A stretch of 64,000 nt of DNA from Octopus sinensis. Its lineage: Eukaryota. The position numbers and the translations under genes are program-made. This document shows, in pieces, positions 1-64,000 of this stretch. Numbering within the stretch: the first letter of the stretch is position 1; every line of letters starts with the position of its first letter. The DNA is taken from contig NC_043002.1 of NCBI RefSeq assembly GCF_006345805.1, positions 109,306,001-109,370,000 on the forward strand, read 5' to 3'. The notes below the pieces were generated by a model. The model was not told the DNA's origin. It saw nothing but the letters and a program-made list of their open reading frames with translations, and made no database searches.

Positions 1-498
1 AAAAGCCTTGCCAAAACTGCCTCACCATTGCTTCTGCCATGTAAAAAGCACAAAGACCACTCTGCTGAGTAGTTGGTGTTAGAAAGGGCATCCAGCTGTA
101 GAAACCATACCGAAACAGACAATGGAGCCTGATGGGGGCCCTGCTGGTACCTGTCAAACTATCCATCCCTTGCCAGGGTCAAAAACAGATATTAAATAAT
201 AATGATAAGGACTTAGGGAATATTCTATTAATCCTGAACAGAGACAACATAAATAAAAGTTGTGATTGTGAGATATTGTTGAGAATAGTTAATCATATAC
301 CACACAAACAGCTATTCATTTCACAACTTTTTGGTTGTTAGTATCTAAGATATATTTTATTTTCTTTCAGGACATATTTCCATTGGAAAGAAGATTATCT
401 GCAGAGGATACTGTAAATCTGCTGTGTTCGGATAGAGATTTATCAACCAATTTATGTCTTCAGAATAAAAGAATAAAACTGAAAATTTAACTGAGAGA

Positions 499-1527
499 AT
501 GTCTGAGGAAGTGAGCAAACATTACGAATGCAGTATTTGTGGCAAACTACTTAGTACAACACGTAATTTAGCTATTCACAGGCGCACCCATACTGGAGAA
601 AAGCCATACAGCTGTGAAGTATGCAAGAAAGCATTCTCTGTTAAAACTTATTTAACAGAACACAAACGTACACATACAGGGGAAAAGCCATTTCACTGTG
701 AAATATGTGGAAAATCATTTTCTAGTAAAGGTTACATAAAGATACACAAACGTACTCACACAGGAGAGAAACCATTTCATTGTGAAATCTGTGGCAAAGC
801 ATTTTCGCTGTTTTGTAGTGTAAGAATTCATCAGCTTATTCACACTGGAGAAAAACAATTCCATTGTGAAATCTGTGGCAAAACATTTTCTCAAGTTGGT
901 AATTTATCAAGACATAAGCGTACTCACACTGGGGAGGAAACATACAAGTGTGATGACTGTGGGAAAGCTTTTTCTACTGCAAGTGCCTGTGAAATACACA
1001 GAGGTGTGCACTCAAAACCTTACCACTGTGAAATCTGTGATAAAGCATTTTCTATAAAATACTCTTTAACAATACACAAACGTCTTCATACTGGAGAGAA
1101 GCCATATCCTTGTGACATATGTGGGAAAGGGTTTACAAACAGAGGTACCTTAATGAGGCATAAACATAGTCACACAGGAGAAAAACGACACCACTGTGAA
1201 ATCTGTGGGAAAGCATTTCCTCAAAAATATGGACTAACATTACACAAACGTATTCACACAGGAGAGAAACCATATCGGTGTGAAATTTGTGGAAAAGACT
1301 TTTCTGATAGTAGCAGCTTAAAAAGTCACAAACGTATTCATACTGGAGAAAAACCGTACTCCTGTGAAATCTGTGGGAAGGCATTTTCTGTAAATGGTAG
1401 TTTAAAAAGACACAGACGTACTCACACAGGAGAGAGACCATATCACTGTTTAATATGTGGACAAAAGTTTTCACTTAAGACCAGCTTAACAATACATAAC
1501 CGTATTCATACAGGAGAAAAGCCATAA
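499..1527 (+). CDS. C2H2 zinc-finger protein, paralog 1 (12 fingers, 342 aa)
   Basis: Intact ORF of CxxC-x12-HxxxH repeats with TGEKP linkers. Splice acceptor tttctttcag|gacatat at 370/371. Its promoter would lie upstream of the window. Confidence 0.93.
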   Translation: MSEEVSKHYECSICGKLLSTTRNLAIHRRTHTGEKPYSCEVCKKAFSVKTYLTEHKRTHTGEKPFHCEICGKSFSSKGYIKIHKRTHTGEKPFHCEICGKAFSLFCSVRIHQLIHTGEKQFHCEICGKTFSQVGNLSRHKRTHTGEETYKCDDCGKAFSTASACEIHRGVHSKPYHCEICDKAFSIKYSLTIHKRLHTGEKPYPCDICGKGFTNRGTLMRHKHSHTGEKRHHCEICGKAFPQKYGLTLHKRIHTGEKPYRCEICGKDFSDSSSLKSHKRIHTGEKPYSCEICGKAFSVNGSLKRHRRTHTGERPYHCLICGQKFSLKTSLTIHNRIHTGEKP

Positions 1528-1847
1528 ATAATGTGAGATATGTGGGAAAGCATTTCTGAAAAATCTGTCCTATTATTTCATAAATGCACTCATCCTGGTT
1601 AAAAACCATATCACTGTGAAGTTTGTGGGAAGAAATTTTCATGTAGTGGCAGGTTAAAAAAACATACACACACTGGCAATCTGCAAAATCTGTGGCAAAA
1701 CATTTCCTAAATTGAGGTGTTTAATAAGACACAAGCGTACTCATACTGGGGTAAAACTGTGTTAATTATGGGAAATCATTTACTCGCAGTGATTATGTAT
1801 GTATTCATAAATGTATTGGTAATGATGGAGATAAACCTTACTACTGA
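1528..1847 (+). pseudogene. Degenerate 4-finger tail downstream of the paralog 1 stop
   Basis: Aligns to the last four fingers of paralog 9 (EKSVLL, SGSL, NLRCLIR, RSDYIS, then DGDKPYH) but has frameshifts and stops. Confidence 0.85.
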
Positions 1848-1857
1848 CTTTTGTAAG

Positions 1858-2559
1858 CACAGCACAGTTGGCCATCTTGCGAGCCATGAACTCACTTTAT
1901 TTGTCGCGTCTTCACAGTCACAGCATATCTCCAGAGGTCTTGGTCTTTTGTCATTGCCTCTGTGAGACCCAACGTTCGAAGGTCATGCTTGACCACCTCA
2001 TCCCATGTCTTCTTGGGTCTACCTCTACCCCGGATTCCTTTCTAAACTTTGCCCAGGCTATTCTTATTCTAGTGGTAACACTCTCTGAGCATCCACCCCC
2101 ACTACTAACTTGGTCACCTAGGTTGCAGAAGCTATTAACTACTTCTAGTTTCTTTGCCTGGTGTGTGATGGAATCTGTTTTCTGAGTATCTGTGGAACAC
2201 GAAAGCTATCTTCTCGATGATGTTGCTGCACCTCTTATGTGTCCATAGCTTACACTGGGTACATTTTATGGAGTTTCTACCTACACCTTTTCTACAGATC
2301 GAGGGTGTATGTAATCAGTTTGCCTTCCCACTTGCTAGAACTTTGGTCTTTGCTACATTGACTCTAAGGCCTTTTGATTCTAAACCTAGCTTCCACACCA
2401 GAAATTTCTTTTCTAGTTCCGGTAGTGATTCCGCTATGAGGGCCAGGTCATCAGCATAGAGGAGCTCCTAGAGGCAACCCATCTTGAATTCCTCTGTTAT
2501 TGCCTATAATGAATAAAAGGGGACTGAACTCTGAACCTTCGTGGACCCCTACTTCTACC
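1858..2559 (-). mobile_element. RTE-clade LINE fragment (RT C-terminal part to 3' end)
   Basis: Minus strand reads VGVHEGSEFSPLLFII...ELLYADDLALIAES...GLRVNVAKTKVL...FCNLGDQVSSGGGCSESVTTRIRIAWAKFR, with frameshifts. Confidence 0.88.
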
Positions 2560-2858
2560 AAGGAAAATATTTTCTGAAATATCTGTCCTATTATTTCATA
2601 AACGCACTCATATTGGAGAAATACCATATCACTGAAGTTTGTGGGAAGAAATTTTCCAATAGTGGCAGGTTAAAAAAACATACATACACACATTGGAAAT
2701 CTGTTGTAAAACATTTCCTAACTTGAGGTGTTTAATAAGGCATAATCATACTCATATTAGGAAAAAACCATACAGCTGTGTTATTTGTGTTTAATCACAG
2801 TGATTATATATCTACTCATAAATGTCCTTTTAATGATGGAGATAAACCTTACCACTGA
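2560..2858 (+). pseudogene. Orphan second degenerate ZNF tail (remnant of a deleted paralog)
   Basis: Second copy of the 4-finger tail directly after the RTE fragment. It shares an internal deletion junction (catacatacacaca-tggaaatctg) with the paralog 2 tail. Confidence 0.75.
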
Positions 2859-3059
2859 CTTTTGTAGGAAAGCATATTATAAAACCATATTGTTGTGATA
2901 TTTGTATTAAAGAATTTATGTATATGAATGTTATTAAATTACTATAAATGTTTATAATATGTTTAGTGTATTCTTTGGAAGTTGTAGTAAATTTATCTTT
3001 TTAATGTTACTTGTTAGGTCACATGCATTATATGATATGGTTAAAATGAGAAAACGCTA

Positions 3060-5450
3060 CTACTAGCAACCCGGCAAAATTAGGGAGATGTACAACACTC
3101 CATCTACTGCATTCTCATAGAGAATGATGCAAATTTGGATCTGCCCACTCTATACAGGTAAATCCTGGAGTTGCATGGAAAGGATAAAGAAGATGGATAA
3201 GGCCAACTAACTCATAGTAAGATAACTAAAAATACAAGAGTATTATGTTCATTGATGTAGGTGAACAAGCATATAATTTTTGGAAAACCTTAGATGAGAT
3301 GAATTTAGTAGTAGAAAGGACAGGGATCTCCATGAAATCCTAGATCAGAAACACATATCCATTTGAAAGAACCACCTGTAGGGAAAGCAGCTGTATAGTG
3401 TGTAGGATGAACCCACAGAAAAACTTAAGCTATGAATGTAGCTTACAGTGTGAGATATGGTAGAGAAACAAGACGATGACATACAGGTGAGGGAGGAGAG
3501 AAGGTCAACAGTGCTCTACCAACATGCTCAATTAGAACATGGAGGCTTCGTTAATAACATAGATGTTAAGATATTATCAGTACAGACTAGATTATGGTGG
3601 CCATATATACAGTAGTGGATGGACTGAGCCTCAATAGAAAACATGAATGGATTGACTCCACTCTACCAAACTGGGCAACCTGATGACGAAAGATTAAGAG
3701 GAAATACAGATAGATGCAGTATAATACATAAACCTGTGTACACAAACACAAGACATACTAAAGACAATGAGAAAGAAGAAAAATAAAAGATCCAGGTACA
3801 AAAAATGTAGTAAGGATACGCATATGCACACAAAACACACACCCAGATACAGCTGCAAGTTGTTGCGTAGATAAGGATACATACCACAGAAATGCAAAAT
3901 GGAATAAGCAGAATAAGAAGAGACATGGGATTGAGAATCACTGAGGAGGTCACAAGATGTTGGATGAAAGCGCTTTAGGAAAGAAACTAGATTAATGATT
4001 AAGCTGAAGAGAAGATGAAATATGGTTGGATCATGCTGAACGAGCTACCACAAGATGTCTTTCAACTGCCCACCACTCCCCCGTTCAAAGAGGCTGTGGC
4101 AAATATGTATAAGAGTGTATATAACAACAACTGTTTTTTTTTTCTTTTATATGGCTTAAACACATTGTACTCTTCTCCTGCCAATAAATTTGATTTGATT
4201 TGATTGGGTCTGATATAGTGTGTGTTTGTTGAATTCGCACAAGATGACCATTGTCGAGTATAACAGTATTATGTCATTTTGATGTAAAGCCCCATGGTTG
4301 TCATGAGGATATGGTGAGTATTCAGAAATGTCACTATTGATTATATTATCATAGTTGTGATGTATCTGGTGGCATAGTACTTCGACTTTCTAGTAAATCT
4401 AGGTAAATAATCACTATTGAATGAAGATAAAGACACAGGAACTGAACTTTCCAGTAATTCCATACAGCCACTGTTTCTGGAAAGCATCTTTTGACACTAC
4501 CTAAATTCACAGTTATAAGGATGTGCATGATTTCGCCATATCATGACACCGACAACTGTTTGGATGTGACAGATGAAGAACTATCCCTCTCCCCACCTAC
4601 ACTAGGTTCATCTCGAATCTTTCTCAGCCCTCACTTCTCTACACCAACTCGTCTCCTTTCATCTCACAAGCTGACTGATTCACAGTCATTCCAAATAGTC
4701 TTTATATCTTTCTTATCCCAAACACCCAACCCATAATCATCTTTGCACTTGTTAAGTGAACTGATCCCTTCCCTATGACAATGAGTAAGGCGAATAGGCA
4801 GAGCTGCACCAGTTGTATTAATTATCTTAGTATCATGTTGATCCATCAGAAAGATCAAGGCTGGTGACTCCACTGATTCTTTGCCTATGTCCATCCATAT
4901 CTCACATGGCCCTGAATGCTTTACTTCCAGCCGTCCAGACACAACTAGACTGCTCGAACCAAACCACCCATCCTTGCAAATTAGATAACCTTTACCCAGT
5001 TCCTAAACTCCAACTGATCTTTGTATACCAAAAGATCACTTATGACTAAGAAGAATCCTTGTTCCCTTCATCTCTCAAACAATGTTGTTCTCAGAGTAGT
5101 TCTGTGGATAAATCTCTGCAACCAATTCCATCGTACAAACCGTTTCTTCCCATTCCGCCATCTATACACACAAAGTCCTAAAGTACCTCACTTTGCTGCA
5201 AACTTACCAAGGGCAATAACTCTAACAAAGTCCCTTTCAGTTACTTCCAGTCACCTCACAGAAACATTCCTTTTCTTTTCCCCTGTCTTTCTGAATGTAT
5301 CTTAAATTAATGTTTACATTTCCAATGACAAGCAACTCCGAACTATTTCCAGTTCTCAAATGCTCAGCACATGTGCTGAGAGCTACCAAACTTTGGTTAC
5401 AATCGAAAGGATGCTTCTCTATTTCGTACAAATAAGCCTCCTCTTGATTT
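3060..5450 (-). pseudogene. Decayed antisense ORF, unidentified multi-pass membrane protein (unit 1 copy)
   Basis: Homologous to the spacers of the other units. Minus-strand peptides include ISSLNKCKDDYGLGVWDKKDIKTIWNDC and the hydrophobic GMYPYLRNNLQLYLGVCFVCIC. Confidence 0.6.
4028..4206 (+). mobile_element. 3' end of a CR1/L2-type LINE
   Basis: Insertion absent from sister spacers. Reads NELPQDVFQLPTTPPFKEAV and ends in AATAAA plus (TTTGA)n. Confidence 0.55.
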
Positions 5451-6194
5451 AATTTTACCTTCTAAACATTTTGTTAACCCTACATCAATTTGTACTCAAT
5501 CTAACTACGCTTTTGTTTCCAAAAGGCTTCCGACAGTCTTAACTAGTCATGAAAATATCTTCAGCAATCACGTGCACAAGTCTCTGCCAACTCTAGAGGT
5601 GTTTAAGGTTTAAAAGCAGCCAGAAATCTTTAACTAATTTTAAAGTTCACGTCCATTTCCCTTGTACATTTTTCGTATTTACCAAAGATTTCAATTTGAT
5701 CTTAATTGAAAGAAATTGTCTGTTCTTTTCATTGATATTCAATATTTTGATAAAAGAACTTCGCGTGACGAGGAATCTCTCCAAATTTAATTTTAGCACT
5801 GAAAAAATGGGATGCAATACAAGTATACAATGCATATCTTGTGTGAAAACTGAAGCTTTTCACCCCAAAGATTTCGTTTAGCACCAAATATGATCGCATG
5901 GACCCACACCACGCATTTTTCTCAGAATTATGATAATTTGGTTAAAACGTCCATATGCTCTAGTAGGCTAAATCTCAGAATTCACTTTAATGGTATGCCC
6001 ATCTGTCCAAGCTACGATTAGAATTTTGCTTGCAAATTCGCGCGGAAGTTCGACCGAGGCTATTTCAGGAAGCTACGACATAAATTGCAGGATATGCCCT
6101 ATGAATATATTGTACTACTATATCCAAAATCCCAAACACTCCGGCTGCTAAGAAACTCTTCTGACAAATAAAGAACGAAAGAAATTTCAATTTG

Positions 6195-6367
6195 TAGGCC
6201 ACGTGACATGAAATGACCAATAGAATTCATATAACACCACCACTGAGTCTCCAAGATAACCGTTACCGAAGCTGTGTCTTCACGTCGGGAATTATAGTTA
6301 TTTAGCGGCTGTTGTTTATGATTGATGCTAACAAAGGGTCGTTATTCAGGTAAAGCAGTATATTAAG
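6195..6367 (+). promoter_or_regulatory. Putative promoter and first exon of paralog 2
   Basis: CACGTGAC at 6200, CCAAT at 6217, donor attaag|gtaaga at 6367/6368. The block is conserved in six units. Confidence 0.65.
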
Positions 6368-6720
6368 GTAAGATAACGTTTATTTATCTATTAATTTTAT
6401 GTGTTTAAAATAGATATTTGCTTCCCATTCTGGGTCGATATAAAAGACTTTCTGTTAATTAAGGGTCAGCCTAATTAAGTAAATTACTGTTATTTGTGTT
6501 TTTGTGTTGTCCGCTGGTCTTTTAAACACTCGGCTGTCGTGGATAGGTGCGATGGTTCTGTGTCCAGGTTCACATTTGCTGGTAAATATTAGAAAGTTTC
6601 CTGTGTCCGGAGAGTGTTTTAAAAAATGTACTTGTCCGTGAACGGTCGTTTCCCCTTTCGTTTATCTGATTGCGGGAAAATAGAAATTGATTCCAGTTCT
6701 TGATTGGTACTTAGTATATC

Positions 6721-6919
6721 TGATTTTTTATTACCCACAAGGGGCTAAACATAGAGGGAACAAACAAAGACAGACAAACGGATTAAGTCGATTACATCGA
6801 CCCCAGTGCGTAACTGGTACTTAATTTATCGACCCCGAAAGGATGAAAGGCAAAGTCGACCTCGGCGGAATTTGAACTCAGAATTCCGCCGAGGTCGACT
6901 TTGCCTTTCATCCTTTCGG
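6721..6919 (-). mobile_element. 5'-truncated SINE with fold-back (perfect 39-bp hairpin)
   Basis: 14-bp target-site duplication gtacttagtatatc (6707-6720 and 6920-6933). Arms 6834-6872 and 6882-6920 are exact reverse complements. Confidence 0.85.
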
Positions 6920-7685
6920 GTACTTAGTATATCATCCCAGGAGACATGACACGCAAAATAACCTGGTTAGATTTTAAAGTCGGTGCCCTTACACCGCTTA
7001 CGACTTTTCCAGTTCACTGCCGTGTATACAGATTATTTGAAAAATATATGTATTTGGCACAGTATGAAATTTCACAAATAAAACTTAATCTAAGAATTCA
7101 TTATTTTGTTGTTTTTACATGAATCACTACTCCATTATCACCCGATGTTTTTACATGAATCGCCCCGCAGTGGGTTAATACCACCCACTTTGGGAACCAC
7201 TGATCTAGAGACTTCGGAAGGAAACGGATTTCATGCTAAAGAAGATTTCTGATTTTTTTTTTTTTTTCCTTTTCTCAAAATAACAAAAAGTATTAAGATT
7301 TTGGTACAATTTGAGGAGAGTTGGGCAGTGAATTTTTTTCTATCAATGCATGTATTGAACTCTTCCTTATTTCATTGACTGAAAAGAATGAACGACATGG
7401 TCAGAATGTGAAGTTGGATGAAATGGCACTAAGCGTTTTCCCAGGTATGCTCAGGTATCAGCTAGCTCGGTGCCTGAAATAGCCAAAAACACTGAATGGT
7501 GATAATGGAGAGAATTCTACATATTTCTTATGAAGCTTCTTCTGAACACGTTAAATGAAAACATCTACTTATCTAAATCTGCCTAGTTTCAATCTATGAA
7601 CGATTGGTTAGTTTGTTTTATCACAGATGTATTCAAACAGGTGATAGAAGCATACTCTGCAATATATAGGAAAGCATTATTAATT

Positions 7686-8058
7686 ACTAGCAGTATCGCC
7701 CGGCGTTGCTCGGGTTTGTAAGGGAAATAACTATAAAGCATTTTTAGAGAGTTATAGCAAAAAAATGGATTAAAAATGGAAAAAAATTATGGTAAATTAT
7801 TTTTTAAATCGTTGACTCATCATAGACATTTTTAGAGAGTTACTTCCCTTATATAATAGCGAAAAAATGCATTAAAATGGAAAAAATGATGGTAAATTAT
7901 TTTAAAAATCGTAGACTCATGCTAATACCCAAAAGGGCTTGATATGAATCACGACTATAAGATACCTGGTTTTGGTTAAACCACCACAAAATGTGGGAGT
8001 AGTTAGGAATCTAAATCGTAGGAGACAGACACACAACCCTACTTTCATATATAAAGAT
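7686..8058 (-). mobile_element. Non-autonomous Helitron-like element
   Basis: Minus strand starts a|TC(tttatatat) and ends in the hairpin cccgagcaacgccggg plus CTAG|t. It interrupts a block that is contiguous in other units. Confidence 0.7.
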
Positions 8059-8587
8059 TGCTGCCAAATAAGACAATAACACTCTCACCCACCACAAACG
8101 GGGGAAAGCATTTCTTTTAGAAATGTTTACTTAGGGGAGAATGCATTATACACTCTATAAGGTGGTTGGCATTAGGAAGGGCATCTTGCTGTAGAAACCA
8201 TGCCAAAACAGACAATGGAGCCTGGTGGGGCCTTGCTGGTTCCTATCAGCATCGAAAATGGACATTAAATAATAATGATTAGGACTTAGGTAACATTCTA
8301 TTACACCTGAACAGAGACAACATAAATAAAAGTGGAGAGTTGCTAATTTGTGATTGTGAGATATTATTGAGAAGAGTCAATCACATACACAAATAGCTAC
8401 TCATTTCACAACTTTTTGGTCATTAGTATCTAATATTTATTTTCTTTTTCTTTCAGGACATATTTCCAATGGAAAGAAGATTTTCTGCAGAGGATACTGA
8501 GAGTCTGCTGTGTTAGGGTAGAAAGATTTATCAACCAATTTATGTCTTCAGAATGAAAGGATAAGACTGTAAAAATTAACTGAGAGA

Positions 8588-9619
8588 ATGTTTCAGAAAG
8601 TGAGCAAATGTTACAAATGTGATATTTGTGGCAAAGATCTGACTACAAAATCTAATTTAGCTATTCATAGGCGCACTCATACTGGGGGGAAGTCATACAA
8701 CTGTGACGTATGTGAGAAAACATTCTCTCAAAAAGGAAATTTAAGAGAACACAAACGTACACATACAGGAGAGAAGCCATTTCACTGTGAAATATGTGGA
8801 AAATCATTTTCTTATAAAGATAATATAAAGATTCACAAACGTACACACACTGGAGAGAAGCCATTTCACTGTGAAATCTGTGGAAAATCATTTTCCACTA
8901 AAGGTTATATAAAAACACATAAACGTACACACACAGGAGAGAAACCATACAACTGTGAAATCTGTGGCAAAGCATTTTCAGACTGTAGTAGTGCAAGACT
9001 TCATCAGCTTATTCACACTGGAGAAAAACGATACCATTGTGAAATTTGTGGCAAAACATTTTCTCAAGTTGGTAATTTAACAAGACATGAACGTACTCAT
9101 ACTGGGGAGAAGCCATACAAGTGTGATGATTGTGGGAAAGCTTTTTCTAATGCAGGTGCCTGTGAAATACACAGAGGTGTTCATTCGAAGCCTTTCCACT
9201 GTGAAATCTGTGATAAAGCATTTTCTGTTAAAAAGTCTTTAACAGTTCACAAACGTATTCACACTGGAGAGAAGCCATATCATTGTGAAGTATGTGGGAA
9301 AGGATTTACAAACAGAGAAACCTTAATGAGGCATAAACGTGGTCACACAGGAGAGAAACCATATCACTGTGAAGATTGTGGAAAAGATTTTCCTGATATC
9401 AGCAGCTTAGGAAATCACAAACGTGTACATACTGGAGAAAAACCATACTCCTGTGAAATCTGTGGCAAAGCATTTTCTCAAAATGGTAGTTTAAAAACCC
9501 ACAGACGTATTCACACAGGAGAGACACCATATCACTGTTTAATATGTGGAAAAAAATTTTCATTTCAGACCAGCTTAATGATACATAACCGTATTCATAC
9601 TGGAGAAAAGCCACACTAA
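8588..9619 (+). CDS. C2H2 zinc-finger protein, paralog 2 (12 fingers, 343 aa)
   Basis: Intact ORF; acceptor at 8456/8457. Finger class 3 is duplicated and class 9 is missing. Confidence 0.93.
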   Translation: MFQKVSKCYKCDICGKDLTTKSNLAIHRRTHTGGKSYNCDVCEKTFSQKGNLREHKRTHTGEKPFHCEICGKSFSYKDNIKIHKRTHTGEKPFHCEICGKSFSTKGYIKTHKRTHTGEKPYNCEICGKAFSDCSSARLHQLIHTGEKRYHCEICGKTFSQVGNLTRHERTHTGEKPYKCDDCGKAFSNAGACEIHRGVHSKPFHCEICDKAFSVKKSLTVHKRIHTGEKPYHCEVCGKGFTNRETLMRHKRGHTGEKPYHCEDCGKDFPDISSLGNHKRVHTGEKPYSCEICGKAFSQNGSLKTHRRIHTGETPYHCLICGKKFSFQTSLMIHNRIHTGEKPH

Positions 9620-9939
9620 TGAGAAATAAATGGGAAAATATTTTCTGAAATATCTGTCCTATTAGTTTATAAACGCACTCATACTGGGTAAAAACCATAT
9701 CAGTGTGAAGTTTGTGGGAAGAAATTTTCCAATAGTGGCAGCTTAAAAAAGCATACATACACACACTAGAAATCTGTGGCAAAGCATTTTCTAACTTGAG
9801 TTGTTTAATAAGGCATAATCGTACCCATACTGGGAAAAAACCATACAGCTGTGTTATTTGTGGGAAATCATTTAATCGCAGTGATTATATATCTACACAT
9901 AAATGTACTTTTAATGATGAAGATAAATCTTACCACTGA
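9620..9939 (+). pseudogene. Degenerate finger tail of paralog 2
   Basis: cac TAA TGA, then decayed fingers with further stops. Confidence 0.85.
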
Positions 9940-9944
9940 CTTTT

Positions 9945-10441
9945 ATAATAATAATAATAATAATTGTGTACAGTGCTCAGGTGCACTGCAACTCATCTAA
10001 AGTGTATATATAATCAGGTGTAGTTTCAGCGGATTTCGGAAAGCATGAGGGCCTTAAAGAATGCAGTGTCATGGCAGTCAACAACTGACGCAGGCAGTTT
10101 ATTCCATGCTTCAGCAACTCTGAGCGTGAAAAAATGTTTCCGAAAGTCATGGGAGCTGTGTTGTTTTCTGACTTTGTAGGCATGTCCATGTGTGTTAGAC
10201 ACATAGAGATCAAAAAGGTGTTCAGTGTTGTTGTTGGTGAGGTGGTTGATAACTTTGCGGGTGTTTACCAAGTCCGTCGCCAGACGCCGGAGCTTCAGTG
10301 AATCCATGCCCAGGGAAACAAGGTGCTCAGAATATGGTAGGTGTCTGATGGAGGGTATGCGTTTGGTTGCACGTCTCTGGACAGATTCCAGGAGGTCAAT
10401 GTTCTGAGCAAGATAGGGATTCCAAACTGATGATGCGAATA
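9945..10441 (-). mobile_element. CR1-type LINE 3' fragment
   Basis: ORF 10026-10463 reads SSVWNPYLAQNIDLLESVQRRATKRI...RKHFFTLRVAEAWNKLP. (TTA)n tail near 9945-9963. Confidence 0.88.
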
Positions 10442-10639
10442 AGATAGTATAGTATAAAACCATATTGTTGTGATATTTGTATTAAAGAATTTATGTATAT
10501 GAATGTTATTAAATTACTATAATTGTTTATAACATGTTTAGTGTATTCTTTGGATGTTGTAAATTTTTCATTTTTAATGTTACTTGTTAGGTCACATGTA
10601 TCATATGATATGGTTAGAGTGAGAAAACATGTTACTACT

Positions 10640-13250
10640 AATATTACCACTAGCAATCCGGCAAAATTAGTGAGACGTACAACACTTCATCCACTACATG
10701 TAGGTCTCTGGATACTGTCAAAGGATAGGATCAAAGTGTACAAAGGAGCCAGGATTAAATACAAAGCCATCAGGGAGAATGATGCAAATTGGAATGTGCC
10801 CTCCATACACAAGTAAATCCTGGAATAGCATGGAAAGGACAAAGATAGGTAGGTAAGGCCAACTAACTCATGGTATGGTAACTAAAACTACCAGAGTATT
10901 ATGTTTGTTGATGCTACCCCTGTACGTGAACTAGCATATGTTTTTGGGAAAACCTTAGATAAGATGAATCTATGGATTAAAGTAGTAGAAATGCCAGAGA
11001 CCTCCACAAAATACCAGATCTGTAAAACATCCATTTGAATGAACCACCTGTAAGGAGAGCAACTGTATAGTGTGTAGGATGAACCCACAAATAAACTGGA
11101 AAGTGAGGAATGTAGCTTATAGTATAAGGTCTTGTGAGATATGCAAGAGAAACAGAATGACTACACATATTGGTGGAAGGTGAAGGAGGAGAGAAGCTCA
11201 TCAGTGCTCTACCAACATGCTCAATTAGGACATGAAGGCTTGGTTAATAACATTGATGTTAACATATCAACTCAGACCAGACATGACACTCAGAGAGATT
11301 ATAGAAGCCAGGCATACAGTAATAGGTTGATTGATCGTCAGCTGAAAACATGAATGGAATAACATCACACCTACTGATGATGGAAGGCAGATACAGTTTA
11401 ATATATGAATCCATACACACACACAAGATGTACAAAAGACAATGAGAAAGAGGACAAGAAATAAAAGACCCAGGTATAAACAACATAGTAAGCAAACTCA
11501 TCATCATCGTTTAACATCTGCTTTCTATGCTAGCATGGGTTGGACGATTTGACTGTGGATTGGCGAACCAGTAGGCTGTGCTGGGCTCCAATCTGATCTG
11601 GCAGAGTTTCTACAGCTGGATGCCCTTCCTAACGCCAACCACTCCGAGAATGTAGTGGGTGCTTTTAAAGTGCCTCTGGCATGAGAGCCAGTCTGGTGGT
11701 ACTGGCAACGGCCATGCTCGAAAATGGTGTTTTTTACGAGCCACCTGCACAGGAGCCAGTCCAGTAGCACTGGCAACGATCTCACTTGAATGTTTTGTTT
11801 AAGTGCCAGTGAGGCGACGATGACGCACACAAAATACACACCCAGATACAAATTCTTGCACAGATAAGGATACATGTGAGAGAAAGACAAAATGCAATAA
11901 GCAGAAGAAGAAGAAACATGTAGGATAGGGAGTTACTGAAGAGGTCACTGGGTGCATGATGAAAGAGCTTTAAGAAACTAGAATGATGATAAAGCTGATG
12001 ACCAAATATATAGTGTGTGTTTAATTGGCAAAATATGAACATCCTTGAGTATAACACTATTGTAACACTTCGATGTAAAGCCCCATGGTTGTCATGTATC
12101 TGGTGGCATAGTTTTTATTTTCTAGTAAATCTAGGTAAAGCATCACAACTGTCTGTAGATAGAGATACAGGAATAGAAGTTTCCAGTAATTCTATACTGC
12201 TATCGTTCCTGCAAACCATCTTTAGACACTACATAAATTTAGAATTATAAGGGTCTGCGAGAAGTAACCTTATCATGACATCAGACAACTATTCAGATGT
12301 GTCAGATGAAGAACAGAACAATCCCTCTCCCCACCCTCACTAGGTTCATCTCGAATCTTTCTCAGCCCTCACTTCTCTACATCAACTTGTCTCCTTTCAT
12401 CACACAAGCTGACTGATTCACAGTCATTCCAAATAGTCTTTATATTTTTCTTATCCCAAACACCCAACCCATAATCATCTTTGCACTTGTTAAGTGAACT
12501 GATCCCTTCCCTATGACAATGAGTAAGGTGAATAGGCAGAGCTGCACCAGTTGTATTAATTATCTTAGTATCATGTTGATCCATCAGAAAGATCAAGGCT
12601 GGTGACTACACTGATTCTTTACCTATGTCCATCCATATCTCACATGGCCCTGAATGCTTTACTTCCAGCCGTCCAGACACAACTAGATTGCTTGAACCAA
12701 ACCACCCATCCCTGCAAACTAGATAATCTTTACTCAGTTCCTAAACTCCGACTGAGCTTTGTATACCAAAAAGACCACTACTGACTACAAAGAATCCTAG
12801 TTCGCTCCATCTCTGAAACAATGTTGTTCTCTGAGTGGTTCTGTGGATTAGACTCTGCAACCAATTCCATTGTACACATCGTTTCTTCCCATTCCACCAT
12901 GTACACACAGACGAAGTCCTTAAGTACCATAGTTTGCTGCAAACTTACCAAGGGCAATAACTCTAACAAAGACCATTTCAGTTACTTCCAGTCACAACCT
13001 CACAGAAATATTCTGTTTTCACCAAACTCTACCCTTCAATCTGTTTTTCTCTCTCTCTGTCTTTCTGAATGTATCTTAAAGTAATGTTTACATTTTCAAT
13101 GATAAGCAACTCCTGAAAGGTCAACTCCGAACTATTTCCAGTTCTCAAATGCTCAGACATGTGCAGAGAGCTACCAAACTTTGGTTACAATTAATCGAAA
13201 TGATGCTTCTTTATTCCGCACAAGTGAGCCTCTCTTGATTTAAGTTCATC
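10640..13250 (-). pseudogene. Decayed antisense membrane-protein ORF (unit 2 copy)
   Basis: Minus-strand ORF pieces at 10977-11201, 11782-12057, 12369-12596 and 12778-12969 match the peptides of other units. Confidence 0.62.
11498..11826 (-). mobile_element. SINE or short retroposon with RTE-like 3' tail
   Basis: Minus strand reads ggttggcgttaggaagggcatccagctgtagaaac...gttaaacgatgatgatga. The same family recurs at 30977, 48470 and 62966 and ahead of several acceptors. Confidence 0.75.
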
Positions 13251-13258
13251 TTCTAAAA

Positions 13259-13437
13259 CAGTGCTTTTGAAACTTTTTGCTGGAGCGGAACCCCAAGGAA
13301 ACATTCCACTGGCTCGAGGAACCCCTGTGCAATAATTTAATAGTCTTATGCACACATATCTGCACAGGGGAATTAAAAACTACTGCCGATTTTAGCAGTT
13401 TTGTAACTTCTTGCGGAACCCTGGTTGAAAACCACTG
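13259..13437. mobile_element. hAT-like MITE
   Basis: Terminal inverted repeats cagtgcttttgaaac / gttgaaaaccactg; near-identical 8-bp flanks ttctaaaa / ttctaaac. Confidence 0.75.
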
Positions 13438-14225
13438 TTCTAAACGTATTGTTAACCCTATATCAAGTTGTACTCAATCTATCTACGCTTTTGTTTCCTA
13501 AAGGCTTCCATCTGTGTTCACTAGTTAGGAAAATATCTTCAATCACGTGCAAAATTTTCTACCAACAAAAAGGCCAACTCTAGAGGCATTTAAGGTTTAA
13601 AAGCAACCAGAAATTTTCGATAATATCTTTTAATTAATTTTAAAGTCCACGTCCATTTCCCTTGCACATTTTTCGTATTTCTCAAAGACTTCAATTTGAT
13701 CTTAATGGAAAAAAAGTGTCTGTTGCTTTCATTGATATTCCATATTTTGATAGAAGAACTTCGCGTGAAGCGGAATCTCTCTAAATTCAATTTTAGCCCT
13801 GGAAAGATGGGATGCAATACAAGTGGTGTGAAGGTTTTTCACACCTGAGATTACGCTTAGCACCAGATATGATCGCATGGACCCACACCACGCATTTTTC
13901 TCATAATTATGGTAAGTTAGTGAAACCGTCGATATGCTCTCGTAGACTAGGTCTCAGAATTCACTTTAATGGTATGCCCATCTGTTCAAGCTACGATTAG
14001 TATTTTGTTTCCAAATTCGCACGTAAGTTCGACCGAGGCTATTTCAGGAAGCTACGACATATATTCGAGGATATGTCCTACGAGTATATTGCACTACTAT
14101 TTCCAAAATTCAAAACACTCCAGCTACTAAGGGTTTCCGACGAGAAAATATTCCACGCTAACCGTGACCAACCACTTCGGGTGAAACTCTTCTGACAAAT
14201 AAAGAACGAAAGGAAACTTAGTCTG

Positions 14226-14398
14226 CAGATCACGTGACTTGAAGTGACCAATAGAATTCATATAACACCGCATCGCAGTCTCCCACAGAAGATTTACCGA
14301 AGCTGAGTCGTCATGGGAAATGTCATAATTGTTTAGCAGCCGTTGTCTATGATTGATGTTAACGATTGGTTGTTATTCAGGAGAAGCAATATATTAAG
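14226..14398 (+). promoter_or_regulatory. Putative promoter and first exon of paralog 3
   Basis: TCACGTGAC at 14230, CCAAT at 14248, donor attaag|gtaaga at 14398/14399. Confidence 0.65.
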
Positions 14399-14696
14399 GT
14401 AAGAGAACGCTTATTTATCTATTGTTTGTATGTGTTTAATATAGATAATTGCTTTGCATCGTGGGTCGATATAAAAGGCCTTCCTTTAATTAAGGGTCAG
14501 CCCAATTAACTAGCCTCTCCCCTGTAAATAGCTGTTATTTCGTTTGTTTGATGTTGTCTCGTCTCTTAAATACCTGGCTGACGTGGATAGGTGTGATGGT
14601 TTTGTGACCAGGTTAACATTTGCTGGTAAATATTAGAAAGTTTCCTGTGTCCGGAGAGTGTTTCAAAAAAATTTTCTTGTCCGTGAACGCTCGTTC

Positions 14697-14900
14697 CTTC
14701 GATGTAAATCGACAAAACCAAAACAAACACTCGACTGTTTCCGTGACAAACTCGACAATTCACTTCGGATATCTCCGTGACAGTTAAGCACGCACCACGC
14801 ACACAAACCGTTAGCTTTCTTCTCCTTCACGCTGCAACTGTCGAATTATAACGGAAACAGTCGAATGTTTGTTTTGGTTTTGTCGAGTTATATTGAAGGA
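14697..14900. mobile_element. MITE-like element with about 60-bp inverted repeats
   Basis: tcgacaaaaccaaaacaaacactcgactgtttccgt versus acggaaacagtcgaatgtttgttttggttttgtcga. Confidence 0.6.
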
Positions 14901-15210
14901 TTGCCCGGCAGGCGATCTTTCGTCTCTAGTAGACCTTTCCGTCGATTTCCGTAAAAAAAAATATTTTTTTTACATATGGGCTTGCGGGAACTTTTGAAGT
15001 AATATACATACATATACACATACACCGAGTAAAAAATTTCAGCCCCCTTTCGTTTATTTAATTGCAGGAAAGAGAAATCGATACCAGTTCTTGGTTCGTA
15101 CTTAGTGTATGATCCCAGGAGACATGATAAGCACAGTAAACAAGCTAGATTTTTAAGTCGGTGTTCTTAAGGTCCGATTCACTTACAGTTTATAAAAATG
15201 ATGCAGTAGT

Positions 15211-15599
15211 TTTTAAGGAAGCACTCCGTCGGTTACGACGACGAGGGTTCCGGTTGATCCGAATCAACGGAACAGCCTGCTCGTGAAATTAACGTGTAAG
15301 TGGCTGAGCACTCCACAGACACGTGTACCCTTAACGTAGTTCTCGGGGATATTCAGCGTGACACAGAGAGTGACAAGGCCGGCCCTTTGAAATACAGGTA
15401 CAACAGAAACAGGAAGTAAGAGTGAGAGAAAGTTGTAGTGAAAGAGTACAGCAGGGATCACCACCATCCCCTGCCGGAGCCTCGTGGAGCTTTAGGTGTT
15501 TTCGCTCAATAAACACTTACAACGCCCGGTCTGGGAATCGAAACCGCGATCCTATGACCGCAAGTGCGCTGCCCTAACACTGGGCCATTGCGCCTCCAC
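15211..15599 (-). mobile_element. Full-length tRNA-derived SINE
   Basis: A box TGGCCCAGTG and B box GTTTCGATTCC at the 5' end; TSD gatgcagtagt. Same family as 52769-53132. Confidence 0.88.
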
Positions 15600-16255
15600 G
15601 ATGCAGTAGTAATCAACCAATGCTGGGCGTTCCTTCGTTTTAACTCTACAAAACTATAACAAGACCTCGGTTGTTTCCGTGACAACTCGAAAGCATTGTC
15701 AATTATTGCTACCAAATAACACAATAACACTCTCACCCACTACAAATGGGGTGAAAGTATTTTTTTAGAAATGTTTACATGGAGAAGTCATTACACACTC
15801 TGTAAAGTGGTTGGCATTAGGAAGGGTATCCATCTGTAGAAACCATACAGAAACAGTCGATGGAGCCTGGTGGGGACTTTTCTGGTTCCTGTCAAATTGT
15901 CCAACCCTTGCCAGCATCGAAAATGGACATTAAATAATAATGATGAGGATTTTGGGAATATTCTATTAATCCTGAACAGAGACAGCTTAAATAAAAGTTG
16001 TGACTTGCTGATCTATAATTGAGGTATTGTTCAGAATAGTTAATCATATATACCACACAAATAGCCACCCATTTCACAACCTTTTGGTCATTAGTATCTA
16101 ATATTTATTTTCTTTTTCTTTCAGGACATATTTTCATTGGAAAGAAGATTTTCTGCAGAGGATACTGAGAGTCTGCTCTGTTAGGGTAGAAAGATTTATC
16201 AACCAATTTATGTCTTCAGAATGAAAGAAAAAACCTGTAAAAATTAACCGAGAGA

Positions 16256-17284
16256 ATGTTTCAGAAAGTGAGCAAACGTTACAAATGTGATATTTGTGGT
16301 AAATTACTTACTACAAAATGTAATTTAGCTATTCATAGGCGCACTCATACAGGGGAAAAGCCATACCACTGTGAAGTATGTGAGAAAACATTCACTCAGA
16401 AAGCAAATTTAATAGAACACAACCGTACACATACAGGAGAGAAACCATTTCACTGTGAAATATGTGGAAAATCATTTTCTAATCAAGGTTATATAAAGAA
16501 ACACAAACGTACACACACAGGGGAAAAACCATTTCACTGTGAAATCTGTGGCAAAGCATTTTCACAGTTCAATAGCGTAAGAAGTCATCGGCTTATTCAC
16601 ACTGGAGAAAAACAATACCATTGTGAAATTTGTGGCAAAACATTTTCTCAAGTTAATAATTTAACAAGACACAAACGTACTCACACTGGAGAGGAGCCAT
16701 ACAGGTGTGATGACTGTGGGAAAGCTTTTTCTAATGTGAGTAACTTTGAAAGACACAGAGGTGTGCATTCAAAACCTTACCACTGTGAAATTTGTGGTAA
16801 AACATTTTCTGTAAAAGAGTCTTTAACAGTACACAAACGAGTTCACACTGGAGAGAAGCCATATGCTTGTGAAGTATGTGGGAAAGGTTTTACAATTAGT
16901 CGTACCTTAATAAGGCATAAACGTGTTCACACAGGGGAAAAACAACACCACTGTGAAATCTGTGGGAAAGCTTTTCCTGAAAAATATGTCTTAACATTAC
17001 ACAAACGTATTCACACAGGAGAGAAACCATATCACTGTGAAGTTTGTGGAAAAGACTTTTCTGGTAGGTGCAGTCTAAGAAATCACAATCATATTCATAC
17101 TGGAGAAAAACCACATCACTGTGAAATCTGTGGCAAAGCATTTTCTGTAAATGGTAGTTTAAGAAGACACAAACGCATTCACACAGGAGAGACACCATAT
17201 CATTGTTTAATTTGTGGAAAAGAATTTTCACTTAAAACCAGTTTAACAAGACATAGACGTATTCATACTGGGGAAAAGCCATAA
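16256..17284 (+). CDS. C2H2 zinc-finger protein, paralog 3 (12 fingers, 342 aa)
   Basis: Intact ORF; acceptor at 16124/16125. Confidence 0.93.
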   Translation: MFQKVSKRYKCDICGKLLTTKCNLAIHRRTHTGEKPYHCEVCEKTFTQKANLIEHNRTHTGEKPFHCEICGKSFSNQGYIKKHKRTHTGEKPFHCEICGKAFSQFNSVRSHRLIHTGEKQYHCEICGKTFSQVNNLTRHKRTHTGEEPYRCDDCGKAFSNVSNFERHRGVHSKPYHCEICGKTFSVKESLTVHKRVHTGEKPYACEVCGKGFTISRTLIRHKRVHTGEKQHHCEICGKAFPEKYVLTLHKRIHTGEKPYHCEVCGKDFSGRCSLRNHNHIHTGEKPHHCEICGKAFSVNGSLRRHKRIHTGETPYHCLICGKEFSLKTSLTRHRRIHTGEKP

Positions 17285-17631
17285 CTAATGTGAAATATGC
17301 AGGGAAGCATTTTCTGAAAAATCTGTCGTGGTAATTCATAAATGCTCTCATACTGGAGAAAAACCATATCAGTGTGAAGTTTCTAGCAAAGAATTTTCCA
17401 ATAGTGGCAGCTTAAAAGGACATATACGTACACACACTGGAGAGAAACTTCACCACTGTGAAATCTGTGGCAAAACATTTTCTAACTTGAGGTGTTTAAT
17501 GAGACATAATCATACTCATACTGGGGGAAAAACCATACAGCTGTGTTATTTGTGGGAAATCATTTCATCGCAGTGATTATATATCTACTCATAAATGTAC
17601 TTTTAATGATGGAAATAAACCTTACCACTGA
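17285..17631 (+). pseudogene. Out-of-frame finger tail of paralog 3
   Basis: cca TAA c TAA tgt. The tail is largely open in the shifted frame (ORF 17328-17576). Confidence 0.85.
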
Positions 17632-17829
17632 CTTTTGTAGGAAAGTATAGTATAAAACCATATTGTCGTTAGATTTGTATTAAAGAATTTATGTATATGA
17701 ATGTTATTAAAGTGCTATAAATGTTTATAATATGAGTGGTGTATTCTTTGGAAGTTGTAAATTTTTCATTTTTAATGTTACTTGTTAGGTCACATGTATC
17801 ATATGATATGGTTAGAGTGAGAAAACCGT

Positions 17830-20215
17830 TGTTATTACTAGCAATGCAACAGAAATAGGGAGACATACAACACTTCATCCACTACATGTAGTTCTCTGGA
17901 TACTGTCAAAGGGATAGGATCAAAGTGTACAAAGGAGCCTGGACTAAATACAAGGCCATCATGGAGAATAATGCAAATTGGGATGTGCCCACTATACACA
18001 AGTAATTCTGGAATAGCATGGAAAGAACAAAGAAGATAGATATGGCCAACTAGCTTACGGTATGATAAACTAAAAATACCAGAGTATTATGGTTGTAGAT
18101 GATACCCCTGTAGGTGAACGAGCATATATTTTTGGGGAAACATTAGATAAAGTGAATCTATGTATTAAAGTAGTAGAAAGGCCAGAGACCTCCATAAAAT
18201 AGCAAATCTGTAAAACATATCCATTTGAATGAATCACCTGTAAGGAGAATAACTGTATAGTGTGTAGGATGAACCCGAGGAATGTAGCTTATAGTATTAG
18301 GTGTTGTGAGATATGCAAGAGAAACAGAATGACTACACATATTGGTGGAAGGTGAAGGAGGAGAGAAGCTCATCAGTGCTCTACCAACATGAAGGCTTGG
18401 TTAATAACATTGATGTTAAGACATTATCACATAGATCAGACATATGGAGGCCACACATACAGTAGTAGAGAGACTAAGATTCAACAGGAAACTTGAATGG
18501 AATAACATTACCCCCACTCCAGCACACTGTGTATCCTGATAACAAATACAGTATAATACATAAACCCATATATAAAAAACAATGACAAAGAAGAAAAAAG
18601 ATCCAGGTACAAACAATGTAGTAAGCAAGCGCATATGTACACAAAACACACACCCTGATACAGATGCAAATTGTTTCACAGATATGGATACATACCACAG
18701 AAATACAAAATGGGATAAGCAGAACAAGAGACATGGGATAGAGAGTTACTGAAGAGGTCACAGGATGTGTAATGAGAGAGCTTTAAGAAAGAAACTAGAA
18801 TAATGATAAATCTGAAGAGAAGAACAAATATATAGAGGGTGTTTAATTGGCAAAATATGACCATCATTATGTATAACAATATTCTTTTCTACTCAAGACC
18901 CAAGGTCTGAAAGTTTTAGGGAAGGTGACCAGTCAATTAGATAGATCCCTCGTATGCAACTGGTACTTGATTTTTCAACCCTGAAAGGATGAAAGGCATA
19001 GTTGAACTCAGAATGTAAAGATAGACGCAATACTGCTAAGCATTTTACCTGGCATACTAACATTTCTGCCAGCTTGCTGCCTTGAAGTATAACAATATTA
19101 TAACTTAATAATATTATTTTGATGTGAGGCCCCATGGTTGTCATGAGGATACAATGAGTATTCAGAAATGACACTTGATTATATAATCATACTTGTTTTG
19201 GATCTGGTGGCATAGTACTTTTGATTTTCTAGTAAGTCTAGGTAAAGAATCACAAGTGGCTGAAGATGCAGACACAAGAACTGAAATTTACAATAATTCC
19301 ACACTGCCATTGCTCCTGAAAACCACTCACCAACACTACCTAATGTCACAGGTGTAAGAATCTGCAAGACATAACCATATCACGACACCTGTCAACTGTT
19401 CAGATGAAGAACTATTTCTGCCATCTTCACTAAATTCAACCTGAATCTCTCTCAGTCCTCATCTCACTACAACAACTCATCTCCCCTTGTCACTCATCAC
19501 TAACTGATTCACAGTCATTTCAAATGATCTTTGTTTTGCTTCCCTAGACCCAACTCATAACAATCTTTGCAAAACTGATTACTTTTTAATCACAATAACC
19601 TGGACCTTTAAGTAGTTTGAGTAAGCTGAACAGAGCTCCTGCAGTTGTGTTAAGTATCCCTATTATTGTGTTTCACTGTTGATCCATCAGAAGATGGATC
19701 AAGGTAGGTGACTGCTATCATTCTCTTACATGTGCCCGTCCATATCCCACATGGCCCTGAAGCTTTACTCATAGCATCACTCCAGCCGTTCAGACACAAA
19801 ACAACTACAATGAACCAAGCCACCCATCCCTGCAAACTAGATACTCCTTACCCAGTTCCTAAACACCAACTGATCTTTGTATACCAACAGGATTACTACT
19901 GACTATGAAGAATCCTAGTTCCCTCCATCTCCCAAACAATGTTATTCTCAAAGTAGTTCTGTGGAAAAATCTCTGCAATCAATTCCATTGTACAAACGGT
20001 TTCTACCCATTCTACAATGCACACAAACGCACAGGCTGTCCTAAAGTCCCTCAGTTTGCTGCAAACTTTACCAAGGCCAATACCTTCACAAACTTTACCA
20101 AGGCCAGTTACCTTCACAACCTCACAGAAATATTCCGTTTTCACCAAACTCTACCCTTCAGTCTTTTGCTCTCTGTCTTTCTGCATGTATCCTGATTAAT
20201 GTTTAACTTTCTGAT
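17830..20215 (-). pseudogene. Decayed antisense membrane-protein ORF (unit 3 copy)
   Basis: 18290 to 17830 reads in one frame with scattered stops: VHPTHYTVILLTGDSFKWICFTDLLFYGGLWPFYYFN...LAISIFFVLSMLFQNYLCIVGTSQFALFSMMALYLVQAPLYTLILSL. Confidence 0.65.
18885..19085 (-). mobile_element. Diverged SINE (same family as 6721 and 20897)
   Basis: Contains caactggtact...ctgaaaggatgaaaggc...gaactcagaatgtaaag. Confidence 0.65.
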
Positions 20216-20896
20216 CCTGATGATAAGGAACTCCTTCTGACAACTCTAACCCTAAAACCTTAAAGCTAAAACCAGTACAAACACACGAACGATGTCATAA
20301 ATAACAGTGAAAAACGAAATATACACCGCCGATAGTTGTTATCGACAAACAACAGCAGTAATTTTATTCAGCTGAATACACGTCATTGATTGGTTGAAAT
20401 TACCGAAATAGGACAACTTGAAAGTGAAATAACTTCCCAAATATAAGCTTTTCTAAAAAACGCTAAGAGTAAAAGATGTTTTATATGACGCATTCTACCA
20501 GTGTCCGAAGTTTGAAAGTGTTTAGTTACAAAAAATTTTTTATAAATCTGTGGTCAAAAGGTAAAGATCCAATTTTTTCAAGGAGAGGTGCGAAACTGCA
20601 TTAGCCCTGAAATTAATTTTTTTCCATATTCTTAATATCCATATTTTCCCACGTAGATTGAAAAAAAAAAATCGAAAATAAGTTAGAATGTAAAAATTGG
20701 GGATGGGGTGGAAGTAATTTTTGGCATATTGAGAATCTCCGTAATCGAAAACAGGAATCCGCTGAAAGATTAAAAAATAAAAGGCGATTTTTTTCGTGCC
20801 GGTGTACTTGTAAACATTAACCATACTGCTATTTCTAAAATCGAAAACGTGCCTACTCCAAAGGGTTTCGGACGAGAAATGATGTATCTGTTTCTT

Positions 20897-21085
20897 ACAC
20901 ACAAGGAGCTAAACATAGAGGGGACAAACAAGGACAGACAAACGGATTAAGTCGATTACATCGACTCCAGTACGTAACTGGTACTTAATTTATCGACCCC
21001 GAAAGGATGAAAGGCAAAGTCGACCTCGGCGGAATTTGAACTCAGAACGTAAAGGCAGACGAAATACGGCCCCGCATTTCGCGTG
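20897..21085 (-). mobile_element. SINE immediately upstream of the paralog 4 promoter
   Basis: Near-identical to the SINE at 6733-6881 and to the reverse complement of 32660-32835. Confidence 0.8.
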
Positions 21086-21114
21086 AAAGTCTTCTGCTGC
21101 GAAAAAAAAAGTCT

Positions 21115-21275
21115 GTAGACCACGTGACTGGAAGTGACCAATAGAATTCATATAACATCGCCATCCGAGTTTCTCGCAAAGCATTTAGCGAAGCTAAGCA
21201 ATCATAACGGGAGTTATAATTATTTATGATTGATGTTAACAATGGGTAGTTATTCAGGAGAAGCAATATATTAAG
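21115..21275 (+). promoter_or_regulatory. Putative promoter and first exon of paralog 4
   Basis: CACGTGAC at 21121, CCAAT at 21138, CGCCATC near 21159, donor at 21275/21276. Confidence 0.65.
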
Positions 21276-21330
21276 GTAAGATAATGTTTATTTATCGGCA
21301 ATCTTTGTACGTGATTAAAATAGGTAATTG

Positions 21331-22582
21331 TGGCTGAAGTAAAGACAATGTACCACATCTCCATTTGGAATTGCTTTTTTTTTTTTTTTCCAGGAACCCA
21401 CTATTCCGATACGGAGATTCCGAATCTGCCCTCACCCTTCAATTTCTTCAATTTTCACTTTAAAAAAATTGGTGGGTGCGTGGCAAAATACGGAGATTAT
21501 GATTCTGAAAAAAAAAAAAAAAAAAATGGTTATATTTACACATGTTTCTCTGGCGCCTGTTTCAATAGAATGTTTCGAGACACTATCTTGTCACAAAAAT
21601 ATCAAAGATTTACTAACTTAATCGATTTGTGACTAAACCTTCATTTAATTTCATTTTATACCAACTTTATTATCAACTAGCAGTTATAGCCCAGCGTTGC
21701 TCGGGCTTGTTTTCTTTTCGACCCTTTAGAATTGGATTTTTTGAAAAGTGAAAATGTTGCATTATGTAGCTTGTTATTCTCTTTAAGTGAACATTTTTCT
21801 GGTTGAAATATACCGATAAATGGCGACACAGCAGTCAAAAAATCGTAAAAAAATAGGGATTTTCATAGAAAAAAAGCACCTTTTTGATGTAAATAATTTT
21901 TGGCGTTAACATGGTCCGATTTGAATTTTTTTCTTCTACGGAAGGAAGAGCAAGCCTTCTACTATCATACTCACAATTTTGGTCAACTTGCGCCGCAGGG
22001 TCTCGGAGGAGATAGTGTTAGTTGAAGGCTACCAAACCTGCCACACACAGACAACTTCAGCTTTATATATAGAGAGAGATTATATAGATAATAACAATTA
22101 TGGTCTGTAAAGAAAACCTATCTATTTGTACATTTTCATGTTTCTCTTTTACGATCAACGTTACAAAGGATCGCAAAAGAGAAACATTTATGAAAATGTA
22201 CAGATAAATAAGTTTTCTTTACAGACCATAACTGTAATTATCTATATAATTGATAATAAAGTTGGTATTAAATGAAGGTTTAGTCACATTTTGATTAATA
22301 CAGTTCTATATTTAATGTAGATAATGTACAAATCGATTAAGTTATTAAATTTTTGGCATTCTTCTGACAAGATAGTGTCTCGAAATATTCTAATGAAACA
22401 GGCGCCAGAGAAACATACTTTTTTTTTAAAGTGAAAATTAAAAACAAATTGGGGTGTGGGATTAAAATTTTGAAATGCAGATTTTCTTGCAGATTCGGAA
22501 TCTCCGCACTCAATATAGTGGGTTCCTGGAAAAATATAATAAATAAATAAAATCCCAAAGGTCCATTGTCTTTATCTCCGCC
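21331..22582. mobile_element. Large fold-back (long inverted repeat) DNA element
   Basis: Nested inverted pairs 21380-21430/22490-22535, 21541-21630/22328-22416 and 21634-21675/22250-22283, a central hairpin at 22091-22240, and taattg on both flanks. Confidence 0.72.
21676..22089 (-). mobile_element. Helitron-like element nested in the fold-back element
   Basis: On the plus strand: actagcagttatagcccagcgttgctcggg ... tatatagat, the same termini as 7686-8058. Confidence 0.7.
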
Positions 22583-22669
22583 GATAATTGTTTCCCATCC
22601 TGGGTCGATATAAAAGGCTTTCTTTTAATAGTCAACCCAATTAACTAACCTCTCCAATGTAAATTACTG

Positions 22670-23105
22670 AGTACTATTTAAGAAGAGTGGTCCTGGTGCG
22701 CGCATCCGCGCTAACTAGTCGTGACTAGTCGATCCTACAACGACTACCTAGCAAAATAAAACACAAAATAAATAATTTTTTTAAAACAAAGTAAATAAAA
22801 CAGGCGAATCTTGGTATATGTACAGGTGTAAGTACCGGATACATTTCAAAAAAGTGTTTTTTTATATATGGGGGGGGGTGTTTAAAGTTTGGGTTTGTGT
22901 TAAGGTTAGGGGTGGGAGAAAAGGGTTTCTGTTATCTTCAGAAATGTAAACAAAGTCACGTGTGTACATATACCGAAGCACCGCCTAAAACACAAAGTAA
23001 ATAATTTTTTAAACAGTAAATAAAACAAAAACACAAAGTAAGGATCGACTAGCTAGTGCGGATGCGCGAGTGCGCGCACCGGGACCACTCTTCTTAAATA
23101 TTACC
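22670..23105. mobile_element. MITE with GC-rich TIRs (Mutator- or hAT-like)
   Basis: TIRs tatttaagaagagtggtcctggtgcgcgca / tgcgcgcaccgggaccactcttcttaaata; TSD aattactg. Sister copy at 54774-55017. Confidence 0.8.
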
Positions 23106-23444
23106 AATTACTGTTATTTATATTTGTTTGATGTCGGCTGATCTCTTTAACACTGGGCTGTCGTGGTTCTGTTTCCAGGTTCACATTTGCTGGTAAATAT
23201 TAGAGACTTTCGTGTATCCAGAGCGTTGGAAGAATTAACCGGGCTGTGAACGGTCGTCTCCCCTTTCGTTTATCTGATTGCAGGAAAGAGAAATCGATTC
23301 CAGTTCTTGATTTGTACTTTGCTTATCGTCCCAAACGACATGACAAAGTAAACTGGTTAGATTTTTAAATTCGGTGCCCTTAAATCCTGAATACATACAC
23401 CGTTTTTGACTTTTCCAATTCACTGCCTTGTATACAGACTATAC

Positions 23445-24430
23445 AAATAATAGATACCTCTTATCTCATCTAGGACGCCCCAAGACTGTTTCCACACGTT
23501 TTCCCCCATTCATCTCGATCTTCCATAATGGTCCTCAGCTCCTGTACCCCTTCTATTCCAGTATCCTCCAGCAAGTTGTCGATATAGGTCGTCTTCCTCT
23601 CTTGTTTTTTTCCTTCTGTTGATTGCCAGAGCACTAGCTTGTTAGCAACTTCATCGGTGTGTCTGATAGTGCCCAGCTAGCCTCATCTTTCTATGCTGTA
23701 CCTTCAATGTTACTTTTGGTAGTCCCTGGTAGTTTGTTGTATGGCTCTTCCAGGAGACATTGAATGCCATTCTAAGCATCCTCGTACAAGAACCGTTCAA
23801 TGCTTTTAGTCAGCGTCCATATTTCAGCCCAGTTTAAACAGATTCCACTGTTGTCTGAAACAAGCTCCCTTTCAATTTCCTTTGAACTCCACGTCTTTCT
23901 CTATTTATGGTATGCACTCCAGGCAGTAGCTTTCCTTGCTACGATGTTTTTTTTTAAGTACTTTGTGTCCACGCACCAAGGTATTTGAAATTTTCAACCA
24001 CCTTCAGCGACTTACCGTCTCTCACTTTCACTGATTGAGTACTTGCAGCTGTTTTGTTTGCATTACAGTACAATCCTACCTTCCCTGATTCCTGCTTTAA
24101 TCTGCTCAGCACCTCCTGTACCTGATCTGTCCTCTCTGTTAGTAATACCAGGTCATCAGCATAATCTAGGTCAGTTACTGATCCCGCTTGATGCCGTCTA
24201 CTTCTTTGCCTATACAGTTTGAACCCCAGTTCTTCCTTGCCCTCGTACGTTCTACATATACATTACATAGTCCAGAACGGTGGTGAAGAGATAAGGTGCT
24301 AGCGTGTAATACTCCGGCTTTGACTTCAAAGTATTCCGTCTTTCCATCAGGAGCGATCCCTTTCACTCTGGTGTTCTCATACAGCTTACTTATTGCTTTT
24401 AGAATTCTTATGGCTAATGCAGTTTCTCAC
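23445..24430 (-). mobile_element. RTE-clade LINE fragment (second family)
   Basis: Minus strand reads PDGKTEYFEVKAGVL...TDLDYADDLVLLTERTDQVQEVLSRLKQESGKVGLYCNANKT. Confidence 0.85.
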
Positions 24431-24574
24431 CTCTCCTTGAGAAATGCATTCTTTTGAAAATTTTTCGGATTCCTACATTTTAGATGTCAGAGATGACGAA
24501 TATGCAAAAAAAAAAAAAATGACAACACCCCTACCCCGCCATTCAAATTTTTTATTTTGTTTACTTTAAAGAGA

Positions 24575-25760
24575 TCATAGGCGAGTCTACTTCTTCCACA
24601 GGTTCCCTCCACTGCTAGGGTGTGACACTTCTTCACATAGCTGTCCTCATCCATACGCAGCACGACCTTACCAGTGCAGTTGACTCTTGTACATCACATC
24701 TGATGCTTTTCTCTCAGGGCGCTTACACTGTCGTGCATGCACACTGACATTACACATCCAGTGGAGCATACCAGCTTAATTTTTTGCAATCTTACGCATA
24801 TCCTTAGTTATCACAGCCCATGTTTCACTGCCGTGTAGCATGGCTGTTCGCCCACATGTGTTATACAGTGTACCTTTCACTCTGGGCATGAGGCCTTTTG
24901 ATACCTGCAGAGGTAGGAACTCTCTGAACTTCGCCCAAGCTATTCTTACAGCTATGCTCTCAGAGCATCCACTCCTGCTACTGACTTGGTCACCTAGGTA
25001 ATGGAAGCCATCAACTGCTTCTAGTTTTTCCACCTGACATGTGACGGAAACTGTTTTCTGCACATGTTTATCTGCCACACAAAAAAACTATTTTCACAGT
25101 TAGCCTTCCTTTGATATTGCTGCACCTCATATGTGTCCATAGCTTACCCAGGTACATCAGCATAGAGGAGCTCCCTGGGGCATCCTGTCTTGAATTCTTC
25201 TGTTGTTGTCTGGAGGACTATGATGAATAAGAGTGAGCTGAGGACTGATCCTTGGTGGACCCCTACCTGGAATTCTTTACTATATTGCCAACCCTTACCT
25301 TACTGACAGCTGTTTTACCAGAAATATAGCACCAGTGGTGCTTCTCCCTGACACAAACTCAAACTGCATCTCGTCTAAACTAACTCTCTCCTTAATTAGT
25401 TAGGCTATGACCCTCTCCGTGACTTTCGTCATCTGATCCAACAATTTGATATCTCTGTAATTTTTCGTATCTAATGCATCACCTTTACCTTTGTAGCAGT
25501 TGACTATGGTGCTGCTATACCAGTCATTGGGTATGACTCCTTCATGTATCACCTGATTGACTATACAGGTGTCTAGACTATAGCCTACACCACCAGGTAT
25601 TTTAAGCATCTCTGCAGTGATTCCTGATGGGCTGGGGTCTTTCCTTGTCTTCATACCCTTAATTGCTTTATCTACCAAGGTACTGTCAATACAGATAACT
25701 GGACCCTCTGTTGGGTCGACATTTGGCAGACCATATTTCTTCTACTCATTCTCATCATTT
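24575..25760 (-). mobile_element. RTE-clade LINE fragment (same family as 1858-2559)
   Basis: ORFs 25400-25678 (PNDWYSSTIVNCYKGKGDALDTKNYRDIKLL) and 24776-25078 (FHYLGDQVSS...RTAMLHGSETW). Confidence 0.88.
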
Positions 25761-25829
25761 AGCAATTTTTGTAGTTATTAAAATGCGTACATATGCATAT
25801 ACACAAAGAAAAACATGATAAACAATGCC

Positions 25830-26280
25830 ATTGAATGAAAATTTTGTTGAGTGTTGTTTGCTTTGTTGGATTCTTCATTTGCAACTCTGCGTTGATTTTT
25901 TTTTCCTCACGAGTTCTAAAAAGTTTCATGTCACTGAAATTAAGTTTCAAGGCCACTTTCTAATTGAGTGAGATAGTGTCTCATTTCACCTGGTATTGGA
26001 AGCTCCGGAACTCTTTCATCAACAGCGTCAGAATCGCCATCTTCATCTCCTTCGGTTTCCTTCTCAGAATGCCGAATGTCGTGAATGATCTCGTTTAGTT
26101 TCTCTCCTTCAGTGATGGTCTCTGGAGCAACAAGAGCACCATCATCTGTGGACAACCAGTTCTTGACTTGCTTTTTACTCAGTCCAGTTGGCGGTGAAGG
26201 TAGGATCAAATCTTCATAAACATCTATGGCCTCATTTGATTCTTTGGGCAAAACAGAACCAGCTTTAGTCTAACAATGAT
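25830..26280 (-). mobile_element. pogo/Tigger-like transposase C-terminal fragment
   Basis: Acidic stretch (ETEGDEDGDSD), helical segment and terminal KQTTLNKIF. This fits my recollection of pogo-type C-termini; no catalytic core is visible. Confidence 0.55.
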
Positions 26281-26722
26281 TGTCTGGTTAGAGACCTTCT
26301 AAGCTACACTTAACGTGTACATGGTATCCCAGATGTGATCTGCTTTGCAACTTCTTGGACATTTAGTGTCTTCCATAACATTAATTATCTCGTGCATTTC
26401 ATGTCTAAAGTAGGCTGTTCTTTTTCAACTAAACCAAATACTAACTGTTACTATATTTCCATGACATTTTTCTGAGATTCTTAGATACATATTAATAGTG
26501 AAGGAGAAAAATATTTGAATTAATGAAGGGATTTATGTAATATTTGTTTAATTGTCATTAGTAACTAATATTTATTTTATTTTTCTTTCAGGACATATTT
26601 CCATTTGAAAGAAGATTATCTGCAGAGGATACTGCAAGTCTGCTATGTTAGAATAGAGATTTATCAACCAGTTAATGTCTTCATAGAGTGACAGAATAAA
26701 ACTGTAAAATTTAACTGAGAGA

Positions 26723-27754
26723 ATGTTTCAGAAAGTGAGCAAACGTTACAAATGTGGCATTTGTGGTAAAGTACTTACTACAAAGTGTAATTTAGCTATT
26801 CATAAGCGCACTCATACTGGGGAAAAGCCATACCACTGTGAAGTATGTGAGAAGGCATTCTCTGTAAAAGCTTATTTAACAGAACACAAACGTACACATA
26901 CAGGAGAGAAACCGTTTCACTGTGAAATATGTGGAAAATCATTTTCCACTAAAGGTTATATAAAAACACACAAACGTACTCACACTGGAGAGAAACCATA
27001 CAACTGTGAAATCTGTGGCAAAGCATTTTCACAGTTTAATAATATAAGAATTCATCAGCTTATTCACACTGGAGAAAAACAATACCATTGTGAAATTTGT
27101 GGCAAAAGATTTTCTCAACTTGGTGATTTATCAAGACATAAACGTACTCACACTGGGGAGAAGCCATACAGGTGTGATGACTGTGGGAAAGCATTTTCTA
27201 ATGTGAGTAACTTTGAAAGACACAGAGGTGTGCACTCAAAACCTTACCACTGTGAAATTTGTGGTAAAATATTTTCTGTGAAAGAGTCTTTAACAGTACA
27301 CAAACGAGTTCACACTGGAGAGAAGCCATATGCTTGTGACATATGTGGGAAAGGATTTCCAGGGAATATTACCTTAAGAAGGCATAAACGTGTTCACACA
27401 GGGAAAAACGGACATCACTGTGAAATCTGTGGGAAGGCATTTCATGAAAAATATCTCTTAACATCACACAATCGTATTCACACAGGAGAGAAACCATATC
27501 ACTGTGAAGTTTGTGGAAAAGACTTTTCTGAGAGGTGCAGCTTAAAGAAACACAATCGTGTTCATACTGGGGAGAAGCCACATCAGTGTGAAATCTGTGG
27601 CAACGCATTTTCTGAAACTGGTAGCTTAAAAAGTCACAGACGTATTCACACAGGAGAGAAACCATATCACTGTCTAATATGTGGAAAAGAATTTTCGCAT
27701 AAGAGCAGCTTAACAACTCATATCCATTTTCATACTGGAGAAAAACCACACTAA
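26723..27754 (+). CDS. C2H2 zinc-finger protein, paralog 4 (12 fingers, 343 aa)
   Basis: Intact ORF; acceptor at 26591/26592. Confidence 0.93.
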   Translation: MFQKVSKRYKCGICGKVLTTKCNLAIHKRTHTGEKPYHCEVCEKAFSVKAYLTEHKRTHTGEKPFHCEICGKSFSTKGYIKTHKRTHTGEKPYNCEICGKAFSQFNNIRIHQLIHTGEKQYHCEICGKRFSQLGDLSRHKRTHTGEKPYRCDDCGKAFSNVSNFERHRGVHSKPYHCEICGKIFSVKESLTVHKRVHTGEKPYACDICGKGFPGNITLRRHKRVHTGKNGHHCEICGKAFHEKYLLTSHNRIHTGEKPYHCEVCGKDFSERCSLKKHNRVHTGEKPHQCEICGNAFSETGSLKSHRRIHTGEKPYHCLICGKEFSHKSSLTTHIHFHTGEKPH

Positions 27755-28111
27755 CATGATATTTGTGGGAAAGCATTTTCTGGAAAAATTGTCCTATTAA
27801 TTTATAAATGCACTCATACCAGAGAAAAACCATATCACTGTGAAGTTTGTGGCAAGGAATTTCACAGTAGTGGCAGCCTAAACGGACATATACGTACACA
27901 CGCTGGAGTAAAACCTCACCACTGTGAAATCTGTGGCAAACCATTTTCTAACTTGAGGTCTTTAATAAGACACATCGTACTCATACTGAGGAAAAAACCA
28001 TACAGCTGTGATATTTGTGGGGAATCAGTTACTTACAGTGATTATATATCTACTCATAAACGTACTTTTAATGATAGAGATAAATCTTTATATGAAATTA
28101 AATTACTATAA
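27755..28111 (+). pseudogene. Finger tail of paralog 4, open in frame after the TAA
   Basis: 118 sense codons follow the stop until TAA at 28109-28111. One fully intact finger; the others have lost zinc ligands. Confidence 0.75.
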
Positions 28112-29746
28112 ATGTTTATGATATGTAAAAAGTTTTCTTCGAAATTGTTGTAAATTTTTCTTTTTAATGTTACTTGCTAGGTCACATGTATCATATGATG
28201 TGGTTAGTGTGAGAAAATTGTTGTTACTACTACTACTACTACTGTTAGCAATGCAACAGAATTAGGGAGACATAAAACACTCCATCTACTGCACGCAGTT
28301 ACCTGGCTCCTGTCAAAGAGATAGGGTCTAAGTTTAGAAAGGAACCAGGGCGAAGTACTAGTCCATCATAGAGAATGATGCAAATTGAGATGTGCCCACT
28401 ATACACAAGTAAATCCTGGATAGCATGAAAAAAATGAAGAAGGTGGATAAGGCCAACTAACTTGTGGTATGATAACTAAAAATACCAGAGTATTATTAGA
28501 GTAGGTGAACTAGGATATGTTTTTGAGAAAACCTTAGGTAAAATGAATCAATGGATTAAAGTTGCAGAGAGGTGATGGAACTCAGTAAAATCCAAGATCT
28601 GCAGAACATAGCAATTTGAAAAAAACACCTTTAAGGAGAGCAACTGTATAGTGTGTAGGGTGAACCTACAGATAAACAGTAAAATTTGGAATGTAGTTTA
28701 TAATATAAGGTGTAGTGAGGTATGGAAGAGAAACAGGACAACAACATACACTGCTGGAAGCTGAAGGAGGAGAAAAGCTCATCAGTGCTCTACCAACATG
28801 CTCAATTACGACATAAAGGCTTGGTGAATAACATAGATTTTAAGATGTTAGAAAATATTATCACATAGACCAGACAGGTTATGAAGGCCACAGATATAGT
28901 AGTAGGTGGACTGAGCCTCAGCAGGAAACATGAATGATTTAACATCACCCCACTCCATCACATTGCACAGCCTGATGACTAAAGACATACACTATAATAC
29001 ATAAACCCACACACACACACACACACACACAAGACATGCTAAAAAAGAAAAATAAATAAATAAAAAAACAGGTACAAACAATGTAGTAAGCATACACATA
29101 TGCACACAAAAAAACACACTCAGATACAGATGCAAATTGTTGTGCATAAAAAGATACATACCACAGAAATAGAAAATGGAATAAGCAGAACAAGAAGAGA
29201 CATGGGATAGAGAGTTACTGAAGAGGTCACAGGATGTGTGATGAAAGAGCTGTAAGAAAGAAACTAGAATAATGATAAAGCTGAAGAGAAGACCAAATAT
29301 ATAGAGGGTGTTTAATTGGCAAAATATGACCATCATTATGTATAACAATATTATAACATTTTGATGTAAAGCCCCGTGGTTGTCATGAGGATATGCTATT
29401 GATTATATTATCATGGTTGTTATGGATCTGGTCGTGTGGTAGTTTCGATTGTCTTATAAATCTAGATAAATTATCACCACTGGCTGAACATGTAGACACA
29501 GGAACTGAACTTCCCTATAGTTCTGTATTGCCATTATTCCTGAAAACCATCCATTGATAACTCATTTACAGTCATTCCAAATAGTCTTTATATCTTTCTC
29601 ACCCTGCAGACCCAACCCATAGTTATCTTTATACTTCTGAAGTCAACTGGTCATTTTTTTTCATCACAATAACCTGAACCTCTAAGGAGTTTAAGTAAGC
29701 TGAATAGCCACAGCTCCATTAGTTTTTTTAAATTATCCTGGTATCA

Positions 29747-30915
29747 TGCTTGACCAACTTACTGGTAATGGAAGAATTGGTGATGCGTATCCTGGATGAT
29801 GGTGATGCTGTTGACATCGTTTTATTGGACTTTGCCAAAGCTTTTGACTCGGTTAACCACCGCCTATTACTTGTGAAGCTTCAAGCATATCGTTTCCATC
29901 CGGATATTGTGTGATGGGTTGGTGCCTTCCTCTCAGATTGCTCCTTCCAAGTCCAAGTTAATGGTTCACTGTCCGACGTCTCCAGTGCAAGCAGAGGCGT
30001 GCCTCAAGGTTCAGTGCTTGGGCTGTTATTGTTTTTAGTCTTCATCAATGACTTGCCCGACGACCTCATGCAACACACCCTTCTATTTACCGATGATGTC
30101 AAACTGGTCGCTCCTCGCAGATGGTCAAATGAATGGGACCTGTGTCTGAACGTGTCAAAGTGCTGTTATCTACCTGTTGGCTCCTCTCCTGCAACTCAAC
30201 TTGATTTCGAGCCGGGTCGTCTGCTGCTGGAGAAGACCGACCAAGTAAAGGACCTGGGTATCTTAGTGGATTCTTCCTTTTCGCCTTCGGCCCAATGTGT
30301 CCATGCTGCCAACAAAGCATGCGGAATTCTGTTTTTGATTTGACGGTCATTTGGAATGCTCATGGCAGCCATATTCCTACCACTCTATGTCACACTGGTG
30401 AGACCCATATTGGAGTACGGGATTCAAGCCTCTTCTCCTTATCTCCTTAAAGACATACATCATCTCGAAAGAGTCCAGAAGCTGGCTACCCGCATGGTTC
30501 TTGGTCTCAAGCATTTGTCTTATGAAGAAAGGCTGAAGATGCTCAACCTTTATTCTCTCAATAAATGATGACGCTGTGGTGATCTCATTCTCGCTCACAA
30601 CATCATAAGCGGAAAGTGTAACCTCTCGAAAGAGCTGTTCTTCACTCCTGCTCCAGAGCGTGGGCTGCGGGGTCACTTCGAAAAGCTCTATCTATGACGA
30701 TTTCATCTCAATCGAAGGAGAGGGGCTTTCTCCGTCCGGGTTGCGGATCTGTGGAATAAGCTGCCAGACGAGATACTGAAGATGCCGATGACCGCTCGGT
30801 TCAAAGTCTCTCTTGACCAGAAATGGCCTGAACTCTTTGTATGACCACCCTCCCTGTCCCCCTACATGGCCTTGCTTTTGCTTTTTGAGCCAATAAAAAT
30901 TGAATTGAATTGAAT
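29747..30915 (+). mobile_element. 5'-truncated CR1-type LINE (RT domain to 3' tail)
   Basis: Reads VDIVLLDFAKAFDSVNH...GVPQGSVLG..LFLVFINDLP...LFTDDVKL...LVRPILEYG; ends AATAAA plus (ATTGA)n. Confidence 0.92.
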
Positions 30916-30976
30916 ACACTGTTGATCCATTAGAAAGATCAAAGCTGGTGACTGCAATAATTCTTTTAGGTATGTC

Positions 30977-31122
30977 AGAGTGGTTGGCGTTAGCAAGGGC
31001 ATCCAGCTGTAGAAATTCTGCCAGATCAGATTGGGGCCTGGTGCAGCCATCTGGTTCACCAGTCCTCAGTCAAATCGTCCAACCCATGCTAGCATGGAAA
31101 GCAGACGTTAAACATGATGATG
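30977..31122 (+). mobile_element. Short retroposon with RTE-like tail
   Basis: TSD atgtc and (GAT)n tail. Same site and same truncation point as 62966-63115. Confidence 0.8.
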
Positions 31123-32616
31123 ATGTCCGTACATATCCCACATGGCCCTGAATGCTTTACCCATAGCATCACTCCAGCCGTTCAAACACAAAACAGCAAC
31201 TACAATGCTTGAATCAAACCACCCATCCCTGCAAACTAGATAATCCTTACCCAGTTCCTAAACTCCAACTAATCTTTGTATACCAAAAGGATCACTAGTG
31301 ACTATGGAGATTCCTTGTTCCCTCCATCTCTCAATGTTGTTCTCAGAGTAGTTCTGTGGAAAAGGCTCTGCATCCAGCTCCATTGCATTAACTGTTTCTT
31401 TCCAATCCACCATGCACACACACAGTCTTAAGTACCTCAGTTGCCTGCAAACATACCAAGGCCAATAACTCTTAACAAAGTCCCTTCAGTTACCTTCTAT
31501 CACAATCGCACAAAAATATTCCCTGTTTTCACCAAACTCTTCAATATTTTTTCTCTCTCTGTCTTTCTGTGTGTATCCTGATTAATGTTTAACTTTTTGA
31601 TCCTGATGATAAGCAACTCCTTCTGAAAGGAAAACTCCAACTTATTACCACTTCTCAAATGCTCAGACATGCTGAGAGCTAGCAAACTTTGGTTACAACT
31701 AATTGAAATGATAATTCTTTATTGTGAGCCTTCTCTTCATCTAATTTTACCTTCTAACCACCTTCTTAACTCAGTATCAATTTGTACTAACTCTAACTAC
31801 ACTGGAAAATATCTTCAGCAAGTCATGTGCCCAATCTTCTAGCAATGAACTAGCCACTTCTATAGGTGTTTAAAATTTCAAAGCAACAACAAAACTCCAA
31901 TAATATCAATTAACTTGTTGTAAAGACCGGATCCACTTCACTCATACATTTTCCATATTTCCCAAAGATTTCAATTTGATCTTAATGGAAAGAAATTCTG
32001 TTGTTTTCATCAATATTTTGATAAAAGACCTTCATGTGAAGATGAATCTCACCAAATTTAATTTTAGTCCTCAAAAGCAGGGTCATAATGCAAGTACAGA
32101 ATCTTATGTATGGAAACTGAAAGATTTACACACCAAAGATTGCATGTAGCACCAAATATGATCGTTTGGAGTCACACTTGTGCACTCTTTGCATCAAATG
32201 TAGTCAGATGAATAAATTATGATAATATTTAAAAATCTTTATTCCCTTCAGTGTGAACATTCATAGATTTACTAGTTGTTTGGTATGTAGACGTCTTGTT
32301 TAATGTGGATTTCCCCATTATCCTGAGCTAGCCGGTGATATTTCCCTCATAATTATGGTTAGTTAAAACGTGCATGTACATTACTAGGCTAAGCCTCTGG
32401 ATTCACTTTAATGGTATGCCTATCTGTTCAACCTCCGAAATGGATTTTGAATTCAATGTCGCACAGATGATCGGCGACTTGTATTTGAAGGCCTACAAAT
32501 ATATTGTACTACTATTTCAAAAATCCCAAAAGGGCCAACTCCTAAGGGTTTCCGGCAAGAGATGGTATATCTGCATCGGCACAATAACAACACAGAAAAT
32601 ATGTCACGCTATTCAG

Positions 32617-33004
32617 GCGGCTAGCTGGCAGAAACGTTAGCACGCCGGGCGAAATGCGTAGCCATATTTCGTCTGCCGTTACGTTCTGAGTTCAAATTCC
32701 GCCGAGGTCGACTTTTCCTTTCACCCTTTCGGGGTCGATTAAATAAGTACCAGTTATGCACTGGGGTTGATGTAATTGACTTAATCCGTTTGTCTGTCCT
32801 TGTTTGTCCTCTCTGTGTTTAGCCCCTTGTGGGTAGTAAAGAAATAGGTATTTCGTCTGTCTTATGTTCTGAGTTCAAATTCTGCCAAAGTTGACTTTGC
32901 CTTTCATCCTTTCAGGGTCGATAAATAAAGTACCAGTTGCATATTGGGGTCGATGTGATCAACTTAATCCCTATGTTTAGCTCCTTGTGTGCAATAAAGA
33001 AATA
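32617..33004 (+). mobile_element. Tandem pair of SINEs upstream of the paralog 5 promoter
   Basis: Two copies of ttctgagttcaaattc..gtcgactttgcctttcatcctttc..gtcgat. Absent from the sister sequence near 43860. Confidence 0.8.
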
Positions 33005-33079
33005 TATTTCACGTTATCCGAAACTCAGAACTTCAGGCGAAACTTTCTGTCGAATGAAGAACGAAAGAAAACTTAGCCT

Positions 33080-33237
33080 GTAGACCACGTGACTTGATTT
33101 CATATATAACACCGCCATCTTAGTCTCTGGCCATGCTTTTACCGATTCCTCGTGGACGGCGTTAGAATTATTTAGCAGTTGATGTTTCTGATCGATACTA
33201 AGAATGGGTAGTTATTCAGGAGAAGAAATGTATTAAG
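33080..33237 (+). promoter_or_regulatory. Putative promoter and first exon of paralog 5
   Basis: CACGTGAC at 33086, CCGCCATCTT at 33112, CCAAT deleted, donor at 33237/33238. Confidence 0.65.
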
Positions 33238-33299
33238 GTAAGATAACGTTTATTTATCCATTGAGCAAGCTTTCAGTATCTGGTGATGAAAGAAGTAAA

Positions 33300-33620
33300 T
33301 ACAAATTAAACGGGAGATAATTAAGTTCTCGTTCTTCTACCGAAATCATTCTCCAAAATTGTCGGAGTTGATAGCAATGGGCAACCGCTAGCTGGCCGTT
33401 GGGTTTTCGGTGGCATTGAAAGGATTTCCAAAAAATGCCTGATCGTATTGTACAGACTTGCTCTATTCTCCCAGGGAGAGTCACATTGCGAGTGATGACC
33501 GGCGATCCTACAGCAATATTGGATGCCTAAATGACGGTATGTGCTCTCACGAAATGATTGTGCATCGAGAGGAGTTTGTAGATCCGACGAATAAGGACGT
33601 TCACGCGCAAAATGTATTTG
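33300..33620 (+). mobile_element. Merlin/IS1595(ISXO2)-like transposase fragment
   Basis: Reads GRWVFGGIERISKK...ASDDRRSYSNIGCL...HREEFVDPTNKDVHAQNV, with frameshifts. Confidence 0.75.
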
Positions 33621-35851
33621 TGTTGTGTCCTGTGTCGATATAAAAAAGGCTGGCGATCTTAAACTATGGTACTCATACCGTAATTTAGACAAAAGACTTT
33701 CCGTTAAGGGTCAACGCTATTAACTAACCTCTCCTCTGTAAATTACTGTTATTCATGTTTGTCGGAGCAAATTTTTTTCTCTCGCAAAATATACTTTCTG
33801 TAGAAGACAGTAAAAAACCTGAAAATTGGCTATAATAATGTTGCATTCTATTCACATTGCTGTGAAGGTAAGCTGGTATGGAGGGAAAAAAAGTCGGAGA
33901 AAGCAGTTACAGGTTTATAAATGTAAGAAACTAGGTATTTTTAGCTAATAATAAGACGGAATTTTTCTGCGTTTAGTGGTGTCAACTTTAAGGATGTACC
34001 CTGTGAAATGTGGCGTCTGTACTGTTCCTTGTAGGTTTGTATGCTTGGGTTTGTTAACTATAAGAATAACACTGGTCAGCAAAGAACTTGTCCCAAGGGA
34101 ATGAATACCTGTATCTTATAAGTTGTGATTCGCTGATCTATGATTATGAGATATTTATTGATGATAATAGCGCCTGACACTGAGAAGGGTACTTATTCTG
34201 TGACAGAGGCATCAGCCACGACTATGTTTATATTTATATATATATGTGTGTGTGTGTGTGTCTTTTATATTATCTCTTCTCTATCACTTGACAACCAGTG
34301 TTGGTTTGTTTATGTCACCATAACTTACACTCCCACTAAAGAGATCCAAGAAGATAAATACTAGATTAAAAAAAACAGTACTGGTGTTGAGTTGAACCTA
34401 ACCTGTCAAGGCAGTACCCCAGCATGGCCACATTCCACTGACTGAAAGAAGAAAAACATTAATGGATTCGGTTCTATTTCAACTAAAACAAACAATAATT
34501 GTTACTTTATTTGCATGACACTCTTCTGAGATTCTTAGACACATATGAATAGTTAAGGACAAAAATATTTGTCTCGTTGGAAGGATTTAGGGTAATGTTT
34601 GAAACTTTGCTGATAATAATTATGCAAAACAGTAATACTGAATGGAAATAATCCAGTGACCATGGGCCCATGACAGTACCTCCAACAGAGTATTACTTAA
34701 ACACTGTCCCAAATAGCAGAAATGTTGTTTTTTTTCGTAATTCTTCAGCATCAAGTATATCTATATCTATAACAATGATTTTACATATGTCATGTTTTCT
34801 TCTGATCTCTCTTCCATCTAAAGACTGAGGAATAAAACAGATATCCTGTTAGAGAAGTTTGCGTTTTATCTGTTCTCAAAATAACAAGAATTATTGATTT
34901 CAGATTTTGGCACAAGGCCAGTAGTTTGAGGGCAGGGGCCAGTGGATTTACATGAATGCAAGTATTCAACTGGTACTCAATTCATTGACCGAAAAGAATG
35001 AAAGGCAAAGTTAACCGTGTCAGAATGTGAATATAGATATGTCACTAAGCATTAAGCCAGGTACGCCCAGGAATCAGCTAGCTCGGTGTCTGAAATAGCC
35101 AAAAACATTGAAAGGTGATAATGGAAAGAATTCTACATAGTTGTTATGAAGCTCCTTCTGACCATGTTAAATGATATCCTCTATTTATCTAATTCTACCT
35201 AGTTTCAATCTGTGAACGATTGGTCAGTTTGTTTAATCACAGATGTATTCAAACAGGTGATAGAAGCATACTCTGAAATATGTGGGAAAACATTGTTAAT
35301 TATTGCTGTCAAATAAGACAATAACACTCTCACCTACCACAAATGGGGGAAAGCATTTTTTGTAGAAATGTTTACTTCGGGGAGAATGCATTATACACTC
35401 TGTAAAGTGGTGAGCATTAGGAAGGGCATCCAGCTGTAGAAACCATGCCAAAACAGACAATGGAGCCTGGTGGGGCCTTGCTGCTTCCTGTCAAACTGTC
35501 CGACTCTTGCCAGGACCAAAAACAGATATTAGATAATAATGATAAGGACTTAGGGAATATTCTATTGATCCTGAACAGAGACAACATGAAGAAAGGTTGT
35601 GACTTGCTGATCTATGATTGAGATATTGTTGAGAATATAAGTCAATCACTTACCACACAAATAGCAACTCATTTCACAACTTTTTAGTCATTAGTATCTA
35701 ATATTTATTTTATTTTTCTTTCAGGACATATTTCCATTTGAAAGAAGATTTTCTGCAGAGGATACTGCCAATCTGCTGTGTTAGGGTAGAGAGATTTATC
35801 AACCAATGTTTTCAGAATGAGAAAATAAAATTGCAAAATTTAACTGAGAGA

Positions 35852-36883
35852 ATGTTTCAGAAAGTGAGCAAACGTTACAAATGTGGTATTTGTGGTAAAT
35901 TACTTACTACAAAGTCTAATTTAGCTATTCATAGGCGCTCTCATACTGGAGAAAAGCCATACCACTGTGAAGAATGTGAGAAAGCATTTTCTACAAAAGC
36001 TTATTTAACAGAACACAAACGTACACATACAGGAGAGAAACCATTTCACTGTGAAATATGTGGAAAATCATTTTCTTATAAAGGTTACATAAAGATACAC
36101 AAACGTACTCACACTGGAGAGAAACCATTTCACTGTGAAATCTGTGGAAAATCATTTTCAGATTGTAGTAGTACAAAAAGTCATCAACTTACTCACACTG
36201 GAGAAAAACAATTCCATTGTGAAATATGTGGCAAATCATTTACTAAAGTAAATAATCTAACAAGACATAAACGTATTCATACTGGGGAGGAACCATATAA
36301 GTGTGATGATTGTGGGAAAGCATTTTCTAATGTGAGTAACTTTGAAAGACACAGAGGTGTGCATTCAAAACCTTACCACTGTGAAATTTGTGGTAAAACA
36401 TTTTCTGTAAAAGAGTCTTTAACAGTCCACAAACGAGTTCACACTGGAGAGAAGCCATGTTGTTGTGAAGTATGTGGGAAAGGGTTTACGAGTAGTCGTA
36501 CTTTAATAAGGCATAGACGTACTCATACAGGGGAAAAACGACACCGCTGTGAAATCTGTGGGAAAGCATTTCCTGAAAAATATGTCTTAACATTACACAA
36601 ACGAATTCACACAGGAGAGAAACCATATCACTGTGAAGTTTGTGGAAAAGACTTTTCTGATAGCAGCAGCTTAGTAAGTCACAAACGTATTCATACTGGA
36701 GAAAAACCACATCACTGTGAAATCTGTGGCAAAGCATTTTCAGCAAGTAGTAGTTTAATGAGACACAGACGTATTCATACAGGAGAGAAACCATATCACT
36801 GTTTAATATGTGGAAAAAAATTTTCACACAAGACCAGCTTAAAAACTCATATCCATATTCATAGTGGAGAAAAGCCACTGTAG
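35852..36883 (+). CDS. C2H2 zinc-finger protein, paralog 5 (12 fingers, 343 aa from the ATG)
   Basis: ATG at 35852 aligns with the paralog starts. The frame is open back to the acceptor at 35724/35725; the ORF track start at 35738 is a TTG. Confidence 0.92.
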   Translation: MFQKVSKRYKCGICGKLLTTKSNLAIHRRSHTGEKPYHCEECEKAFSTKAYLTEHKRTHTGEKPFHCEICGKSFSYKGYIKIHKRTHTGEKPFHCEICGKSFSDCSSTKSHQLTHTGEKQFHCEICGKSFTKVNNLTRHKRIHTGEEPYKCDDCGKAFSNVSNFERHRGVHSKPYHCEICGKTFSVKESLTVHKRVHTGEKPCCCEVCGKGFTSSRTLIRHRRTHTGEKRHRCEICGKAFPEKYVLTLHKRIHTGEKPYHCEVCGKDFSDSSSLVSHKRIHTGEKPHHCEICGKAFSASSSLMRHRRIHTGEKPYHCLICGKKFSHKTSLKTHIHIHSGEKPL

Positions 36884-37190
36884 CATAAAATGTGTGAGAG
36901 AGAGCATCTTCTGAAAAGTTTGTCCTATTAGTTCAGAAATGCACTCATACTGGAGAAAAACCATATCAGTGTGAAGTTTGTGGCAAGGAATTTTCCAGTA
37001 GTGGCAGGTTACACACTGGAGAAAATCTAAACCACTTTGAAATCTGTAGCAAAACATTTTCTAACTCAATCGTACTCATAGTGGGAAAAGCCATACAGCT
37101 GTGTTATGTGTGGGGAATCATTTACTTGCAGTGATTATCTATCTACTCATAAATGTACTTTTAATGATGGAGATAAACCATACCACTAAC
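36884..37190 (+). pseudogene. Degenerate finger tail of paralog 5
   Basis: ctg TAG, then frameshifted and partly deleted fingers. Confidence 0.82.
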
Positions 37191-37939
37191 TTGTAGGAAA
37201 ACATAATATAAAAGCATCTTGTGATATTTGTATCAAAGAATTTATGTATATGAATGTTATTAAAGTACTATTAATATTTATAATATGTTCAGCATATTCT
37301 TGGAAATTTTAGTAAATCTTTCTTTTTAATGTTACTTGTTCGGTCACATGTATCATATATGGTTTGAGTGAAAAAACTGTTGTTACTACTACTAGCAACC
37401 CAACAGAATTAGGGAAACATACAAGACTTCATCCACTGCATGCAGGTCTCTGGCTGGTGTCAAAGGGACAGAGTCTAAGTGTAGAAAGGAGCCAGGACTA
37501 AATATAAGGCCATCATAGAGAATGATGCAAATTGGGATCTGCCCCCTTTACACAAGTAAATCCTGGATTAGCATGGAAAGGATGAAGATAGATAAGGCCA
37601 ACTAACTCATGACATGATAACTAAAAATATCAGATTATTATGTATTTTTTTTTCGTTGACTGAATTCCAGTGACCTAATATGTCCCAAAGAGATGTGTGG
37701 TGGGTGGAACCCACGAAAATTTCACCCCCACCCTCATTTTCAAATATATTTTGCTAAATACATTTTCAAGAGATTGTGGATTGCATTACATTGAAAATTC
37801 AAAAAAGTTTGAAATGAATAAGTGAAGATGCAGAGGTTATAGACATTAATGGTAATGAAGTGTAGAGTGACAAACGATAAATTCATCTTAAAAAAACAGG
37901 TGAGAGTTTTTGCCTGTATGAATGAAATGGAGTAAAAGT

Positions 37940-38485
37940 AAAATATTATCATCAATATCTCATAATCATAGATCAGCAAATCACAACTTATAAGATACAG
38001 GTATTTTTTCCCTTGGGACAAGTTCTTTGCTGACCAGTGTTATTCTTATAGTTAACAAACCCAAGCGTACAAACCTACAAGGAACAGTACAGACACCACA
38101 TTTCACAGGGTACATCCTTAAGTTGACACCGCTCCACTAAACACAGAAAAATTCTGTCTTGCTATTAAGCTAAAATTACCCATTTTCTTACATTTATAAA
38201 CCTGTAACTGTTTTCTCCTACCTTTTTTTCCCTCCATAACATCATACCTTCACAGCAATGCGAGTAGAATGCTACATTATTATAGCCAATTTTCGAAAGT
38301 ATATTTTGTGAATGAAAAAATTTGCTCCGACAAACACGAATAAAAGTAATTTACAGAGGGGACGTTAGTTATTAAGGTTCACCCTTAACAGAAAGCCTTT
38401 TATATCAACACAGGATGCAAAACTGATATGTATATTAAGCACATAGAAACAATAGATGGTAATCTTTCAGTATCTGATGATAAAA
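37940..38485 (-). other. Inverted copy of intron-1 sequence
   Basis: Reverse complement of the block at about 33690-34165, plus the intron-proximal motif gatataaaaggc...taaattact. Confidence 0.75.
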
Positions 38486-40309
38486 GTTAAGGCATTGGCA
38501 ATAGCCAACAAAAAGTGAACAAAAATCTTTTTCTGGTATCATTTGATCCTTTCACCTGCACAATTTTCACTAAGAAAAAAAATCGGATTTTTGTTTGGGA
38601 AAAAGCCACCACCAGTTCTGGAAAATGGGGTGGAGTGAGGTGGAAGCCTCGGAAATTTAACCCCCAACCCATCCCCACTGATCTTTTCACCTGCAAGATT
38701 TTCACTAAGAAAAAAAAAATCGGATTTTTTGCATGGAGTCAAGTACCCTGATCTCATAATATACTCCAAACCCCTTATTTTTGTTTAGAAAAAAATGGGA
38801 TGAGTGGGAAACCGGGCCCCCATCCCATATCCTGGAATCATTGGAATTTTTTTTTTTTCCCGTTGACTGAATTCTGGTGAATTAAATGCCAGCAATTTCA
38901 TTCTGAACAGGGACAACATAAAGTTGAGACTTGCTGATCCATGATTACGAGATATTGATGAGAATAGTACCCAGGTGTGTGACACCGGCATCAACCATGA
39001 CCATGATGTGTGTGTGTGTGTCTTTTATATTATCTCTTCACTATCACTTGACAACCAGTGTTGGTTTGTTTATGTCACCATAACTTACACTCCCACTAAA
39101 GAAACCAAGAAGATAAATATTAGATTTAAAAAAACTACTGGTATTGAGTTGGACTAAATCTTTCAAGGCATTACTCCAGCATGTGCACATTCCATTGGCT
39201 GAAACAAGAAAAACATTAATGGAATCGGTTCTATTTCAACTAAAACAAACAATAACTGTTACTATATTTCCATGATGCCAGTATGGAAACCAGATGTTAA
39301 ACGATGATGATCATTTTCTGAGATTCTTAGACACATATGAATAGTTAAGGACAAAAGTATTTGTCTTGTTGGAGGGATTTAGTGTAATGTTTGAAACTTT
39401 GCTGACAATAATTATGCGAAACATTAATACTGAGCAGAAATAATCCAGTAACCATGGGCCCACAACAGTACCTCCAACAGAGTATTACTTAAACACTGTC
39501 CCAAATAGCAGAAATGTTTTTTTTTGGTAATTCTTCAACATCAAGTATATCTATAACAATGATTTGATTTCTTTTTACATATGTCATGATTTTCTCTCAT
39601 CTCTCATTTAGAGACTGAGGAAAAAAATAGATTTTATGCTAAAGAAGATTTGTGTTTTATCTGTTCTCAAAATAGCAAATAGTAATGATTTTGCATTTTG
39701 GCACAAGGCCAGCAATTTGAGGGGAGGGGCCAGTGGATTTACATGGATGCAAGTATTCACCTGGTACTTATTTCATTGACTGAAAAGAATGAAAGGTGTG
39801 ATGTAAAGGAAGAAAAAGATGGAAGAGAGAATCACGGTAGTCTAACCTGTCAGTCCAGAAAAAACAGCCACTTTCTCTATCTCAATCTGCAAGGTTAACT
39901 CCATGTCCATGTTGCTATCTGTTGCTGTACAGTCTCACATGTCTTTTCTGATGTGCTGTCCATCACAAACTGCCTTTATGGTGGGAACCACAAGCCCCAC
40001 TTCCAACAGGACATACCTACTCCCTCACTTCTACTCCTGAAGAGGGACAACATAAATATTTGTTGTGACTCACTGATCTATGATTGAGATATTGTTGAGA
40101 ATAGCCAATCATATACCACACGAATAGCTACTCATTTCACCACTTCTTAGTATCTAATATTTATTTTATTTTTCTTTCAGGACATATTTCCAATGGAAAG
40201 AAGATTTTCTGCAGAGGATACTGCAAGTCTGCTGTGTTAGGGTAGAGATTTATCAACCAATTTATGTCTTCAGAATGAAAGAATAAGACTGTAAAATTTA
40301 ACTGAGAGA

Positions 40310-41341
40310 ATGTTTCAGAAAGTGAGCAAACATTGCAAATGTGGTATTTGTGGTAAAGTACTTCCTACAAAATGCCATTTAGCTATTCATAGGCGCACTC
40401 ATACTGGGGAAAAGCCATACAACTGTGAAGTATGTAAGAAAGCATTCTCGCAAAAAGGAAATTTAATAGAACACAAACGTACACATACTGGGGAAAAGCC
40501 ATTTCACTGTGAAATATGTGGAAAATCATTTTCTTATAAAGGTTACATGAATACACACAAACGTACTCACACAGGAGAGAAACCATATCACTGTGAAATC
40601 TGTGGCAAAACATTTTCAGGATGTAGTAGTGCAAAAAGTCATCAACTTGTTCACACTGGAGAAAAACGATACGATTGTGAAATTTGTGGCAAAACATTTT
40701 CTCAAGTTGGTAATTTAACAAGGCATAAACATACTCACACTGGAGAGGAACCATACAGGTGTGATGATTGTGGGAAAGCATTTTCTAATGTGAGTAACTT
40801 TGAAAGACACAGAGGTGTTCATTTGAAGCCTTTCCACTGTGAAATTTGTAGTAAAACATTTTCTGTAAAAGAGTCTTTAACAGTACACAAACGAGTTCAC
40901 ACTGGAGAGAAGCCATATCACTGTGACATATGTGGGAAAGGGTTTACAAGTAGCGGTACCTTAATAAGGCATAAACGTTCTCACACAGGGGAAAAACAAC
41001 ACCACTGTGAAATCTGTGGGAGAGCATTTCCTGAAAAATATGTTTTAACATTACACAAACGAATTCACACAGGAGAGAAACCATATCACTGTGAAGTTTG
41101 TGGAAAAGACTTTACTGGTAAGTGCAATTTAGTAAATCACAAACGTATTCATACTGGAGATAAACCACATCACTGTGACGTCTGTGGCAAAGCATTTTCT
41201 CAGAATGGTAGTTTAATAAGACACAGACGTATTCATACAGGAGAGAAACCATATCACTGTTTAATATGTGGAAAAGAATTTTCACTTAAGACCAGCTTAA
41301 AAACTCATACCCATATTCATAGTGGAAAAAAGCCACTGTAA
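40310..41341 (+). CDS. C2H2 zinc-finger protein, paralog 6 (12 fingers, 343 aa); no own first exon found
   Basis: Intact ORF and acceptor at 40180/40181. No CACGTGAC or first-exon block was seen between 36.9 and 40.2 kb. Confidence 0.88.
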   Translation: MFQKVSKHCKCGICGKVLPTKCHLAIHRRTHTGEKPYNCEVCKKAFSQKGNLIEHKRTHTGEKPFHCEICGKSFSYKGYMNTHKRTHTGEKPYHCEICGKTFSGCSSAKSHQLVHTGEKRYDCEICGKTFSQVGNLTRHKHTHTGEEPYRCDDCGKAFSNVSNFERHRGVHLKPFHCEICSKTFSVKESLTVHKRVHTGEKPYHCDICGKGFTSSGTLIRHKRSHTGEKQHHCEICGRAFPEKYVLTLHKRIHTGEKPYHCEVCGKDFTGKCNLVNHKRIHTGDKPHHCDVCGKAFSQNGSLIRHRRIHTGEKPYHCLICGKEFSLKTSLKTHTHIHSGKKPL

Positions 41342-41650
41342 TATGCAATTTGTGGGAAATCTGAAAAATTTGTCTTATTAGTTCATAAACTTACGCATAC
41401 TGGAGAAAAACTATATCACTGTGATGTTTGTAGCAAGGAATTTTCCAATAGTGGCAGCTTAAAAGGACATATACATACACACACTGGAGAGAAATCACAT
41501 CACTGTGAAATTTGTGGAAAAATATTTTCTAACTTGAGGTGTTTAATAAGGCATAATCATACTCATACTGGGGGAAAACCATACAGCTGTGTTATTTGTG
41601 GGAAATCATTTCCTTGTACTGATTATATATCTACTGAAATGTTTTGTTAA
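41342..41650 (+). pseudogene. Finger tail of paralog 6, open in frame after the TAA
   Basis: 102 sense codons until TAA at 41648-41650. Two intact fingers and one in-frame 6-bp deletion. Confidence 0.75.
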
Positions 41651-41664
41651 TGATGGAGAAATTT

Positions 41665-42960
41665 GGAATGTAGCTTATAAGATAAAGAAATAAAAAACAC
41701 AGGTACAAACAATGTAGTAAGCATACACATGCACCCAGATACGGATTCAAATTGTTGCACATATATGGATGCTTAGCAGAGAAAGACAAAATGGAATAAG
41801 AACAAGAAGAGACATGGGATAGAGAGTTACTGAAGAGGTCCCAGGATGAGGGATGAAAGAACAAAGAAACTAGAATAATGATAAATCTGAAGAGAAGACC
41901 AAATATATAAAGGGTGTTTAATTGGCAAAATAGACCATCATCAAGTATAACAATATTATAACATTTTGATGTAAAGCCCCATGGTTGTCATGAGGATACA
42001 GTGAATATTCAGAAATGACACTATTGAGTTATTATGGTTGTCATGGATCTGGTCATGTGTTACTTGCTGAACATGCAGACACAGGAACTGAACTTCCCTG
42101 TAGTTCTGTACTGCCATTATTCCTGAAAACCATCTTATGATGACTCATTTACATTCATTCCGAATAATCTTTGTATCTTTCTCATCATGCAGACCCAGCC
42201 CATAGTTATCTTTGCACTTCTTAAGTCAACTGATCACTTTTTTATCATCACAATAACCTGAACCTCTAACGAGCTTACCCTAGTGTCATGTTTCACTCTT
42301 GATCCATCAGAATGGTCAAGGCTAGTGACTGCACTGATTCTCTTAGGTATATCCACCCATATCCCACATGGCCCTGAATGCTTTACTTCATAGTATCACT
42401 CCAGCTGCTCAGACACAAAACAACAACTACAGTGCTTGAACCAAATCACCCATCCCTGCAAACTAGATAATCCTTAGCCAGTTCCTAAACTCTAACTGAT
42501 CTTTGTATACCAAAAGAATCACTACTGACTATGAATAATCCTAGTACCCTCCCTCTCTCAATCAATGTTATTCTGAGAGTAGTTCTGTGGAAAAGGCTCT
42601 GCAACCAATTCCATTATACAAACCGTTTCTTCCCATTCCACCATGTACACACAGACGAAGTCCTTAAGTACCATAGTTTGCTGCAAACTTACCAAGGCCA
42701 ATAACCCTAACAAAGTCCCTTCAGTTACTACCTCACAGAAATATTCTTCATTCTCACCAAACTCTACCCTTCAATTTTTTTTCTCTCTCTGTCTTTCTGT
42801 GTGTATCCTGATTAATGTTTAACTTTTTGATCCTGATGATAAGCAACTCCTGAAAGGAAAACTCCAACTTATTACCACTTCTCAAATGCTCAGACGTGCT
42901 GAGAGCTAGCAAACTTTGGTTACAACTAATTGAAATGATACTTCTTTATTGTGAGCCTTC
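41665..42960 (-). pseudogene. Decayed antisense membrane-protein ORF (unit 6 copy, internally deleted)
   Basis: Homologous peptides (LKDFVCVYMVEWEETVCIMELVAEPFPQNYS; FHPSSWDLFSNSLSHVSSCS). Confidence 0.6.
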
Positions 42961-43939
42961 TCTTCATCTAATTTTATCTTCTAACGACTTTCTTAACCCT
43001 ATATCAATCTGTACTAACCCTAACTACACTTTTGTTTTCAAAAGGCTTCCTGCAGTCTTAACTAATCAGGAAAATATCTTCAGCAAGTCATGTGCCCAAT
43101 CTTCTAGCAATGAACTAGCCACTCCTGTAGGTGTTTAAAATTTCAAAGCAACAACAAAACTTCAATAATATCAATTAACTTGTTGTAAAGACCGGATCCA
43201 CTTCACTTATACATTTTCCATATTTCCCAAAGATTTCAATTTGATCTTAATGGAAAGAAATTGTCTGTTGTTTTCATCAATATTCCATATTTTGATAAAA
43301 GACCTTCACATGAAGATGGAGCTCTCCAAATTTAATTTTAGTCATGAAAAGCCGTTACAATACAAGTACAGAATCTCTTGTAAGAAAGCTGAAGGTTTTT
43401 CACTCCAAAGATTGTCGCTTGGAGTTACACCATTCATCAAATGTAGCCTGATTTACAGGCTGTAATAATATTTAAAATCTTTATTCCGTTCAGTGTGAAC
43501 ATTCATAGATTTACCAGTCATTTGGTATGGAGATGTCTTGCTTAATGTAGATCTCCCCATTATCCTAAGCTAGCAAGTCATATTTTCCTCTTATATATAG
43601 TAAGCTGGTTACAACGTGCATGTACTTTACTAGGCCTCTGGATTCACTTTAATTCTATGCCTATCTGTTCAACCTACGAAAGGGATTTTTATTTCAAAGT
43701 CGTGCGTATATCGACTGAAGCAGTTTCAGCATGCGAGACTTATATTCAAGGATATGGCCTATGAATATATTGTACTACTATTTCCAAAATCCAAAACGTG
43801 CCTGCTACTAAAGGTTTCGGACGAGCAATGGTGTACCTGTATCAGCACAATAACAACACAGAAAAAATTTCACGTTATCCGAAACTAAGAATTTCAGGCG
43901 AAACTTTCTGTCGAATGAAGAACGAAAGAAAACTTAGCC

Positions 43940-44098
43940 TGTAGACCACGTGACTTGATTTCATATATAACACCGCCATCTTAGTCTCTGGCCATGCTTT
44001 TACCGATTCCTCGTGGACGGCGTTAGAATTATTTAGCAGTTGATGTTTCTGATTGATACTAAGAATGGGTAGTTATTCAGGAGAAGAAATGTATTAAG
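43940..44098 (+). promoter_or_regulatory. Putative promoter and first exon of paralog 7
   Basis: CACGTGAC at 43947, CCGCCATCTT at 43973, donor at 44098/44099. Almost identical to 33080-33237. Confidence 0.65.
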
Positions 44099-44189
44099 GT
44101 AAGATAACGTTTATTTATCCATTGAGCAAGCTTTCAGTATCTGGTGATTAAAGAAGTAAATACAAATTAAACGGGAGATAATTAAGTTC

Positions 44190-44930
44190 TCGTTCTTCCA
44201 CCGAAATCATTCTCCAAAATTGTCGGAGTTGATAGCAATGGGCAACCGCTAGCTGGCCGTTGGGTTTTCGGTGGCATTGAAAGGATTTCCAAAAAATGCT
44301 TCCTAGTTGAAGTGCCTGATCGTATTGTACAGACTTGCTCTATTCTTCCAGGGAGAGTCACATTGCGAGTGATGACCGGCGATCCTACAGCAATATTGGA
44401 TGCCTAAATGACGGTATGTGCTCTCACGAAATGATTGTGCATCGAGAGGAGTTTAAAATAATAATAATAATATTGAAATTATTGTATACAGTGCTCAGAT
44501 GCACCACAACTTGTCAGAAAGTGCATATAAAGTACATGCAGTAATGTAAAAATGTCTGGAAAGCGAACATTGTATGAGTCAGATACATGCTTGTGTGTGT
44601 ATGGAGGGGAGAAAATCAGGTGTGGTGTTGGCGAATCTCAGAAAGCATGGAAGTTTTGAAGGATGCAGTGCTCCGACAACTAACAACTGATGCCGACAGT
44701 TTGTTCCATGCTTCAGCAACTCTCAGCGTGAAAAAATGTTTCCTGAAGTCATGGGAGCTGTGCTGTTTTCTGACTTTGTAAACGTGTCCACGGGTTTGTA
44801 GACGAATAAGGACGTCCACGCGCAAAATGTGGAGAATATTTGGATGCGGGTAAAAACAAAATTACAACGTCAATTTGGAACTTCAGACAATTTATTCGTT
44901 TCATATTTATCCACGAGTAACCTTTTCGAA
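44190..44930 (+). mobile_element. Merlin/IS1595-like transposase fragment split by a CR1 insertion
   Basis: Reads GRWVFGGIERISKKCFLVEVPDR ... VHAQNVENIWMRVKTKLQRQFGTSDNLFVSYL. Confidence 0.78.
44455..44793 (-). mobile_element. CR1-type LINE 3' fragment
   Basis: Same family as 9945-10441 (RGHVYKVRKQHSSHDFRKHFFTLRVAEAWNKL), with a (TTA)n tail. Absent from the sister copy at 33590. Confidence 0.85.
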
Positions 44931-45507
44931 GCGCCTTCCCCTATTGGGAGTTTTACTTGTTATATATATATTCGTTGTTATTTTCAATGTTTACACGGAC
45001 CTTTATATCGTCCTGTATTTGTCCTTGCATGTTTCTTTGATTTTTGTTAGCCCTTGTGGCCAATAAACTAGAATTAGTATTTACACAAATTCGTACTTTG
45101 TGTATCGTCCCAGGATATATGACAGGCGAAGTAAACTGGTTAGATTTTAAAGTCGGTGCCCTTAAATCCAAAAATTTATGCGGAGGAATTCAGTACCAAA
45201 GAAAAATACTTTTGTTCACTTTTTGCTATGTCTACGTTGTTTAACAGTAAGTTGACTTATTTGTTTTCCCTTCAATTTCCATTTACTTCTTCTATCACCA
45301 GATACTGAAAGATTACCAGCTATTGTTTGTATGTGTTTAACATACATATTTGTGTTGTATCCTGTATCGATATAAAAGGCCGGCGATCTTAAACTATGGT
45401 ACTCATACCGTAATTTAGCCAAAAGGTTTTCCGTTAATTAAGGGTCAACGCTATTAACTAACCTCTCCTCTGTAAATTACTGTTATTCATGTTTGTGTAA
45501 TGTCGCC

Positions 45508-45718
45508 TCCGGCCGAAACCGCCTCTGGCTCTGTAGTACAAATGCCTTGTTTTCAAAAGTTCTGAATTAAAATCTTCCACCAAACCTCAGTCACAATTTA
45601 TGTTCCTAACACTAGCTTAATGATAACTAAGATATTTTACTAAATTCTTTGTTATATTTAAAATAATTGAAAGAAACACAGAGCATCTCAAAATAAATAC
45701 GGTAATGAAAGGGTTAAA
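45508..45718. mobile_element. piggyBac-like MITE fragment
   Basis: Insertion relative to the sister introns, ending in aaagggTTAA. Confidence 0.5.
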
Positions 45719-46344
45719 CACTTGGCTGTCGTGGATAGGTGTGATGGTTCTGTGTCCAGATTCATATTTGCTGGTAAATGTTAGAGACTTCCCTATATCC
45801 GGAGAATGTGGAAAGAAGTAACCGGGTCGTGAACGCTCGTTTGCCCATTCGTTTATCTGATTGCAGCAGGAAAGAGAAATCGATTCCAGTTTTTGATTCG
45901 TACTTTGTGTATCGTCCCAGGAGATATGACAGGCGAAGTAAACTGGTTAGATTCTAAAGTCGGTGCCCTTAAATCCAGACTAATGCAGAATCGCAGCTCT
46001 CCTGGAAAAATGCATTAAAAATGAGTAACACCCGCCCGATTTTCACTAAGAACAAAAATTGGATTTTTTTGGCGTAGAATCAAGTACCCTGAATATGCTG
46101 CAAATCCCTTATTTTTGTTCGGAAAAAGGTGGCGGCGAGGGGAAGCCCCCCATCCTTGAATCATTGGAAATTTTCTTTCGTTGAATTAAAACAAATATAA
46201 AGATTTCACCCGGGAACAGAAAAAATAATAAACCAGTCAGCTGGGTGTTAACAAGTATATAGAAAACGAATATGAAAAAAAGAAAAAAAATGCGCGCTGT
46301 TGATCCTAGGGGGTGGGCAGAGGACTGTCGGAAAATTTACAAGA

Positions 46345-46862
46345 GGCGATTTTTTTGTCATAACTTTCGGTAAAATGGATATATATTGATTTTCTTTTTT
46401 ATGGAATAGCACGTTTTTGGTTATGTAGGATTCGATTCTGAAAAAAGAAAAAAATTTTTTTCAAAATTTCAAGGGCCATATTTCGGATTGAATATGTTAT
46501 CTCAATTTTGTGAGATTTAGCTGTCACTTCAAGCATGTGGATAGCCTGCTTGAAGGCCTGGGGCTTATATATGTTTTTGTCAAAAATTGAAATTTTACAA
46601 ATAATTTTTTTTCTCAGAATCGTAATCTTCGTATGTGTTCTTACGTATTTCGTAAAAAAAAAGGAAAAAATTTCCGGAGAAGGTAAAAAATGAAGGGGGT
46701 TTCGAAGGGGGTTTAATTGAAGTTTCGAAATTGCGATTTTTGAAAATTTCCTTTTCAGAATCGGATCCTCCATAACTAAAAACGTGGGATTCCGTAAAAA
46801 TAAAAAAATTTAATATGTATCCATTTTACCGAAAGTTATGATGGAAAAATCGGATCTTGTGA
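46345..46862. mobile_element. MITE with long inverted repeats just upstream of the paralog 7 acceptor
   Basis: cataactttcggtaaaatggatatatatt versus aatatgtatccattttaccgaaagttatg. Confidence 0.6.
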
Positions 46863-47093
46863 TATTGAGTTGTTAAGAATAGCCAAACATATACCACACA
46901 AACAGCTATTCATTTCACAACCTTTTGGTTGTTAGTATCTAATATCTATTTTATTTTCTTTCAGGACATATTTCCATTTGAAAGAAGACTTTCTGCAGAG
47001 GATACTGCAAGTCTGCTGTGTTAGGGTAGAAAGATTTATCAACCAATTAATGTCTTCAGAATAAAAGAATAAAACTGAAAATTAACTGAGAGA

Positions 47094-48293
47094 ATGTTTC
47101 ACAAAGTCAGCAAATGTTACAAATGTGGTATTTGTGGTAAAGTACTTACTACAAAATATAATTTAGCTATTCATAAGCGCATTCATATTGGGGAGAAGTT
47201 ATACCACTGTGAAGTATGTGAGAAGGCATTTTCTGTAAAAGCTTATTTAACAGAACACAAACATATACATACAGGAGAGAAACCGTTTCACTGCGAAATA
47301 TGTGGAAAATCATTTTCTCATAAAGGTTACGTAAAGATACACAAACGTGTTCACACTGGAGAGAAACCATACAATTGCGAAATCTGTGGCAAAGCATTTT
47401 CAGATCTTAGTAGTGCAAAAAGTCATCAACTTATTCATACTGGAGAAAAACCATTTCACTGTGAAATATGTGGAAAATCATTTTCTTATAAAGGTTACTT
47501 AAAGATTCACAAACGTACACACACAGGAGAGAAACCATTTCATTGTGAAATCTGTGGTAAAGCATTTTCACAGTTCAATGGCGTAAGAAGTCATCAGCTT
47601 ATTCACACTGGAGAAAAACGATACCATTGTGAAACCTGTGGCAAACCGTTTTCTCGACTTGGTAATTTAAAAACGCATAAACATACTCATACTGGGGAGA
47701 AGCCATACAGGTGTGATGATTGTGGGAAAGGTTTTTCAACTGCAAGTGCCTGTGAAATACACAGAGGTGTGCACTCAAAACCTTACCACTGTGAAATCTG
47801 TGATAAAGCATTTTCTGTAAAATACTCTTTAACAATACACAAACGTCTTCACACTGGAGAGAAGCCATATCACTGTGAAGTATGTGGGAAAGGATTTACA
47901 AACAGAGGTACCTTAATGAAGCATAAACATAGTCACACAGGAGAAAAACAACACCACTGTGAAATCTGTGGGAAAGCGTTTCCTCAAAAATATTGTCTAA
48001 TATTACACAAACGGATTCACACAGGAGAGAAACCATATCACTGTGAGGTTTGTGGAAAAGACTTTGCTGGTAAGTGCAACTTAGTAAATCACAAACGTAT
48101 TCATACTGGGGAAAAACCACATCACTGTGAAGTCTGTGGCAGAGCATTTTCGCAAACTGGTAGTTTAAAACGACACAGACGTACTCACACAGGAGAGAAA
48201 CCATATCACTGTTTAATATGTGGGAAAGAATTTTCACTTAAGACCAGCTTAACAACACATAACCGTATTCATACTAGACAAAAGTCACTGTAA
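47094..48293 (+). CDS. C2H2 zinc-finger protein, paralog 7 (14 fingers, 399 aa)
   Basis: Intact ORF; acceptor at 46964/46965. The finger 3-4 pair is present twice. Confidence 0.93.
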   Translation: MFHKVSKCYKCGICGKVLTTKYNLAIHKRIHIGEKLYHCEVCEKAFSVKAYLTEHKHIHTGEKPFHCEICGKSFSHKGYVKIHKRVHTGEKPYNCEICGKAFSDLSSAKSHQLIHTGEKPFHCEICGKSFSYKGYLKIHKRTHTGEKPFHCEICGKAFSQFNGVRSHQLIHTGEKRYHCETCGKPFSRLGNLKTHKHTHTGEKPYRCDDCGKGFSTASACEIHRGVHSKPYHCEICDKAFSVKYSLTIHKRLHTGEKPYHCEVCGKGFTNRGTLMKHKHSHTGEKQHHCEICGKAFPQKYCLILHKRIHTGEKPYHCEVCGKDFAGKCNLVNHKRIHTGEKPHHCEVCGRAFSQTGSLKRHRRTHTGEKPYHCLICGKEFSLKTSLTTHNRIHTRQKSL

Positions 48294-48470
48294 TATGAAA
48301 TTTGTGGGAAAGCATTTTCAGAAAAATTTGTCCTATTGGTACATAAACTTACTCATACTGGAGAAAAACCATATCATTGAAGTTTGTGACAAGGAATTTT
48401 CCAATAGTGGCAGCTTAAAAGGACATATACACACTGGGGAAAAACCACACCACTGTGAAATCTGTGATGG
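48294..48470 (+). pseudogene. Truncated degenerate finger tail of paralog 7
   Basis: ctg TAA, then about 2.5 decayed fingers, cut off by a retroposon fragment. Confidence 0.8.
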
Positions 48471-48640
48471 CTTGACTGAGAACTGGTAAGCTGGGTGGTT
48501 GCACCAGGCTCCAATCTGATTTGGCATGGTTTCTATGGTTGGATGCCCTTCTTAATGCCAACCACTCCGATAGTGTTGTGGGACCTTTTTACTTGACGCC
48601 GGCATGAGTACCAGTGAGGCAGCACAGGCATTAGCCTTAC
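48470..48640 (-). mobile_element. Retroposon fragment with RTE-like tail at the unit 7/8 junction
   Basis: ggatgcccttcttaatgccaaccactccg motif shared with 11498-11826. Confidence 0.65.
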
Positions 48641-50036
48641 TCGATGCTTCTTTATGTGTGTGTGTCTTGTATTACCTCCTCACTGTCACTTGACAACCAG
48701 TGTTGGTTGGTTTATGTCACCATAACTTACAGTACCAATAAAGAAACCAAGTGAATAAATACTAGATTTGCAAAAGGCTGTACCCCAGCATGGCCACATT
48801 CCACTGATGGAAAGAGGAAAAAGATTAATGGAAGTGGTTCCATTTCAACTAAAACTATAATTACGTGAAACATTAATACTGAGTGGAAATATTCCAATGA
48901 CCCTGGGCCCATGGCAGTACCTCCAACAGAGTATTACTTAAACACTGTCCCAAATAATTGGAATACTTTTTGGTAATTCTTAAGTATTCAGTGTATCTAT
49001 ATGAATGATTTGAATTTTTTTTTACATGTCATGTTTTCTCCTCATCTCTCTTTCATCTAGAGACTTAGGAACGAAACAGATTTCATGCTGAAGATTTGTT
49101 TTATCTGTTCTCAAAATAACAAGAATTATTGATATCAGATTTTGGCACAAGGCCAGCAGTTTGAGGGGAGGGGGCCAGTGGATTTACATGAATGCAAGTA
49201 TTCAACTAGTACTTAATTAATTGACCGAAAAGAATAAAAGGCAAAGTTGACCATGTCAGAATGTGAAGATGGATGAAATGCCACCAAGTGTTTAGCCAGG
49301 TACGCTCAGTATTTGTTGAAAGGTGGTAATGGAAATAATTCTACATATTTCATATGAAGCTACTTCTGACCACATGGAATCAAAAAATCTATTTATCTAA
49401 TTATGAACAATTGGTTAGTTTGTTTAATCACAGATGTATTCAAACAGGTGATAGAAGCATACTCTGAAATATGTGGGAAAACATTGTTAATTATCGCTGC
49501 CAAATAAGACAATAGCACTCTCACCCACCACAAAGGAGGGAAACCATTTTTTTTTTTTTTAGAAATGTTTACTTAGGGGAGAATGTATTATACACTCTGT
49601 AAAGTGGTTGGCATTAGGAAGGGCATCCAGCTGTAGAAACCATGCCAAAACAGACAATGAAGCCTGATGGGCCCCTGCTGGTTCCTGCCAAACTAGCCAT
49701 CCCTTGCCAGGACCAAAAACGGATATTAAATAATAATGATGAGGACTTAGGGAATATTCTATTAATCCTGAACAGAGACAACATAGATCAAAGTTGTGAT
49801 TGTGAGATATTGTTGAGAATACCCAATCACTTACCACACAAATAGCTACTCATTTCACAACGTTTTGGTCATTAGTATCTAATATTCATTTTATTTTTCT
49901 TTCAGGACATATTTTCATTGGAAAGAAGATTTTCTGCAGAGGATACTGAGAGTCTGCTCTGTTAGGGTAGAAAGATTTATCAACCAATTTATGTCTTCAG
50001 AATGAAAGAATAAGACTGTGAAAATTAACCGAGAGA

Positions 50037-51065
50037 ATGTTTCAGAAAGTGAGCAAACGTTACAAATGTGATATTTGTGGCAAAGATCTTACTACAAAAT
50101 CTAATTTAGCTATTCATCGGTGCACTCATACTGGGGAAAAGCCATACCACTGTGAAGTATGTAAGAAAGCATTCTCTGTAAAAGCTTATTTAACAGAACA
50201 CAAACGTACACATACCGGAGAGAAACCATTTCACTGTGAAATATGTGGAAAATCATTTTCTAGTAAAGGTTACGTAAAGGTACACAAACGTACACACACA
50301 GGAGAGAAACCATATCACTGTGAAATCTGTGGCAAAGCATTTTCAGAGTTCAGTAGTGCAAGAAGTCATCAACTTATTCACACAGGAGAAAAACGATACC
50401 GTTGTGAAATATGTGGCAAATCATTTTATCAAGTTAATAATTTAACAAGACATAAACGTATTCACACTGGGGAGGAACCATACAAGTGTGATGATTGTGG
50501 GAAAGCATTTTCTAATGTAACTAACTTTGAAACACACAAAGGTGTTCATTCGAAGCCTTTCCACTGTGAAATCTGTGATAAAGCATTTTCTGTAAAATAC
50601 TCTTTAACAGTACACAAACGTATTCACAGTGGAGAGAAGCCATATCATTGTGAAGTATGTGGGAAAGGATTTACTGGGTGTGGTACCTTAATAAGGCATA
50701 AACGTACTCACACAGGGGAAAAACGCCACCGCTGTGAAATCTGTGGGAAAGCTTTTCCTGAAAAATATGTTTTAACATTACACAAACGAATTCACACTGG
50801 AGAGAAACCATATCACTGTGAAGTTTGCGGAAAAGACTTTGCTGGTAGGTGCAACTTAGTAAATCACAAACGTATTCATACTGGGGAAAAACCACATCAC
50901 TGTGAAGTCTGTGGCAAAGCATTTTCTCAAATTGGTACTTTAGTAAGACACAGACGTATTCACACAGGAGAGAAACCATATCACTGTTTAATATGTGGAA
51001 AAGAATTTTCACTTAAGACCAGCTTAACAACACATAACCGTATTCATACAGGAGAAAAGCCATAA
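50037..51065 (+). CDS. C2H2 zinc-finger protein, paralog 8 (12 fingers, 342 aa); no own first exon found
   Basis: Intact ORF and acceptor at 49905/49906. Only distal intron sequence lies between it and paralog 7. Confidence 0.88.
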   Translation: MFQKVSKRYKCDICGKDLTTKSNLAIHRCTHTGEKPYHCEVCKKAFSVKAYLTEHKRTHTGEKPFHCEICGKSFSSKGYVKVHKRTHTGEKPYHCEICGKAFSEFSSARSHQLIHTGEKRYRCEICGKSFYQVNNLTRHKRIHTGEEPYKCDDCGKAFSNVTNFETHKGVHSKPFHCEICDKAFSVKYSLTVHKRIHSGEKPYHCEVCGKGFTGCGTLIRHKRTHTGEKRHRCEICGKAFPEKYVLTLHKRIHTGEKPYHCEVCGKDFAGRCNLVNHKRIHTGEKPHHCEVCGKAFSQIGTLVRHRRIHTGEKPYHCLICGKEFSLKTSLTTHNRIHTGEKP

Positions 51066-51408
51066 CTAATGTGAAATCTGTGGGAAAGCATTTTCTGAAA
51101 AATCTGTCCTATTAGTTCATAAACTTACACATACTGGAGAAAAACCATATCACTGTGAAATTTGTGACAAGGAATTTTCCAATAGTGGCAGCTTTAAAGG
51201 ACATATACATACACACACTGGAGAGAAGCCTCACCACTGTGAAATATGTGGCAAAATATTTTCTAACTTGAGGTGTTTAATAAGACACAAGCGTTTTCAT
51301 ACTGGGGAAAAACCATACAGCTGTGTTATTTGTGGGAAATCATTTACTCGTATTGATTATATATCTACTCATATGTACCGTTAATAATGGAGATAAACTT
51401 TACCACTG
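51066..51408 (+). pseudogene. Out-of-frame but nearly intact 4-finger tail of paralog 8
   Basis: cca TAA c TAA tgt, then [21 protein letters not shown]...[17 protein letters not shown], open in the shifted frame. Confidence 0.85.
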
Positions 51409-51604
51409 ACTTTCGTAGGAAAGCATATTATCAGACCATATTGTGATATTTGAATTGAATCTATCTATATGAATGTTATTAAAGTGCTATAAATGTTTAT
51501 AACCTGTTTTGTGTATTTTTTGGAAATTGTAGTAAATTTTTCTTTGTAATGTTACTTGTCACGTTGCATGTATCATACAATATAGTTAGAGTGAGAAAAC
51601 TTAT

Positions 51605-53390
51605 TACTACTAGCCACCCAACAGAATTAGGGAAACATACAAGACTTCATCCACTGCATGCAGTTGTCTGGCTTCTGTCAAAGGGATACAATCAAAGTGT
51701 ACAAAGGAGCCAGGTCTGAATATAAGGCCATCATAGAGAATGATGCAAATTGGTATCTGTTACACTATAAAACTTGGAATAGCAAGAGAAAGGATGAAGA
51801 AGATAGATATGGCCAACTAACTCATGGTATGATAACTAAAAATACCAGATTATTATGTTTGTTGGTAATACTCCTATAGGTGAAGAAACATAAATTTGGA
51901 AAACCTTTGGTAAAACGAATCTATGGATTTAAAGTTGTAGAAAGAGCAGGGATCACCATGAAATCCCAGATCAGGAGAGCAACTGTATAGTGTGTAGGAT
52001 GAACCCACAGATGAACAGTTTGGAAAGTAGCATATTGTGTAACATGTAGTGAGGCATAGTAGAGAAACAGGACGATGACACACACTGCTGGACACTGAAG
52101 GAAAAATTCATCAGTGCTCTACCAACATGTTCAATTCGAATATGAAAGTTTGGTTAATAGTGTAGACTTAATCACATAGACCAGACATGACACTCAGATT
52201 ATGGAGGGCCCACATGCACAGTATTCGATGAACTGAGTCTGAACAGAAAACATGAATGGTTCAACATCACCCCACTCCATTAGACTGCACAGCCTGATGA
52301 CTAAAGACAGATACAGTATAATACATAAACCCATAAATACACACAAAGACAGTAAATGGAATGAGAAAGGAAAAAATAAAAGACCCAGGTACAAACGATG
52401 TAGTAAGCAAGCACATATGCACACAAAACATGCACTCAGATACAGATTCAAATTGTTGCACATATATGGATACATAGCAGAGAAAGACAAAATGGAATAA
52501 GCAGAACAAGAAGAGACATGGTATAGAGAGATACTGAAGAGGTCACAGGATGTGGGATGAAAGAGCTGTAAGAAAGAAACTAGAATAATGATAAAGCTGA
52601 AGAGTAGACCAAATATATAGAGGGTGTTTAATTGGCAAAATATGACCATCATTATGTATAACAATATTATAACATTTTGATGTAAAGCCCCATGGTAGTC
52701 TTGAGGATATGCTATTGATTATATTATCATGGTTGTTATGGATCTGGTCATGTGGTAGTTTCGATTGTGTGGAGGCGCAATGGCCCAGTGGTTAGGGCAG
52801 CGGACTCGCGGTTTTGATTCCCAGACCGGGCGTTGTGAGTGTTTATTGAGCGAAAACACCTAAAAAAGCTCCGCGGCTCCGGCAGGGGATGGTGGTGATC
52901 TCCTGCTGTACTCTTTCACCACAACTTTCTCTCACTCTTACTTCCTGTTTTTGTTGTACCTGTATTTCAAGGGGCCGGCCTTGTCACGCTGAATATCCCC
53001 GAGAACTACGTTAAGGGTGCATGTGTCTGTGGAGTGCTCAGCCACTTGCACGTTAATTTCACGAGCAGGCTGTTCCGTTGATTCGGATCCACCAGAACCC
53101 TCATCGTCGTAACCGACGGAGTGCTTCCATCCAGTTTCGATTGTCTTATAAATCTAGATAAATTATCACCACTGGCTGAACATGCAGACACAGGAACTGA
53201 ACTTCCCTATAGTTCTGTATTGCCATTATTCCTGAAAACCATTCTTTGATAACTCATATACAGTCATTCCAAATAATCTTTGTATCTTTCTCACCCTGCA
53301 GACCCAACCCATGATTATCTTTGCACTTCTTAAGTCAACTGTTCACTATTTTATCATCACAATGACCTGAACCTCTAATGAGCTTAAGTA
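51605..53390 (-). pseudogene. Decayed antisense membrane-protein ORF (unit 8 copy, N-terminal part lost)
   Basis: Includes the 156-aa hydrophobic ORF 52194-52664 (MLYIMMVIFCQLNTLYIFGLLFSFIIILVSFL...). Confidence 0.62.
52769..53132 (+). mobile_element. Full-length tRNA-derived SINE
   Basis: 12-bp TSD agtttcgattgt; tRNA-like head ggaggcgcaatggcccagtggttagggcagc. Confidence 0.9.
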
Positions 53391-53634
53391 AGTTGAATAG
53401 TATCTTAATGTGCCAAAATTTAAAATTTTCAGTAAACCTTAATTTTGAAATACTGGCAGCAAAAAGGAAAAGATCCCCAAATTCCAAAACGTATGTGCTC
53501 CTAATGGTGTCGGATGAGAAATGGTGTATCTATATCAGCATAATAGCAACACAGAATATATCTCATTTTAATTAAAACCAGCGATTTCACTTGAAACTTT
53601 GTTGTCAAAAAAAAGAAAAAGAAAATTACCCTCT

Positions 53635-53807
53635 GTAGACCACGTGACTTGCGAGTCACCAAAATTCGCATAACACTGCCATCTTTGTTTCTCACAAAAC
53701 ATTGACTGAAGCCAAGTCGTCTTGGCGGGAGATAAAATTATTTAGCAGCAGTTGTGTATGAATGATATTAACAATGCGTAGTTATTGTGGAGAAGCAAAA
53801 TATTAAG
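53635..53807 (+). promoter_or_regulatory. Putative promoter and first exon of paralog 9
   Basis: CACGTGAC at 53641, GCCATCTT at 53678, donor attaag|gtaagg at 53807/53808. Confidence 0.62.
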
Positions 53808-54305
53808 GTAAGGCAATGTTTATTTATCTTTTGTTTATATGTATTTAATATAGGTAATTATTTCGCATTCTGGGTCGATATAAAAGGCTTTCTCTTAATT
53901 AAGGGTCAACAAATTGCTGTTTTATGTTTGTGTAATGTCGGTTGGTGTCTTAAACACTCGGCTGTCATGGATCGGTGTGAAGGCTCCGTGTCCAGAGAGC
54001 GTTGAAGGAATTAACCGAGCCATGAACGATAGTTTCCTCTTTTGTTTATCGAATTGCAAGAAAGAAATTCATTCCAGTTCATGATTGGTACTTTGTCTAC
54101 TGTTCCAGGAGACATGTCACGCAAATTAAACTAGGCTAGATCTTCAGAAATACATACACCGCTTATGGTTTTCAAAATAAACTCACTTATATTTCATAAG
54201 AATAATGAAGTAATTTTCAACGAATCGGGATCAATAAGAGAATGCGCATCAAACTTTATAACTGTGACCAAAGTGGCTTTACAATGCTTTTATTCTTTTT
54301 TAAAA

Positions 54306-54699
54306 TTTTTACTTGTTTCAGTCATTTGACTGCGGCCATGCTGGAGCACCGCCTTTAATCGAGCATCTCGACCCCGGGACTTATTCTTTTGTAAGCCCAG
54401 TACTTATTCTATCGGTCTCTTTTTGCCGAACTGCTAAGTAACGGGGACATAAACACACCAGCATCGGTCGTCAAGCAATGCTAGGGGGACAAACACAGAC
54501 ACAAACACACACACGCATACATATATATATACATATATATGATGGGCTTCTTTCAGTTTCCGTCTACCAAATCCACTCACAAGGCTTTGGTTGGCCCGAG
54601 GCTATAGAAGACACTTGCTCAAGGTGCCACGCAGTGGGACTGAACCCGGAACCATGTGATTGGTAGACAAGTTACTTACCACACAGCCACTCCTGCGCC
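54306..54699 (-). mobile_element. Full-length tRNA-derived SINE (third family) with internal microsatellite
   Basis: Head ggcgcaggagtggctgtgtggtaag...ggttcagtcc; 3' end ccagcatggccgcagtcaaatgactgaaacaagtaaaa. Short 3' stubs occur near 34400, 39170, 48780 and 57320. Confidence 0.85.
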
Positions 54700-54773
54700 T
54701 TTCATAGTAAAACTATTAAAACGTCGGAGCAAAAAAAAAAATCAAAAAAACTTTAGAATTTGTTTCAGACTTG

Positions 54774-55017
54774 GGTACTACTTGAGAACAGTGGTCCCGG
54801 TGCGCGCATCCGCACTAGCTAGTCATGATTAGTCGATCCTTACTTTGTGTTTTTGTGTTATTTACTTTGTTTAAAAAATTATTTACTTTGTGTAAAATTA
54901 TTTTGTTTTATTTACTTTGCTAGGCAGTCGTTGTAGGATCGACTAGTCACGACTAGCTAGCGCGGATGCGCGACTACGCGAGTGCGCGCACCGGGACCAC
55001 TGTTCTCAAATAGTACC
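54774..55017. mobile_element. MITE with GC-rich TIRs
   Basis: TIRs ggtactacttgagaacagtggtcccggtgcgcgca / tgcgcgcaccgggaccactgttctcaaatagtacc; 9-bp TSD tcagacttg. Confidence 0.85.
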
Positions 55018-56009
55018 TCAGACTTGTACATTCTGAATTCAAATCTTGCCATGGTCAATCAACTTCGCCTTTTATCATTCCGGTGTAATTTTGATCGCGG
55101 GACCCCTCACATTCAAAATTGCTGGCATTGTTCCTAAACGAAAGAACATTTAGTTGTATCGTCTTGGACCATTTAGCTGTAAAGAAGTTTATATTTTCCA
55201 TGCGCATGCATGGCTGGGTGTTTTAGAAGCTGGCTTTGTGACCACTTAATTTCCAGTTGAGTCCCACTGCGCGGTTCTTTGGGCAATTAAAAAAAAAAAT
55301 GTGGAAAAATATGGAGATTATTATTATGAAAAAAGTTTCCAAAAATTTTTGTAGTTAGGGTTTTAGGGTTACGGTTAGGGAATAAATTGAAAAATTAAGA
55401 AGAGGCGGGATTTCAAAATGCCGATTTTTGGTAAAAAAAAAAAATAATAATTTAAAAAATGGGAGGAAATGGGGGTGGTGAGGAAGTCTTTCCCATCTCT
55501 TTCCGTCCGTTTTTTTTTTTTTTTTTTTTTTTCCTTTTTTTTCCCTCTCAGCCCTTTCTGTTGAAGAGTATAGGCTTGAAACATAAAAGACTTTTCCATT
55601 CTTCCCAAGTGTCAAACCTTCTTGTTTTTCCCTCGCCTGTCTTCGTCGTTTGCTTTCTGTGAATTTGAACCGAAAACACTCAACTATATTTGAACTATAT
55701 ATACATACATATATATATACCATATATAATGGTGTACGGGATGGAATTTGAACTTTAAAAGAATCACCCTCAAATTAGGAGTCGTCTTCTTTAAAATCTG
55801 AACCTTCCTGTGGTTTAGAGTAGCACCTATGTCAATGGAGAACAGTGTAAAGCACTTTCATAGATCCTATAGTTCTACAGTCTAGTATTTTCTACTGGTA
55901 ACTTGAATATATCAATGGGGCACACTGTAAAACACTCACAAAAATCATGGGGTTCTAGTATTTTCTACTGATACTTACACATATGTTTGGCAAGCTGGGT
56001 CAATAGTTA

Positions 56010-56382
56010 TCTCTATATATATATAAACGGCAAAATGTCTGTGTGTGTGTGTGTATCCTTTATACAAATCCACAATTTTTCAGTTAGTGGGCTCGCACTT
56101 TCTATGGTCATTCAAAACCATCCAAGGGTGGTCGTGCACATCTTTACATTTCCCCAGTCACCCCGCAAAGCCATTAAAAAATCAATAGAAGTGACTTTTT
56201 TTGTGAATTTTCTATCCAAAACCCAATCAAAATACCCAAAACTTGATATGCCAATTGAATGCCAGCTAGCTGTATGTGATTGGTCGGAGATTTGGACAGT
56301 ACTCGCGTGTATGTGCGCACGCACACAGCTGTATATGCATGCACTAGCACTATGACCTGGCGTTGCTGGGTCATAGTGCTAG
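56010..56382 (+). mobile_element. Non-autonomous Helitron-like element
   Basis: Starts a|TCtctatatatat and ends in a perfect 15-bp stem (actagcactatgacc / ggtcatagtgctagt) that includes the terminal CTAG|t. Confidence 0.72.
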
Positions 56383-58725
56383 TAATGGTTACATTTGAAT
56401 GACAGCACAGAAAACTTGTCAGACATCGGTCATCATGTGCAACAGCTGACAAACAGAAAATGTAACAAATCAGCCCATTCAGTCGGGTCCCAGGGCCCGT
56501 TCTGTTTACACTACCTCAAAGTGCTCTCTCATACAGCGCTCAGCCAGTTGAGGGTTTTCGGGAAAAGTGTAGTTTACAGTAACTAATCTACCTGCTATGG
56601 CAGATTAGAAGCATGATCTGGGACCTTCTGTGATTGGCCAGTTTGTGTTTGTCAGATCAATCACAATAAACCTTACAATTATCGGTTATTTTTAAACATT
56701 TACAGACAGAATTCTTGAAAAGGCTCGAGTGATCATCAATATCAAGCAACTGTAACCCCCCCCCTCGTGGCTCCAAAGGACAAATAAAAGATATAAAGCT
56801 GGTTTTAGCTAAAAGTGGTAGCATGTGCCAAGTCCCACAACAAGTGCGTGCCAGTTGCGTTACACCAGCATCCACTATGACTACAATTTCACTGGACTTG
56901 ATGGGTCTTCTTCTCAAACACAACATATTGCCAAGTCTCTTGACCATTTGCCATTGCTTTTTACATACCACTGGTACGGGTGCCAGTTATGCAACACCGG
57001 CATCGGCTGCATTGTCTCTGTGAGGCCCACTGCTCATCAGGTGCTTTTTACATGGCACTGGCATTGGCCACATTGCCTCCGTTATGCCCAGCGCTCAGTT
57101 GGTGCTTTTTGTGTGCCACCTGCACAGATACCAGATGGTTGACACAGGCTTCGACCACATTTCCTCCATGGAGCCCATCGCTCGGAAGATGCTTTTTATG
57201 TGCCAATTATGTGACACGCATCATCCATGACTACGATTATCCTCATCGTTTAACGTCTGCTTTCCATGCCAGCATGGGCTGGATGGCTTGACCGAGAATT
57301 GAGTTGAACCAAACCTTTCAAGGCAGTACCCCAGCATGGCCACATTCCACTGATGGAAAGAAGAAAAAGATTAATGGAATTGGTTCCATTTCAACTAAAA
57401 CAAACAATAACTGTTACTTTATTTGCATGACATTTTTCTGAGATTCTTAGACATATGAATAGTTAAGGACAAAAATATTTGTCTTGTTGGAGGGATGTAG
57501 TGTAATGTTTGAAACTTTGCTGAGTATAATTATGTGAAACATTAATACTGAGTGGAAATAATCCAGTGACCATGGGCCTATGACAGTACCTCCAACAGAG
57601 TATTACTTAAACACCGTCCCAAATAGCAGGAATGGTTTTCTGGTAATTCTTAAGTATCAAGTATATCTATAACAATGATTTGATTCTTTACATCTGTCAT
57701 GTTTTCTTCTCATCTCTCTTTCATCTAGAGACTGAGGAAGGAAACAGATTTTGTCCTGAAGAAGATTTGTGCTTTTTCTGTTCTCAAACAAACAAATAGT
57801 GTTGATTTTAGCATTTTGGCACAAGGCCAGTAGTTTGAGGGGAGAGGCCAGTGGATTTACATCAGTGCAAGTATTCAACTGGTACTTATTTCATTGATCG
57901 AAAAGAATGAAAGGCAAAGTTGCCCTTGTCAGAATGTGAAGATGGGTGAAATGCCACTAAGCCTTTAGCCAGGCACACTCATGATTCATTGAAAGGAGGT
58001 AATGGAAAGAATTCTGCATATTTCTTATGAAGCTACTTCTGACCTCATGAAATGAGAACATCTATTTATCTAATTCTGCCTAGTTTCAATCTGTGAACAC
58101 TTGGTCAGTTTGTTTAATCACACACATATTCAAACAGGTGATAGAAGCATACTCTGAAATATGTGGGAAAACATTGTTAATTATTGCTGTCAAATAAGAC
58201 AATAGCACTCTCACCCACCACAAAGGAGGGAAAGCATTTTTTTAGAAATGTTTACTGACGGGAGATTGCGTTATACACTCTGTAAAGTGGTGAGCATTAG
58301 GAAGGGCATCCAGCTGTAGAAACCATGCCAACTGACAATGGAACCTGGTGGGACTTTGCTGGTTCCTGTCAAACTGTCCGACTCTTGCCAGGACCAAAAA
58401 CAGATATTAGATAATAATGATAAGGACTTAGGGAATATTCTATTGATCCTGAACAGAGACAACATGAAGAAAGGTTGTGACTTGCTGATCTATGATTGAG
58501 ATATTGTTGAGAATATAGTCAATCACTTACCACACAAATAGCAACTCATTTCACAACTTTTTAGTCATTAGTATCTAATATTTATTTTATTTTTCTTTCA
58601 GGACATATTTCCATTTGAAAGATTTTCTGCAGAGGATACTGCCAATCTGCTGTGTTTGGGTAGAGAGATTTATTAACCAATGTTTTCAGAATGAGAAAAT
58701 AAAATTGCAAAATTTAACTGAGAGA

Positions 58726-60435
58726 ATGTATCAGAAAGGGAGCAAACCTTACAAATGTGATATTTGTGGCAAAGATCTTACTACAAAATCTAATTTAGCT
58801 ATTCATAGGCGCACTCATACAGGGGAAAAGCCATACCGCTGTGAAGTATGTGAGAGGGCATTCTCTGTAAAAGGAAATTTAAGAGAACACAAACGTACAC
58901 ATACAGGAGAGAAACCATTTCACTGTGAAATATGTGGAAAATCATTTTCTGATAAAGGTTACATAAAGATTCACAAACGTACACACACTGGAGAGAAACC
59001 ATACCACTGTGAAATCTGTGGCAAAGCATTTTCACAGTTTCATAATGTGAGAAGTCATCAACTTATTCACACTGGAGAAAAGCGATTCAATTGTGAAATC
59101 TGTGGCAAGCCATTTTCTCGACTTGGTAATTTAAAAAGGCATAAACGTACCCATACTGGGGAGAAGCCATACAGGTGTGATGATTGTGGGAAAGCTTTTT
59201 CTAATTTGAGTGAATGTGAAACACACAGAGGTGTACACTCAAAACCTTACCACTGTGAAATCTGTGATAAAGCATTTTCTGTAAAAGTGTCTTTAACAAT
59301 ACACAAACGTGTTCACACTGGAGAGAAACCATATCATTGTGAAGTATGTGGGAAAGGATTTACAAGTAGTGGTACCTTAATAAGGCATAAACGTACTCAC
59401 ACAGGGGAAAAACGACACCACTGTGAAATCTGTGGGAAATCATTTACTGAAAAATTTATTTTAACATTACACAAACGAATTCACACAGGAGAGAAACCAT
59501 ATCACTGTGAGGTTTGCGGAAAAGACTTTTCTGATAGGTGCAGCTTAAAGAAACACAATCGTATTCATACTGGAGAAAAACCACATCACTGTGAAATCTG
59601 TGGCAAAGCATTTTCTCAAAATGGGACTTTAAAAAGACACAGACGTATTCACACAGGAGAGAAACCATATCGCTGTTTAATATGTGGAAAAAAATTTTCA
59701 CTGAAGCCAAACTTAACAGCTCATACCCGTCTTCATACTGGGGAAAAGCCACACTACTGTGAAATCTGTGGAAAAGCATTTTCTGAAAAATCTGTCCTAT
59801 TAGTTCATAAACGCACTCATACTGGAGAAAAACCATATCAGTGTGAGGTTTGTGGGAAGAAATTTGCCAATACTGGCAGCTTGAATGTACATAAACGTAC
59901 ACACACTGGAGAGAAATCACACCACTGTGAAATCTGTGGCAAAACATTTTCTGTAAATGATCAGTTAAAAAGACACAGACGTATTCACACAGGAGAGAAA
60001 CCATATCGCTGTTTAATATGTGGAAAAAAATTTTCACTTCAGCCCAACTTAACAGTTCATACCCGTCGTCATACCGGGGAAAAGCCACACTACTGTGAAA
60101 TCTGTGGCAAAGCATTTTCTGAAAAATCTGTCCTATTAGTTCATAAACGCACTCATACTGGAGAAAAACCATATCAGTGTGAAGTTTGTGGGAAGAAATT
60201 TTCCAGTCATGGCAACTTTAACGGACATAAACGTACACACACTGGAGAGAAACCTCACCACTGTGAAATCTGTGGCAAAGCATTTTCTAACTTGAGATGT
60301 TTAATAAGACACAAGCGTATTCATACTGGGGAAAAACCATACAGCTGTGTTATTTGTGGGAAATCATTTAATCGCAGTGATTATATATCAACTCATAAAT
60401 GTACTTTTAATGATGGAGATAAACCTTACCACTGA
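58726..60435 (+). CDS. C2H2 zinc-finger protein, paralog 9 (19 C2H2 fingers plus a terminal atypical finger, 569 aa from the ATG)
   Basis: Intact ORF; acceptor at 58601/58602. It keeps TAC where the other paralogs have a stop, and carries a 336-nt (4-finger) internal duplication. Confidence 0.93.
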   Translation: MYQKGSKPYKCDICGKDLTTKSNLAIHRRTHTGEKPYRCEVCERAFSVKGNLREHKRTHTGEKPFHCEICGKSFSDKGYIKIHKRTHTGEKPYHCEICGKAFSQFHNVRSHQLIHTGEKRFNCEICGKPFSRLGNLKRHKRTHTGEKPYRCDDCGKAFSNLSECETHRGVHSKPYHCEICDKAFSVKVSLTIHKRVHTGEKPYHCEVCGKGFTSSGTLIRHKRTHTGEKRHHCEICGKSFTEKFILTLHKRIHTGEKPYHCEVCGKDFSDRCSLKKHNRIHTGEKPHHCEICGKAFSQNGTLKRHRRIHTGEKPYRCLICGKKFSLKPNLTAHTRLHTGEKPHYCEICGKAFSEKSVLLVHKRTHTGEKPYQCEVCGKKFANTGSLNVHKRTHTGEKSHHCEICGKTFSVNDQLKRHRRIHTGEKPYRCLICGKKFSLQPNLTVHTRRHTGEKPHYCEICGKAFSEKSVLLVHKRTHTGEKPYQCEVCGKKFSSHGNFNGHKRTHTGEKPHHCEICGKAFSNLRCLIRHKRIHTGEKPYSCVICGKSFNRSDYISTHKCTFNDGDKPYH

Positions 60436-60639
60436 CTTTTGTAGGAAAGTATAGTATAAAACCATTTTGTTGTGATATTTGCATTAAAGAATTTATGTAT
60501 ATGAATGTTATTAAATTGCTATAAATGTTTATAATATGTTTAGTGTATTCTTTGGAAGTTGTAAATTTTTCATTTTTAATGTTACTTGTTCGGTCATATA
60601 TATCATATGATATGGTTAGAGTGAGAAAACTCTTCTACT

Positions 60640-63600
60640 AGCAACCTGATAGCTTTAGAGATACGTACAGGACTTCATCGACTCTATGCAGTTCCTCAGG
60701 TATTGTCAAAGAGACAGGATCAAAGTGTACTATCAACACATAGAGCAGACATGACATGCAGGTAGATTATGGTGGCCACACATACAGTTGTAGATAGACT
60801 GAACCTCAACAGAAAACTTGAATGGAATAAGAACGTCACCCCTACTCCACCACACTGCCCAACCCGATGGCTAAAGACAAAATGAGAAGTAAACAGATAC
60901 GAACAAGATAATACATACATCCATATACACACAAACAAGACATAGTAATGACAGTGGGAAAGAAGAAAAAAATACAAAAGACCAACAATGTAGTAAGCAA
61001 ACGCATAGCTATACAGATGCTTATTGTTGCGCAGATAAGGATACATAACCGAGCCAGACAAAATGGAATAAGCAGGACAAGAAGAAACTTGGGATAGAGA
61101 ATCACTGAAGAGGTCACAAGATGTGGATGAAAGAGATTTAAGAAAGAAACTAGAATAACAATAAAGCTGAAGAGAAGACCAAGTGTGTGTTTAATTGGCA
61201 AAATATGATCATGTATAGCAATATGTGAAGCCCCATGGTTGTCATGGGGATATGGTGAGTATTCAGAAATGACACTATTGATTATATTATCATGGTTGAC
61301 ATGTATCTGGTTAGAGTGAGAAAACTGTTGTTACTACTACTAGCAACCCAGCAGAATTAGGGAGACATCCACTGCATGCAGATCCCTGGCTGCTATCAAA
61401 GGGATAGGATCAAAGTGTAGAAAGAACTTGGGATCTGCCCCCTTTACACAAATGAATCCTGGAATAGCATGAAGATTGATAAGGCTAACTAACTCTTGGC
61501 ATGGTAAGTAAAAATACCAGAGTATTCACCCTGTAGGTGAACAAACATCTTTTTGGGAAAACCTTAGATAAGATGAATTTATTTATTAAAGTAGTAGAAA
61601 GGCCAATGACCTCCATAAAATACCAGATCTGTAAAACGTATCCATTTGAGTGAACCACCTTTAAGGAGAGCAACAGTATTGTGTTTAGGATGAACCCACG
61701 GATAAACTGTAAAGTGAGGAATGTAGCTTAAAATATAAAGTGTAGTGAGGTATGGAAGAGAAAGAGGATATGACATACAATGGTGGAAGGTGAAGGAGAG
61801 AAGCTCATCAGCGCTCTACCAACATGCTCAATTAGGACATGAAGGCATGGTTAACATATTATCAACACATAGAGCAGGCATGACACTCAGATTATGGTGG
61901 CCACACATACAGTAATAGACTAAACCTCAACAGAAAACATGAATGGAATGACATCACCCCCACTGCACGACCTGATGGCTGAAGACAAAATGAGAAGAAA
62001 AGGAAACAAGATACCAACAGTATAATACATAAATTCATATACACACACACAAGACATACTAAAGACAATGAGAAAAGAAAAAATACAAGATCCAGATACA
62101 AATAATGTAGTAATCATACGGATATCCACACAAAACATGCACCCAGATACAGATTCAAATTGTTGCACATATATGGATACATATGAGAGAAATATAAAAT
62201 GGAATAAGCAGAACAAGAAGAGGCATGAAATAGAGAGTTACGGAAGAGGTCACAAGATGTGGGATGAAAGAGCTTTAAGAAAGAAACTAGAATAATGATA
62301 AATCTGAAGAGAAAACCAAATATATAGAAGGTGTTTAATTGGCAAAATATGACCATCATTATGTATAACAATATTATAACATTTTGATGTAAAGCCCCTT
62401 AGTTGTCATGAGGATATAGTGAGTATTCAGAAATGTGACTTGATTATATTATCATGGTTGACATGAATCTGGTGACATAGTAGTTTTGATTGTCTTGTAA
62501 ATCTAGCTAAACTATCGCAAGTAGCTGGAGATGCAGACACAGGGACTGAACTTTCCACTAATTCCATACTGCCATTGTTCCTTCAAACCACCCTCTAACA
62601 CTACCTAAATTCACCGTTGTAAGGATCTGCAACATTTAACCATATCATGACACCGGACAGCTATTCAGATGTGACATGAACTATTCCCTGCCACCCTCAC
62701 TAGGTTCAACCTGAATCTTCTCTGTCTTCATTTCTCTACATCAACTCATCTCCTCTCATCACACATTGCTAACTGATTCGTAATCATTCAAATAATCTTT
62801 ATATCTTTCTGATCCCCATACCCAATCCATAATCATCTTTGCACTTACTAAGTGAACTGATCCCTTTTCTATTGCAATAACCTGGACCTTTAAGTAGTTT
62901 GAGTAAAGTGAATAACCACAGCTGCACCAGTTATATTAACTATCTTAGAAATCATGTTATATGTCGGAGTGGTTGGCGTTAGGAAGGGCACCCAGCTGTA
63001 GAATCTCTGCCAGATCAGATTGGAGCCTGGTGCAGCCATCTGGTTCACCAGTCCTCAGTCAAATTGTCCAACCCTTGCTAGCATGGAAAGCGGACGTTAA
63101 ACGATGATGATGATGATGTCCGTCCATATCCCACATGGCCATGAATGCTTTTCTGATAGCATCACTCCAGCCGTTCAGACACAAAACAGCATCAACAATG
63201 CTTGAACCAAACCACCCATACCTGCAAACTTGATAATCCTTATCCAGTTCTTAAACTCCAACTGATCTTTGTATACCAAAAGGATCACTATTGACCATGA
63301 AGAATCGTTGTTCCTTTCATCTGTGAAACATTGTAATTCTCAGAATAGTTCTGTAGTAAAGGCTCTGCAACCAACTCTATTGTATAAACCGTTTCTCTCC
63401 ATTTCACCATGCGCACACACAGCCCGAGTTCTGAAGTTTCTCAGTTTACTGCAAACTTACCAAGGGCATTAACTCTAACAAAGTCCCTTCAGTGACCTAT
63501 CGCTACTCTACTGAAATATTCCCTATACTCACCAAAATCTTTTCCTCTCAGCCTGTGTTTCTGGGTGTGTCCTAATTAATGTTTACATTCTTGTTGAATT
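60640..63600 (-). pseudogene. Decayed antisense membrane-protein ORF (unit 9 copy, with internal duplication)
   Basis: 63300 to 63121 reads MVNSDPFGIQRSVGV*ELDKDYQVCRYGWFGSSIVDAVLCLNGWSDAIRKAFMAMWDMDG; hydrophobic ORFs at 61579-61776 and 62114-62371. Confidence 0.65.
62966..63115 (+). mobile_element. Short retroposon with RTE-like tail (same insertion as 30977-31122)
   Basis: TSD atgtc, (GAT)n tail, same insertion site. Confidence 0.8.
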
Positions 63601-63844
63601 TTACCTTCTAACCACTTTCTTAACCTTATATCAATTCGTACTCACTCTAACTACTCTTTTGTTTTCAAACGGCTCCCTACAGTCTTAAGAAGTCAGAAAA
63701 ATATCGCAGTTTTTCTACCAACGAATAGGTGTTTAAAATTTAAAAGCAACAACAAAACTCCAATAATATTAATCAACTGGTTTTAAAGACCGGATCCAGT
63801 TCCGTTGTACGTTTTCCATATTTCCCAAAGATTTTAATTTTATC

Positions 63845-64000
63845 TTAACACATAAAGTGCGCCGGGCCACGATCGTGGCCGTCAGACACAGGTCGATAGA
63901 TCACAATCGTGGCCCAGATAGATGCATTTAATTTATGGGCATTTGTTGAGGTCTAGCGTCACTCAAACGCGCCGATACCCCCCCCTCTCGCCAGAATGCA
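63845..64000. mobile_element. Start of a probable DNA transposon (piggyBac-like end)
   Basis: Spacer homology stops at a TTAA. A GC-richer sequence follows, with the perfect palindrome ggccacgatcgtggcc (63865-63880). Cut by the window edge. Confidence 0.4.

What the first reader, a model, noticed from the sequence alone, without database searches (positions are those of the whole stretch)
499..60435. Finger-by-finger mosaicism: paralogs look assembled from interchangeable finger cassettes
Seen: recognition-helix types group paralogs differently at each finger. F6 TASACEI is in paralogs 1 and 7, NVSNFER in 3, 4, 5 and 6. F10 DSSSL is in 1 and 5, G(K/R)CNLVN in 6, 7 and 8, xRCSL in 3, 4 and 9. 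F5 RLGNLK is in 7 and 9. F2 VKAYLTE is in 4, 7 and 8, QKGNL in 2 and 6, and paralog 9 has the hybrid VKGNLRE. Paralog 7 matches paralog 1 over classes F6-F9 but 6 and 8 at F10. Inference: recurrent gene conversion or unequal crossover reshuffles DNA-binding modules within the cluster and generates new composite specificities, analogous to PRDM9 or KRAB-ZNF array turnover but in an invertebrate array with no visible effector domain.
Basis: partly seen in the sequence, partly recalled or inferred. Interest (0 to 1): 0.75.

Follow-up and report, generated by a model that had tools for sequence, protein, structure and literature searches.

The report
Recombination-shuffled octopod zinc-finger gene cluster
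Nine tandem zinc-finger genes, probably from an octopus-like genome, have swapped stretches of one to four DNA-reading fingers by gene conversion and unequal crossover; this is well known in vertebrate zinc-finger clusters but has not been described for cephalopods in the papers I could check.

Summary
Fingers at the same position are 80-99% identical and fingers at different positions 62-80%, so the exchange is in register between paralogs, not free cassette shuffling.

Recombination is strongly supported.
- The PHI test is significant for all sites, for scaffold-only sites and for neutral sites.
- A breakpoint model lowers AICc by about 280-330. In 100 single-tree simulations the largest drop was 17.7.
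- Segment trees reject one another in AU tests.
- Helix types at c02, c06-c09 and c10 occur in all four combinations.
- Local synonymous distances follow local amino-acid distances.
- A roughly 300-nt non-coding tract is 295/296 identical between the non-adjacent genes P5 and P9.
- Three genes carry out-of-register finger gains or losses with junctions at the linker.

The unit exchanged is 0.75-4 fingers, and c06-c09 travels as one block. No effector domain is visible. A retroelement fragment matches Octopus best.

Gene conversion and finger gain or loss among poly-ZF paralogs are already documented in vertebrates, so this is a new member of a known kind. Changed binding specificity is inferred, not shown.

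The parts
499..1527 (+). P1, 12-finger C2H2 gene (342 aa)
8588..9619 (+). P2, 12 fingers. It has an extra c03-like finger (F03 8780-8863, F04 8864-8947) and lacks c09. The deletion junction lies near 9362, where the c08 finger carries a c09-type 'GEKP' linker.
16256..17284 (+). P3, canonical 12-finger gene, used as the reference for finger classes c01-c12
26723..27754 (+). P4, 12-finger gene
35852..36883 (+). P5, 12-finger gene. The reading frame happens to stay open upstream to 35738.
40310..41341 (+). P6, 12-finger gene
47094..48293 (+). P7, 14 fingers and the most mosaic gene. It is P4-like in c01-c02, P9-like in c05, P1-like in c06-c09 (47706-48035) and P8/P6-like from c10 into the relic.
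47286..47621 (+). P7 fingers F03-F06, two c03-c04 pairs. F04 is 'DLSSAKS' type. F06 is 'QFNGVRS' type and 94% identical to P3 c04. The F04 linker is c02-type 'GEKP'. This is an out-of-register exchange between unlike paralogs with its junction in the linker near 47440-47455.
50037..51065 (+). P8, 12-finger gene
58726..60435 (+). P9, 19 fingers plus a degenerate 20th. It is the only copy that still encodes c13-c16.
59584..60255 (+). P9 internal 336-nt (4-finger) duplication. F11-F14 match F15-F18 at 75, 78, 83 and 73 of 84 nt.
943..1272 (+). P1 c06-c09 block, shared with P7 at 47706-48035. The two differ at 18 of 330 nt here against 108 of 696 elsewhere. pS is 0.12 here against 0.27 elsewhere.
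35500..35799 (+). Recent conversion tract (or assembly collapse) just 5' of the P5 ATG. It is 295/296 identical to P9 at about 58375-58675. The flanks are 91-95% identical and the CDS 79-94%.
51063..51415 (+). Example of the pseudo-finger relic (c13-c16) that follows the stop codon in P1-P8. The others start at 1525, 9614, 17282, 27749, 36878, 41336 and 48288. All eight genes have their stop (TAA, or TAG in P5) at the codon that is TAC in P9.
16111..16255 (+). Example of the conserved 3' splice acceptor (TTTTTCTTTCAG|GACATATT) 124-131 nt upstream of each ATG, with the 5' UTR that follows it

Best explanation
The window is a tandem cluster of nine fingers-only Krüppel-type C2H2 genes, most likely from an octopod cephalopod. 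The copies share a 12-finger core in which each finger position is a distinct homology class. After duplication, or during it, the copies repeatedly exchanged sequence with one another.

Two processes are involved. The first is in-register interlocus gene conversion, in tracts of roughly 60-330 nt (0.75-4 fingers). The inferred tract ends fall in the conserved linker and Cys-knuckle sequence between recognition helices. The second is occasional out-of-register unequal exchange, which adds or removes whole fingers at the linker. This produced P2 (+1 and -1 finger), P7 (+2) and P9 (+4).

The structural residues are under purifying selection, and the DNA-contact residues are the most variable positions. 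Each exchange therefore moves an intact recognition helix into a new neighbourhood. As a result, every one of the nine genes carries a different combination of helix types.

What is shown: the mosaic, its presence at neutral sites, the structural rearrangements, and the selection profile. What is inferred: that the new combinations bind different DNA targets, and that this is adaptive.
For: Architecture:
- Same-class fingers are 80-99% identical and other-class fingers 62-80%.

Incongruence along the gene:
- PHI gives z = -7.8 for all sites and z = -4.0 for scaffold-only sites.
- PHI gives z = -6.1 for the neutral set and z = -5.5 for the non-coding flanks alone.
- The signal survives the alternative finger assignments for P2 and P7, and it survives dropping P7, dropping P1 and P7, or keeping only the six canonical genes (p = 0.004).
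- In the breakpoint search, AICc falls from 8385 to 8104 with 8 segments, while the same segments on one topology stay at 8356-8405. On a finer grid the best model has 9 segments, AICc 8054.
- In 100 single-tree simulations using the real site rates, the best dAICc ranged from 0 to -17.7.
- AU tests show each segment rejecting the other segments' trees.

Descent rather than convergence:
- Helix types that differ by at least 4-5 nt occur in all four combinations for c02 x c06, c02 x c08, c02 x c10, c06 x c10, c08 x c10 and c09 x c10. This never happens within c06-c09.
- pS and pN distance matrices correlate within a segment (r = 0.33) but not between segments (r = 0.04). The stricter version gives 0.19 against 0.004, with 31 of 720 relabelings as high.
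- The relic c13-14 distance matrix tracks c10 (r = 0.65) and c11-12 (r = 0.66) but not c03-05 (r = -0.26).

Discrete tracts:
- A GENECONV-like permutation test finds P5-P9 in the 5' flank (global p = 0.012), P3-P5 in c06-07 (0.02) and P1-P8 from c12 into the relic (0.016).
- The P5-P9 tract is 295/296 identical.

Unequal exchange:
- P7 F03-F06 and the P2 junctions carry the neighbouring class's linker.
- P9 has a 336-nt internal duplication.

Selection:
- dN/dS is 0 at the zinc ligands, 0.16 in the linker, 0.45 in the other scaffold and 0.84 at contact positions -1, 2, 3 and 6.
Against: - Strictly synonymous sites alone are too few to carry the case: 25 informative sites, PHI p = 0.10-0.13.
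- Per-block Fisher tests on pS give only 3 of 144 at p<0.01, against 1.4 expected.
- In the strict pS/pN test the signal comes mainly from c01 and c06-09. For the single-finger sharings at c02, c05 and c10 the synonymous evidence is uninformative.
- AU tests on alignments of 20-80 sites are not reliable.
- Breakpoints avoid the mid-helix grid point in 8 of 8 cases, but this is not significant (0.75^8 = 0.10). Informative sites also cluster in the helices, which biases where a breakpoint can be placed.
- No reads, second haplotype or orthologous cluster could be obtained, so neither the assembly nor the timing is independently verified.
Confidence: 0.85

Rival explanations
1. There is one gene tree and no recombination. 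The shared helices are ancestral states or convergent amino-acid substitutions driven by selection on DNA-contact residues.
For: Contact positions are the most variable and have the highest dN/dS, 0.84. The synonymous-only tests are weak.
Against: Incongruence persists with the helix codons removed, in the non-coding flanks and in the pseudo-finger relics. Shared helices use identical codons over 21 nt, for example TASACEI in P1 and P7 and VKAYLTE in P4, P7 and P8. Helix types at least 4-5 nt apart occur in all four combinations. Local pS follows local pN. Single-tree simulations with the real rate profile never approach the observed AICc gain.
Confidence: 0.04
2. Assembly artefact. Mis-joined or collapsed reads across paralogs that are 85-89% identical created chimeric gene models.
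For: Tandem arrays are hard to assemble. The P5-P9 5' tract is 295/296 identical, which is what a collapse or mis-join would look like. No reads were available.
Against: The other shared blocks carry their own substitutions. P1 and P7 differ at 18 of 330 nt in c06-09 with pS = 0.12. A chimeric join would instead give identical stretches. There are no Ns in the window. All nine ORFs are intact and every zinc ligand is preserved. The finger gains and losses keep the reading frame and the finger periodicity.
Confidence: 0.05
3. The mosaic arose only at the birth of each copy. Each new gene was a single-breakpoint hybrid made by unequal crossover between misaligned neighbours, with no later gene conversion.
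For: Out-of-register exchanges clearly occur in P2, P7 and P9. The relationships in the 3' relic follow those of c10-c12, as expected for hybrids that share a 3' part.
Against: The best model needs about 8 breakpoints for nine genes. It includes short internal segments bounded on both sides, namely c02 alone, c04 alone and c10 alone. The near-identical P5-P9 tract is flanked on both sides by sequence only 79-95% identical and joins genes 23 kb apart, with three genes between them. The 5' flank relationships are uncorrelated with c01, r = -0.11. Tract ages range from pS of about 0.003 to 0.12.
Confidence: 0.1

Closest known systems
Lineage-specific poly-zinc-finger (KRAB-ZNF and related) gene clusters of vertebrates
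   Same: Both are tandem paralog clusters with a fast-evolving recognition helix on a conserved scaffold. Both show short gene-conversion tracts between paralogs, as GENECONV detected in many vertebrate gene sets and in most chicken genes. Both gain and lose whole fingers by recombination (Emerson & Thomas 2009, PMC2604467; Kauzlaric et al. 2017, PMC5363842).
   Different: No KRAB, SCAN or BTB effector is found here. The likely host is a cephalopod. Here the mosaic erases almost all shared tree signal between segments, with off-diagonal r of about 0.04.
Cephalopod and octopod C2H2 ZNF expansions
   Same: Both are tandem clusters of multi-finger C2H2 genes in repeat-rich octopod genomes (PMC12513265, PMC9795677). 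The retroelement fragment in the window matches Octopus sinensis and O. vulgaris proteins best.
   Different: Neither of those two papers mentions gene conversion. PMC12513265 also does not mention recombination or positive selection. One of them dates the expansion from paralog Jukes-Cantor distances. No orthologue of these nine genes could be retrieved, so the species is not established.
PRDM9 zinc-finger minisatellite
   Same: In both, new combinations of recognition helices arise by recombination within repeated finger-coding DNA.
   Different: A PRDM9 array is a minisatellite within one gene. Its repeats are nearly identical apart from the contact codons, exchange is out of register, and the protein has a PR/SET domain (established knowledge, my own). 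Here the fingers within a gene are 62-80% identical, exchange is mainly in register between separate genes, and no SET domain is found.

Membership tests
Krüppel-type C2H2 poly-zinc-finger proteins | Tandem C-x2-C-x12-H-x3-H units joined by TGEKP-like linkers | tested here: met
   Each gene has 12-19 regular units with a 28-aa period and all zinc ligands are invariant. Pfam zf-C2H2 and zf-H2C2_2 match at E = 1e-60 to 1e-163.
KRAB-ZNF (or SCAN/BTB/ZAD-ZNF) | An N-terminal effector domain encoded upstream of the finger exon | tested here: not met
   Pfam finds only zinc-finger-type matches and no KRAB, SCAN, BTB or ZAD domain. The ATG lies 8 codons before finger 1. There are 2-4 in-frame stops between the upstream acceptor and the ATG in 7 of 9 genes, and none in P5 and P9. 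Distant upstream exons were not searched exhaustively.
PRDM9-type minisatellite finger array | Near-identical finger repeats within one gene, plus a PR/SET domain | tested here: not met
   Fingers within one gene are 62-80% identical. There is no SET hit.
Interlocus (ectopic) gene conversion among tandem paralogs | Phylogenetic incongruence along the alignment that exceeds a single-tree null | tested here: met
   PHI, the breakpoint model against 100 simulations and AU tests.
Interlocus (ectopic) gene conversion among tandem paralogs | The signal is present at neutral sites, not only at selected residues | tested here: met
   The flanks plus relics plus strictly synonymous sites give PHI z = -6.1. 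pS and pN are coupled within segments. Strictly synonymous sites alone are underpowered, p about 0.1.
Interlocus (ectopic) gene conversion among tandem paralogs | Discrete tracts of raised identity, bounded on both sides, between non-adjacent copies | tested here: met
   The P5-P9 tract is 295/296 identical and flanked by sequence 79-95% identical. Permutation-significant fragments were found.
Interlocus (ectopic) gene conversion among tandem paralogs | Non-reciprocal transfer observed among haplotypes or individuals | not testable with these tools
   Only one haplotype is in hand. No reads or orthologous loci were retrievable.
Octopod lineage-specific C2H2 expansion | Located in an octopod genome, within a tandem C2H2 cluster | tested here: inconclusive
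   The cluster architecture is met. The taxon is inferred only from a non-LTR retroelement fragment that is 71-79% identical to Octopus sinensis and O. vulgaris proteins. No ZNF orthologue was found.

The most novel reading that the evidence does not exclude
In octopod fingers-only ZNF clusters, ectopic conversion with tract ends in the conserved linker and knuckle may be the main, and a selectively favoured, route for making new helix combinations. It would act as an evolutionary module shuffler working alongside point mutation, perhaps tracking transposable elements. It would also scramble paralog divergence thoroughly enough that published datings and gene trees of the cephalopod C2H2 expansion are systematically biased.
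Probability: 0.25. Interest if true: 0.55.

Novelty: new member of a known kind. Interest (0 to 1): 0.4.

Why it matters
The finding extends to a probable cephalopod, and to a ZNF family with no effector domain, the recombination-driven array turnover known from vertebrate KRAB-ZNF clusters. It supports the view that the finger-coding repeat itself, not the effector domain, is what makes these families so evolvable.

There is also a practical consequence. Gene trees and divergence-based dates for cephalopod C2H2 expansions assume tree-like paralog history. One example is the estimate of about 41 Ma from paralog Jukes-Cantor distances in PMC9795677. In this cluster, relationships in one segment say almost nothing about those in another, with r of about 0.04. 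Such trees and dates, and also dN/dS site tests, can therefore be misleading.

Finally, the natural chimeras form a ready-made series for testing how modular multi-finger DNA recognition is. P7, for example, combines P4-like, P9-like, P1-like and P8-like parts.

Tried and rejected
- Identifying the species or finding orthologues. Exact look-ups of all nine proteins found nothing.
- Two homology searches with the ZNF, one over the whole protein and one restricted to c06-c08, were swamped by generic vertebrate ZNFs at 59% identity or less.
- A metagenome scan returned only generic ZNFs at 58% identity or less.
- Only the retroelement fragment gave a taxonomic hint, to Octopus.
- Albertin et al. 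2015 is not held in the library.
- A synonymous-only PHI test and per-block Fisher tests on pS were too underpowered to decide alone. I replaced them with the pS/pN matrix-coupling test and the neutral-set PHI test.
- I considered that the ORF extensions upstream of the ATG in P5 and P9 might encode an N-terminal domain. I rejected this because the other seven genes have 2-4 in-frame stops there, and P5 and P9 share that region through the recent conversion tract.
- I considered free shuffling of fingers between positions. I rejected it on the class identities.
- Antisense ORFs inside the genes, such as 27369-27944 and 59456-60172, were treated as by-products of the repeat and not pursued.
- Pfam scans of intergenic ORFs gave only one weak RVT_1 hit.
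Full report
**What is there.** The window contains nine ORFs on the + strand, each made almost entirely of Krüppel-type C2H2 fingers. Pfam returns only zinc-finger-type matches and no KRAB, SCAN, BTB or SET domain. Six genes (P1, P3, P4, P5, P6, P8) have the same 12 fingers. In all nine genes the unit at class c06 is 26 aa instead of 28, because its linker is shortened to 'HSKP'. The duplicated unit extends about 200-900 nt upstream and 350-600 nt downstream of the ORF, at 77-90% identity. The intergenic DNA carries retroelement debris. One such fragment matches Octopus sinensis and O. vulgaris proteins best, at 71-79% identity. No orthologue of the ZNFs could be found, so the species is open.

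**The observation.** Every helix string and every grouping in the finding is present. The groupings also hold at the nucleotide level, with identical codons across shared helices. Differences per finger between a given pair of genes vary enormously. P1 and P7 differ by 4, 2, 7 and 5 nt in c06-c09 but by 18, 16 and 15 nt in c01, c05 and c10. P4 and P7 differ by 3 nt in c02 and by 24 nt in c08.

One correction is needed. Fingers are not interchangeable between positions. Same-class fingers are 80-99% identical and other-class fingers only 62-80%. The mosaic is therefore between paralogs, in register.

**Is it recombination?** Several independent tests agree.

- *PHI test.* Neighbouring informative sites are more compatible than distant ones. 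This holds for all sites (z = -7.8) and with the helix codons removed (z = -4.0). It holds for the non-coding flanks plus pseudo-finger relics (z = -5.5) and for the whole neutral set (z = -6.1, p = 2e-4). It is robust to how the extra fingers of P2 and P7 are assigned. It also survives dropping P7, dropping P1 and P7, or keeping only the six canonical genes (p = 0.004).
- *Breakpoint model.* A GARD-like dynamic-programming search lowers AICc from 8385 to 8104 with 8 segments. The same segments forced onto one topology stay at 8356-8405. On a finer grid the optimum is 9 segments, AICc 8054. In 100 simulations on the single best tree, using the real per-site rates, the best improvement ranged from 0 to -17.7.
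- *AU tests.* Each of six segments rejects the trees of the others, mostly at p<0.01. The same is mostly true for scaffold-only and third-position data, although those alignments are small.
- *Four-gamete test on helix types.* Types separated by at least 4-5 nt occur in all four combinations for c02, the c06-c09 block and c10. This never happens within c06-c09, which behaves as one linked block.

**Descent or convergence?** The key rival is selection-driven convergence at the helices. Strictly synonymous sites alone are too few to decide: 25 informative sites, p about 0.1. Block-wise Fisher tests on pS are barely above chance. Three other results argue for descent.

- The synonymous distance matrix of a segment correlates with the non-synonymous matrix of the same segment (mean r = 0.33) but not with those of other segments (r = 0.04; 41 of 20000 relabelings as high). 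A stricter version that counts only identical-amino-acid codons gives 0.19 against 0.004 (31 of 720 relabelings as high), driven by c01 and c06-c09.
- In the P1-P7 block, both pS (0.12 against 0.27) and the non-synonymous differences fall together.
- The distance matrix of the non-coding relic fingers follows the adjacent c10 (r = 0.65) and c11-12 (r = 0.66) but not the distant c03-05 (r = -0.26).

Together with the identical codons, this is what local identity by descent predicts. Amino-acid convergence does not predict it.

**Discrete events.** A GENECONV-like permutation test finds globally significant fragments: P5-P9 in the 5' flank (p = 0.012), P3-P5 in c06-c07 (p = 0.02) and P1-P8 from c12 into the relic (p = 0.016). 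Several more are pairwise-significant.

The clearest event lies just upstream of the ATG. P5 35500-35799 is 295/296 identical to P9, while the flanks are 91-95% identical and the coding region 79-94%. The two genes lie 23 kb apart with three genes between them. This is either a very recent conversion tract or the one place where an assembly collapse should be checked.

Out-of-register exchange is visible directly.

- P7 carries two c03-c04 pairs of different origin. F04 is 'DLSSAKS' type and F06 is 'QFNGVRS' type, 94% identical to P3. The F04 linker is the c02-type 'GEKP'.
- P2 has an extra c03-like finger, 95% identical to P4's. It lacks c09, and its c08 finger carries the c09-type linker.
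- P9 has a 336-nt four-finger internal duplication, with F13 and F17 matching at 83 of 84 nt.

All junctions preserve the finger period and map to the linker.

**Size and placement of tracts.** The best model has breakpoints at c02+21, c03+0, c04+0, c04+63, c06+21, c08+0, c10+21 and c11+21. None falls at the mid-helix grid point. This fits tract ends lying in the conserved linker and Cys-knuckle, but it is not significant (0.75^8 = 0.10). It is also biased, because informative sites cluster in the helices. Segments span about 0.75-4 fingers, so 'finger-by-finger' is only roughly right.

**Selection and function.** The zinc ligands never change (pN = 0). dN/dS is 0.16 in the linker, 0.45 in the other scaffold, and 0.84-0.86 at the contact and other helix positions. 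Positions -1 and +2 are the most variable in the unit. The genes therefore look functional, with conserved folds and diversifying DNA-reading surfaces. All nine carry different combinations of helix types. That these combinations bind different targets is an inference from the established model of C2H2 recognition. It was not tested.

**Effector domain.** A strong splice acceptor (TTTTTCTTTCAG|GACATATT) lies 124-131 nt upstream of each ATG. Seven genes have 2-4 in-frame stops between the acceptor and the ATG. P5 and P9 have none, and they share this region through the conversion tract. The simplest reading is a 5' UTR intron and fingers-only proteins.

**Comparison with what is known.** Gene conversion among paralogous poly-ZF genes, and gain and loss of fingers by recombination, were reported for vertebrate lineage-specific expansions (PMC2604467). 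'Drifting and shifting' of finger arrays was reported for mouse KZFP clusters (PMC5363842). Tandem C2H2 clusters in octopods are well known (PMC12513265, PMC9795677). Neither of those cephalopod papers mentions gene conversion, and one dates the expansion from paralog distances. The PRDM9 analogy is weak, because a PRDM9 array is a near-identical minisatellite within one gene (my own knowledge), unlike these arrays.

**Verdict.** This is a real and statistically robust mosaic, explained by recurrent ectopic conversion plus unequal exchange. It is a known kind of process in a new host and in a family without an effector domain. The remaining uncertainties are the integrity of the assembly, the species, and the functional consequence.

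Noticed in passing
1525-1880, 9614-9960, 17282-17640, 27749-28090, 36878-37200, 41336-41660, 48288-48470, 51063-51415; compare 60088-60435: Each of P1-P8 is followed, right after its stop, by relics of four more fingers (c13-c16) that are still coding in P9. All eight stops (TAA, or TAG in P5) sit at the codon that is TAC (Tyr) in P9, so the truncation looks like one shared nonsense mutation. P1, P3 and P8 also share a +1-nt insertion there. The relic frame is still open in P4, P6 and P8. It is broken in P1, P2, P3 and P5, and cut by an insertion in P7.
   Followed up: partly
class c06 in all nine genes, e.g. 16700-16777: The linker after c06 is two residues shorter than normal in every paralog ('HRGVHSKP-YHC' instead of 'H...HTGEKP-Y.C'). 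This conserved atypical linker splits the array into c01-c06 and c07-c12, yet c06-c09 is inherited as one block across it.
   Followed up: no
60256-60435: The last finger of P9 is degenerate ('[19 protein letters not shown]...NDGDKPYH*', an H-x-C ending). The same sequence is recognisable in the relics of the other genes.
   Followed up: no
35738-35851 and 58615-58725: In P5 and P9 only, the frame upstream of the ATG is open back to about the splice acceptor. The two genes share a 4-nt deletion, part of the converted tract, that removes the in-frame stops seen in the other seven genes. This is probably chance, but an upstream coding exon cannot be excluded for these two.
   Followed up: partly
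10026-10463 (-), 24776-25678 (-), 29999-30343 (+): Non-LTR retroelement debris lies between the genes. The first fragment matches Octopus sinensis and O. vulgaris proteins at 71-79% identity, one of them named 'RNA-directed DNA polymerase from mobile element jockey-like'. The last gives a sub-threshold Pfam RVT_1 hit.
   Followed up: partly
34387-35061, 39307-39796, 48857-49309, 57299-57973: A block of about 500-680 nt, 83-88% identical between copies, recurs roughly 0.5-1.5 kb upstream of P5, P6, P8 and P9. It could be a shared promoter or 5' exon, or a repeat.
   Followed up: no
32992-33577 vs 43854-44454: This intergenic pair is 95.7% identical over 600 nt, far closer than the genes themselves. 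It is either a young repeat insertion or another recent conversion or duplication.
   Followed up: no
27369-27944 (-), 59456-60172 (-) and similar: Long antisense ORFs lie inside the finger arrays. They are most likely a by-product of the periodic, codon-biased repeat rather than genes.
   Followed up: no
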